From Amphiscolops sp. MND2022 (lineage: Eukaryota), in assembly GCA_964187785.1 (NCBI GenBank), contig OZ076418.1, forward strand, positions 55,304,001 through 55,368,000: a stretch of DNA of 64,000 nt. Direction: 5' to 3'. The notes below the pieces were generated by a model. The model was not told where the DNA came from. It did no database searches and saw only the letters and a list, made by a program, of their open reading frames with translations. Both the position numbers and the translations under genes were made by a program. Shown piece after piece: positions 1 through 64,000 of this stretch (positions are counted from its first letter, which is position 1; every line of letters begins with the position of its first letter).

Positions 1-180
1 GTCAGTACGCTGCAAGCTGCAGAGCCTCCTTACAGTGTCAATAACGATCCTATAAAGTAAATTTGGAAAACATCGGTAAGTGGAGGGTAATTTACAAATT
101 AGGACAATGTATCTCAAACTTTATTGATCGTCAAAAATTATTACTTGGTTTTGCGAGGAGCACCCGAGGGATTGTCAGAG

Positions 181-1554
181 TTATGACAGCCCTCCCTCGT
201 GAACTATGGCACTGATAGATGACTCTACGATTGCTTGTTGGCGGCGTGTCGCTCTGCAGCCTCTGAGACAGAGGACGGAACTACGTAGAAGAGCAAAACT
301 TATCTTAGTTCTAATGTAGCTGATCGCGTCGGCGTAGCTCTCTGTACCTTTTTCGTTGATTTTTGCAGCAAGTCGAGTAATTACTTTTGTGGCTGATGGT
401 CCGGCGCCACCTGTACATGCAAAGACTATGGGGTTACAGGTGCTTTTTTCCACATTTATAATTCTGGACTCGTATTTGAGTTTCTTTTGAGATTCGTGAA
501 ATTTGTATGCCTCGTTGACATTTTTGGGAAATGTTCTAGCGAGCGGATTAAAAATCTTGACGTCGAAAAAAGTTCTACAGAAACGAGAATCCCAAAGTCC
601 GTTTGCTTTAATGTCTAGTCTCGCCTCATCTTCAGTTGTCGTTGTTTTATGGACGAAGGACTCACCTTCCAAAGGCTGAAGTTTCGGCTCGATTTCGACA
701 TCATAGCAGACCTCTTTCATAACGGAGGCAAACGTGTCGCGGATTTCATTGTGTCGCATTTGGTTGTACCCTCCTTTGTTGCATTGAAGGGAATGCGACA
801 GGCTGAAAGACTCTCCACAGGGACATATTGACGGTGTTTTTAGTGGTTCCCACCCATAGCGCAGAGCCAAACCGTCGCGGAATTCTGTTTTCGACAGATC
901 AAAGTGATATCGTTTGAGTGGTAGCGTGTTCAACCAGCTAGATGCACCTTTTTCAATTGACAGATCTAGTGCGTAGCGTTGATTTTCATCGAGTTTTTCC
1001 TTCAAGATTGATATCTTTCCTTTGATTTTTGCGGACTTCTCTTTTCTAACTTGTTTCACGATTGAAGACTGTTGAGCTTCCGCGTCCTCGTCATTGTCCA
1101 AACATGCTGCCATTTGTCTCGACCAGTTCAATTCTTCTACTCTGTCTTCAGGATGTACTATGTTAAGTCCACCATCCCTCACAGGCAGGGAGAAAAGAGA
1201 ACGTTCCTCGTCCGTGATGTTACTTCTGCCGGTTATTGCTGGGATCAGGTTTTCCTTGATCTTTCTTTCCGTTTCTTCGAGATTTTCTATGAAATTAGGA
1301 GTCGTGCGTGAGAGAAAAGTCACTTTGTTTTGAAGACCTTTGGTGAAGCAGTGAAATACATTTTGTGGAGAAATTTTTGCGTGTTTCGACAACTTCTCTA
1401 CGATCTGATTGTATTCACTTTGTTTATGGTCTCTGAATTTTTCACAAGCAGACTCTGAACCTATTACAGACCCTAGGACACGATGTCCATCAACTATTTC
1501 AACATCTTCTTTGATAAATAGATTCTGGGCTTGTTTCAAGTGTTCGGTTTGCAA
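181..1554 (-). pseudogene. ORF2 C-terminal fragment: RT thumb region, zinc knuckle, restriction-like endonuclease
   Basis: GGLNI, KGASSWL, CPCGESFSLSHSLQC, RHNEIRD, RLDIKANGLW, FFDVKIFNP; separated from RT core by a frameshift near 1500-1554. Confidence 0.88.
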
Positions 1555-2415
1555 TGATGTTACATTTCGTCAATGTGTAGCCGAAAGCAGGTCCGTGCTT
1601 TTTCAATTGTTCGTGAACCGATTTTAGGTCTTTGAGACTGCCTGTTACATTACCATCGTCGGCGTACCACTTCTGAGTGATGTTTGATTTTTGAATCAGG
1701 TCAATCAGCGGTAGGATAGCAATTCCGAACATCGCCATGGCTAGAGGATCTCCTTGAGTTGTTCCCTCTTGCGATTGCAAGGTTTTGCCGTTGACAAAAA
1801 GATCTGTCGGTGTTTTATACGAGTTCTTTATGGCTGTTATAATTGAAGGACATTTATTTTCGATGTTCCGGAGCGCGAGGTCCCTGTTCAGGCTATTAAA
1901 AGCGTTCTTTGCATCGATGAGCAAAATGCCTTGAACTTCAGGGGTCTCGAACTGTTGCCTGAGGCTATGTATAGCGTGTTCGATTCCGCATTTCTGACCG
2001 AGACAAAGTTGTTTGTTTTTACCTAAGAGCTTCAGGTCGTTCTCTACACAGCGCAGTATGCTTCTTCCTATGATTCGTCTGAGAACTTCCCCAACGCCAA
2101 TTGGTCGTACCCCTGGGTTCTTGTCAAGGGGTATCAAACGGCAGGCATTGTATGGCCTTAGTGCTTCACTGTCAATTTCTTCAGTAGCGATTCTCACAGC
2201 TAAGCGGGCGACCGTGCGGCAGAGTGACGTCGATGACTGGTTAAAGTTGGACATCCAGCGCCGCCATTCGTTGGCATCCACACCGGAGGGTCCGTGGCTT
2301 CCGTGTGTTTTCATTCCGGCCCTACGAATGGCTCCTGCTTGTATTCTGTCGAAGAATACAGGAAGGTAAGGCGGAATGTTTTCGGAACTTGCAACTACGT
2401 AGGTGTCGTCGCAAC
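1499..2415 (-). pseudogene. ORF2 reverse transcriptase core
   Basis: GPSGVD, RLIPLDKNPGVRPIGVGEVLRRII, IDAKNAFNSL, QGDPLAM, YADD. The same frame stays open upstream of Met 2314 to about 2415 (..PVFFDRIQAGAIRRAGMKT). Confidence 0.92.
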
Positions 2416-3219
2416 CTTTTCTCCTTCAGGATATCAAGAACCGACTTGTTGTCAATTTTTTCTGATAGAGATAGGACTCCGCCTTTTTCACATTCATTCA
2501 CACTCCGTAGGGCGTTTGAGATTTTCCCGGCGGACATGTGTGTATCGAAGTCTCGGAACATATCTTTTGCTCTATTGTTGGATTTTGATTTCGTAGTTCG
2601 TTTTTGCAATGCCTCTGCTTCCTTGAAAAGTTCTTCGATTTCGCCATTTAGCCACATTCTCAGTCTTCTGGTCGTCGTCTTGTTCCTCGACGCATCTGGC
2701 TCAGAGGTAGTCCTTGATAAGACTAAATGTGGCATTAGCATTGCTGCATATAAAGCTATGTTCTCATTGCTTTGTTTCTCTGATATTGCAGATAGTAGGC
2801 GGTCCATTGTCTCGACAAACTTGTGCCCAGTTTTGTTTTTAGGCAGCGTGATGAATGAAGGTTTCCAATGAACTACTTGATTGTAAAAGTCTTTAATTTG
2901 AATAGCTTTTTCAGGGGTGACTTTTGCCCAGAAACCATCCACTGATAGTTCTTGGTTCAGTTCATCAGTCAGAGGTTGTTTCTGGTGTGTGGCGGTGCTC
3001 GCGTGACTTGTTGAACTGTTCGGTGGTTCAATGGCTGGCGAGTTGGCGGCTTCGCTTGGCTGTGGTCCTTGGCAGCGTACACAGCAAGTCTTTGGACCAG
3101 TCTTTCGCAGCGGAGAGACCGCTGCATTTCGTGTGCACGTATCCACATATCGCACACCATACGCCTCGACTACGTAAATGGGCCTGGCAAATGCTGCAGT
3201 GTGTTTGATTGCCTGACAT
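2322..3219 (-). pseudogene. ORF2 N-terminus: PHD-type finger plus pre-RT helical region
   Basis: ATG at 3219; CSIC..CAIC-GYV-H-TK-C..W, continued after a frameshift near 3080 by CVRC; then FYNQVVHWKP..RRLRMWLNGEIEELFKEA..GKISNALR..GGVL, typical of CRE-like ORFs. Confidence 0.75.
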
Positions 3220-3244
3220 TGTGGAGGGAGAGCTGTCGTGTCAA

Positions 3245-3853
3245 TTATTTGATTTGATTACATGTAAAGTGATTAAAATAAAATTTCAAAATCTGAGTGA
3301 AAACTAAATTTCCAAATCGAGAAAAATGAATGCCGTCTCGGGCAAAAATCTTGTGATCAAAATCACGATTAAAATGAGGTGATATTATAGGCAGGTTGAG
3401 GGAGCGTAGCAGATTGTAGAGGGCAAAATTCAGCTGGTTGATTTTTCTATTCACTGTCTGGTTGTTAGAAGTTGCAATGGTTTTGGGGATAATGAGGTTA
3501 CGGGGCTGGAACTTCAGGTACACAAGTTGAATCAGGAACTTCCAATTGTCTGTAAATGTAGTGGCTGCATCACGGTGATCATTAAAACCAGCGACAATGA
3601 TAAGGGTATTGATTTTGCGCTGCGGGTATTGTTGGATCAGATTACAGAGCTCGAGCAGGGAGGCACCACGGTAAGAGTGAACTGCTGCACCGATGTCTTT
3701 TGACCTAATGTATTTCGTTCTGGATGTGCCAATCACAAGATTTGTTGTTCGTTGGCTCAGCTGTCTGGGTTCGAAGCGTGACATCCTGAAACAAACAAAA
3801 AGGACGGCGCAGTATCGATGGATCATTTGAGTCTCAAAAACTTTCAAAATCAA
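3245..3853 (-). CDS. SGNH/GDSL hydrolase (esterase) domain protein, probable retroelement ORF1; true start likely a downstream Met (MIHRY or MSRFE)
   Basis: Blocks VIGTS (I), YRGA (II), AGFND (III), DGIH (V). Stop lies 26 bp before the ORF2 ATG. Confidence 0.8.
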   Translation of the reverse strand: MILKVFETQMIHRYCAVLFVCFRMSRFEPRQLSQRTTNLVIGTSRTKYIRSKDIGAAVHSYRGASLLELCNLIQQYPQRKINTLIIVAGFNDHRDAATTFTDNWKFLIQLVYLKFQPRNLIIPKTIATSNNQTVNRKINQLNFALYNLLRSLNLPIISPHFNRDFDHKIFARDGIHFSRFGNLVFTQILKFYFNHFTCNQIK

Positions 3854-4394
3854 GGACTCAAGAAAAGAACACAGCTAAAAAACAGCACTAAAAGCTCAAA
3901 AAAGAGCAGTAAAAAGCATTAAAAGCTCCAAAACGGAGCACTAAGAGCTCAAAAGGAGCACAGAAAAACAAAAAGGAACGAAACAACCTGGCAGGAGTGA
4001 AGAGTTTCTTCTGGTTGCAGGCTGCTGCTCCTTCCTGTGCCTCGCCGCACCACTGAATAATGTAAAAGCTCAAGAGCTGTAAATCATACAATGCCGGCCG
4101 CTGAAATCCCTAACTAAAAATAGGGCTACCCAATCCAGAGTTGTCCGGGCTTACATAACACACCTATTTAATAAGTTTATCACAACAATTAAAAGAGGAT
4201 TGTGAAAACTTACCAATAGAAGGGACCCTGGCCAAAAGCAACCCGCGGATCTCGGACAGCCCTATCGAGTAGTTAAAATTAACGCTATAAATGATAAATT
4301 ACATGACTTCATTAAAATTGGTATGTAGCTAATAGTGTAGGAAAAGTAACCGCCCCCCCCGCATCGGTTGTAGTTAATGAGGATCCCAACTGGG

Positions 4395-5652
4395 TTAACA
4401 GTTGAGATTAGGGAACTCGCCACCCCTGGCCACGGCTCCAACCACTTGCCTCAGGGTGGTATTTGCATCTGCTGCGTTCGACCCTGCTCTAGTTTGGTAT
4501 GGGGTCACAGGCGCATCTGCAGGGGCAGTGTTGTCCAAGTTAAAGGTCACTGCATTGTTATTTGCCCCAGTGAGGTTCTTCATGAAATACATGCATGTGA
4601 AGTTCATCTGGAGTTGTGTCACCAGCCACATGGCAGTTGAACCAGCGTCCCTGTCAGTTGTGGCAAGGTTCCAGCTGCCTGAGTTGACCTCGTAGGTGTA
4701 CTGTGCATTGATGGCCGCCACTATGTCTTTTATTTTGAGCAAGGTGAGTACTGAGGCCTTGCCACTCGTTGGTCCGAATATGTTAAGGCAGACATCAGCC
4801 TTTAAGCCAGTCAGGTTGAACGGGTGTCCATAAAGGCCACCAACTGGACAGACTGGCCAGCCGAGTTCCCTCAAGTCTCTTATCAGCAGGTTAGTTACCA
4901 CCCTGCCTGGCTTGACCTGGAATGCCCTGAGGTACTTCTTCACCTTGGGTTCAGAGAGCTTGTCAAGCATGTATGCTGCAATGAACGGGTATATGCACTC
5001 GTTGACAGCATTGTTGTTTTCTGCAGCAACCGTCGCTGCCAGTGCATCATAGGCTTCCTTCACTCCACATGCTGTGGCCATCGCTTCTCCTTCGGCTGCA
5101 GTCTTGGCGCCTCTTGAGACTCCGTTCTTAATCCTCCGTTCACATCTGGGGAACATCTGTGCAGCCATTGCAGGGTCGGTCATAAATCTCGTTGAATTCA
5201 TCAAAGTACTCAGGCCCCACAGCTTCTGCATTGCGGTTGTTGGCATTTAGCCTCTTCTTGGCAGCTATCCCGGTGACTATTGCGGCCAGGTTGACCATCT
5301 GGTCATTAGGAATATTTGCCAAGTTGATGTTGGCGGGCACTGGTGCCAGAAACTTGTCGTATAGGCCATGCTTCACAATGAACTTGCCTATAATCAGCAA
5401 TAGCTTCTTGTAGTGGGCCGATCGCAAATTGGGATCATTTGCAATCGGGTACTCCAAAATGCTCTTGAAGATCGCCTCATACAGTGCTGTTCTGGCTGCT
5501 TCAGGCGCGGCGTTTATCCCCTGGACCATCAGAAGAGCATTTTGTCTCACTGGCTCATTTTGGGGACTATCATTTATGAGGGTCGCCATCTGTCGGCGGT
5601 GAGCAGCATCCCTTGCTGCTCTGCCATTATTTGCTACTGCTGCTTCCGCCAT
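4395..5652 (-). pseudogene. Array ORF copy 1, frameshifted
   Basis: 2-bp deletion near 5177 (gggtcggtcat vs gggtcgaggtcat) splits it into track ORFs 5140-5667 and 4395-5246; also M>K and terminal W>C. Confidence 0.9.
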
Positions 5653-6189
5653 ATCTATAAGGGTCAATAGGAGAAATCCGGAGGCGGAGGCAGAACTGAA
5701 GGGGCAGAGGAGATAGGCAAATGAGAATAAGTTAAGCCTAATGAGGGATAATCTGGGTCACAGGGGCTCTGGTCAGGGTGACTGGTGGGACAGAACGGTC
5801 AAGTACGTTTGGAGTAGATGCTTTGTGGGAGTTTGTGCTGCGCAAGCTTTGGATAGGCCGTGAGGCTAATTAGAGTAAGTTGGGCCTAATGCTAGGGAGG
5901 ATTTGTTATCCTGCGGGCTAGGCTATTCGGATGAATTGAGTGTAGCGTGACACCAAGTCACAGGCTTTCGCTCACTTGCTGGTTGGGCAGGTGGGATATA
6001 TTGTTTTGCAAGAATTAATGCTTTTAGGCTGAGTAGCCGAAGGGTGCTGAAATCGTAGGCTGAAAAGGCTGGATATGCTGTCAGCTAAAACAGACCAGTG
6101 GAATTCGGATTTGCTTTGGCAAAAAAGGTTTCAACGATTCCCTTGACACCAAAGCGCTTCGAGCTTTTAATACCGAAAGAAACGTGTTT

Positions 6190-6305
6190 TTTTAATGAAA
6201 ATGAGAAATGACAACTTATAGGGTCCATTTCATTGCTTGTTTGATTTGTCAGTGATGGGGGATTGGATTTAAAGTTATACTATTTTGAAATATACCTCCA
6301 ATTGG
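6190..6305 (-). promoter_or_regulatory. Putative Pol II core promoter of the array ORF (shown for unit 1; repeated in each unit)
   Basis: Minus-strand CCAAT at 6301-6305 and 6262-6266, TATAAG at 6215-6220, TCATT initiator-like at 6194-6198, followed by an AUG-free leader. Confidence 0.45.
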
Positions 6306-6326
6306 CGAGAGACAATGAGGTATGGA

Positions 6327-6939
6327 AGTTGTTTGTCTTTCTTGCACGTGGGATGCCATTTGGGCTTCTATTTCTAGAAAAAAAACAAATTTATTCAAGG
6401 GTCTCAGTATACAGTCAAGTAATTTTTTAAATCGAATATGAAAGTTGAAATTAACCGTCGGGCGCTTGCTCAGTGGTGATTTGTACTGAATATTCGATTG
6501 TTTGTCTTTCTTGCACGTGGGATGCCATTTGGGCTTCTATTTCTAGAAAAAAAAACAAATTTATACAAGGGTCTCAGAATACGGTCAAGCAATTTTTTAA
6601 ATCGAATATGAAAGTTGAAATTAACCGTCGGGCGCTTGCTCAGTGGTGCTTTGTACTGAATATTCGATTGTTTGTCTTTCTTGCAAGTGGGATGCCATTT
6701 GTGCTTCTATTTCTAGAAAAAAAAACAAATTTATACAAGGGTCTCAGAATACGGTCAAGCAATTTTTTTAAATCGAATATGAAAGTTGAAATTAACCGTC
6801 GGGCGCTTGCTCAGTGGTGCTTTGTACTGAATATTCGATTGTTTGTCTTTCTTGCACGTGGGATGCCATTTGTGCTTCTATTTCTAGAAAAAAAACAAAT
6901 TTATACAAGGGTCTCAGAATACAGTCAAGCAATTTTTTA
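6327..6939. repeat. Nested ~170-bp tandem repeat (unit 1; 2-5 CACGTG-containing monomers per unit)
   Basis: Monomer ttgtttgtctttcttgcacgtgggatgcc..tctagaaaaaaaaacaaattt..ccgtcgggcgcttgctcagtgg..; monomer count per unit 4,2,5,5,4,5,4,5,5,3,5,5 (last one partial). Confidence 0.95.
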
Positions 6940-7110
6940 TCAGAATTTCCTTAATCTTTTTCTAACTCGAAAATCTTTTTCATACTGCGTTATTAGAATT
7001 TCCTTGAAATTTTCATGATCAAAAATTTTTTCATAATGCGTTATCAGAATTTCCTTAACCTTTTTCTAGCTCCGAAGTATTTTTCATACTGTGTTATCAG
7101 AATTCTCAAA
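6940..7110. repeat. Nested degenerate ~52-bp tandem repeat (unit 1; present in every unit, shortened in unit 12)
   Basis: t(c/t)agaatt at 6940, 6993, 7044, 7097. Confidence 0.75.
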
Positions 7111-7699
7111 CTTCTAATTTAAATTTTTTCCAGGTCTCTGCCACAGTCGCTTAAAAATAAGATCGCTTAGAAATAGAAACTCAACAAAAGTATCGGCGCA
7201 CAGTTAAAATTGCTGAAATGCGTCTTTTGAGTGATTTTGGAAGTTTTTTATCCATACAAAAAAATTTGCATAACCAATGACAAGATCGAGAAAATCCAAG
7301 AAATTGGTAACATCTTAGAATCCAAAACACTAAGACGTCACCGATTTTTGGTTCTTCTATCCAAAATGTCCAAACATTTGTCTTTGCCTAATTTGTCTCA
7401 GAGTGTCATAAAGTTGTTTGAAACTTAATTGCATTGTCACTTTTGTGCCATAATCGCATTAATATGTCCGAAAGAGGTGTAAGTTCATATAAATACTTAC
7501 ACTACTTGTTTGACGTTTTCAATTTGTTAAGAAAGGGGGCCGGATGCTGTTGGAAGCGGTGTTCGTGGGAATAATTCGAAATTAATTACTCAAATCACTC
7601 AAGAAACTGATCAGTTTTTTGGTGTCTTCGTAAATTCAAACTCATCAAATAATTCTAAAATCTTGTTCTGTATGTTCTAAAAAGATATAACAGTATTTA

Positions 7700-8075
7700 A
7701 GACTGGGACCAGACTACAACCTGTTCATATTTATTACTTGAAACAGATCATTGTATTTTTTTAAATTCTAAAACAATTTTCAAAATTATAGTCCGGGACC
7801 AGACTAGAACCTGTTCAAATATAGTACTTGAAACATATCGTTGTAAGTTTACATTCTAGAACGATTTTCAAAATTATAGTCCGGGACCAGACTAGAACCT
7901 GTTCAAATTTAGTACTTGAAACATATCGTTGTAAGTTTACTTTCTAGAAAGATGTTCGGAATTTTAGTCCGGGACCAGACTAGAACCTGTTCAAATATAG
8001 TACTTGAAACATATCGTTGTAAGTTTAACATTCTAGAACGATTTTCAAAATTTTAGTCCGGGACAGACTAGAACG
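7700..8075. repeat. Nested 88-bp tandem repeat (unit 1; one more monomer in units 2-12)
   Basis: agtccgggaccagactagaacctgttcaaa.. at 7790, 7878, 7966, 8055 plus a degenerate first copy near 7700. Confidence 0.95.
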
Positions 8076-8312
8076 TGTTGCCCACACTGGTCGATATTTA
8101 AGTTCAACTAAAAATCTAACTTCAAAAAATATCTCATCATTCAAAAACAGTCAATTCAATTGAAGGAATTTGATAATTCAAACAGAGATAATACAACATA
8201 GATAACAATTGAATTCTATATGGTTATTCAAAATTCAATGGTGTAAACAACGAAACAAAAGTAACCGCCCCCCCCCCCGCATCGGTTGTAGTTAATGAGG
8301 ATCCCAACTGGG

Positions 8313-9569
8313 TTACCAGTTGAGATTAGGGAACTCGCCACCCCTGGCCACGGCTCCAACCACTTGCCTCAGGGTGGTATTTGCATCTGCTGCGTTCGAC
8401 CCTGCTCTAGTTTGGTATGGGGTCACAGGCGCATCTGCAGGGGCAGTGTTGTCCAAGTTAAAGGTCACTGCATTGTTATTTGCCCCAGTGAGGTTCTTCA
8501 TGAAATACATGCATGTGAAGTTCATCTGGAGTTGTGTCACCAGCCACATGGCAGTTGAACCAGCGTCCCTGTCAGTTGTGGCAAGGTTCCAGCTGCCTGA
8601 GTTGACCTCGTAGGTGTACTGTGCCTTGATGGCCGCCACTATGTCTTTTATTTTAAGCAAGGTGAGTACTGAGGCCTTGCCACTCGTTGGTCCGAATATG
8701 TTAAGGCAGACATCAGCCTTTAAGCCAGTCAGGTTGAACGGGTGTCCATAAAGGCCACCAACTGGACAGACTGGCCAGCCGAGTTCCCTCAAGTCTCTTA
8801 TCAGCAGGTTAGTTACCACCCTGCCTGGCTTGACCTGGAATGCCCTGAGGTACTTCTTCACCTTGGGATCAGAGAGCTTGTCAAGCATGTATGCTGCAAT
8901 GAACGGGTATATGCACTCGTTGACAGCATTGTTGTTTTCTGCAGCAACCGTCGCTGCCAGTGCATCATAGGCTTCCTTCACTCCACATGCTGTGGCCATC
9001 GCTTCTCCGGCTGCAGTCTTGGCGCCTCTTGAGACTCCGTTCTTAATCCTCCGTTCACATCTGGGGAACATCTGTGCAGCCATTGCAGGGTCGAGGTCAT
9101 AAATCTCGTTGAATTCATCAAAGTACTCAGGCCCCACAGCTTCTGCATTGCGGTTGTTGGCATTTAGCCTCTTCTTGGCAGCTATCCCGGTGACTATTGC
9201 GGCCAGGTTGACCATCTGGTCATTAGGAATATTTGCCAAGTTGATGTTGGCGGGCACTGGTGCCAGAAACATGTCGTATAGGCCATGCTTCACAATGAAC
9301 TTGCCTATAATCAGCAATAGCTTCTTGTAGTGGGCCGATCGCAAATTGGGATCATTTGCAATCGGGTACTCCAAAATGCTCTTGAAGATCGCCTCATACA
9401 GTGCTGTTCTGGCTGCTTCAGGCGCGGCGTTTATCCCCTGCACCATCAGAAGAGCATTTTGTCTCACTGGCTCATTTTGGGGACTATCATTTATGAGGGT
9501 CGCCATCTGTCGGCGGTGAGCAGCATCCCTTGCTGCTCTGCCATTATTTGCTACTGCTGCTTCCGCCAT
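8313..9569 (-). CDS. Array ORF copy 2, unknown protein (418 aa from ATG)
   Basis: Intronless ORF; ATG in gatATGg context (track start is an upstream TTG); in-frame 3-bp deletion. Confidence 0.8.
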   Translation of the reverse strand: MAEAAVANNGRAARDAAHRRQMATLINDSPQNEPVRQNALLMVQGINAAPEAARTALYEAIFKSILEYPIANDPNLRSAHYKKLLLIIGKFIVKHGLYDMFLAPVPANINLANIPNDQMVNLAAIVTGIAAKKRLNANNRNAEAVGPEYFDEFNEIYDLDPAMAAQMFPRCERRIKNGVSRGAKTAAGEAMATACGVKEAYDALAATVAAENNNAVNECIYPFIAAYMLDKLSDPKVKKYLRAFQVKPGRVVTNLLIRDLRELGWPVCPVGGLYGHPFNLTGLKADVCLNIFGPTSGKASVLTLLKIKDIVAAIKAQYTYEVNSGSWNLATTDRDAGSTAMWLVTQLQMNFTCMYFMKNLTGANNNAVTFNLDNTAPADAPVTPYQTRAGSNAADANTTLRQVVGAVARGGEFPNLNW

Positions 9570-11996
9570 ATCTATAAGGGTCAATAGGAGAAATCCGGAG
9601 GCGGAGGCAGAACTGAAGGGGCAGAGGAGATAGGCAAATGAGAATAAGTTAAGCCTAATGAGGGATAATCTGGGTCACAGGGGCTCTGGTCAGGGTGACT
9701 GGTGGGGCAGAACGGTCAAGTACGTTTGGAGTAGATGCTTTGTGGGAGTTTGTGCTGCGCAAGCTTTGGATAGGCCGTGAGGCTAATTAGAGTAAGTTGG
9801 GCCTAATGCTAGGGAGGATTTGTTATCCTGCGGGCTAGGCTATTCGGATGAATTGAGTGTAGCGTGACACCAAGTCACAGGCTTTCCCTCACTTGCTGGT
9901 TGGGCAGGTGGGATATATTGTTTTGCAAGAATTAATGCTTTTAGGCTGAGTAGCCGAAGGGTGCTGAAATCGTAGGCTGAAAAGGCTGGATATGCTGTCA
10001 GCTAAAACAGACCAGTGGAATTCGGATTTGCTTTGGCAAAAAAGGTTTCAACGATTCCCTTGACACCAAAGCGCTTCGAGCTTTTAATACTGAAAGAAAC
10101 GTGTTTTTTTAATGAAAATGAGAAATGACAAATTATAGGGCCCATTTCATTGCTTGTTTGATTTGTCAGTGATGGGGGATTGGATTTAAAGTTATACTAT
10201 TTTGAAATATACCTCCAATTGGCGAGAGACAATGAGGTATGGAAGTTGTTTGTCTTTCTTGCACGTGGGATGCCATTTGGGCTTCTATTTCTAGAAAAAA
10301 AAACAAGTTTATTCAAGGGTCTCAGTATACGGTCAAGCAATTCTTTAAATCGAAGATGAAAGTTGAAATTAACCGTCGGGCGCTTGCTCAGTGGTGCTTT
10401 GTACTGAATATTCGATTGTTTGTCTTCCTTGCACGTGGGATGCCATTTGTGCTTCTATTTCTAGAAAAAAAAACAAATTTATACAAGGGTCTCAGAATAC
10501 AGTCAAGCAATTTTTTATCAGAATTTCCTTAATCTTTTTCTAACTCGAAAATCTTTTTCATACTGCGTTATTAGAATTTCCTTGAAATTTTCATGATCAA
10601 AAATATTTTCATAATGCGTTATCAGAATTTCCTTAACCTTTTTCTAGCTCCGAAGTATTTTTCATACTGTGTTATCAGAATTCTCAAACTTCTAATTTAA
10701 ATTTTTTCCAGGTCTCTGCCACAGTCGCTTAAAAATAAGATCGCTTAGAAATAGAAACTCAACAAAAGTATCGGCGAACAGTTAAAATTGCTGAAATGCG
10801 TCTTTTGAGTGATTTTGGAAGTTTTTTATCCATACAAAAAAATTTGCATAACCAATGACAAGATCGAGAAAATCCAAGAAATTGGTAACATCTTAGAATC
10901 CAAAACACTAAGACGTCACCGATTTTTGGTTCTTCTATCCAAAATGTCCAAACATTTGTCTTTGCCTAATTTGTCTCAGAGTGTCATAAAGTTGTTTGAA
11001 ACTTAATTGCATTGTCACTTTTGTGCCATAATCGCATTAATATGTCCGAAAGAGGTGTAAGTTCATATAAATACTTACACTACTTGTTTGACGTTTTCAA
11101 TTTGTTAAGAAAGGGGGCCGGATGCTGTTGGAAGCGGTGTTCGTGGGAATAATTCGAAATTAATTACTCAAATCACTCAAGAAACTGATCAGTTTTTTGG
11201 TGTCTTCGTAAATTCAAACGCATCAAATAATTCTAAAATCTTGTTCTGTATGTTATAAAAAGATATAACAGTATTTAAGACTGGGACCAGACTACAACCT
11301 GTTCATATTTATTACTTGAAACAGATCATTGTATTTTTTTTAATTCTAAAACAATTTTCAAAATTATAGTCCGGGACCAGACTAGAACCTGTTCAAATAT
11401 AGTACTTGAAACATATCGTTGTAAGTTTACATTCTAGAACGATTTTCAAAATTATAGTCCGGGACCAGACTAGAACCTGTTCAAATTTAGTACTTGAAAC
11501 ATATCGTTGTAAGTTTACATTCTAGAACGATATTCGGAATTTTAGTCCGGCACCAGACTAGAACCTGTTCAAATATAGTACTTGAAACATATCGTTGTAA
11601 GTTTACATTCTAGAACGATATTCGGAATTTTAGGTCGGAACCAGACTAGAACCTGTTCAAATATAGTACTTGAAACATATCGTTGTAAGTTTAACATTCT
11701 AGAACGATTTTCAAAATTTTAGTCCGGGACAGACTAGAACGTGTTGCCCACACTGGTCGATATTTAAGTTCAACTAAAAATCTAACTTCAAAAAAATATC
11801 TCATCATTCAAAAACAGTCAATTCAATTGAAGGAATTTGATAATTCAAACAGAGATAATACAACAGAAGATAATACAACATAGATAACAACTGAATTCTA
11901 TTTGGTTATTCAAAATTCAATGGTGTAAACAACGAAACAAAAGTAACCGCCCCCCCCCCCCCGCATCGGTTGTAGTTAATGAGGATCCCAACTGGG

Positions 11997-13256
11997 TTAC
12001 CAGTTGAGATTAGGGAACTCGCCACCCCTGGCCACGGCTCCAACCACTTGCCTCAGGGTGGTATTTGCATCTGCTGCGTTCGACCCTGCTCTAGTTTGGT
12101 ATGGGGTCACAGGCGCATCTGCAGGGGCAGTGTTGTCCAAGTTAAAGGTCACTGCATTGTTATTTGCCCCAGTGAGGTTCTTCATGAAATACATGCATGT
12201 GAAGTTCATCTGGAGTTGTGTCACCAGCCACATGGCAGTTGAACCAGCGTCCCTGTCAGTTGTGGCAAGGTTCCAGCTGCCTGAGTTGACCTCGTAGGTG
12301 TACTGTGCATTGATGGCCGCCACTATGTCTTTTATTTTAAGCAAGGTGAGTACTGAGGCCTTGCCACTCGTTGGTCCGAATATGTTAAGGCAGACATCAG
12401 CCTTTAAGCCAGTCAGGTTGAACGGGTGTCCATAAAGGCCACCAACTGGACAGACTGGCCAGCCGAGTTCCCTCAAGTCTCTTATCAGCAGGTTAGTTAC
12501 CACCCTGCCTGGCTTGACCTGGAATGCCCTGAGGTACTTCTTCACCTTGGGTTCAGAGAGCTTGTCAAGCATGTATGCTGCAATGAACGGGTATATGCAC
12601 TCGTTGACAGCATTGTTGTTTTCTGCAGCAACCGTCGCTGCCAGTGCATCATAGGCTTCCTTCACTCCACATGCTGTGGCCATCGCTTCTCCTTCGGCTG
12701 CAGTCTTGGCGCCTCTTGAGACTCCGTTCTTAATCCTCCGTTCACATCTGGGGAACATCTGTGCAGCCATTGCAGGGTCGAGGTCATAAATCTCGTTGAA
12801 TTCATCAAAGTACTCAGGCCCCACAGCTTCTGCATTGCGGTTGTTGGCATTTAGCCTCTTCTTGGCAGCTATCCCGGTGACTATTGCGGCCAGGTTGACC
12901 ATCTGGTCATTAGGAATATTTGCCAAGTTGATGTTGGCGGGCACTGGTGCCAGAAACATGTCGTATAGGCCATGCTTCACAATGAACTTGCCTATAATCA
13001 GCAATAGCTTCTTGTAGTGGGCCGATCGCAAATTGGGATCATTTGCAATCGGGTACTCCAAAATGCTCTTGAAGATCGCCTCATACAGTGCTGTTCTGGC
13101 TGCTTCAGGCGCGGCGTTTATCCCCTGCACCATCAGAAGAGCATTTTGTCTCACTGGCTCATTTTGGGGACTATCATTTATGAGGGTCGCCATCTGTCGG
13201 CGGTGAGCAGCATCCCTTGCTGCTCTGCCATTATTTGCTACTGCTGCTTCCGCCAT
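11997..13256 (-). CDS. Array ORF copy 3, unknown 419-aa protein
   Basis: Intact ORF MAEAAVANN...GEFPNLNW. Confidence 0.8.
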   Translation of the reverse strand: MAEAAVANNGRAARDAAHRRQMATLINDSPQNEPVRQNALLMVQGINAAPEAARTALYEAIFKSILEYPIANDPNLRSAHYKKLLLIIGKFIVKHGLYDMFLAPVPANINLANIPNDQMVNLAAIVTGIAAKKRLNANNRNAEAVGPEYFDEFNEIYDLDPAMAAQMFPRCERRIKNGVSRGAKTAAEGEAMATACGVKEAYDALAATVAAENNNAVNECIYPFIAAYMLDKLSEPKVKKYLRAFQVKPGRVVTNLLIRDLRELGWPVCPVGGLYGHPFNLTGLKADVCLNIFGPTSGKASVLTLLKIKDIVAAINAQYTYEVNSGSWNLATTDRDAGSTAMWLVTQLQMNFTCMYFMKNLTGANNNAVTFNLDNTAPADAPVTPYQTRAGSNAADANTTLRQVVGAVARGGEFPNLNW

Positions 13257-16188
13257 ATCTATAAGGGTCAATAGGAGAAATCCGGAGGCGGAGGCAGAAC
13301 TGAAGGGGCAGAGGAGATAGGCAAATGAGAATAAGTTAAGCCTAATGAGGTATAATCTGGGTCACAGGGGCTCTGGTCAGGGTGACTGGTGGGGCAGAAC
13401 GGTCAAGTACGTTTGGAGTAGATGCTTTGTGGGAGTTTGTGCTGCGCAAGCTTTGGATAGGCCGTGAGGCTAATTAGAGTAAGTTGGGCCTAATGCTAGG
13501 GAGGATTTGTTATCCTGCGGGCTAGGCTATTCGGATGAATTGAGTGTAGCGTGACACCAAGTCATAGGCTTTCGCTCACTTGCTGGTTGGGCAGGTGGGA
13601 TATATTGTTTTGCAAGAATTAATGCTTTTAGGCTGAGTAGCCGAAGGGTGCTGAAATCGTAGGCTGAAAAGGCTGGATATGCTGTCAGCTAAAACAGACC
13701 AGTGGAATTCGGATTTGCTTTGGCAAAAAAGGTTTCAACGATTCCCTTGACACCAAAGCGCTTCGAGCTTTTAATACCGAAAGAAACGTGTTTTTTTAAT
13801 GAAAATGAGAAATGACAACTTATAGGGTCCATTTCATTGCTTGTTTGATTTGTCAGTGATGGGGGATTGGATTTAAAGTTATACTATTTTGAAATATACC
13901 TCCAATTGGCGAGAGACAATGAGGTATGGAAGTTGTTTGTCTTTCTTGCACGTGGGATGCCATTTGGGCTTCTATTTCTAGAAAAAAAAAACAAATTTAT
14001 TCAAGGGTCTCAGTATACGGTCAAGTAATTTTTTAAATGAATATGAAAGTTGAAATTAACCGTCGGGCGCTTGCTCAGTGGTGCTTTGTACTGAAGCTGC
14101 GATTGTTTGTCTTTCTTGCACGTGGGATGCCATTTGGGCTTCTATTTCTAGAAAAAAAAAACAAATTTATACAAGGGTCTCAGAATACGGTCAAGCAATT
14201 TTTTAAATCGAATATGAAAGTTGAAATTAACCGTCGGGCGCTTGCTCAGTGGTGATTTGTACTGAATATTCGATTGTTTGTCTTTCTTGCACGTGGGATG
14301 CCATTTGGGCTTCTATTTCTAGAAAAAAAAACAAATTTATACAAGGGTCTCAGAATACGGTCAAGCAATTTTTTAAATCGAATATGAAAGTTGAAATTAA
14401 CCGTCGGGCGCTTGCTCAGTGGTGCTTTGTACTGAATATTCGATTGTTTGTCTTTCTTGCACGTGGGATGCCATTTGTGCTTCTATTTCTAGAAAAAAAA
14501 ACAAATTTATACAAGGGTCTCAGAATACGGTCAAGCAATTTTTTAAATCGAATATGAAAGTTGAAATTAACCGTCGGGCGCTTGCTCAGTGGTGCTTTGT
14601 ACTGAATATTCGATTGTTTGTCTTCCTTGCACGTGGGATGCCATTTGTGCTTCTATTTCTAGAAAAAAAAACAAATTTATACAAGGGTCTCAGAATACAG
14701 TCAAGCAATTTTTTATCAGAATTTCCTTAATCTTTTTCTAACTCGAAAATCTTTTTCATACTGCGTTATTAGAATTTCCTTGAAATTTTCATGATCAAAA
14801 ATATTTTCATAATGCGTTATCAGAATTTCCTTAACCTTTTTCTAGCTCCGAAGTATTTTTCATACTGTGTTATCAGAATTCTCAAACTTCTAATTTAAAT
14901 TTTTTCCAGGTCTCTGCCACAGTCGCTTAAAAATAAGATCGCTTAGAAATAGAAACTCAACAAAAGTATCGGCGCACAGTTAAAATTGCTGAAATGCGTC
15001 TTTTGAGTGATTTTGGAAGTTTTTTATCCATACAAAAAAAATTGCATAACCAATGACAAGATCGAGAAAATCCAAGAAATTGGTAACATCTTAGAATCCA
15101 AAACACTAAGACGTCACCGATTTTTGGTTCTTCTATCCAAAATGTCCAAACATTTGTCTTTGCCTAATTTGTCTCAGAGTGTCATAAAGTTGTTTGAAAC
15201 TTAATTGCATTGTCACTTTTGTGCCATAATCGCATTAATATGTCCGAAAGAGGTGTAAGTTCATATAAATACTTACACTACTTGTTTGACGTTTTCAATT
15301 TGTTAAGAAAGGGGGCCGGATGCTGTTGGAAGCGGTGTTCGTGGGAATAATTCGAAATTAATTACTCAAATCACTCAAGAAACTGATCAGTTTTTTAGTG
15401 TCTTCGTAAATTCAAACTCATCAAACAATTCTAAAATCTTGTTCTGTATGTTCTAAAAAGATATAACAGTATTTAAGACTGGGACCAGACTACAACCTGT
15501 TCATATTTATTACTTGAAACAGATCATTGTATTTTTTTTAATTCTAAAACAATTTTCAAAATTATAGTCCGGGACCAGACTAGAACCTGTTCAAATATAG
15601 TACTTGAAACATATCGTTGTAAGTTTACATTCTAGAACGATTTTCAAAATTATAGTCCGGGACCAGACTTGAACCTGTTCAAATTTAGTACTTGAAACAT
15701 ATCGTTGTAAGTTTACATTCTAGAACGATATTCGGAATTTTAGTCCGGCACCAGACTAGAACCTGTTCAAATATAGTACTTGAAACATATCGTTGTAAGT
15801 TTACATTCTAGAAAGATATTCGGAATTTTAGTCCGGGACCAGACTAGAACCTGTTCAAATATAGTACTTGAAACATATCGTTGTAAGTTTAACATTCTAG
15901 AACGATTTTCAAAATTTTAGTCCGGGACAGACTAGAACGTGTTGCCCACACTGGTCGATATTTAAGTTCAACTAAAAATCTAACTTCAAAAAAATATCTC
16001 ATCATTCAAAAACAGTCAATTCAATTGAAGGAATTTGATAATTCAAACAGAGATAATACAACAGAAGATAATACAACATAGATAACAACTGAATTCTATA
16101 TGGTTATTCAAAATTCAATGGTGTAAACAACGAAACAAAAGTAACCGCCCCCCCGCATCGGTTGTAGTTAATGAGGATCCCAACTGGG

Positions 16189-17448
16189 TTACCAGTTGAG
16201 ATTAGGGAACTCGCCACCCCTGGCCACGGCTCCAACCACTTGCCTCAGGGTGGTATTTGCATCTGCTGCGTTCGACCCTGCTCTAGTTTGGTATGGGGTC
16301 ACAGGCGCATCTGCAGGGGCAGTGTTGTCCAAGTTAAAGGTCACTGCATTGTTATTTGCCCCAGTGAGGTTCTTCATGAAATACATGCATGTGAAGTTCA
16401 TCTGGAGTTGTGTCACCAGCCACATGGCAGTTGAACCAGCGTCCCTGTCAGTTGTGGCAAGGTTCCAGCTGCCTGAGTTGACCTCGTAGGTGTACTGTGC
16501 ATTGATGGCCGCCACTATGTCTTTTATTTTAAGCAAGGTGAGTACTGAGGCCTTGCCACTCGTTGGTCCGAATATGTTAAGGCAGACATCAGCCTTTAAG
16601 CCAGTCAGGTTGAACGGGTGTCCATAAAGGCCACCAACTGGACAGACTGGCCAGCCGAGTTCCCTCAAGTCTCTTATCAGCAGGTTAGTTACCACCCTGC
16701 CTGGCTTGACCTGGAATGCCCTGAGGTACTTCTTCACCTTGGGTTCAGAGAGCTTGTCAAGCATGTATGCTGCAATGAACGGGTATATGCACTCGTTGAC
16801 AGCATTGTTGTTTTCTGCAGCAACCATCGCTGCCAGTGCATCATAGGCTTCCTTCACTCCACATGCTGTGGCCATCGCTTCTCCTTCGGCTGCAGTCTTG
16901 GCGCCTCTTGAGACTCCGTTCTTAATCCTCCGTTCACATCTGGGGAACATCTGTGCAGCCATTGCAGGGTCGAGGTCATAAATCTCGTTGAATTCATCAA
17001 AGTACTCAGGCCCCACAGCTTCTGCATTGCGGTTGTTGGCATTTAGCCTCTTCTTGGCAGCTATCCCGGTGACTATTGCGGCCAGGTTGACCATCTGGTC
17101 ATTAGGAATATTTGCCAAGTTGATGTTGGCGGGCACTGGTGCCAGAAACATGTCGTATAGGCCATGCTTCACAATGAACTTGCCTATAATCAGCAATAGC
17201 TTCTTGTAGTGGGCCGATCGCAAATTGGGATCATTTGCAATCGGGTACTCCAAAATGCTCTTGAAGATCGCCTCATACAGTGCTGTTCTGGCTGCTTCAG
17301 GCGCGGCGTTTATCCCCTGCACCATCAGAAGAGCATTTTGTCTCACTGGCTCATTTTGGGGACTATCATTTATGAGGGTCGCCATCTGTCGGCGGTGAGC
17401 AGCATCCCTTGCTGCTCTGCCATTATTTGCTACTGCTGCTTCCGCCAT
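16189..17448 (-). CDS. Array ORF copy 4, unknown 419-aa protein
   Basis: Intact ORF. Confidence 0.8.
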   Translation of the reverse strand: MAEAAVANNGRAARDAAHRRQMATLINDSPQNEPVRQNALLMVQGINAAPEAARTALYEAIFKSILEYPIANDPNLRSAHYKKLLLIIGKFIVKHGLYDMFLAPVPANINLANIPNDQMVNLAAIVTGIAAKKRLNANNRNAEAVGPEYFDEFNEIYDLDPAMAAQMFPRCERRIKNGVSRGAKTAAEGEAMATACGVKEAYDALAAMVAAENNNAVNECIYPFIAAYMLDKLSEPKVKKYLRAFQVKPGRVVTNLLIRDLRELGWPVCPVGGLYGHPFNLTGLKADVCLNIFGPTSGKASVLTLLKIKDIVAAINAQYTYEVNSGSWNLATTDRDAGSTAMWLVTQLQMNFTCMYFMKNLTGANNNAVTFNLDNTAPADAPVTPYQTRAGSNAADANTTLRQVVGAVARGGEFPNLNW

Positions 17449-20378
17449 ATCTATAAGGGTCAATAGGAGAAATCCGGAGGCGGAGGCAGAACTGAAGGGG
17501 CAGAGGAGATAGGCAAATGAGATTAAGTTAAGCCTAATGAGGGATAATCTGGGTCACAGGGGCTCTGGTCAGGGTGACTGGTGGGGCAGAACGGTCAAGT
17601 ACGTTTGGAGTAGATGCTTTGTGGGAGTTTGTGCTGCGCAAGCTTTGGATAGGCCGTGAGGCTAATTAGAGTAAGTTGGGCCTAATGCTAGGGAGGATTT
17701 GTTATCCTGCGGGCTAGGCTATTCGGATGAATTGAGTGTAGCGTGACACCAAGTCACAGGCTTTCGCTCACTTGCTGGTTGGGCAGGTGGGATATATTGT
17801 TTTGCAAGAATTAATGCTTTTAGGCTGAGTAGCCGAAGGGTGCTGAAATCGTAGGCTGAAAAGGCTGGATATGCTGTCAGCTAAAACAGACCAGTGGAAT
17901 TCGGATTTGCTTTGGCAAAAAAGGTTTCAACGATTCCCTTGACACCAAAGCGCTTCGAGCTTTTAATACCGAAAGAAACGTGTTTTTTTAATGAAAATGA
18001 GAAATGACAACTTATAGGGTCCATTTCATTGCTTGTTTGATTTGTCAGTGATGGGGGATTGGATTTAAAGTTATACTATTTTGAAATATACCTCCAATTG
18101 GCGAGAGACAATGAGGTATGGAAGTTGTTTGTCTTTCTTGCACGTGGGATGCCATTTGGGCTTCTATTTCTAGAAAAAAAAACAAATTTATTCAAGGGTC
18201 TCAGTATACGGTCAAGTAATTTTTTAAATGAATATGAAAGTTGAAATTAACCGTCGGGCGCTTGCTCAGTGGTGCTTTGTACTGAAGCTGCGATTGTTTG
18301 TCTTTCTTGCACGTGGGATGCCATTTGGGCTTCTATTTCTAGAAAAAAAAACAAATTTATACAAGGGTCTCAGAATACGGTCAAGCAATTTTTTAAATCG
18401 AATATGAAAGTTAAAATTAACCGTCGGGCGCTTGCTCAGTGGTGATTTGTACTGAATATTCGATTGTTTGTCTTTCTTGCACGTGGGATGCCATTTGGGC
18501 TTCTATTTCTAGAAAAAAAAACAAATTTATACAAGGGTCTCAGAATACGGTCAAGCAATTTTTTAAATCGAATATGAAAGTTGAAATTAACCGTCGGGCG
18601 CTTGCTCAGTGGTGCTTTGTACTGAATATTCGATTGTTTGTCTTTCTTGCACGTGGGATGCCATTTGTGCTTCTATTTCTAGAAAAAAAAACAAATTTAT
18701 ACAAGGGTCTCAGAATACGGTCAAGCAATTTTTTAAATCGAATATGAAAGTTGAAATTAACCGTCGGGCGCTTGCTCAGTGGTGCTTTGTACTGAATATT
18801 CGATTGTTTGTCTTCCTTGCACGTGGGATGCCATTTGTGCTTCTATTTCTAGAAAAAAAAACAAATTTATACAAGGGTCTCAGAATACAGTCAAGCAATT
18901 TTTTATCAGAATTTCCTTAATCTTTTTCTAACTCGAAAATCTTTTTCATACTGCGTTATTAGAATTTCCTTGAAATTTTCATGATCAAAAATATTTTCAT
19001 AATGCGTTATCAGAATTTCCTTAACCTTTTTCTAGCTCCGAAGTATTTTTCATACTGTGTTATCAGAATTCTCAAACTTCTAATTTAAATTTTTTCCAGG
19101 TCTCTGCCACAGTCGCTTAAAAATAAGATCGCTTAGAAATAGAAACTCAACAAAAGTATCGGCGCACAGTTAAAATTGCTGAAATGCGTCTTTTGAGTGA
19201 TTTTGGAAGTTTTTTATCCATACAAAAAAAATTGCATAACCAATGACAAGATCGAGAAAATCCAAGAAATTGGTAACATCTTAGAATCCAAAACACTAAG
19301 ACGTCACCGATTTTTGGTTCTTCTATCCAAAATGTCCAAACATTTGTCTTTGCCTAATTTGTCTCAGAGTGTCATAAAGTTGTTTGAAACTTAATTGCAT
19401 TGTCACTTTTGTGCCATAATCGCATTAATATGTCCGAAAGAGGTGTAAGTTCATATAAATACTTACACTACTTGTTTGACGTTTTCAATTTGTTAAGAAA
19501 GGGGGCCGGATGCTGTTGGAAGCGGTGTTCGTGGGAATAATTCGAAATTAATTACTCAAATCACTCAAGAAACTGATCAGTTTTTTAGTGTCTTCGTAAA
19601 TTCAAACTCATCAAACAATTCTAAAATCTTGTTCTGTATGTTCTAAAAAGATATAACAGTATTTAAGACTGGGACCAGACTACAACCTGTTCATATTTAT
19701 TACTTGAAACAGATCATTGTATTTTTTTTTAATTCTAAAACAATTTTCAAAATTATAGTCCGGGACCAGACTAGAACCTGTTCAAATATAGTACTTGAAA
19801 CATATCGTTGTAAGTTTACATTCTAGAACGATTTTCAAAATTATAGTCCGGGACCAGACTTGAACCTGTTCAAATTTAGTACTTGAAACATATCGTTGTA
19901 AGTTTACATTCTAGAACGATATTCGGAATTTTAGTCCGGCACCAGACTAGAACCTGTTCAAATATAGTACTTGAAACATATCGTTGTAAGTTTACATTCT
20001 AGAAAGATATTCGGAATTTTAGTCCGGGACCAGACTAGAACCTGTTCAAATATAGTACTTGAAACATATCGTTGTAAGTTTAACATTCTAGAACGATTTT
20101 CAAAATTTTAGTCCGGGACAGACTAGAACGTGTTGCCCACACTGGTCGATATTTAAGTTCAACTAAAAATCTAACTTCAAAAAAATATCTCATCATTCAA
20201 AAACAGTCAATTCAATTGAAGGAATTTGATAATTCAAACAGAGATAATACAACAGAAGATAATACAACATAGATAACAACTGAATTCTATATGGTTATTC
20301 AAAATTCAATGGTGTAAACAACGAAACAAAAGTAACCGCCCCCCGCATCGGTTGTAGTTAATGAGGATCCCAACTGGG

Positions 20379-21638
20379 TTACCAGTTGAGATTAGGGAAC
20401 TCGCCACCCCTGGCCACGGCTCCAACCACTTGCCTCAGGGTGGTATTTGCATCTGCTGCGTTCGACCCTGCTCTAGTTTGGTATGGGGTCACAGGCGCAT
20501 CTGCAGGGGCAGTGTTGTCCAAGTTAAAGGTCACTGCATTGTTATTTGCCCCAGTGAGGTTCTTCATGAAATACATGCATGTGAAGTTCATCTGGAGTTG
20601 TGTCACCAGCCACATGGCAGTTGAACCAGCGTCCCTGTCAGTTGTGGCAAGGTTCCAGCTGCCTGAGTTGACCTCGTAGGTGTACTGTGCCTTGATGGCC
20701 GCCACTATGTCTTTTATTTTAAGCAAGGTGAGTACTGAGGCCTTGCCACTCGTTGGTCCGAATATGTTAAGGCAGACATCAGCCTTTAAGCCAGTCAGGT
20801 TGAACGGGTGTCCATAAAGGCCACCAACTGGACAGACTGGCCAGCCGAGTTCCCTCAAGTCTCTTATCAGCAGGTTAGTTACCACCCTGCCTGGCTTGAC
20901 CTGGAATGCCCTGAGGTACTTCTTCACCTTGGGTTCAGAGAGCTTGTCAAGCATGTATGCTGCAATGAACGGGTATATGCACTCGTTGACAGCATTGTTG
21001 TTTTCTGCAGCAACCGTCGCTGCCAGTGCATCATAGGCTTCCTTCACTCCACATGCTGTGGCCATCGCTTCTCCTTCGGCTGCAGTCTTGGCGCCTCTTG
21101 AGACTCCGTTCTTAATCCTCCGTTCACATCTGGGGAACATCTGTGCAGCCATTGCAGGGTCGAGGTCATAAATCTCGTTGAATTCATCAAAGTACTCAGG
21201 CCCCACAGCTTCTGCATTGCGGTTGTTGGCATTTAGCCTCTTCTTGGCAGCTATCCCGGTGACTATTGCGGCCAGGTTGACCATCTGGTCATTAGGAATA
21301 TTTGCCAAGTTGATGTTGGCGGGCACTGGTGCCAGAAACATGTCGTATAGGCCATGCTTCACAATGAACTTGTCTATAATCAGCAATAGCTTCTTGTAGT
21401 GGGCCGATCGCAAATTGGGATCATTTGCAATCGGGTACTCCAAAATGCTCTTGAAGATCGCCTCATACAGTGCTGTTCTGGCTGCTTCAGGCGCGGCGTT
21501 TATCCCCTGCACCATCAGAAGAGCATTTTGTCTCACTGGCACATTTTGGGGACTATCATTTATGAGGGTCGCCATCTGTCGGCGGTGAGCAGCATCCCTT
21601 GCTGCTCTGCCATTATTTGCTACTGCTGCTTCCGCCAT
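20379..21638 (-). CDS. Array ORF copy 5, unknown 419-aa protein
   Basis: Intact ORF. Confidence 0.8.
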   Translation of the reverse strand: MAEAAVANNGRAARDAAHRRQMATLINDSPQNVPVRQNALLMVQGINAAPEAARTALYEAIFKSILEYPIANDPNLRSAHYKKLLLIIDKFIVKHGLYDMFLAPVPANINLANIPNDQMVNLAAIVTGIAAKKRLNANNRNAEAVGPEYFDEFNEIYDLDPAMAAQMFPRCERRIKNGVSRGAKTAAEGEAMATACGVKEAYDALAATVAAENNNAVNECIYPFIAAYMLDKLSEPKVKKYLRAFQVKPGRVVTNLLIRDLRELGWPVCPVGGLYGHPFNLTGLKADVCLNIFGPTSGKASVLTLLKIKDIVAAIKAQYTYEVNSGSWNLATTDRDAGSTAMWLVTQLQMNFTCMYFMKNLTGANNNAVTFNLDNTAPADAPVTPYQTRAGSNAADANTTLRQVVGAVARGGEFPNLNW

Positions 21639-24399
21639 ATCTATAAGGGTCAATAGGAGAAATCCGGAGGCGGAGGCAGAACTGAAGGGGCAGAGGAGAT
21701 AGGCAAATGAGATTAAGTTAAGCCTAATGAGGGATAATCTGGGTCACAGGGGCTCTGGTCAGGGTGACTGGTGGGGCAGAACGGTCAAGTACGTTTGGAG
21801 TAGATGCTTTGTGGGAGTTTGTGCTGCGCAAGCTTTGGATAGGCCGTGAGGCTAATTAGAGTAAGTTGGGCCTAATGCTAGGGAGGATTTGTTATCCTGC
21901 GGGCTAGGCTATTCGGATGAATTGAGTGTAGCGTGACACCAAGTCACAGGCTTTCGCTCACTTGCTGGTTGGGCAGGTGGGATATATTGTTTTGCAAGAA
22001 TTAATGCTTTTAGGCTGAGTAGCCGAAGGGTGCTGAAATCGTAGGCTGAAAAGGCTGGATATGCTGTCAGCTAAAACAGACCAGTGGAATTCGGATTTGC
22101 TTTGGCAAAAAAGGTTTCAACGATTCCCTTGACACCAAAGCGCTTCGAGCTTTTAATACCGAAAGAAACGTGTTTTTTTAATGAAAATGAGAAATGACAA
22201 CTTATAGGGTCCATTTCATTGCTTGTTTGATTTGTCAGTGATGGGGGATTGGATTTAAAGTTATACTATTTTGAAATATACCTCCAATTGGCGAGAGACA
22301 ATGAGGTATGGAAGTTGTTTGTCTTTCTTGCACGTGGGATGCCATTTGGGCTTCTATTTCTAGAAAAAAAAACAAATTTATTCAAGGGTCTCAGTATACG
22401 GTCAAGTAATTTTTTAAATCGAATATGAAAGTTGAAATTAACCGTCGGGCGCTTGCTCAGTGGTGATTTGTACTGAATATTCGATTGTTTGTCTTTCTTG
22501 CACGTGGGATGCCATTTGGGCTTCTATTTCTAGAAAAAAAAACAAATTTATACAAGGGTCTCAGAATACGGTCAAGCAATTTTTTAAATCGAATATGAAA
22601 GTTGAAATTAACCGTCGGGCGCTTGCTCAGTGGTGCTTTGTACTGAATATTCGATTGTTTGTCTTTCTTGCACGTGGGATGCCATTTGTGCTTCTATTTC
22701 TAGAAAAAAAAAACAAATTTATACAAGGGTCTCAGAATACGGTCAAGCAATTTTTTAAATCGAATATGAAAGTTGAAATTAACCGTCGGGCGCTTGCTCA
22801 GTGGTGCTTTGTACTGAATATTCGATTGTTTGTCTTTCTTGCACGTGGGATGCCATTTGTGCTTCTATTTCTAGAAAAAAAAACAAATTTATACAAGGGT
22901 CTCAGAATACAGTCAAGCAATTTTTTATCAGAATTTCCTTAATCTTTTTCTAACTCGAAAATCTTTTTCATACTGCGTTATTAGAATTTCCTTGAAATTT
23001 TCATGATCAAAAATATTTTCATAATGCGTTATCAGAATTTCCTTAACCTTTTTCTAGCTCCGAAGTATTTTTCATACTGTGTTATCAGAATTCTCAAACT
23101 TCTAATTTAAATTTTTTCCAGGTCTCTGCCACAGTCGCTTAAAAATAAGATCGCTTAGAAATAGAAACTCAACAAAAGTATCGGCGCACAGTTAAAATTG
23201 CTGAAATGCGTCTTTTGAGTGATTTTGGAAGTTTTTTATCCATACAAAAAAATTTGCATAACCAATGACAAGATCGAGAAAATCCAAGAAATTGGTAACA
23301 TCTTAGAATCCAAAACACTAAGACGTCACCGATTTTTGGTTCTTCTATCCAAAATGTCCAAACATTTGTCTTTGCCTAATTTGTCTCAGAGTGTCATAAA
23401 GTTGTTTGAAACTTAATTGCATTGTCACTTTTGTGCCATAATCGCATTAATATGTCCGAAAGAGGTGTAAGTTCATATAAATACTTACACTACTTGTTTG
23501 ACGTTTTCAATTTGTTAAGAAAGGGGGCCGGATGCTGTTGGAAGCGGTGTTCGTGGGAATAATTCGAAATTAATTACTCAAATCACTCAAGAAACTGATC
23601 AGTTTTTTGGTGTCTTCGTAAATTCAAACTCATCAAATAATTCTAAAATCTTGTTCTGTATGTTCTAAAAAGATATAACAGTATTTAAGACTGGGACCAG
23701 ACTACAACCTGTTCATATTTATTACTTGAAACAGATCATTGTATTTTTTTAAATTCTAAAACAATTTTCAAAATTATAGTCCGGGACCAGACTAGAACCT
23801 GTTCAAATATAGTACTTGAAACATATCGTTGTAAGTTTACATTCTAGAACGATTTTCAAAATTATAGTCCGGGACCAGACTAGAACCTGTTCAAATTTAG
23901 TACTTGAAACATATCGTTGTAAGTTTACATTCTAGAACGATATTCGGAATTTTAGTCCGGCACCAGACTAGAACCTGTTCAAATATAGTACTTGAAACAT
24001 ATCGTTGTAAGTTTACTTTCTAGAAAGATATTCGGAATTTTAGTCCGGGACCAGACTAGAACCTGTTCAAATATAGTACTTGAAACATATCGTTGTAAGT
24101 TTAACATTCTAGAACGATTTTCAAAATTTTAGTCCGGGACAGACTAGAACGTGTTGCCCACACTGGTCGATATTTAAGTTCAACTAAAAATCTAACTTCA
24201 AAAAATATCTCATCATTCAAAAACAGTCAATTCAATTGAAGGAATTTGATAATTCAAACAGAGATAATACAACAGAAGATAATACAACATAGATAACAAC
24301 TGAATTCTATATGGTTATTCAAAATTCAATGGTGTAAACAACGAAACAAAAGTAACCGCCCCCCCCCCCCCGCATCGGTTGTAGTTAATGAGGATCCCA

Positions 24400-25663
24400 A
24401 CTGGGTTACCAGTTGAGATTAGGGAACTCGCCACCCCTGGCCACGGCTCCAACCACTTGCCTCAGGGTGGTATTTGCATCTGCTGCGTTCGACCCTGCTC
24501 TAGTTTGGTATGGGGCCAGGCGCATCTGCAGGGGCAGTGTTGTCCAAGTTAAAGGTCACTGCATTGTTATTTGCCCCAGTGAGGTTCTTCATGAAATACA
24601 TGCATGTGAAGTTCATCTGGAGTTGTGTCACCAGCCACATGGCAGTTGAACCAGCGTCCCTGTCAGTTGTGGCAAGGTTCCAGCTGCCTGAGTTGACCTC
24701 GTAGGTGTACTGTGCATTGATGGCCGCCACTATGTCTTTTATTTTAAGCAAGGTGAGTACTGAGGCCTTGCCACTCGTTGGTCCGAATATGTTAAGGCAG
24801 ACATCAGCCTTTAAGCCAGTCAGGTTGAACGGGTGTCCATAAAGGCCACCAACTGGACAGACTGGCCAGCCGAGTTCCCTCAAGTCTCTTATCAGCAGGT
24901 TAGTTACCACCCTGCCTGGCTTGACCTGGAATGCCCTGAGGTACTTCTTCACCTTGGGATCAGAGAGCTTGTCAAGCATGTATGCTGCAATGAACGGGTA
25001 TATGCACTCGTTGACAGCATTGTTGTTTTCTGCAGCAACCATCGCTGCCAGTGCATCATAGGCTTCCTTCACTCCACATGCTGTGGCCATCGCTTCTCCT
25101 TCGGCTGCAGTCTTGGCGCCTCTTGAGACTCCGTTCTTAATCCTCCGTTCACATCTGGGGAACATCTGTGCAGCCATTGCAGGGTCGAGGTCATAAATCT
25201 CGTTGAATTCATCAAAGTACTCAGGCCCCACAGCTTCTGCATTGCGGTTGTTGGCATTTAGCCTCTTCTTGGCAGCTATCCCGGTGACTATTGCGGCCAG
25301 GTTGACCATCTGGTCATTAGGAATATTTGCCAAGTTGATGTTGGTGGGCACTGGTGCCAGAAACATGTCGTATAGGCCATGCTTCACAATGAACTTGCCT
25401 ATAATCAGCAATAGCTTCTTGTAGTGGGCCGATCGCAAATTGGGATCATTTGCAATCGGGTACTCCAAAATGCTCTTGAAGATCGCCTCATACAGTGCTG
25501 TTCTGGCTGCTTCAGGCGCGGCGTTTATCCCCTGCACCATCAGAAGAGCATTTTGTCTCACTGGCTCATTTTGGGGACTATCATTTATGAGGGTCGCCAT
25601 CTGTCGGCGGTGAGCAGCATCCCTTGCTGCTCTGCCATTATTTGCTACTGCTGCTTCCGCCAT
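24400..25663 (-). pseudogene. Array ORF copy 6, C-terminally frameshifted (premature stop at 24500)
   Basis: 2-bp net deletion near 24515 (ggggccagg vs ggggtcacagg); product ends ..DAPGPIPN. Confidence 0.85.
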
Positions 25664-28604
25664 ATCTATGAGGGTCAATAGGAGAAATCCGGAGGCGGAG
25701 GCAGAACTGAAGGGGCAGAGGAGATAGGCAAATGAGAATAAGTTAAGCCTAATGAGGGATAATCTGGGTCACAGGGGCTCTGGTCAGGGTGACTGGTGGG
25801 GCAGAACGGTCAAGTACGTTTGGAGTAGATGCTTTGTGGGAGTTTGTGCTGCGCAAGCTTTGGATAGGCCGTGAGGCTAATTAGAGTAAGTTGGGCCTAA
25901 TGCTAGGGAGGATTTGTTATCCTGCGGGCTAGGCTATTCGGATGAATTGAGTGTAGCGTGACACCAAGTCACAGGCTTTCGCTCACTTGCTGGTTGGGCA
26001 GGTGGGATATATTGTTTTGCAAGAATTAATGCTTTTAGGCTGAGTAGCCGAAGGGTGCTGAAATCGTAGGCTGAAAAGGCTGGATATGCTGTCAGCTAAA
26101 ACAGACCAGTGGAATTCGGATTTGCTTTGGCAAAAAAGGTTTCAACGATTCCCTTGACACCAAAGCGCTTCGAGCTTTTAATACTGAAAGAAACGTGTTT
26201 TTTTAATGAAAATGAGAAATGACAAATTATAGGGTCCATTTCATTGCTTGTTTGATTTGTCAGTGATGGGGGATTGGATTTAAAGTTATACTATTTTGAA
26301 ATATACCTCCAATTGGCGAGAGACAATGAGGTATGGAAGTTGTTTGTCTTTCTTGCACGTGGGATGCCATTTGGGCTTCTATTTCTAGAAAAAAAAAACA
26401 AATTTATTCAAGGGTCTCAGCATACGGTCAAGTAATTTTTTAAATGAATATGAAAGTTGAAATTAACCGTCGGGCGCTTGCTCAGTGGTGCTTTGTACTG
26501 AAGCTGCGATTGTTTGTCTTTCTTGCACGTGGGATGCCATTTGTGCTTCTATTTCTAGAAAAAAAAACAAATTTATACAAGGGTCTCAGAATACGGTCAA
26601 GCAATTTTTTAAATCGAATATGAAAGTTGAAATTAACCGTCGGGCGCTTGCTCAGTGGTGATTTGTACTGAATATTCGATTGTTTGTCTTTCTTGCACGT
26701 GGGATGCCATTTGGGCTTCTATTTCTAGAAAAAAAAAAACAAATTTATACAAGGGTCTCAGAATACGGTCAAGCAATTTTTTAAATCGAATATGAAAGTT
26801 GAAATTAACCGTCGGGCGCTTGCTCAGTGGTGCTTTGTACTGAATATTCGATTGTTTGTCTTTCTTGCACGTGGGATGCCATTTGTGCTTCTATTTCTAG
26901 AAAAAAAAAACAAATTTATACAAGGGTCTCAGAATACGGTCAAGCAATTTTTTAAATCGAATATGAAAGTTGAAATTAACCGTCGGGCGCTTGCTCAGTG
27001 GTGCTTTGTACTGAATATTCGATTGTTTGTCTTTCTTGCACGTGGGATGCCATTTGTGCTTCTATTTCTAGAAAAAAAACAAATTTATACAAGGGTCTCA
27101 GAATACAGTCAAGCAATTTTTTATCAGAATTTCCTTAATCTTTTTCTAACTCGAAAATCTTCTTCATACTGCTTTATTAGAATTTCCTTGAAATTTTCAT
27201 GATCAAAAATATTTTCATAATGCGTTATCAGAATTTCCTTAACCTTTTTCTAGCTCCGAAGTATTTTTCATACTGTGTTATCAGAATTCTCAAACTTCTA
27301 ATTTAAATTTTTTCCAGGTCTCTGCCACAGTCGCTTAAAAATAAGATCGCTTAGAAATAGAAACTCAACAAAAGTATCGGCGCACAGTTAAAATTGCTGA
27401 AATGCGTCTTTTGAGTGATTTTGGAAGTTTTTTTTCCATACAAAAAAATTTGCATAACCAATGACAAGATCGAGAAAATCCAAGAAATTGGTAACATCTT
27501 AGAATCCAAAACACTAAGACGTCACCGATTTTTGGTTCTTCTATCCAAAATGTCCAAACATTTGTCTTTGCCTAATTTGTCTCAGAGTGTCATAAAGTTG
27601 TTTGAAACTTAATTGCATTGTCACTTTTGTGCCATAATCGCATTAATATGTCCGAAAGAGGTGTAAGTTCATATAAATACTTACACTACTTGTTTGACGT
27701 TTTCAATTTGTTAAGAAAGGGGGCCGGATGCTGTTGGAAGCGGTGTTCGTGGGAATAATTCGAAATTAATTACTCAAATCACTCAAGAAACTGATCAGTT
27801 TTTTGGTGTCTTCGTAAATTCAAACTCATCAAATAATTCTAAAATCTTGTTCTGTATGTTCTAAAAAGATATAACAGTATTTAAGACTGGGACCAGACTA
27901 CAACCTGTTCATATTTATTACTTGAAACAGATCATTGTATTTTTTTAATTCTAAAACAATTTTCAAAATTATAGTCCGGGACCAGACTAGAACCTGTTCA
28001 AATATAGTACTTGAAACATATCGTTGTAAGTTTACATTCTAGAACGATTTTCAAAATTATAGTCCGGGACCAGACTAGAACCTGTTCAAATTTAGTACTT
28101 GAAACATATCGTTGTAAGTTTACATTCTAGAACGATATTCGGAATTTTAGTCCGGCACCAGACTAGAACCTGTTCAAATATAGTACTTGAAACATATCGT
28201 TGTAAGTTTACATTCTAGAACGATATTCGGAATTTTAGTCCGGGACCAGACTAGAACCTGTTCAAATATAGTACTTGAAACATATCGTTGTAAGTTTAAC
28301 ATTCTAGAACGATTTTCAAAATTTTAGTCCGGGACAGACTAGAACGTGTTGCCCACACTGGTCGATATTTAAGTTCAACTAAAAATCTAACTTCAAAAAA
28401 ATATCTCATCATTCAAAAACAGTCAATTCAATTGAAGGAATTTGATAATTCAAACAGAGATAATACAACAGAAGATAATACAACATAGATAACAACTGAA
28501 TTCTATATGGTTATTCAAAATTCAATGGTGTAAACAACGAAACAAAAGTAACCGCGCCCCCCCCCACCCCGCATCGGTTGTAGTTAATGAGGATCCCAAC
28601 TGGG

Positions 28605-29861
28605 TTACCAGTTGGGATTAGGGAACTCGCCACCCCTGGCCACGGCTCCAACCACTTGCCTCAGGGTGGTATTTGCATCTGCTGCGTTCGACCCTGCTCT
28701 AGTTTGGTATGGGGTCACAGGCGCATCTGCAGGGGCAGTGTTGTCCAAGTTAAAGGTCACTGCATTGTTATTTGCCCCAGTGAGGTTCTTCATGAAATAC
28801 ATGCATGTGAAGTTCATCTGGAGTTGTGTCACCAGCCACATGGCAGTTGAACCAGCGTCCCTGTCAGTTGTGGCAAGGTTCCAGCTGCCTGAGTTGACCT
28901 CGTAGGTGTACTGTGCATTGATGGCCGCCACTATGTCTTTTATTTTAAGCAAGGTGAGTACTGAGGCCTTGCCACTCGTTGGTCCGAATATGTTAAGGCA
29001 GACATCAGCCTTTAAGCCAGTCAGGTTGAACGGGTGTCCATAAAGGCCACCAACTGGACAGACTGGCCAGCCGAGTTCCCTCAAGTCTCTTATCAGCAGG
29101 TTAGTTACCACCCTGCCTGGCTTGACCTGGAATGCCCTGAGGTACTTCTTCACCTTGAAATCAGAGAGCTTGTCAAGCATGTATGCTGCAATGAACGGGT
29201 ATATGCACTCGACAGCATTGTTGTTTTCTGCAGCAACCGTCGCTGCCAGTGCATCATAGGCTTCCTTCACTCCACATGCTGTGGCCATCGCTTCTCCTTC
29301 GGCTGCAGTCTTGGCGCCTCTTGAGACTCCGTTCTTAATCCTCCGTTCACATCTGGGGAACATCTGTGCAGCCATTGCAGGGTCGAGGTCATCAATCTCG
29401 TTGAATTCATCAAAGTACTCAGGCCCCACAGCTTCTGCATTGCGGTTGTTGGCATTTAGCCTCTTCTTGGCAGCTATCCCGGTGACTATTGCGGCCAGGT
29501 TGACCATCTGGTCATTAGGAATATTTGCCAAGTTGATGTTGGCGGGCACTGGTGCCAGAAACATGTCGTATAGGCCATGCTTCACAATGAACTTGCCTAT
29601 AATCAGCAATAGCTTCTTGTAGTGGGCCGATCGCAAATTGGGATCATTTGCAATCGGGTACTCCAAAATGCTCTTGAAGATCGCCTCATACAGTGCTGTT
29701 CTGGCTGCTTCAGGCGCGGCGTTTATCCCCTGCACCATCAGAAGAGCATTTTGTCTCACTGGCTCATTTTGGGGACTATCATTTATGAGGGTCGCCATCT
29801 GTCGGCGGTGAGCAGCATCCCTTGCTGCTCTGCCATTATTTGCTACTGCTGCTTCCGCCAT
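28605..29861 (-). CDS. Array ORF copy 7, unknown protein (418 aa)
   Basis: Open; in-frame 3-bp deletion and several substitutions. Confidence 0.78.
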   Translation of the reverse strand: MAEAAVANNGRAARDAAHRRQMATLINDSPQNEPVRQNALLMVQGINAAPEAARTALYEAIFKSILEYPIANDPNLRSAHYKKLLLIIGKFIVKHGLYDMFLAPVPANINLANIPNDQMVNLAAIVTGIAAKKRLNANNRNAEAVGPEYFDEFNEIDDLDPAMAAQMFPRCERRIKNGVSRGAKTAAEGEAMATACGVKEAYDALAATVAAENNNAVECIYPFIAAYMLDKLSDFKVKKYLRAFQVKPGRVVTNLLIRDLRELGWPVCPVGGLYGHPFNLTGLKADVCLNIFGPTSGKASVLTLLKIKDIVAAINAQYTYEVNSGSWNLATTDRDAGSTAMWLVTQLQMNFTCMYFMKNLTGANNNAVTFNLDNTAPADAPVTPYQTRAGSNAADANTTLRQVVGAVARGGEFPNPNW

Positions 29862-32629
29862 ATCTATAAGGGTCAATAGGAGAAATCCGGAGGCGGAGGC
29901 AGAACTGAAGGGGCAGAGGAGATAGGCAAATGAGAATAAGTTAAGCCTAATGAGGGATAATCTGGGTCACAGGGGCTCTGGTCAGGGTGACTGGTGGGAC
30001 AGAACGGTCAAGTACGTTTGGAGTAGATGCTTTGTGGGAGTTTGTGCTGCGCAAGCTCTGGATAGGCTGTGAGGCTAATTAGAGTAAGTTGGGCCTAATG
30101 CTAGGGAGGATTTGTTATCCTGCGGGCTAGGCTATTCGGATGAATTGAGTGTAGCGTGACACCAAGTCACAGGCTTTCGCTCACTTGCTGGTTGGGCAGG
30201 TGGGATATATTGTTTTGCAAGAATTAATGCTTTTAGGCTGAGTAGCCGAAGGGTGCTGAAATCGTAGGCTGAAAAGGCTGGATATGCTGTCAGCTAAAAC
30301 AGACCAGTGGAATTCGGATTTGCTTTGGCAAAAAAGGTTTCAACGATTCCCTTGACACCAAAGCGCTTCGAGCTTTTAATACCGAAAGAAACGTGTTTTT
30401 TTAATGAAAATGAGAAATGACAACTTATAGGGTCCATTTCATTGCTTGTTTGATTTGTCAGTGATGGGGGATTGGATTTAAAGTTATACTATTTTGAAAT
30501 ATACCTCCAATTGGCGAGAGACAATGAGGTATGGAAGTTGTTTGTCTTTCTTGCACGTGGGATGCCATTTGGGCTTCTATTTCAAGAAAAAAAAACAAAT
30601 TTATTCAAGGGTCTCAGTATACGGTCAAGTAATTTTTTAAATCGAATATGAAAGTTGAAATTAACCGTCGGGCGCTTGCTCAGTGGTGATTTGTACTGAA
30701 TATTCGATTGTTTGTCTTTCCTGCACGTGGGATGCCATTTGGGCTTCTATTTCTAGAAAAAAAAACAAATTTATACAAGGGTCTCAGAATACGGTCAAGC
30801 AATTTTTTAAATCGAATATGAAAGTTGAAATTAACCGTCGGGCGCTTGCTCAGTGGTGCTTTGTACTGAATATTCGATTGTTTGTCTTTCTTGCACGTGG
30901 GATGCCATTTGTGCTTCTATTTCTAGAAAAAAAAACAAATTTATACAAGGGTCACAGAATACGGTCAAGCAATTTTTTAAATCGAATATGAAAGTTGAAA
31001 TTAACCGTCGGGCGCTTGCTCAGTGGTGCTTTGTACTGAATATTCGATTGTTTGTCTTTCTTGCACGTGGGATGCCATTTGTGCTTCTATTTCTAGAAAA
31101 AAAACAAATTTATACAAGGGTCTCAGAATACAGTCAAGCAATTTTTTATCAGAATTTCCTTAATCTTTTTCTAACTCGAAAATCTTTTTCATACTGCGTT
31201 ATTAGAATTTCCTTGAAATTTTCATGATCAAAAATATTTTCATAATGCGTTATCAGAATTTCCTTAACCTTTTTCTAGCTCCGAAGTATTTTTCATACTG
31301 TGTTATCAGAATTCTCAAACTTCTAATTTAAATTTTTTCCAGGTCTCTGCCACAGTCGCTTAAAAATAAGATCGCTTAGAAATAGAAACTCAACAAAAGT
31401 ATCGGCGCACAGTTAAAATTGCTGAAATGCGTCTTTTGAGTGATTTTGGAAGTTTTTTATCCATACAAAAAAAATTGCATAACCAATGACAAGATCGAGA
31501 AAATCCAAGAAATTGGTAACATCTTAGAATCCAAAACACTAAGACGTCACCGATTTTTGGTTCTTCTATCCAAAATGTCCAAACATTTGTCTTTGCCTAA
31601 TTTGTCTCAGAGTGTCATAAAGTTGTTTGAAACTTAATTGCATTGTCACTTTTGTGCCATAATCGCATTAATATGTCCGAAAGAGGTGTAAGTTCATATA
31701 AATACTTTCACTACTTGTTTGACGTTTTCAATTTGTTAAGAAAGGGGGCCGGATGCTGTTGGAAGCGGTGTTCGTGGGAATAATTCGAAATTAATTACTC
31801 AAATCACTCAAGAAACTGATCAGTTTTTTGGTGTCTTCGTAAATTCAAACTCATCAAATAATTCTAAAATCTTGTTCTGTATGTTCTAAAAAGATATAAC
31901 AGTATTTAAGACTGGGACCAGACTACAACCTGTTCATATTTATTACTTGAAACAGATCATTGTATTTTTTTAAATTCTAAAACAATTTTCAAAATTATAG
32001 TCCGGGACCAGACTAGAACCTGTTCAAATATAGTACTTGAAACATATCGTTGTAAGTTTACATTCTAGAACGATTTTCAAAATTATAGTCCGGGACCAGA
32101 CTAGAACCTGTTCAAATTTAGTACTTGAAACATATCGTTGTAAGTTTACATTCTAGAACGATATTCGGAATTTTAGTCCGGCACCAGACTAGAACCTGTT
32201 CAAATATAGTACTTGAAACATATCGTTGTAAGTTTACTTTCTAGAAAGATATTCGGAATTTTAGTCCGGGACCAGACTAGAACCTGTTCAAATATAGTAC
32301 TTGAAACATATCGTTGTAAGTTTAACATTCTAGAACGATTTTCAAAATTTTAGTCCGGGACAGACTAGAACGTGTTGCCCACACTGGTCGATATTTAAGT
32401 TCAACTAAAAATCTAACTTCAAAAAAATATCTCATCATTCAAAAACAGTCAATTCAATTGAAGGAATTTGATAATTCAAACAGAGATAATACAACAGAAG
32501 ATAATACAACATAGATAACAACTGAATTCTATATGGTTATTCAAAATTCAATGGTGTAAACAACGAAACAAAAGTAACCGCCCCCCCCCCCCCCCGCATC
32601 GGTTGTAGTTAATGAGGATCCCAACTGGG

Positions 32630-33889
32630 TTACCAGTTGAGATTAGGGAACTCGCCACCCCTGGCCACGGCTCCAACCACTTGCCTCAGGGTGGTATTTG
32701 CATCTGCTGCGTTCGACCCTGCTCTAGTTTGGTATGAGGTCACAGGCGCATCTGCAGGGGCAGTGTTGTCCAAGTTAAAGGTCACTGCATTGTTATTTGC
32801 CCCAGTGAGGTTCTTCATGAAATACATGCATGTGAAGTTCATCTGGAGTTGTGTCACCAGCCACATGGCAGTTGAACCAGCGTCCCTGTCAGTTGTGGCA
32901 AGGTTCCAGCTGCCTGAGTTGACCTCGTAGGTGTACTGTGCATTGATGGCCGCCACTATGTCTTTTATTTTAAGCAAGGTGAGTACTGAGGCCTTGCCAC
33001 TCGTTGGTCCGAATATGTTAAGGCAGACATCAGCCTTTAAGCCAGTCAGGTTGAACGGGTGTCCATAAAGGCCACCAACTGGACAGACTGGCCAGCCGAG
33101 TTCCCTCAAGTCTCTTATCAGCAGGTTAGTTACCACCCTGCCTGGCTTGACCTGGAATGCCCTGAGGTACTTCTTCACCTTGGGATCAGAGAGCTTGTCA
33201 AGCATGTATGCTGCAATGAACGGGTATATGCACTCGTTGACAGCATTGTTGTTTTCTGCAGCAACCGTCGCTGCCAGTGCATCATAGGCTTCCTTCACTC
33301 CACATGCTGTGGCCATCGCTTCTCCTTCGGCTGCAGTCTTGGCGCCTCTTGAGACTCCGTTCTTAATCCTCCGTTCACATCTGGGGAACATCTGTGCAGC
33401 CATTGCAGGGTCGAGGTCATAAATCTCGTTGAATTCATCAAAGTACTCAGGCCCCACAGCTTCTGCATTGCGGTTGTTGGCATTTAGCCTCTTCTTGGCA
33501 GCTATCCCGGTGACTATTGCGGCCAGGTTGACCATCTGGTCATTAGGAATATTTGCCAAGTTGATGTTGGCGGGCACTGGTGCCAGAAACATGTCGTATA
33601 GGCCATGCTTCACAATGAACTTGCCTATAATCAGCAATAGCTTCTTGTAATGGGCCGATCGCAAATTGGGATCATTTGCAATCGGGTACTCCAAAATGCT
33701 CTTGAAGATCGCCTCATACAGTGCTGTTCTGGCTGCTTCAGGCGCGGCGTTTATCCCCTGCACCATCAGAAGAGCATTTTGTCTCACTGGCTCATTTTGG
33801 GGACTATCATTTATGAGGGTCGCCATCTGTCGGCGGTGAGCAGCATCCCTTGCTGCTCTGCCATTATTTGCTACTGCTGCTTCCGCCAT
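32630..33889 (-). CDS. Array ORF copy 8, unknown 419-aa protein
   Basis: Intact ORF. Confidence 0.8.
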   Translation of the reverse strand: MAEAAVANNGRAARDAAHRRQMATLINDSPQNEPVRQNALLMVQGINAAPEAARTALYEAIFKSILEYPIANDPNLRSAHYKKLLLIIGKFIVKHGLYDMFLAPVPANINLANIPNDQMVNLAAIVTGIAAKKRLNANNRNAEAVGPEYFDEFNEIYDLDPAMAAQMFPRCERRIKNGVSRGAKTAAEGEAMATACGVKEAYDALAATVAAENNNAVNECIYPFIAAYMLDKLSDPKVKKYLRAFQVKPGRVVTNLLIRDLRELGWPVCPVGGLYGHPFNLTGLKADVCLNIFGPTSGKASVLTLLKIKDIVAAINAQYTYEVNSGSWNLATTDRDAGSTAMWLVTQLQMNFTCMYFMKNLTGANNNAVTFNLDNTAPADAPVTSYQTRAGSNAADANTTLRQVVGAVARGGEFPNLNW

Positions 33890-36819
33890 ATCTATAAGGG
33901 TCAATAGGAGAAATCCGGAGGCGGAGGCAGAACTGAAGGGGCAGAGGAGACAGGCAAATGAGAATAAGTTAAGCCTAATGAGGGATAATCTGGGTCACAG
34001 GGGCTCTGGTCAGGGTGACTGGTGGGGCAGAACGGTCAAGTACGTTTGGAGTAGATGCTTTGTGGGAGTTTGTGCTGCGCAAGCTTTGGATAGGCCGTGA
34101 GGCTAATTAGAGTAAGTTGGGCCTAATGCTAGGGAGGATTTGTTATCCTGCGGGCTAGGCTATTCGGATGAATTGAGTGTAGCGTGACACCAAGTCACAG
34201 GCTTTCGCTCACTTGCTGGTTGGGCAGGTGGGATATATTGTTTTGCAAGAATTAATGCTTTTAGGCTGAGTAGCCGAAGGGTGCTGAAATCGTAGGCTGA
34301 AAAGGCTGGATATGCTGTCAGCTAAAACAGACCAGTGGAATTCGGATTTGCTTTGGCAAAAAAGGTTTCAACGATTCCCTTGACACCAAAGCGCTTCGAG
34401 CTTTTAATACCGAAAGAAACGTGTTTTTTTAATGAAAATGAGAAATGACAACTTATAGGGTCCATTTCATTGCTTGTTTGATTTGTCAGTGATGGGGGAT
34501 TGGATTTAAAGTTATACTATTTTGAAATATACCTCCAGTTGGCGAGAGACAATGAGGTATGGAAGTTGTTTGTCTTTCTTGCACGTGGGATGCCATTTGG
34601 GCTTGTATTTCTAGAAAAAAACAAATTTATTCAAGGGTCTCAGTATACGGTCAAGTAATTTTTTAAATCGAATATGAAAGTTGAAATTAACCGTCGGGCG
34701 CTTGCTCAGTGGTGATTTGTACTGAATATTCGATTGTTTGTCTTTCTTGCATGTGGGATGCCATTTGGGCTTCTATTTCTAGAAAAAAAAAACAAATTTA
34801 TACAAGGGTCTCAGAATACGGTCAAGCAATTTTTTAAATCGAATATGAAAGTTGAAATTAACCGTCGGGCGCTTGCTCAGTGGTGCTTTGTACTGAATAT
34901 TCGATTGTGTCTTTCTTGCACGTGGGATGCCATTTGTGCTTCTATTTCTAGAAAAAAAAACAAATTTATACAAGGGTCTCAGAATACGGTCAAGCAATTT
35001 TTTAAATCGAATATGAAAGTTGAAATTAACCGTCGGGCGCTTGCTCAGTGGTGCTTTGTACTGAATATTCGATTGTGTCTTTCCTGCACGTGGGATGCCA
35101 TTTGTGCTTCTATTTCTAGAAAAAAAAACAAATTTATACAAGGGTCTCAGAATACGGTCAAGCAATTTTTTAAATCGAATATGAAAGTTGAAATTAACCG
35201 TCGGGCGCTTGCTCAGTGGTGCTTTGTACTGAATATTCGATTGTTTGTCTTTCTTGCACGTGGGATGCCATTTGTGCTTCTATTTCTAGAAAAAAAACAA
35301 ATTTATACAAGGGTCTCAGAATACAGTCAAGCAATTTTTTATCAGAATTTCCTTAATCTTTTTCTAACTCGAAAATCTTTTTCATACTGCGTTATTAGAA
35401 TTTCCTTGAAATTTTCATGATCAAAAATATTTTCATAATGCGTTATCAGAATTTCCTTAACCTTTTTCTAGCTCCGAAGTATTTTTCATACTGTGTTATC
35501 AGAATTCTCAAACTTCTAATTTAAATTTTTTCCAGGTCTCTGCCACAGTCGCTTAAAAATAAGATCGCTTAGAAATAGAAACTCAACAAAAGTATCGGCG
35601 CACAGTTAAAATTGCTGAAATGCGTCTTTTGAGTGATTTTGGAAGTTTTTTATCCATACAAAAAAATTTGCATAACCAATGACAAGATCGAGAAAATCCA
35701 AGAAATTGGTAACTAACATCTTAGAATCCAAAACACTAAGACGTCACCGATTTTTGGTTCTTCTATCCAAAATGTCCAAACATTTGTCTTTGCCTAATTT
35801 GTCTCAGAGTGTCATAAAGTTGTTTGAAACTTAATTGCATTGTCACTTTTGTGCCATAATCGCATTAATATGTCCGAAAGAGGTGTAAGTTCATATAAAT
35901 ACTTACACTACTTGTTTGACGTTTTCAATTTGTTAAGAAAGGGGGCCGGATGCTGTTGGAAGCGGTGTTCGTGGGAATAATTCGAAATTAATTACTCAAA
36001 TCACTCAAGAAACTGATCAGTTTTTTTGGTGTCTTCGTAAATTCAAACTCATCAAATAATTCTAAAATCTTGTTCTGTATGTTCTAAAAAGATATAACAG
36101 TATTTAAGACTGGGACCAGACTACAACCTGTTCATATTTATTACTTGAAACAGATCATTGTATTTTTTTAAATTCTAAAACAATTTTCAAAATTATAGTC
36201 CGGGACCAGACTAGAACCTGTTCAAATATAGTACTTGAAACATATCGTTGTAAGTTTACATTCTAGAACGATTTTCAAAATTATAGTCCGGGACCAGACT
36301 AGAACCTGTTCAAATTTAGTACCTGAAACATATCGTTGTAAGTTTACATTCTAGAACGATATTCGGAATTTGAGTCCGGCACCAGACTAGAACCTGTTCA
36401 AATATAGTACTTGAAACATATCGTTGTAAGTTTACTTTCTAGAAAGATATTCGGAATTTTAGTCCGGGACCAGACTAGAACCTGTTCAAATATAGTACTT
36501 GAAACATATCGTTGTAAGTTTAACATTCTAGAACGATTTTCAAAATTTTAGTCCGGGACAGACTAGAACGTGTTGCCCACACTGGTCGATATTTAAGTTC
36601 AACTAAAAATTTAACTTCAAAAAAATATCTCATCATTCAAAAACAGTCAATTCAATTGAAGGAATTTGATAATTCAAACAGAGATAATACAACAGAAGAT
36701 AATACAACATAGATAACAACTGAATTCTATATGGTTATTCAAAATTCAATGGTGTAAACAACGAAACAAAAGTAACCGCCCCCCCGCATCGGTTGTAGTT
36801 AATGAGGATCCCAACTGGG

Positions 36820-38079
36820 TTACCAGTTGAGATTAGGGAACTCGCCACCCCTGGCCACGGCTCCAACCACTTGCCTCAGGGTGGTATTTGCATCTGCTGC
36901 GTTCGACCCTGCTCTAGTTTGGTATGGGGTCACAGGCGCATCTGCAGGGGCAGTGTTGTCCAAGTTAAAGGTCACTGCATTGTTATTTGCCCCAGTGAGG
37001 TTCTTCATGAAATACATGCATGTGAAGTTCATCTGGAGTTGTGTCACCAGCCACATGGCAGTTGAACCAGCGTCCCTGTCAGTTGTGGCAAGGTTCCAGC
37101 TGCCTGAGTTGACCTCGTAGGTGTACTGTGCATTGATGGCCGCCACTATGTCTTTTATTTTAAGCAAGGTGAGTACTGAGGCCTTGCCACTCGTTGGTCC
37201 GAATATGTTGAGGCAGACATCAGCCTTTAAGCCAGTCAGGTTGAACGGGTGTCCATAAAGGCCACCAACTGGACAGACTGGCCAGCCGAGTTCCCTCAAG
37301 TCTCTTATCAGCAGGTTAGTTACCACCCTGCCTGGCTTGACCTGGAATGCCCTGAGGTACTTCTTCACCTTGGGATCAGAGAGCTTGTCAAGCATGTATG
37401 CTGCAATGAACGGGTATATGCACTCGTTGACAGCATTGTTGTTTTCTGCAGCAACCGTCGCTGCCAGTGCATCATAGGCTTCCTTCACTCCACATGCTGT
37501 GGCCATCGCTTCTCCTTCGGCTGCAGTCTTGGCGCCTCTTGAGACTCCGTTCTTAATCCTCCGTTCACATCTGGGGAACATCTGTGCAGCCATTGCAGGG
37601 TCGAGGTCATAAATCTCGTTGAATTCATCAAAGTACTCAGGCCCCACAGCTTCTGCATTGCGGTTGTTGGCATTTAGCCTCTTCTTGGCAGCTATCCCGG
37701 TGACTATTGCGGCCAGGTTGACCATCTGGTCATTAGGAATATTTGCCAAGTTGATGTTGGCGGGCACTGGTGCCAGAAACATGTCGTATAGGCCATGCTT
37801 CACAATGAACTTGCCTATAATCAGCAATAGCTTCTTGTAGTGGGCCGATCGCAAATTGGGATCATTTGCAATCGGGTACTCCAAAATGCTCTTGAAGATC
37901 GCCTCATACAGTGCTGTTCTGGCTGCTTCAGGCGCGGCGTTTATCCCCTGCACCATCAGAAGAGCATTTTGTCTCACTGGCTCATTTTGGGGACTATCAT
38001 TTATGAGGGTCGCCATCTGTCGGCGGTGAGCAGCATCCCTTGCTGCTCTGCCATTATTTGCTACTGCTGCTTCCGCCAT
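36820..38079 (-). CDS. Array ORF copy 9, unknown 419-aa protein
   Basis: Intact ORF. Confidence 0.8.
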   Translation of the reverse strand: MAEAAVANNGRAARDAAHRRQMATLINDSPQNEPVRQNALLMVQGINAAPEAARTALYEAIFKSILEYPIANDPNLRSAHYKKLLLIIGKFIVKHGLYDMFLAPVPANINLANIPNDQMVNLAAIVTGIAAKKRLNANNRNAEAVGPEYFDEFNEIYDLDPAMAAQMFPRCERRIKNGVSRGAKTAAEGEAMATACGVKEAYDALAATVAAENNNAVNECIYPFIAAYMLDKLSDPKVKKYLRAFQVKPGRVVTNLLIRDLRELGWPVCPVGGLYGHPFNLTGLKADVCLNIFGPTSGKASVLTLLKIKDIVAAINAQYTYEVNSGSWNLATTDRDAGSTAMWLVTQLQMNFTCMYFMKNLTGANNNAVTFNLDNTAPADAPVTPYQTRAGSNAADANTTLRQVVGAVARGGEFPNLNW

Positions 38080-41010
38080 ATCTATAAGGGTCAATAGGAG
38101 AAATCCGGAGGCGGAGGCAGAACTGAAGGGGCAGAGGAGATAGGCAAATGAGAATAAGTTAAGCCTAATGAGGAATAATCTGGGTCACAGGGGCTCTGGT
38201 CAGGGTGACTGGTGGGGCAGAACGGTCAAGTACGTTTGGAGTAGATGCTTTGTGGGAGTTTGTGCTGCGCAAGCTTTGGATAGGCCGTGAGGCTAATTAG
38301 AGTAAGTTGGGCCTAATGCTAGGGAGGATTTGTTATCCTGCGGGCTAGGCTATTCGGATGAATTGAGTGTAGCGTGACACCAAGTCACAGGCTTTCGCTC
38401 ACTTGCTGGTTGGGCAGGTGGGATATATTGTTTTGCAAGAATTAATGCTTTTAGGCTGAGTAGCCGAAGGGTGCTGAAATCGTAGGCTGAAAAGGCTGGA
38501 TATGCTGTCAGCTAAAACAGACCAGTGGAATTCGGATTTGCTTTGGCAAAAAAGGTTTCAACGATTCCCTTGACACCAAAGCGCTTCGAGCTTTTAATAC
38601 TGAAAGAAACGTGTTTTTTTAATGAAAATGAGAAATGACAAATTATAGGGTCCATTTCATTGCTTGTTTGATTTGTCAGTGATGGGGGATTGGATTTAAA
38701 GTTATACTATTTTGAAATATACCTCCAATTGGCGAGAGACAATGAGGTATGGAAGTTGTTTGTCTTTCTTGCACGTGGGATGCCATTTGGGCTTCTATTT
38801 CTAGAAAAAAAAACAAATTTATTCAAGGGTCTCAGTATACGGTCAAGTAATTTTTTAAATGAATATGAAAGTTGAAATTAACCGTCGGGCGCTTGCTCAG
38901 TGGTGCTTTGTACTGAAGCTGCGATTGTTTGTCTTTCTTGCACGTGGGATGCCATTTGTGCTTCTATTTCTAGAAAAAAAAACAAATTTATACATGGGTC
39001 TCAGAATACGGTCAAGAATTTTTTAAATCGAATATGAAAGTTGAAATTAACCGTCGGGCGCTTGCTCAGTGGTGATTTGTACTGAATATTCGATTTTGTC
39101 TTTCTTGCACGTGGGATGCCATTTGGGCTTCTATTTCTAGAAAAAAAAACAAATTTATACAAGGGTCTCAGAATACGGTCAAGCAATTTTTTAAATCGAA
39201 TATGAAAGTTGAAATTAACCGTCGGGCGCTTGCTCACTGGTGCTTTGTACTGAATATTCGATTGTTTGTCTTTCTTGCACGTGGGATGCCATTTGTGCTT
39301 CTATTTCTAGAAAAAAAAAACAAATTTATACAAGGGTCTCAGAATACGGTCAAGCAATTTTTTAAATCGAATATGAAAGTTGAAATTAACCGTCGGGCGC
39401 TTGCTCAGTGGTGCTTTGTACTGAATATTCGATTGTTTGTCTTTCTTGCACGTGGGATGCCATTTGTGCTTCTCTTTCTAGAAAAAAAACAAATTTATAC
39501 AAGGGTCTCAGAATACAGTCAAGCAATTTTTTATCAGAATTTCCTTAATCTTTTTCTAACTCGAAAATCTTTTTCATACTGCGTTATTAGAATTTCCTTG
39601 AAATTTTCATGATCAAAAATATTTTCATAATGCGTTATCAGAATTTCCTTAACCTTTTCCTAGCTCCGAAGTATTTTTCATACTGTGTTATCAGAATTCT
39701 CAAACTTCTAATTTAAATTTTTTCCAGGTCTCTGCCACAGTCGCTTAAAAATAAGATCGCTTAGAAATAGAAACTCAACAAAAGTATCGGCGCACAGTTA
39801 AAATTGCTGAAATGCGTCTTTTGAGTGATTTTGGAAGTTTTTTATCCATACAAAAAAATTTGCATAACCAATGACAAGATCGAGAAAATCCAAGAAATTG
39901 GTAACATCTTAGAATCCAAAACACTACGACGTCACCGATTTTTGGTTCTTCTATCCAAAATGTCCAAACATTTGTCTTTGCCTAATTTGTCTCAGAGTGT
40001 CATAAAGTTGTTTGAAACTTAATTGCATTGTCACTTTTGTGCCATAATCGCATTAATATGTCCGAAAGAGGTGTAAGTTCATATAAATACTTACACTACT
40101 TGTTTGACGTTTTCAATTTGTTAAGAAAGGGGGCCGGATGCTGTTGGAAGCGGTGTTCGTGGGAATAATTCGAAATTAATTACTCAAATCACTCAAGAAA
40201 CTGATCAGTTTTTTGGTGTCTTCGTAAATTCAAACTCATCAAATAATTCTAAAATCTTGTTCTGTATGTTCTAAAAAGATATAACAGTATTTAAGACTGG
40301 GACCAGACTACAACCTGTTCATATTTATTACTTGAAACAGATCATTGTATTTTTTTAATTCTAAAACAATTTTCAAAATTATAGTCCGGGACCAGACTAG
40401 AACCTGTTCAAATATAGTACTTGAAACATATCGTTGTAAGTTTACATTCTAGAACGATTTTCAAAATTATAGTCCGGGACCAGACTAGAACCTGTTCAAA
40501 TTTAGTACTTGAAACATATCGTTGTAAGTTTACATTCTAGAACGATATTCGGAATTTTAGTCCGGCACCAGACTAGAACCTGTTCAAATATAGTACTTGA
40601 AACATATCGTTGTAAGTTTACATTCTAGAACGATATTCGGAATTTTAGTCCGCGACCAGACTAGAACCTGTTCAAATATAGTACTTGAAACATATCGTTG
40701 TAAGTTTAACATTCTAGAACGATTTTCAAAATTTTAGTCCGGGACAGACTAGAACGTGTTGCCCACACTGGTCGATATTTAAGTTCAACTAAAAATCTAA
40801 CTTCAAAAAAATATCTCATCATTCAAAAACAGTCAATTCAATTGAAGGAATTTGATAATTCAAACAGAGATAATACAACAGAAGATAATACAACATAGAT
40901 AACAACTGAATTCTATATGGTTATTCAAAATTCAATGGTGTAAACAACGAAACAAAAGTAACCGCCCCCCCCCCCCGCATCGGTTGTAGTTAATGAGGAT
41001 CCCAACTGGG

Positions 41011-42270
41011 TTACCAGTTGAGATTAGGGAACTCGCCACCCCTGGCCACGGCTCCAACCACTTGCCTCAGGGTGGTATTTGCATCTGCTGCGTTCGACCC
41101 TGCTCTAGTTTGGTATGGGGTCACAGGCGCATCTGCAGGGGCAGTGTTGTCCAAGTTAAAGGTCACTGCATTGTTATTTGCCCCAGTGAGGTTCTTCATG
41201 AAATACATGCATGTGAAGTTCATCTGGAGTTGTGTCACCAGCCACATGGCAGTTGAACCAGCGTCCCTGTCAGTTGTGGCAAGGTTCCAGCTGCCTGAGT
41301 TGACCTCGTAGGTGTACTGTGCATTGATGGCCGCCACTATGTCTTTTATTTTAAGCAAGGTGAGTACTGAGGCCTTGCCACTCGTTGGTCCGAATATGTT
41401 AAGGCAGACATCAGCCTTTAAGCCAGTCAGGTTGAACGGGTGTCCATAAAGGCCACCAACTGGACAGACTGGCCAGCCGAGTTCCCTCAAGTCTCTTATC
41501 AGCAGGTTAGTTACCACCCTGCCTGGCTTGACCTGGAATGCCCTGAGGTACTTCTTCACCTTGGGTTCAGAGAGCTTGTCAAGCATGTATGCTGCAATGA
41601 ACGGGTATATGCACTCGTTGACAGCATTGTTGTTTTCTGCAGCAACCGTCGCTGCCAGTGCATCATAGGCTTCCTTCACTCCACATGCTGTGGCCATCGC
41701 TTCTCCTTCGGCTACAGTCTTGGCGCCTCTTGAGACTCCGTTCTTAATCCTCCGTTCACATCTGGGGAACATCTGTGGAGCCATTGCAGGGTCGAGGTCA
41801 TAAATCTCGTTGAATTCATCAAAGTACTCAGGCCCCACAGCTTCTGCATTGCGGTTGTTGGCATTTAGCCTCTTCTTGGCAGCTATCCCGGTGACTATTG
41901 CGGCCAGGTTGACCATCTGGTCATTAGGAATATTTGCCAAGTTGATGTTGGCGGGCACTGGTGCCAGAAACATGTCGTATAGGCCATGCTTCACAATGAA
42001 CTTGCCTATAATCAGCAATAGCTTCTTGTAGTGGGCCGATCGCAAATTGGGATCATTTGCAATCGGGTACTCCAAAATGCTCTTGAAGATCGCCTCATAC
42101 AGTGCTGTTCTGGCTGCTTCAGGCGCGGCGTTTATCCCCTGCACCATCAGAAGAGCATTTTGTCTCACTGGCTCATTTTGGGGACTATCATTTATGAGGG
42201 TCGCCATCTGTCGGCGGTGAGCAGCATCCCTTGCTGCTCTGCCATTATTTGCTACTGCTGCTTCCGCCAT
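41011..42270 (-). CDS. Array ORF copy 10, unknown 419-aa protein
   Basis: Intact ORF. Confidence 0.8.
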   Translation of the reverse strand: MAEAAVANNGRAARDAAHRRQMATLINDSPQNEPVRQNALLMVQGINAAPEAARTALYEAIFKSILEYPIANDPNLRSAHYKKLLLIIGKFIVKHGLYDMFLAPVPANINLANIPNDQMVNLAAIVTGIAAKKRLNANNRNAEAVGPEYFDEFNEIYDLDPAMAPQMFPRCERRIKNGVSRGAKTVAEGEAMATACGVKEAYDALAATVAAENNNAVNECIYPFIAAYMLDKLSEPKVKKYLRAFQVKPGRVVTNLLIRDLRELGWPVCPVGGLYGHPFNLTGLKADVCLNIFGPTSGKASVLTLLKIKDIVAAINAQYTYEVNSGSWNLATTDRDAGSTAMWLVTQLQMNFTCMYFMKNLTGANNNAVTFNLDNTAPADAPVTPYQTRAGSNAADANTTLRQVVGAVARGGEFPNLNW

Positions 42271-44866
42271 ATCTATAAGGGTCAATAGGAGAAATCCGGA
42301 GGCGAAGGCAGAACTGAAGGGGCAGAGGAGATAGGCAAATGAGAATAAGTTAAGCCTAATGAGGGATAATCTGGGTCACAGGTGCTCTGGTCAGGGTGAC
42401 TGGTGGGGCAGAACGGTCAAGTACGTTTGGAGTAGATGCTTTGTGGGAGTTTGTGCTGCGCAAGCTTTGGATAGGCCGTGAGGCTAATTAGAGTAAGTTG
42501 GGCCTAATGCTAGGGAGGATTTGTTATCCTGCGGGCTAGGCTATTCGGATGAATTGAGTGTAGCGTGACACCAAGTCACAGGCTTTCGCTCACTTGCTGG
42601 TTGGGCAGGTGGGATATATTGTTTTGCAAGAATTAATGCTTTTAGGCTGAGTAGCCGAAGGGTGCTGAAATCGTAGGCTGAAAAGGCTGGATATGCTGTC
42701 AGCTAAAACAGACCAGTGGAATTCGGATTTGCTTTGGCAAAAAAGGTTTCAACGATTCCCTTGACACCAAAGCGCTTCGAGCTTTTAATACTGAAAGAAA
42801 CGTGTTTTTTAATGAAAATGAGAAATGACAACTTATAGGGTCCATTTCATTGCTTGTTTGATTTGTCAGTGATGGGGGATTGGATTTAAAGTTATACTAT
42901 TTTGAAATATACCTCCAATTGGCGAGAGACAATGAGGTATGGAAGTTGTTTGTCTTTCTTGCACGTGGGATGCCATTTGGGCTTCTATTTCTAGAGAAAA
43001 AAAAACAAATTTATTCAAGGGTCTCAGTATACGGTCAAGTAATTTTTTAAATGAATATGAAAGTTGAAATTAACCGTCGGGCGCTTGCTCAGTGGTGCTT
43101 TGTACTGAAGCTGCGATTGTTTGTCTTTCTTGCACGTGGGATGCTATTTGGGCTTCTATTTCTAGAAAAAAAAACAAATTTATACAAGGGTCTCAGAATA
43201 CGGTCAAGCAATTTTTTAAATCGAATATGAAAGTTGAAATTAACCGTCGGGCGCTTGCTCAGTGGTGCTTTGTACTGAATATTCGATTGTTTGTCTTTCT
43301 TGCACGTGGGATGCCATTTGTGCTTCTATTTCTAGAAAAAAAAAACAAATTTATACAAGGGTCTCAGAATACAGTCAAGCAATTTTTTATCAGAATTTCC
43401 TTAATCTTTTTCTAACTCGAAAATCTTTTTCATACTGCGTTATTAGAATTTCCTTGAAATTTTCATGATCAAAAATATTTTCATAATGCGTTATCAGAAT
43501 TTCCTTAACCTTTTTCTAGCTCCGAAGTATTTTTCATACTGTGTTATCAGAATTCTCAAACTTCTAATTTAAATTTTTTCCAGGTCTCTGCCACAGTCGC
43601 TTAAAAATAAGATCGCTTAGAAATAGAAACTCAACAAAAGTATCGGCGCACAGTTAAAATTGCTGAAATGCGTCTTTTGAGTGATTTTGGAAGTTTTTTA
43701 TCCATACAAAAAAATTTGCATAACCAATGACAAGATCGAGAAAATCCAAGAAATTGGTAACTAACATCTTAGAATCCAAAACACTAAGACGTCACCGATT
43801 TTTGGTTCTTCTATCCAAAATGTCCAAACATTTGTCTTTGCCTAATTTGTCTCAGAGTGTCATAAAGTTGTTTGAAACTTAATTGCATTGTCACTTTTGT
43901 GCCATAATCGCATTAATATGTCCGAAAGAGGTGTAAGTTCATATAAATACTTACACTACTTGTTTGACGTTTTCAATTTGTTAAGAAAGGGGGCCGGATG
44001 CTGTTGGAAGCGGTGTTCGTGGGAATAATTCGAAATTAATTACTCAAATCACTCAAGAAACTGATCAGTTTTTTGGTGTCTTCGTAAATTCAAACTCATC
44101 AAATAATTCTAAAATCTTGTTCTGTATGTTCTAAAAAGATATAACAGTATTTAAGACTGGGACCAGACTACAACCTGTTCATATTTATTACTTGAAACAG
44201 ATCATTGTATTTTTTTAAATTCTAAGACAATTTTCAAAATTATAGTCCGGGACCAGACTAGAACCTGTTCAAATATAGTACTTGAAACATATCGTTGTAA
44301 GTTTACATTCTAGAACGATTTTCAAAATTATAGTCCGGGACCAGACTAGAACCTGTTCAAATTTAGTACTTGAAACATATCGTTGTAAGTTTACATTCTA
44401 GAACGATATTCGGAATTTTAGTCCGGCACCAGACTAGAACCTGTTCAAATATAGTACTTGAAACATATCGTTGTAAGTTTACTTTCTAGAAAGATATTCG
44501 GAATTTTAGTCCGGGACCAGACTAGAACCTGTTCAAATATAGTACTTGAAACATATCGTTGTAAGTTTAACATTCTAGAACGATTTTCAAAATTTTAGTC
44601 CGGGACAGACTAGAACGTGTTGCCCACACTGGTCGATATTTAAGTTCAACTAAAAATCTAACTTCAAAAAAATATCTCATCATTCAAAAACAGTCAATTC
44701 AATTGAAGGAATTTGATAATTCAAACAGAGATAATACAACAGAAGATAATACAACATAGATAACAACTGAATTCTATATGATTATTCAAAATTCAATGGT
44801 GTAAACAACGAAACAAAAGTAACCGCCCCCCCGCATCGGTTGTAGTTAATGAGGATCCCAACTGGG

Positions 44867-46126
44867 TTACCAGTTGAGATTAGGGAACTCGCCACCCCTG
44901 GCCACGGCTCCAACCACTTGCCTCAGGGTGGTATTTGCATCTTCTGCGTTCGACCCTGCTCTAGTTTGGTATGGGGTCACAGGCGCATCTGCAGGGGCAG
45001 TGTTGTCCAAGTTAAAGGTCACTGCATTGTTATTTGCCCCAGTGAGGTTCTTCATGAAATACATGAATGTGAAGTTCATCTGGAGTTGTGTCACCAGCCA
45101 CATGGCAGTTGAACCAGCGTCCCTGTCAGTTGTGGCAAGGTTCCAGCTGCCTGAGTTGACCTCGTAGGTGTACTGTGCATTGATGGCCGCCACTATGTCT
45201 TTTATTTCAAGCAAGGTGAGTACTGAGGCCTTGCCACTCGTTGGTCCGAATATGTTGAGGCAGACATCAGCCTTTAAGCCAGTCAGGTTGAACGGGTGTC
45301 CATAAAGGCCACCAACTGGACAGACTGGCCAGCCGAGTTCCCTCAAGTCTCTTATCAGCAGGTTAGTTACCACCCTGCCTGGCTTGACCTGGAATGCCCT
45401 GAGGTACTTCTTCACCTTGGGATCAGAGAGCTTGTCAAGCATGTATGCTGCAATGAACGGGTATATGCACTCGTTGACAGCATTGTTGTTTTCTGCAGCA
45501 ACCGTCGCTGCCAGTGCATCATAGGCTTCCTTCACTCCACATGCTGTGGCCATCGCTTCTCCTTCGGCTGCAGTCTTGGCGCCTCTTGAGACTCCGTTCT
45601 TAATCCTCCGTTCACATCTGGGGAACATCTGTGCAGCCATTGCAGGGTCGAGGTCATAAATCTCGTTGAATTCATCAAAGTACTCAGGCCCCACAGCTTC
45701 TGCATTGCGGTTGTTGGCATTTAGCCTCTTCTTGGCAGCTATCCCGGTGACTATTGCGGCCAGGTTGACCATCTGGTCATTAGGAATATTTGCCAAGTTG
45801 ATGTTGGCGGGCACTGGTGCCAGAAACATGTCGTATAGGCCATGCTTCACAATGAACTTGCCTATAATCAGCAATAGCTTCTTGTAGTGGGCCGATCGCA
45901 AATTGGGATCATTTGCAATCGGGTACTCCAAAATGCTCTTGAAGATCGCCTCATACAGTGCTGTTCTGGCTGCTTCAGGCGCGGCGTTTATGCCCTGCAC
46001 CATCAGAAGAGCATTTTGTCTCACTGGCTCATTTTGGGGACTATCATTTATGAGGGTCGCCATCTGTCGGCGGTGAGCAGCATCCCTTGCTGCTCTGCCA
46101 TTATTTGCTACTGCTGCTTCCGCCAT
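44867..46126 (-). CDS. Array ORF copy 11, unknown 419-aa protein
   Basis: Intact ORF. Confidence 0.8.
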   Translation of the reverse strand: MAEAAVANNGRAARDAAHRRQMATLINDSPQNEPVRQNALLMVQGINAAPEAARTALYEAIFKSILEYPIANDPNLRSAHYKKLLLIIGKFIVKHGLYDMFLAPVPANINLANIPNDQMVNLAAIVTGIAAKKRLNANNRNAEAVGPEYFDEFNEIYDLDPAMAAQMFPRCERRIKNGVSRGAKTAAEGEAMATACGVKEAYDALAATVAAENNNAVNECIYPFIAAYMLDKLSDPKVKKYLRAFQVKPGRVVTNLLIRDLRELGWPVCPVGGLYGHPFNLTGLKADVCLNIFGPTSGKASVLTLLEIKDIVAAINAQYTYEVNSGSWNLATTDRDAGSTAMWLVTQLQMNFTFMYFMKNLTGANNNAVTFNLDNTAPADAPVTPYQTRAGSNAEDANTTLRQVVGAVARGGEFPNLNW

Positions 46127-49008
46127 ATCTATAAGGGTCAATAGGAGAAATCCGGAGGCGGAGGCAGAACTGAAGGGGCAGAGGAGATAGGCAAATGAGA
46201 ATAAGTTAAGCCTAATGAGGGATAATCTGGGTCACAGGGGCTCTGGTCAGGGTGACTGGTGGGGCAGAACGGTCAAGTACGTTTGGAGTAGATGCTTTGT
46301 GGGAGTTTGTGCTGCGCAAGCTTTGGATAGGCCGTGAGGCTAATTAGAGTAAGTTGGGCCTAATGCTAGGGAGGATTTGTTATCCTGCGGGCTAGGCTAT
46401 TCGGATGAATTGAGTGTAGCGTGACACCAAGTCACAGGCTTTCGCTCACTTGCTGGTTGGGCAGGTGGGATATATTGTTTTGCAAGAATTAATGCTTTTA
46501 GGCTGAGTAGCCGAAGGGTGCTGAAATCGTAGGCTGAAAAGGCTGGATATGCTGTCAGCTAAAACAGACCAGTGGAATTCGGATTTGCTTTGGCAAAAAA
46601 GGTTTCAACGATTCCCTTGACACCAAAGCGCTTCGAGCTTTTAATACTGAAAGAAACGTGTTTTTTTAATGAAAATGAGAAATGACAAATTATAGGGTCC
46701 ATTTCATTGCTTGTTTGATTTGTCAGTGATGGGGGATTGGATTTAAAGTTATACTATTTTGAAATATACCTCCAATTGGCGAGAGACAATGAGGTATGGA
46801 AGTTGTTTGTCTTTCTTGCATGTGGGATGCCATTTGGGCTTCTATTTCTAGAAAAAAAAACAAATTTTTTCAAGGGTCTCAGTATACGGTCAAGTAATTT
46901 TTTAAATGAATATGAAAGTTGAAATTAACCGTCGGGCGCTTGCTCAGTGGTGCTTTGTACTGAAGCTGCGATTGTTTGTCTTTCTTGCACGTGGGATGCC
47001 ATTTGTGCTTCTATTTCTAGAAAAAAAAACAAATTTATACAAGGGTCTCAGAATACGGTCAAGAATTTTTTAAATCGAATATGAAAGTTGAAATTAACCG
47101 TCGGGCGCTTGCTCAGTGGTGATTTGTACTGAATATTCGATTTTGTCTTTCTTGCACGTGGGATGCCATTTGGGCTTCTATTTCTAGAAAAAAAAACAAA
47201 TTTATACAAGGGTCTCAGAATACGGTCAAGCAATTTTTTAAATCGAATATGAAAGTTGAAATTAACCGTCGGGCGCTTGCTCACTGGTGCTTTGTACTGA
47301 ATATTCGATTGTTTGTCTTTCTTGCACGTGGGATGCCATTTGTGCTTCTATTTCTAGAAAAAAAAACAAATTTATACAAGGGTCTCAGAATACGGTCAAG
47401 CAATTTTTTAAATCGAATATGAAAGTTGAAATTAACCGTCGGGCGCTTGCTCAGTGGTGCTTTGTACTGAATATTCGATTGTTTGTCTTTCTTGCACGTG
47501 GGATGCCATTTGTGCTTCTATTTCTAGAAAAAAAAACAAATTTAAACAAGGGTCTCAGAATACAGTCAAGCAATTTTTTATCAGAATTTCCTTAATCTTT
47601 TTCTAACTCGAAAATCTTTTTCATACTGCGTTATTGGAATTTCCTTGAAATTTTCATGATCAAAAATATTTTCATAATGCGTTATCAGAATTTCCTTAAC
47701 CTTTTTCTAGCTCCGAAGTATTTTTCATACTGTGTTATCAGAATTCTAAAACTTCTAATTTAAATTTTTTCCAGGTCTCTGCCACAGTCGCTTAAAAATA
47801 AGATCGCTTAGAAATAGAAACTCAACAAAAGTATCGGCGCACAGTTAAAATTGCTGAAATGCGTCTTTTGAGTGATTTTGGAAGTTTTTTATCCATACAA
47901 AAAAATTTGCATAACCAATGACAAGATCGAGAAAATCCAAGAAATTGGTAACATCTTAGAATCCAAAACCTTAAGACGTCACCGATTTTTGGTTCTTCTA
48001 TCCAAAATGTCCAAACATTTGTCTTTGCCTAATTTGTCTCAGAGTGTCATAAAGTTGTTTGAAACTTAATTGCATTGTCACTTTTGTGCCATAATCGCAT
48101 TAATATGTCCGAAAGAGGTGTAAGTTCATATAAATACTTACACTACTTGTTTGACGTTTTCAATTTGTTAAGAAAGGGGGCCGGATGCTGTTGGAAGCGG
48201 TGTTCGTGGGAATAATTCGAAATTAATTACTCAAATCACTCAAGAAACTGATCAGTTTTTTGGTGTCTTCGTAAATTCAAACTCATCAAATAATTCTAAA
48301 ATCTTGTTCTGTATGTTCTAAAAAGATATAACAGTATTTAAGACTGGGACCAGACTACAACCTGTTCATATTTATTACTTGAAACAGATCATTGTATTTT
48401 TTTTAATTCTAAAACAATTTTCAAAATTATAGTCCGGGACCAGACTAGAACCTGTTCAAATATAGTTCTTGAAACATATCGTTGTAAGTTTACATTCTAG
48501 AACGATTTTCAAAATTATAGTCCGGGACCAGACTAGAACCTGTTCAAATTTAGTACTTGAAACATATCGTTGTAAGTTTACATTCTAGAACGATATTCGG
48601 AATTTTAGTCCGGCACCAGACTAGAACCTGTTCAAATATAGTACTTGAAACATATCGTTGTAAGTTTACATTCTAGAACGATATTCGGAATTTTAGTCCG
48701 GGACCAGACTAGAACCTGTTCAAATATAGTACTTGAAACATATCGTTGTAAGTTTAACATTCTAGAACGATTTTCAAAATTTTAGTCCGGGACAGACTAG
48801 AACGTGTTGCCCACAATCTCATCATTCAAAAACAGTCAATTCAATTGAAGGAATTTGATAATTCAAACAGAGATAATACAACAGAAGATAATACAACATA
48901 GATAACAACTGAATTCTATATGATTATTCAAAATTCAATGGTGTAAACAACGAAACAAAAGTAACCGCCCCCCCGCATCGGTTGTAGTTAATGAGGATCC
49001 CAACTGGG

Positions 49009-50268
49009 TTACCAGTTGAGATTAGGGAACTCGCCACCCCTGGCCACGGCTCCAACCACTTGCCTCAGGGTGGTATTTGCATCTGCTGCGTTCGACCCTG
49101 CTCTAGTTTGGTATGGGGTCACAGGCGCATCTGCAGGGGCAGTGTTGTCCAAGTTAAAGGTCACTGCATTGTTATTTGCCCCAGTGAGGTTCTTCATGAA
49201 ATACATGCATGTGAAGTTCATCTGGAGTTGTGTCACCAGCCACATGGCAGTTGAACCAGCGTCCCTGTCAGTTGTGGCAAGGTTCCAGCTGCCTGAGTTG
49301 ACCTCGTAGGTGTACTGTGCATTGATGGCCGCCACTATGTCTTTTATTTTAAGCAAGGTGAGTACTGAGGCCTTGCCACTCGTTGGTCCGAATATGTTAA
49401 GGCAGACATCAGCCTTTAAGCCAGTCAGGTTGAACGGGTGTCCATAAAGGCCACCAACTGGACAGACTGGCCAGCCGAGTTCCCTCAAGTCTCTTATCAG
49501 CAGGTTAGTTACCACCCTGCCTGGCTTGACCTGGAATGCCCTGAGGTACTTCTTCACCTTGGGTTCAGAGAGCTTGTCAAGCATGTATGCTGCAATGAAC
49601 GGGTATATGCACTCGTTGACAGCATTGTTGTTTTCTGCAGCAACCGTCGCTGCCAGTGCATCATAGGCTTCCTTCACTCCACATGCTGTGGCCATCGCTT
49701 CTCCTTCGGCTGCAGTCTTGGCGCCTCTTGAGACTCCGTTCTTAATCCTCCGTTCACATCTGGGGAACATCTGTGGAGCCATTGCAGGGTCGAGGTCATA
49801 AATCTCGTTGAATTCATCAAAGTACTCAGGCCCCACAGCTTCTGCATTGCGGTTGTTGGCATTTAGCCTCTTCTTGGCAGCTATCCCGGTGACTATTGCG
49901 GCCAGGTTGACCATCTGGTCATTAGGAATATTTGCCAAGTTGATGTTGGCGGGCACTGGTGCCAGAAACATGTCGTATAGGCCATGCTTCACAATGAACT
50001 TGCCTATAATCAGCAATAGCTTCTTGTAGTGGGCCGATCGCAAATTGGGATCATTTGCAATCGGGTACTCCAAAATGCTCTTGAAGATCGCCTCATACAG
50101 TGCTGTTCTGGCTGCTTCAGGCGCGGCGTTTATCCCCTGCACCATCAGAAGAGCATTTTGTCTCACTGGCTCATTTTGGGGACTATCATTTATGAGGGTC
50201 GCCATCTGTCGGCGGTGAGCAGCATCCCTTGCTGCTCTGCCATTATTTGCTACTGCTGCTTCCGCCAT
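49009..50268 (-). CDS. Array ORF copy 12, unknown 419-aa protein
   Basis: Intact ORF. Confidence 0.8.
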   Translation of the reverse strand: MAEAAVANNGRAARDAAHRRQMATLINDSPQNEPVRQNALLMVQGINAAPEAARTALYEAIFKSILEYPIANDPNLRSAHYKKLLLIIGKFIVKHGLYDMFLAPVPANINLANIPNDQMVNLAAIVTGIAAKKRLNANNRNAEAVGPEYFDEFNEIYDLDPAMAPQMFPRCERRIKNGVSRGAKTAAEGEAMATACGVKEAYDALAATVAAENNNAVNECIYPFIAAYMLDKLSEPKVKKYLRAFQVKPGRVVTNLLIRDLRELGWPVCPVGGLYGHPFNLTGLKADVCLNIFGPTSGKASVLTLLKIKDIVAAINAQYTYEVNSGSWNLATTDRDAGSTAMWLVTQLQMNFTCMYFMKNLTGANNNAVTFNLDNTAPADAPVTPYQTRAGSNAADANTTLRQVVGAVARGGEFPNLNW

Positions 50269-53082
50269 ATCTATAAGGGTCAATAGGAGAAATCCGGAGG
50301 CGAAGGCAGAACTGAAGGGGCAGAGGAGATAGGCAAATGAGAATAAGTTAAGCCTAATGAGGGATAATCTGGGTCACAGGTGCTCTGGTCAGGGTGACTG
50401 GTGGGGCAGAACGGTCAAGTACGTTTGGAGTAGATGCTTTGTGGGAGTTTGTGCTGCGCAAGCTTTGGATAGGCCGTGAGGCTAATTAGAGTAAGTTGGG
50501 CCTAATGCTAGGGAGGATTTGTTATCCTGCGGGCTAGGCTATTCGGATGAATTGAGTGTAGCGTGACACCAAGTCACAGGCTTTCGCTCACTTGCTGGTT
50601 GGGCAGGTGGGATATATTGTTTTGCAAGAATTAATGCTTTTAGGCTGAGTAGCCGAAGGGTGCTGAAATCGTAGGCTGAAAAGGCTGGATATGCTGTCAG
50701 CTAAAACAGACCAGTGGAATTCGGATTTGCTTTGGCAAAAAAGGTTTCAACGATTCCCTTGACACCAAAGCGCTTCGAGCTTTTAATACTGAAAGAAACG
50801 TGTTTTTTTAATGAAAATGAGAAATGACAACTTTTAGGGTCCATTTCATTGCTTGTTTGATTTGTCAGTGATGGGGGATTGGATTTAAAGTTATACTATT
50901 TTGAAATATACCTCCAATTGGCGAGAGACAATGAGGTATGGAAGTTGTTTGTCTTTCTTGCACGTGGGATGCCATTTGGGCTTCTATTTCTAGAAAAAAA
51001 AACAAATTTATTCAAGGGTCTCAGTATACGGTCAAGTAATTTTTTAAATGAATATGAAAGTTGAAATTAACCGTCGGGCGCTTGCTCAGTGGTGCTTTGT
51101 ACTGAAGCTGCGATTGTTTGTCTTTCTTGCACGTGGGATGCCATTTGGGCTTCTATTTCTAGAAAAAAAAACAAATTTATACAAGGGTCTCAGAATACGG
51201 TCAAGCAATTTTTTAAATCGAATATGAAAGTTGAAATTAACCGTCGGGCGCTTGCTCAGTGGTGATTTGTACTGAATATTCGATTGTTTGTCTTTCTTGC
51301 ACGTGGGATGCCATTTGGGCTTCTATTTCTAGAAAAAAAAATTTATACAAGGGTCTCAGAATACGGTCAAGCAATTTTTTAAATCGAATATGAAAGTTGA
51401 AATTAACCGTCGGGCGCTTGCTCAGTGGTGCTTTGTACTGAATATTCGATTGTTTGTCTTTCTTGCACGTGGGATGCCATTTGTGCTTCTATTTCTAGAA
51501 AAAAAACAAATTTATACAAGGGTCTCAGAATACGGTCAAGCAATTTTTTAAATCGAATATGAAAGTTGAAATTAACCGTCGGGCGCTTGCTCAGTGGTGC
51601 TTTGTACTGAATATTCGATTGTTTGTCTTTCTTGCACGTGGGATGCCATTTGTGCTTCTATTTCTAGAAAAAAAAACAAATTTATACAAGGGTCTCAGAA
51701 TACAGTCGAGCAATTTTTTATCAGAATTTCCTTAATCTTTTTCTAACTCCGAAGTATTTTTCATACTGTGTTATCAGAATTCTCAAACTTCTAATTTAAA
51801 TTTTTTCCAGGTCTCCGCCACAGTCGCTTAAAAATAAGATCGCTTAGAAATAGAAACTCAACAAAAGTATCGGCGCACAGTTAAAATTGCTGAAATGCGT
51901 CTTTTGAGTGATTTTGGAAGTTTTTTATCCATACAAAAAAATTTGCATAACCAATGACAAGATCGAGAAAATCCAAGAAATTGGTAACATCTTAGAATCC
52001 AAAACACTAAGACGTCACCGATTTTTGGTTCTTCTATCCAAAATGTCCAAACATTTGTCTTTGCCTAATTTGTCTCAGAGTGTCATAAAGTTGTTTGAAA
52101 CTTAATTGCATTGTCACTTTTGTGCCATAATCGCATTAATATGTCCGAAAGAGGTGTAAGTTCATATAAATACTTACACTACTTGTTTGACGTTTTCAAT
52201 TTGTTAAGAAAGGGGGCCGGATGCTGTTGGAAGCGGTGTTCGTGGGAATAATTCGAAATTAATTACTCAAATCACTCAAGAAACTGATCAGTTTTTTGGT
52301 GTCTTCGTAAATTCAAACTCATCAAATAATTCTAAAATCTTGTTCTGTATGTTCTAAAAAGATATAACAGTATTTAAGACTGGGACCAGACTACAACCTG
52401 TTCATATTTATTACTTGAAACAGATCATTGTATTTTTTTTTAATTCTAAAACAATTTTCAAAATTATAGTCCGGGACCAGACTAGAACCTGTTCAAATAT
52501 AGTACTTGAAACATATCGTTGTAAGTTTACATTCTAGAACGATTTTCAAAATTATAGTCCGGGACCAGACTAGAACCTGTTCAAATTTAGTACTTGAAAC
52601 ATATCGTTGTAAGTTTACATTCTAGAACGATATTCGGAATTTTAGTCCGGCACCAGACTAGAACCTGTTCAAATATAGTACTTGAAACATATCGTTGTAA
52701 GTTTACATTCTAGAACGATATTCGGAATTTTAGTCCGGGACCAGACTAGAACCTGTTCAAATATAGTACTTGAAACATATCGTTGTAAGTTTAACATTCT
52801 AGAACGATTTTCAAAATTTTAGTCCGGGACAGACTAGAACGTGTTGCCCACACTGGTCGATATTTAAGTTCAACTAAAAATCTAACTTCAAAAAAATATC
52901 TCATCATTCAAAAACAGTCAATTCAATTGAAGGAATTTGATAATTCAAACAGAGATAATACAACAGAAGATAATACAACATAGATAACAACTGAATTCTA
53001 TATGGTTATTCAAAATTCAATGGTGTAAACAACGAAACAACATAAAATACAAGCTAGTCACTAGATGAGTCCGAATCATTCC

Positions 53083-53152
53083 CTAAGAGAGGATGTTGAT
53101 CACTAAGTGAAACGACTTCGTCGTTCACCCAGTGATCAGCAACCTCCCTTAG
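53083..53152 (-). other. 70-nt near-perfect inverted repeat directly after the zinc-finger exon stop (second copy 58160-58229)
   Basis: ctaagagaggatgttgatcact-aa-gtgaaacgac-ttc-gtcgttcac-cc-agtgatcagcaacctcccttag. Confidence 0.8.
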
Positions 53153-53159
53153 AGCAGCT

Positions 53160-53396
53160 TCAGTGTAAATGTTGACCAAATGAATCGAACACTTTCCCAA
53201 CAGTGCGAAAGTGTCGAAACATTTGGTCTCGCTTCAGGTTCTTTTTTGACTGATAATGTCGCAGGAGTTCTTTCTCCCCATGTGTAAGCATGGAGATATT
53301 TTTTTTGCAAATCCTGCAATAAAATTTGTGAGGCTCTCCATTCTCCGGCCGAGTGGCGAAGAGTCGGAAGAACGGGTCACGTTGTGTTTTTAGCAG
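53160..53396 (-). pseudogene. BED-like zinc-finger exon without ATG (also 58237-58473); not in ORF track
   Basis: Manual translation: ..PHKFYCRICKKNISMLTHGEKELLRHYQSKKNLKRDQ..; the expected last His is Asn. Confidence 0.5.
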
Positions 53397-53554
53397 TTAA
53401 GTTTTTAACAGACTTGACAAGGTGGCGCCCAGACGATGACGTCTTGCCTCTTGAAGTTGTCGGAACTAAAACACGAAATAAGGAATTACAGGAGAACTAT
53501 AACCAAACGTGTGCGGGGGGAGGGTCGATAGTGCACTGTTTTGATTGATTTGTG

Positions 53555-54360
53555 TTAACGAGTTCTAGTCTGCTCCCGGAATAGAATTTGAAAATCTACT
53601 CTAGAATAAATAAATAGCAAGTAAATTAAATAAAAGTAAAAATTACCGTTCATTTGACTGAATGTCTCTGCTACCGTCTGCTGAATAATGGCCCTCAGGT
53701 CCCCTTGATCCAATACTACCACGGGATCAGTATTGGTAGCAGCATCTGATGTGACGGCTTGTGGTGGTATATTGCACTCCGATGGTTCCTCCTCCTCCAC
53801 AACTGTCGATCACGGACTGAAAGTTTGATTTGTAACCTAGAAAATCAAATATCTGAAGAATCGAACATTTAACTCGACTCTACAAAATGATTTCCATAAT
53901 GAACCTTAATTTCACCGCGTAATAAAATTGAAAAACATCAGAATAAAACAAAATTACATGTTTTTTTCCAGATTGTACCCGGCGTCCTCGAGGCGTTTCG
54001 CCACATCTTTGGGGAGACGTTTGTTTGCAAATCTAGGAAAAGATTGACTGCCCCCTTCACATTATTCGGTGGCTGTGGTTCTCTGAACGTCGTCAAAGCT
54101 CTTCTGAAGTTTTTTTTTCATTTTTTGGTCTTCGGTGAGTCGACTTTGTTGGGTAGCACGTCGACTTTCTCACGATATCCAGTCCAGACTAATCGAAGTC
54201 TGGACCTGTCTTGCTTGAGTTTATAATAGCTGCGTAGCAGCTTTCGTTCGTTTCTGGACATGCCCCTGTGCCCTTTGGCATGCGTCAAGATGTCTGTGAC
54301 AACATCGCCGCATATGATGCACTTCAGTCGAGGAGGCTCAGTCGTCTCGGAATCTGCTGA
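53555..54360 (-). pseudogene. Fragments of a probably spliced or degenerate zinc-finger gene (also ~58632-59440)
   Basis: CIICGDVVTDILTHAKGH (C-x2-C-x9-H-x3-H) after acceptor-like ttttcttcattcag; acidic/Pro exon EEEEPSECNIPP ending at donor-like G/GTAATT. Confidence 0.4.
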
Positions 54361-55304
54361 ATGAAGAAAAAACGTTTTGATCAAAACAAGTTGAATGAAG
54401 ACATTCTGATAAATTCTAATTGCAATGAAAGACAGTTTTTCGAATTTAGAGTCTATGACTATTCCTGAATAACTTCGGATTATACTATTTGGGCCATTGT
54501 CGAAGAAATTCTGATACATATCTTAATATCACTGGAAACGAACAAAGTGAAAATTAATTTCAGAGAAAATTGTAGATATTGTTGATAAAAAGTAAGACTA
54601 TTTTCGAAACTAACCAACACTCTTGGGTTGATTATTGACCCCAGTGGTGGCTCTCATCTCACTATCTGTGGTGTAAATCAGTGATAATCTTTCGGGAGTC
54701 TCGGTACCTGTTGAACATAATTCTATATTTCAAAGATTGTAGTTTCAAAGATTGCTCAACAGTTTGCAGTTCCTTGGACTTCGAACCCGAAAGAAAAACC
54801 ATGATCATTTAAATTTCCATTTTAAATTCCTTTCAGTTTTTATTTACTTTGATGCTGATTAGTTTGATTAGCAATTGATTACTTGAAGTTTTCTTCCGTG
54901 TTAAATTTTGTGAAGGTAGAAGTTTTTTTGAAGATCGAAATATTTTATCGCATTAACATGCTCCAGTTTAATTTTCAAATTGAATAAAGTTAGAAAAGTG
55001 CTTTAGTTTTACTTAGGCATCTGAGTTTCACTTTTACAAAGTTCAGTCAGAATTTCTCGCCTGCCTGTTTCCATTTCGTTCTCATTCGAATTTCGTCGAG
55101 CAAATTTTTTTCGACTCAAGTATTCAGAATTTCTCCCCGGCAATTCAAAATAGCTTTTTAAGGATAATATCCAGAGATATACATTCATAAATGTATCTAA
55201 TATTCACTTGAACAGAAAATTAAATTGATAAAGACTTTTGGAGATTAGTGAAGAAAACTAACAATCGCTTAGGTATGGGTCGATCATATTGGTGCATGAC
55301 GTGG

Positions 55305-56055
55305 CCAGTTGGTTGTTGACCCCAGTGGTGGCTCTCGTCTCAGCCTCTGTGGCATAGTGGTGAGACAGGTCGCCAGTCTCGGAACCTGTTGAACATAATT
55401 CTATAATTTGATCAAGTATTTAAAAGAGAATGATTGGTTCTGAATGTAGGTTTTAGTCTGGTCCCAGATTGACGTTTCAATGTCAGAATTTCTCTCTTGG
55501 AATTTCAAACTCATAGACTTGTTGATTATAGAACTGAATCGTTAAGCGACATTATTGTTTGTTGATAAAAGTAAGATTCTAATTTCGAATCAAACCATCG
55601 CTCTCGGGTTGGTTGCTGACCCCAATGGCGTCTCTCATCTGAGCCTCTACGTCATAGTTGTGTGACAGGTCGCCAGTCTCGGAACCTGTTGAACCTAATT
55701 CTATAATTTGATCAAGTATTTAAAAGAGAATGATTGGTTCTGAATGTAGGTTTTAGTCCGGTCCCAGATTGAGGTTTTAATGTCAGAATTTCTCTCTTGC
55801 ATTTTCAAACTCAGACTTGTTGTATATAGAAGTTACTGAATCGTTAAGCGACATTGGTTGATTGTTGATAGAAGTAAGATTCTAATTTCGAAACTAACCA
55901 ACGCTCTCTTGTTTGTTGCTGACCCCAGTGGCGTCTCTCATCTCGGCATCTGTGGCATAGCTTCGTGACAGGTCGCCAGTCTCGGAACCTGTTGAACCTA
56001 ATTCTATAATTTGATCAAGTATTTAAAAGAGAATGATTGGTTCCGAATGTAGAAT
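55305..56055. repeat. ~300-bp tandem repeat x3 (diverged extra copy near 54635; duplicated ~60380-61130)
   Basis: tgacccca(g/a)tgg..gacaggtcgccagtctcggaacctgttgaac at 55316, 55616, 55919. Confidence 0.9.
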
Positions 56056-56244
56056 TTGTTTTTTGGTTCTTTTCCTATTTCGTTCTTATTTGAATTTCGT
56101 TGAGCAAATTTTTTCAATTCAAATTTGTCAGAATTTCTCCCCGGCAATTCGAAATTAACCATCACTCGTGATGAATAGTTGAGCGGCATTGTTGATAAGT
56201 CCGACGCAATGAAGTGTTTTGACGTACTCAAGATCAAATTCAAA

Positions 56245-56845
56245 TTATGATGAGCAGAAGTTGATGATTGCGAGAGAACTGAAAGAAGGTTGGTAATATT
56301 GATGCGAAAGAATTGACTGATTCGACTATGCTGTTTTCGGCAAAATTTTTCAACAAGTTCAGAAGTTCATGATGAAATCATGATGATCAGAAAGTGATGA
56401 TTGCGAGAGAACTGAAAGAAGGTTGACAATATCGATGCGAAAGAATTGACTGATTCGACGTTGCAGTTTTCGACAAAAATTCAGAAGTCATTATCAGAAA
56501 GCCTCAATTCTAATTTTCCTGCAGTGGTAATTGGTTAATCGTGTGAGGATTTTGCAGTAGTTTTCGACAAAATTTCAAGAGCCATTATTAAAACGCATCA
56601 ATTATACTTTTTCCTGCAGTGTAATTAGTTAATCGTGCAAGGACTGTGCAGCAGTTATCGACATAATTTGAGTAGTCATTATTAAAAAGCCTCAAATCTA
56701 CTCTTTCCTGCAGTGGTAATTAGTTGATCGTGTAAGGACTTCTCAGCAGTTTTCGACAAACCTTCGGTTGTCATTATTAAAAACGCCTCAATTCTAAATT
56801 TACTGCAGTGGCAATCAACTGATCGTTTAATTACTTTGCAGCAGA
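56245..56845. repeat. ~133-bp duplication followed by ~95-bp tandem repeat x4 (duplicated ~61320-61920)
   Basis: gatgattgcgagagaactgaaagaaggttg twice; ctgcagtg at ~95-bp spacing (56521, 56616, 56710, 56805). Confidence 0.85.
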
Positions 56846-56953
56846 TTAACTTCACGCCTCTCTATAAGGAAATTCGTCAATAGAGATTTCCGATTTTCGG
56901 ATTAGAGAGTTTTAGATTTCAGACATTCTTCCAAACAAGCGAGGAAATTTGAT

Positions 56954-57461
56954 ATGTCTCAAATCGTTATAGTTGCGGCCTCAAACGGCAGAAATTTTAG
57001 AGGTTGTAGTTTCGGGCAAGGTGTGGAATGCGTGTGGAGCAGAGGCGCAAGGACCCTTCACGAGCCTGGTAACCCAAGGAAATTAGAGAATTTGATCAAA
57101 CGAGCTATGGAGAAGTCACCCGGAGCAATAATTATCTATGCCAATGTATTGCTCAACAGTTTACGGACTCCAGATTCGATGTGAACTATTCAGAATCATT
57201 CTTCGAGCTTCGAATTTTTATATGATATCAACGTAGAAAAATATTTATTTCTATTTTTGTCCAGTTAACAGTTTTGAGAAATTCCCATCAGAAAACTTTC
57301 ACAAAATTTGTGCGAATTTCACGGGAATCATTTCACAAGATCTAACATTGTTTTTTCAAAGGTTCGCGAAGTTGATGAAATACGAACAATCACCAGAGGA
57401 AGTGGCGGTGCATCTTCGAAAAACAGAAACTTTTTTAAAGGAGAGAGGGGAGAGTATGTTC
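56954..57461 (+). pseudogene. Truncated copy of the spliced SGNH-like gene
   Basis: Exon 1 intact; exon 2 cut at the 57461 junction before the DGVH motif. Confidence 0.7.
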
Positions 57462-57897
57462 TAGAGTAAGTTTACATTCTAGAACGATATTCGGAATTTT
57501 AGTCCGGCACCAGACTAGAACCTGTTCAAATATAGTACTTGAAACATATCGTTGTAAGTTTACATTCTAGAACGATATTCGGAATTTTAGTCCGGGACCA
57601 GACTAGAACCTGTTCAAATATAGTACTTGAAACATATCGTTGTAAGTTTAACATTCTAGAACGATTTTCAAAATTTTAGTCCGGGACAGACTAGAACGTG
57701 TTGCCCACACTGGTCGATATTTAAGTTCAACTAAAAATCTAACGTCAAAAAAATATCTCATCATTCAAAAACAGTCAATTCAATTGAAGGAATTTGATAA
57801 TTCAAACAGAGATAATACAACAGAAGATAATACAACATAGATAACAACTGAATTCTATATGGTTATTCAAAATTCAATGGTGTAAACAACGAAACAA

Positions 57898-58088
57898 AAG
57901 TAACCGCCCCCCCCGCATCGGTTGTAGTTAATGAGGATCCCAACTGGGTTACCAGTTGAGATTAGGGAACTCGCCACCCCTGGCCACGGCTCCAACCACT
58001 TGCCTCAGGGTGGTATTTGCATCTGCTGCGTTCGACCCTGCTCTAGTTTGGTATGGGGTCACAGGCGCATCTGCAGGGGCAGTGTTGT
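57898..58088 (-). pseudogene. 5'-truncated 13th copy of the array ORF 3' end (191 bp) flanked by a 29-bp direct repeat
   Basis: aaaattcaatggtgtaaacaacgaaacaa at 57869-57897 and 58089-58117. Confidence 0.9.
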
Positions 58089-58117
58089 AAAATTCAATGG
58101 TGTAAACAACGAAACAA

Positions 58118-61100
58118 CATAAAATACAAGCTAGTCACTAGATGAGTCCGAATCATTCCCTAAGAGAGGATGTTGATCACTAAGTGAAACGACTTCGTCG
58201 TTCACCCAGTGATCAGCAACCTCCCTTAGAGCAGCTTCAGTGTAAATGTTGACCAAATGAATCGAACACTTTCCCAACAGTGCGAAAGTGTCGAAACATT
58301 TGGTCTCGCTTCAGGTTCTTTTTTGACTGATAATGTCGCAGGAGTTCTTTCTCCCCATGTGTAAGCATGGAGATATTTTTTTTGCAAATCCTGCAATAAA
58401 ATTTGTGAGGCTCTCCATTCTCCGGCCGAGTGGCGAAGAGTCGGAAGAACGGGTCACGTTGTGTTTTTAGCAGTTAAGTTTTTAACAGACTTGACAAGGT
58501 GGCGCCCAGACGATGACGTCTTGCCTCTTGAAGTTGTCGGAACTAAAACACGAAATAAGGAATTACAGGAGAACTATAACCAAACGTGTGCGGGGGGAGG
58601 GTCGATAGTGCACTGTTTTGATTGATTTGTGTTAACGAGTTCTAGTCTGCTCCCGGACTAGAATTTGAAAATCTACTCTAGAATAAATAAATAGCAAGTA
58701 AATTAAATAAAAGTAAAAATTACCGTTCATTTGACTGAATGTCTCTGCTACCGTCTGCTGAATAATGGCCCTCAGGTCCCCTTGATCCAATACTACCACG
58801 GGATCAGTATTGGTAGCAGCATCTGATGTGACGGCTTGTGGTGGTATATTGCACTCCGATGGTTCCTCCTCCTCCACAACTGTCGATCACGGACTGAAAG
58901 TTTGATTTGTAACCTAGAAAATCAAATATCTGAAGAATCGAACATTTAACTCGACTCTACAAAATGATTTCCATAATGAACCTTAATTTCACCGCGTAAT
59001 AAAATTGAAAAACATCAGAATAAAACAAAATTTTATGTTTTTTTCCAGATTGTACCCGGCGTCCTCGAGGCGTTTCGCCACATCTTTGGGGAGACGTTTG
59101 TTTGCAAATTTAGGAAAAGATTGACTGCCTCCTTCACATTATTCGGTGGCTGTGGTTCTCTGAACGTCGTCAAAGCTCTTCTGAAGTTTTTTCTCATTTT
59201 TTGGTCTTCGGTGAGTCGACTTTGTTGGGTAGCACGTCGACTTTCTCACGATATCCAGTCCAGACTAATCGAAGTCTGGACCTGTCTTGCTTGAGTTTAT
59301 AATAGCTGCGTAGCAGCTTTCGTTCGTTTCTGGACATGCCCCTGTGCCCTTTGGCATGCGTCAAGATGTCTGTGACAACATCGCCGCATATGATGCACTT
59401 CAGTCGAGGAGGCTCAGTCGTCTCGGAATCTGCTGAATGAAGAAAAAACGTTTTGATCAAAACAAGTTGAATGAAGACATTCTGATAAATTCTAATTGCA
59501 ATGAAAGACAATTTTTCGAATTTAGAGTCTATGACTATTCCTGAATAACTTCGGATTATACTATTTGGGCCATTGTCGAAGAAATTCTGATACATATCTT
59601 AATATCACTGGAAACGAACAAAGTGAAAATTAATTTCAGAGAAAATTGTAGATATTGTTGATAAAAAGTAAGACTATTTTCGAAACTAACCAACACTCTT
59701 GGGTTGATTATTGACCCCAGTGGTGCTCTCATCTCACTATCTGTGGTGTAAATCAGTGATAATCTTTCGGGAGTCTCGGTACCTGTTGAACATAATTCTA
59801 TATTTCAAAGATTGTAGTTTCAAAGATTGCTCAACAGTTTGCAGTTCCTTGGACTTCGAACCCGAAAGAAAAACCATGATCATTTAAATTTCCATTTTAA
59901 ATTCCTTTCAGTTTTTATTTACTTTGATGCTGATTAGTTTGATTAGCAATTGATTACTTGAAGTTTTCTTCCGTGTTAAATTTTGTGAAGGTAGAAGTTT
60001 TTTTGAAAATCGAAATATTTTATCGCATTAACATGCTCCAGTTTAATTTTCAAATTGAATAAAGTTAGAAAAGTGCTTTAGTTTTACTTAGGCATCTGAG
60101 TTTCACTTTGACAAAGTTCAGTCAGAATTTCTCGCCTGCCTGTTTCCATTTCGTTCTCATTCGAATTTCGTCGAGCAAATTTTTTTCGACTCAAGTATTC
60201 AGAATTTCTCCCCGGCAATTCAAAATAGCTTTTTAAGGATAATATCCAGAGATATACATTCATAAATGTATCTAATATTCACTTGAACAGAAAATTAAAT
60301 TGATAAAGACTTTTGGAGATTAGTGAAGAAAACTAACAATCGCTTAGGTATGGGTCGATCATATTGGTGCATGACGTGGCCAGTTGGTTGTTGACCCCAG
60401 TGGTGGCTCTCGTCTCAGCCTCTGTGGCATAGTGGTGAGACAGGTCGCCAGTCTCGGAACCTGTTGAACATAATTCTATAATTTGATCAAGTATTTAAAA
60501 GAGAATGATTGGTTCTGAATGTAGGTTTTAGTCTGGTCCCAGATTGACGTTTCAATGTCAGAATTTCTCTCTTGGAATTTCAAACGCATAGACTTGTTGA
60601 TTATAGAACTGAATCGTTAAGCGACATTATTGTTTGTTGATAAAAGTAAGATTCTAATTTCGAAACAAACCATCGCTCTCGGGTTGGTTGCTGACCCCAA
60701 TGGCGTCTCTCATCTGAGCCTCTACGTCATAGTTGTGTGACAGGTCGCCAGTCTCGGAACCTGTTGAACCTAATTCTATAATTTGATCAAGTATTTAAAA
60801 GAGAATGATTGGTTCTGAATGTAGGTTTTAGTCCGGTCCCAGATTGAAGTTTTAATGTCAGAATTTCTCTCTTGCATTTTCAAACTCAGACTTGTTGTAT
60901 ATAGAAGTTACTGAATCGTTAAGCGACATTGGTTGATTGTTGATAGAAGTAAGATTCTAATTTCGAAACTAACCAACGCTCTCTTGTTTGTTGCTGACCC
61001 CAGTGGTGTCTCTTATCTCAACTTCTGTGGCATAGCTTCGTGACAGGTCGCCAGTCTCGGAACCTGTTGAACCTAATTCTATAATTTGATCAAGTATTTA

Positions 61101-62900
61101 AAAGAGAATGATTGGTTCCGAATGTAGAATTTGTTTTTTGGTTCTTTTCCTATTTCGTTCTTATTTGAATTTCGTTGAGCAAATTTTTTCAATTCAAATT
61201 TGTCAGAATTTCTCCCCGGCAATTCGAAATTAACCATCACTCGTGATGAATAGTTGAGCGGCATTGTTGATAAGTCCGACGCAATGAAGTGTTTTGACGT
61301 ACTCAAGATCAAATTCAAATTATGATGAGCAGAAGTTGATGATTGCGAGAGAACTGAAAGAAGGTTGGTAATATTGATGCGAAAGAATTGACTGATTCGA
61401 CTATGCTGTTTTCGGCAAAATTTTTCAACAAGTTCAGAAGTTCATGATGAAATCATGATGATCAGAAAGTGATGATTGCGAGAGAACTGAAAGAAGGTTG
61501 ACAATATCGATGCGAAAGAATTGACTGATTCGACGTTGCAGTTTTCGACAAAAATTCAGAAGTCATTATCAGAAAGCCTCAATTCTAATTTTCCTGCAGT
61601 GGTAATTGGTTAATCGTGTGAGGATTTTGCAGTAGTTTTCGACAAAATTTCAAGAGCCATTATTAAAACGCATCAATTATACTTTTTCCTGCAGTGTAAT
61701 TAGTTAATCGTGCAAGGACTGTGCAGCAGTTATCGACATAATTTGAGTAGTCATTATTAAAAAGCCTCAAATCTACTCTTTCCTGCAGTGGTAATTAGTT
61801 GATCGTGTAAGGACTTCTCAGCAGTTTTCGACAAACCTTCGGTTGTCATTATTAAAAACGCCTCAATTCTAAATTTACTGCAGTGACAATCAACTGATCG
61901 TTTAATTACTTTGCAGCAGATTAACTTCACGCCTCTCTATAAGGAAATTCGTCAATAGAGATTTCCGATTTTCGGATTAGAGAGTTTTAGATTTCAGACA
62001 TTCTTCCAAACAAGCGAGGAAATTTGATATGTCTCAAATCGTTATAGTTGCGGCCTCAAACGGCAGAAATTTTAGAGGTTGTAGTTTCGGGCAAGGTGTG
62101 GAATGCGTGTGGAGCAGAGGCGCAAGGACCCTTCACGAGCCTGGTAACCCAAGGAAATTAGAGAATTTGATCAAACGAGCTATGGAGAAGTCACCCGGAG
62201 CAATAATTATCTATGCCAATGTATTGCTCAACAGTTTACGGACTCCAGATTCGAGGTGAACTATTCAGAATCATTCTTCGAGCTTCGAATTTTTATATGA
62301 TATCAACGTAGAAAAATATTTATTTCTATTTTTGTCCAGTTAACAGTTTTGAGAAATTCCCATCAGAAAACTTTCACAAAATTTGTGCGAATTTCACGGG
62401 AATCATTTCACAAGATCTAACATTGTTTTTTCAAAGGTTCGCGAAGTTGATGAAATACGAACAATCACCAGAGGAAGTGGCGGTGCATCTTCGAAAAACA
62501 GAAACTTTTTTAAAGGAGAGAGGGGAGAGTATGTTCACCCTTATTGGGAAACGACCGGCTCTTCCCGGTCAACCAGAAGATGATTTGCATAAGGCGTGCA
62601 CGAAACACGAACTCTCAACCTTGAGAGTGGACCATGCCGGCGAGAAATGGTTTCAAAAAGACGGTGTGCACGTCACATTGGGCAGTTTTGAGAAACCTCT
62701 GAGGGCGGCATTACATCAACTCGTCAAGTGATGCACCATTGAACGGTATACTCTTTTTCATTGTTAACCTTTGTCTTTTGAGCGTCAGCAAGACTTTTTA
62801 CCGTCAAAGAAAAGTGTAAACTTCAAACTCGATAACAATCTGACCTTTCATTCATTGCATACATCTGTTTCAGGCAAAGACGATACTATACGCATTGCTG
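58118..62900. repeat. Segment B copy 2 (continues past the point where copy 1 breaks; right end approximate)
   Basis: Same ORFs and internal repeats as 53041-57461. Confidence 0.9.
62029..62731 (+). CDS. Two-exon SGNH-hydrolase-like protein, 173 aa, join(62029..62255,62437..62731)
   Basis: AG/GTGAAC donor and ttttttcaaAG acceptor join in frame (..PDS-R-FAKL..); IVAASNG (block I-like) and DGVH (block V). Confidence 0.65.
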
Positions 62901-62989
62901 ATGTTGCTGCTGTTTGAATGAAAACTTTATTTATTACTGTTTCAGTTAGTTAGACTTCAGTTACTAAGTTAGTGTTAAATAAGTAAATA

Positions 62990-63500
62990 ATGAACAGAAA
63001 TTCTGGCCTGCCTTTTTCTTCAGAAAGTTTCAATTTGATTCTAAATCGAACTTCGTTGGGGAAATTTTGCGAAGATATAGGAATTTCTGGCCTGCCATTT
63101 CATTCAAAAAGTTTTATTTTGATTCTAAATCGAATTTCGTCGAGGAGAGTTTGCGGAGATATAGGAATTTCTGGCCTGCCTTTTTATTCAGAAAGTTTCA
63201 ATTTGATTCTAAATCGAATTCCGTTGAGGAAAGTTTGCAAAGATATAAGAATTTCTGGCCTGCCTTTTTCATTCAGAAAGTTTCAATTTGATTCTAAATC
63301 GCATTTCGTTAAGGAGAGTTTGCGAAGATATAGGAATTTCTGGCCTGCCTTTTTCATTCAGAAAGTTTCAATTTGATTCTAAATCGAATTCCGTTGAGGA
63401 AAATTTGCAAAGATATAGGAATTTCTGGCCTGCTTTTTTCATTGAGAAAGTTTCAATTTGATTCTAAATCGAATTCTTTGAGAAAAGTTTGCAAAGATAA
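62990..63500. repeat. ~84-bp tandem satellite, about 6 copies
   Basis: ctggcctgc at 63003, 63087, 63171, 63255, 63340, 63425. Confidence 0.92.
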
Positions 63501-64000
63501 ATGAGTTTTTCGGAACAAATCAAATGACACTTTTAGTTTTTTTAGAGATAAAAAAAGAGAGATCAAACACTAGGGAATTATCCTTTTCTCATTGGAAATA
63601 TTCGATTACTAACAAATTCAATTCTGAACTAAATTTAAATCAGAATAATTGTGAATGTATAGACAGAATTTATAGACATAGAATGTATAGACAGACTGCT
63701 TGCTGTTCTCAAGATCTTGCTCTCTTCGGATTCTTTCGATGCCCAGTAGATATCGGGTGGGTTGACGGGTGAAACTGAGAGCCGAAGAAAACAACCATCT
63801 AATGTTTGAACCCATCGTCTGTTCAGAACAAAGGAAGCAAGTTGGCGACAGATCTTTTCATCTTACCCGGGCGCCCTACCTTCCTTTTCTAGAGTTGTTT
63901 GGGTCTTGAAAACGAAAGAACTCTAGCATTCTTTAAGAAAATTTAAATTTGGTTCAAATAGCATAAGAGCAAATAATAGTTCACTGAGCCTTACTTCAGA

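What the first reader, a model, noticed from the sequence alone, without database searches (positions are those of the whole stretch)
4342..53040. Coding macrosatellite: 12 tandem copies of an intronless orphan ~419-aa gene
Seen: 12 head-to-tail ~4-kb units, each with one minus-strand ORF (10 open; both indels in open copies are 3 bp). The ORF and its leader are visibly GC-richer than the AT-rich spacers and have no introns, whereas neighbouring genes appear spliced. I recognise no host domain. Established: gene-bearing macrosatellites exist (D4Z4/DUX4, RS447/USP17), and RNA-virus nucleoprotein genes (Mononegavirales N proteins are roughly 370-450 aa) are often endogenised via retroelement RT. 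Inference: the Ala/Asn-rich protein with a basic middle segment could be a captured viral nucleoprotein/capsid or a Gag/ORF1-like protein amplified for dosage (antiviral decoy, small-RNA source or selfish element). The family assignment is unproven.
Basis: partly seen in the sequence, partly recalled or inferred. Interest (0 to 1): 0.88.

Follow-up and report, generated by a model that had tools for sequence, protein, structure and literature searches.

The report
Orphan RNA captured at spliced leaders
The twelve tandem gene copies derive from a 2-kb cassette, likely a piece of an unknown RNA virus, that sits at three places in this genome fused to the host's spliced leader and a retroelement message, and whose tail is predicted to base-pair with that leader.

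Summary
The array is real: 12 units, 10 open 418-419-codon ORFs. The gene lies in a ~1.97-2.0-kb cassette (5' hairpin, AUG-poor ~500-nt leader, ORF, ~200-nt trailer) found at three loci. The three variants are 77-81% identical in protein, with near-saturated synonymous sites (dN/dS about 0.05-0.07).

At each locus the trailer joins the same point of the host spliced leader (SL, lacking its first 4 nt), followed by a retroelement message. Two partners are LINE subfamilies 99% identical to cassette-free copies; the third is an LTR env RNA joined at its splice acceptor. One cassette+LINE insertion has a 12-bp target-site duplication. No parent gene was found in the assembly. CpG o/e is 0.33-0.47, below all 23 host and transposon controls. 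The trailer ends in an imperfect complement of the SL.

Best reading: three recent retro-captures of an outside RNA, likely an RNA-virus segment, two of them later tandemly amplified. Array copies vary neutrally (19 nonsynonymous, 5 synonymous), so open frames show youth, not function. The protein family is unassigned and expression is untested.

The parts
4342..53040 (-). Tandem array of 12 units. Each unit = about 2.2 kb of host repeat DNA plus the 5' 1.8 kb of the cassette; units 2-12 break off about 55 nt after the stop codon
4192..6158 (-). Unit 1: the only complete cassette in the window (1967 nt: hairpin, leader, ORF with a 2-bp deletion, full 201-nt trailer)
11997..13256 (-). 419-codon orphan ORF, unit 3 (other open copies: 8313-9569, 16189-17448, 20379-21638, 28605-29861, 32630-33889, 36820-38079, 41011-42270, 44867-46126, 49009-50268; frameshifted: units with ATG at 5652 and 25663)
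13257..13762 (-). 506-nt AUG-poor leader (unit 3; 1 ATG against 5.3 expected)
13688..13762 (-). Conserved 5' block (87-91% identical among the three loci, more than the ORF). Predicted terminal hairpin with one compensatory pair; ends in TTTTAG, a possible trans-splice acceptor (inferred). Found only at the 16 cassette copies
4200..4219 (-). Imperfect complement of the spliced leader (anti-SL) at the end of the cassette trailer
4164..4191 (-). Spliced-leader exon lacking its first 4 nt (28 nt); junction between cassette and LINE
1..4163 (-). Non-LTR retrotransposon, 99% identical to dispersed cassette-free copies: ORF1 3245-3826; RT ORF about 181-3219 split over three frames; 3' end truncated just beyond the window start
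13763..16136 (.). AT-rich spacer (unit 3): host repeat flank plus 170-, 53- and 88-bp satellites; the 175 nt next to the hairpin match a repeat on other contigs at 73-89%
57466..58101 (-). Displaced 13th fragment: spacer end plus last 50 codons of the ORF, between two copies of a 4.45-kb duplication

Best explanation
The array is a young tandem amplification of a 2-kb cassette that was likely copied from an RNA living outside the chromosomes, most likely a non-polyadenylated segment or message of an unknown RNA virus, and that is fused to the 5' spliced leader of a host LINE message. Steps: (1) SHOWN: host retroelement copies begin with the SL, and SL RNA genes are in the genome. (2) SHOWN: three divergent cassette variants are each joined at the same SL position to a different young retroelement RNA, and one such insertion has a 12-bp target-site duplication, so cassette and LINE entered in one event. 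(3) INFERRED: the variants diverged under purifying selection before capture, in a replicon not present in this assembly; low CpG favours a negative-strand virus, and size plus a helical low-confidence model fit a nucleoprotein. (4) PREDICTED: the anti-SL in the trailer pairs with the SL, in trans on host messages or in cis with an SL-like 3' arm, and so would steer the LINE reverse transcriptase to cross over at the SL; RNA-level joining before copying is not excluded. (5) SHOWN: amplification came later at DNA level, because units 2-12 include flanking host repeats and lack the trailer end, and the copies have varied neutrally since. Any host benefit (small RNAs, decoy protein) is untested.
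For: Only three loci encode the protein: 12 + 3 + 1 full copies, no spliced or older parent among 19 matches. Between variants pS is 0.65-0.76, dN 0.10-0.17, dN/dS 0.052 and 0.068 where computable. The partner LINEs are 98.9-99.2% (6 of 6) and 99.1-99.7% (6 of 6) identical to cassette-free copies. The 28-nt junction motif is the SL published for an acoel (PMC9911081, passages); there are 1678 exact genomic hits, including arrays with a GTAAGT donor and an Sm-like site. The C11 junction falls exactly on the CAG acceptor in 7 of 7 cassette-free LTR-element copies that matched the probe (12 fetched); that element's env hits PF24664. The C10:54.82-Mb insertion is flanked by a 12-bp duplication absent from 5 of 5 empty sites printed (9 fetched). 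There is no poly(A) at any junction. 22 of 26 ordinary SL-led LINE copies keep the SL's first bases and 0 of 3 cassette junctions do. Anti-SL/SL duplex is -17.0, -15.5 and -16.1 kcal/mol, matched by 1 of 2000 dinucleotide shuffles each and by 0 of 36 control flanks. CpG o/e is 0.47, 0.34, 0.33 against 0.64-1.12 in 11 actin-family exons and 0.75-1.38 in 12 other ORFs. Negative-strand viruses are CpG-poor whatever the host (PMC10714974, passages). A broken relative at 36-58% identity exists on ENA contigs of another record and was not found in this genome.
Against: No sequence or fold link to any virus: Pfam, PDB sequences, 1.84 billion representatives gave only the 4 hits named, Atlas blank. 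AlphaFold models were too poor to test fold (pLDDT 36.6 and 37.7). No second segment shares the hairpin (16 hits) or the anti-SL junction (5 hits; none among 18 other rare SL junctions). No 5'/3' panhandle above chance (37-113 of 500 shuffles), though the true 3' end is hidden by the junction. A 500-nt leader is unusual for a negative-strand nucleoprotein message (own knowledge). Cassette divergence (70% nt) is similar to the divergence of the two LINE subfamilies (65-68%), which a long-lived composite element would also give. One of 18 further control flanks (L210) pairs with the SL as strongly (-17.2). The three anti-SL copies are homologous, so not independent. Only one of three loci shows a target-site duplication. 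A parent could be missing from a haploid assembly.
Confidence: 0.6

Rival explanations
1. A low-copy genomic hitchhiker of SL trans-splicing. A genomic [cassette-SL-partner] transcript is either kept whole, because the anti-SL hides the SL's terminal AG from the spliceosome, or released as an outron ending in an SL copy. The 28-nt identity then lets a LINE reverse transcriptase move it onto new SL-capped partners. No virus is needed today.
For: Identical junction three times, first SL bases always missing. The anti-SL folds back on the adjacent SL in cis. Partners are all retroelement RNAs. Cassette and LINE divergences are alike in two loci.
Against: No parent or intermediate copy for any of three young insertions. 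CpG is far below that of resident transposon ORFs. Near-saturated synonymous sites with only three lineages. Strong purifying selection on the protein of a non-autonomous passenger needs a cis-acting role, which is not shown.
Confidence: 0.2
2. The source is a transcript of a DNA virus, episome or intracellular symbiont of the animal, captured by the same route.
For: Absence of a parent fits any extrachromosomal source. Polinton-like sequence is abundant and hosts one insertion.
Against: No poly(A) at the junctions and a defined 5' hairpin start at three loci. No hit among viral or metagenome contigs (limited sensitivity). Low CpG differs from the Polinton-region ORF tested (1.38).
Confidence: 0.1
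3. An old host orphan gene family kept for function and amplified for dosage, as a coding macrosatellite of the D4Z4/RS447 kind (names recalled, as given by the first reader).
For: 10 of 12 frames open; two of three loci were tandemly amplified; strong purifying selection between loci.
Against: Within the array there are 19 nonsynonymous and 5 synonymous variable sites, against 76% nonsynonymous expected under neutrality (p = 0.72 for a deficit). The ORF has 19.2 variable sites per kb against 21.0 in spacer. The insertion at C10:54.82 Mb interrupts a repeat whose empty copies are up to 98% identical, so that locus is young although its synonymous sites are saturated.
Confidence: 0.08
4. The array is an assembly artefact of one copy.
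For: The only other record of these proteins is one ENA contig, probably not independent. Read depth untested.
Against: 24 variable sites and 4 indels in the ORF, unit-specific satellite counts and shared derived variants among units.
Confidence: 0.02

Closest known systems
Non-retroviral endogenous viral nucleoprotein genes: odin of Chaoborus americanus (PMC6620529, passages) and EBLNs (PMC4964890, passages)
   Same: Single viral-type gene of similar size copied into the genome; odin is in tandem copies; EBLNs are attributed to LINE-1 reverse transcription.
   Different: Those match known viruses, while this protein matches nothing. Here the whole 2-kb RNA with its ends is kept, fused head-on to an SL-bearing retroelement RNA, three times at one junction, with an anti-SL element.
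5'-chimeric retrocopies (noncoding RNA-LINE-1 chimeras; template jumping by R2 reverse transcriptase; PMC8857657, passages)
   Same: A foreign RNA placed 5' of a LINE in the same orientation and inserted in one event. That paper notes the human chimeras arise by RNA pre-ligation, which is a rival route here.
   Different: The passenger is a 2-kb coding RNA with no genomic parent found, the join is inside a spliced leader, and one partner is an LTR env message.
SL-associated non-LTR elements (NeSL, CRE) and the HERO clade (PMC4640811, passages)
   Same: Partner LINEs have one RT ORF with a C-terminal motif that recalls restriction-like endonuclease elements (recalled) and are tied to SL sequence.
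   Different: These LINEs are dispersed with unique flanks and start with a whole SL, as expected of trans-spliced templates, rather than inserting into SL genes. Clade not tested.
Coding macrosatellites D4Z4/DUX4 and RS447/USP17 (recalled; no call)
   Same: Multi-kb tandem units, each with an intronless ORF.
   Different: No host family, very young, neutral within-array variation, origin from a captured RNA.

Membership tests
Non-retroviral endogenous RNA-virus element | Detectable homology to a protein of a known RNA virus | tested here: inconclusive
   No hit in Pfam, PDB, viral contigs, representatives or Atlas; only three full-length sequences, so distant homology is out of reach
Non-retroviral endogenous RNA-virus element | Integration through a retroelement (adjacent retroelement, target-site duplication) | tested here: met
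   Retroelement RNA partner at 3 of 3 loci; 12-bp duplication at 1 of 3
Non-retroviral endogenous RNA-virus element | No cellular parent gene; composition unlike host | tested here: met
   No parent among 19 matches in this assembly; CpG o/e below 23 of 23 controls. Other haplotypes not examined
Non-retroviral endogenous RNA-virus element | Cognate exogenous virus with an RdRp | not testable with these tools
   No RNA run listed. An orthomyxo-like PB1 is reported from S. roscoffensis transcriptomes (PMC10101049, PMC12277240; passages), with no link to this cassette
Negative-strand virus nucleoprotein | Two-lobed all-helical N fold with RNA-binding groove | tested here: inconclusive
   Models mostly helical but pLDDT under 40; Foldseek no E <= 0.001; VIA no Z >= 8
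Segmented negative-strand virus segment | Complementary termini (panhandle) | tested here: inconclusive
   5'/3' duplex not above shuffles; native 3' end may be lost at the SL junction or the RNA may be a message
LINE ORF1/Gag-like gene | Carried by the full-length members of the element family | tested here: not met
   12 of 12 fetched near-identical LINE copies lack it; most start at the SL
Functional coding macrosatellite | Purifying selection on the ORF among array copies | tested here: not met
   19 N: 5 S, neutral expectation 76% N; ORF as variable as spacer; redundancy could mask selection
Functional coding macrosatellite | Expression as RNA or protein | not testable with these tools
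   No RNA run listed
Spliced leader exon | Identical short 5' sequence on unrelated RNAs, joined at AG acceptors, with an SL RNA gene bearing a GT donor and Sm site | tested here: met
HERO clade (partner LINE) | RT phylogeny with HERO references | not tested
   RVT_1 hit only; the clade name is a recalled resemblance

The most novel reading that the evidence does not exclude
The cassette comes from a new kind of RNA parasite that exploits spliced-leader trans-splicing. Its 3' end pairs with or mimics the host SL, to borrow caps from host messages or to act as an oversized SL exon spliced onto them. The three genomic copies would be fossils of those chimeric RNAs and the first molecular record of an SL-exploiting virus or selfish RNA in an animal.
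Probability: 0.3. Interest if true: 0.92.

Novelty: new variant of a known kind. Interest (0 to 1): 0.74.

Why it matters
It points to an unknown replicon lineage in Xenacoelomorpha whose protein has no detectable relatives, and preserves three near-complete RNAs with their ends, so the live agent can be looked for directly in RNA data. The repeated join at the spliced leader, plus a conserved anti-SL, makes a testable case that RNA parasites use or mimic trans-splicing leaders, and it suggests a route to endogenisation specific to SL-using animals. As a by-product, many LINE families here carry the SL as their 5' end. My paper searches for SL plus RNA virus plus cap-snatching (0 papers), SL plus retrotransposon plus template switching and acoel plus SL plus retrotransposon showed no such description in their listings; most subscription papers are not covered.

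Tried and rejected
Homology: Pfam, PDB by sequence and by profile (only globins at E >= 0.04, taken as noise), ESM Atlas whole and part, word-index protein searches, viral contigs and metagenome contigs gave nothing beyond the three variants and the broken relative. Structure: two AlphaFold runs were low confidence, and the fold searches were uninformative. Homodimer prediction gave no answer. Expression: no RNA holder listed. RdRp copies in the genome: PB1 and Bunya_RdRp families found nothing, with no positive control. Rfam: no family for the hairpin, only two weak matches at E 0.71 and 1.3. A reverse-strand or leader ORF was rejected: longest stop-free reverse frame 131 codons, not shared among variants. 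A terminal panhandle was not supported. Other captured segments with the same ends were not found. My first idea that the ORF is a regular first ORF of the LINE was rejected. My first idea that the junction motif was a poly(A) signal or the RNA's own end was rejected once it proved to be the SL. By eye, residues 263-266 and 339-342 sit where the hinge and central motif of Mononegavirales N lie (recalled, no call); the PDB profile search gave no support, so it is only a lead. The archive of earlier findings returned nothing. A paper search on RNA ligation in LINE chimeras was not completed, so that route rests on one passage.
Full report
Observation. Self-comparison shows 12 units between 4342 and 53040, mostly 98-99.5% identical, with unit lengths of about 3.7-4.2 kb. 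Ten ORFs are open (418-419 aa); units 1 and 6 have 2-bp deletions and units 2 and 7 have 3-bp deletions. Spacers are AT-rich and built of 170-, 53- and 88-bp satellites whose copy numbers differ between units. A 13th 3' fragment lies at 57952-58101.

The protein. It has no Pfam family, no PDB relative and no usable Atlas hit. A word-index search of 5.8 billion proteins returned only itself and two variants at 80% and 77%. A full HMMER scan of 1.84 billion representatives added three pieces, which with a fourth cluster member (P0018-P0021, 36-58% identity) tile residues about 1-370 and come from two ENA contigs. They look like a broken relative and were not found in this genome. AlphaFold gave mostly helical, low-confidence models (pLDDT 36.6 with 3 sequences, 37.7 with 7), and fold searches were uninformative. 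The family is therefore unassigned.

Three loci. The 1.07-Gb genome holds the gene at three places: this array, three tandem copies on C11 (81% identity, 5.65-kb unit) and one copy at C10:54.82 Mb (77%); the four copies outside the window are all open. Homology extends beyond the ORF to a cassette of 1967-2001 nt. It starts sharply at a ~75-nt block that is 87-91% identical among loci and occurs only at the 16 cassette copies. The block is predicted to form a hairpin with one compensatory pair among three sequences, which is thin evidence. Flank comparisons place the 5' end at the hairpin foot in all three loci, after 2-16 extra bases. The ~500-540-nt leader has 1, 1 and 2 ATGs against 5.3, 7.0 and 6.4 expected. 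The trailer is 197-201 nt.

The junction. In unit 1 and at both other loci the trailer runs into the same 28-nt motif, with no poly(A). The motif is the invariant 5' end of many dispersed LINE copies of different subfamilies. A full-text search found it in two versions of one paper, as the spliced leader of the acoel Symsagittifera roscoffensis, in which 30.2% of genes are trans-spliced (PMC9911081, passages). The host is thus an acoel using this leader. The genome has 1678 exact hits, including tandem arrays in which the exon is followed by GTAAGT and an Sm-like site. In the window the SL leads into a LINE 98.9-99.2% identical to 6 of 6 fetched cassette-free copies. At C10:54.82 Mb it leads into another subfamily (ORF1 62% identical), 99.1-99.7% identical to 6 of 6 copies. 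On C11 it leads into the env region of an LTR element (PF24664), exactly at a CAG acceptor seen in 7 of 7 cassette-free copies that matched the probe, of 12 fetched. The C10:54.82-Mb cassette+SL+LINE block is flanked by a 12-bp duplication that is single in 5 of 5 empty sites printed, of 9 fetched; the target is Polinton-like (A32 ATPase nearby). So at that locus cassette and LINE were inserted together, recently. For the window the same is inferred from the identical junction; its LINE is 3'-truncated, so no duplication can be read.

Old divergence, young insertions. Between variants, synonymous sites are near saturation (pS 0.65-0.76), dN is 0.10-0.17 and dN/dS is 0.052 and 0.068 in the two computable pairs. 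Young retrocopies should have a near-identical parent; none was found. CpG o/e is 0.47, 0.34 and 0.33, against 0.64-1.12 in 11 host actin-family exons and 0.75-1.38 in 12 other, mostly transposon, ORFs. Negative-strand RNA viruses, Bunyavirales above all, are CpG-poor whatever the host, while dsRNA viruses and invertebrate positive-strand viruses tend not to be (PMC10714974, passages). This favours, without proving, a negative-strand source. An orthomyxo-like virus is reported from S. roscoffensis transcriptomes (PMC10101049, PMC12277240, passages), with no link to this cassette. Against this reading: no viral homologue, no panhandle, no sister segment, and cassette divergence (70% nt) resembles that of the two LINE subfamilies (65-68%).

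The anti-SL. The last 40 nt of each trailer pair with the SL at -17.0, -15.5 and -16.1 kcal/mol. Each is matched by 1 of 2000 dinucleotide shuffles and by 0 of 36 flanks of ordinary SL-led copies. One of 18 further flanks does as well, and in the C11 variant two internal windows score slightly better. By eye, two of the varying paired positions change only between A and G opposite an SL U, as expected for pairing with a fixed partner. All three junctions lack the first four SL bases, which 22 of 26 ordinary LINE copies keep; the junction type is rare, 22 places against 1678. A plain end-to-end jump at the cap would keep those bases. Three routes remain: a switch by the LINE reverse transcriptase guided by pairing or by an SL-like 3' arm (my estimate about half); the cassette RNA acting as an extended SL donor; or RNA ligation before copying, as noted for human LINE-1 chimeras (PMC8857657, passages). 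The genome alone cannot separate them.

The array. Units 2-12 contain upstream host repeat DNA and end about 55 nt after the stop codon, without the anti-SL or SL, so amplification followed insertion at DNA level. The ORF has 19 nonsynonymous and 5 synonymous variable sites, against 76% nonsynonymous expected under neutrality (p = 0.72 for a deficit; two of the 19 fall in one codon). It has 19.2 variable sites per kb against 21.0 in spacer, and mean pairwise divergence is 0.4%. Open frames are thus explained by youth. That two of three loci were amplified may hint at selection, as for the tandem odin gene (PMC6620529, passages), or at small-RNA or decoy roles as for EBLNs (PMC4964890, passages). 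But local tandem duplication is common here, for example the 4.45-kb pair at 53012-62536, and expression could not be tested.

Verdict. A real, young array of a retro-captured orphan RNA. It works like a non-retroviral endogenous viral element (about 0.6), but membership fails to be shown for want of any viral homologue. The new element is the repeated SL junction with a conserved anti-SL. Papers were seen as search listings or passages, as stated (PMC9984361 as abstract and outline only, not used); no supplements were read, and the SL RNA structure figure of PMC9911081 is in a supplement I did not open.

Noticed in passing
L049-L088, L104-L114 (many G000 contigs): Several unrelated retroelement families begin with a complete spliced leader; 22 of 26 LINE copies keep its first bases. 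The integrated SL ends in AG and could serve as acceptor for a fresh SL, a promoter-free way to define the element's 5' end (inferred).
   Followed up: partly
G000:C1:16.23-16.42 Mb (L115-L133): Tandem SL RNA gene array, about 904-bp period, with GTAAGT donor, an intronic complement of the exon and an Sm-like site; several copies have other sequence upstream.
   Followed up: partly
L110 (C1:11.04 Mb) and L209 (C7:14.37 Mb): A family in which the SL is followed at once by its own near-complement, forming a hairpin.
   Followed up: no
L021:7577-9724 (C11:40.55 Mb): LTR-element env of the Monjiviricetes fusion-glycoprotein family (PF24664), expressed through an SL acceptor; the retrocopy ends in a fold-back inverted duplication.
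   Followed up: partly
window 53012-57461 and 58089-62536: A 4.45-kb direct duplication (99.5%) next to the array, with 300- and 94-bp tandem repeats and short ORFs of no Pfam family; the displaced array fragment lies between the two copies.
   Followed up: no
window 4342-4365 and the same place in each unit: A G-tract of variable length (about 6-15) beside the array breakpoint, shortly after the stop codon; the other two variants lack it.
   Followed up: no
L025-L027 (C10:54.81-54.83 Mb): Polinton-like region with two A32 ATPase ORF copies, interrupted by the cassette+LINE insertion, whose 965-codon RT frame is open.
   Followed up: partly
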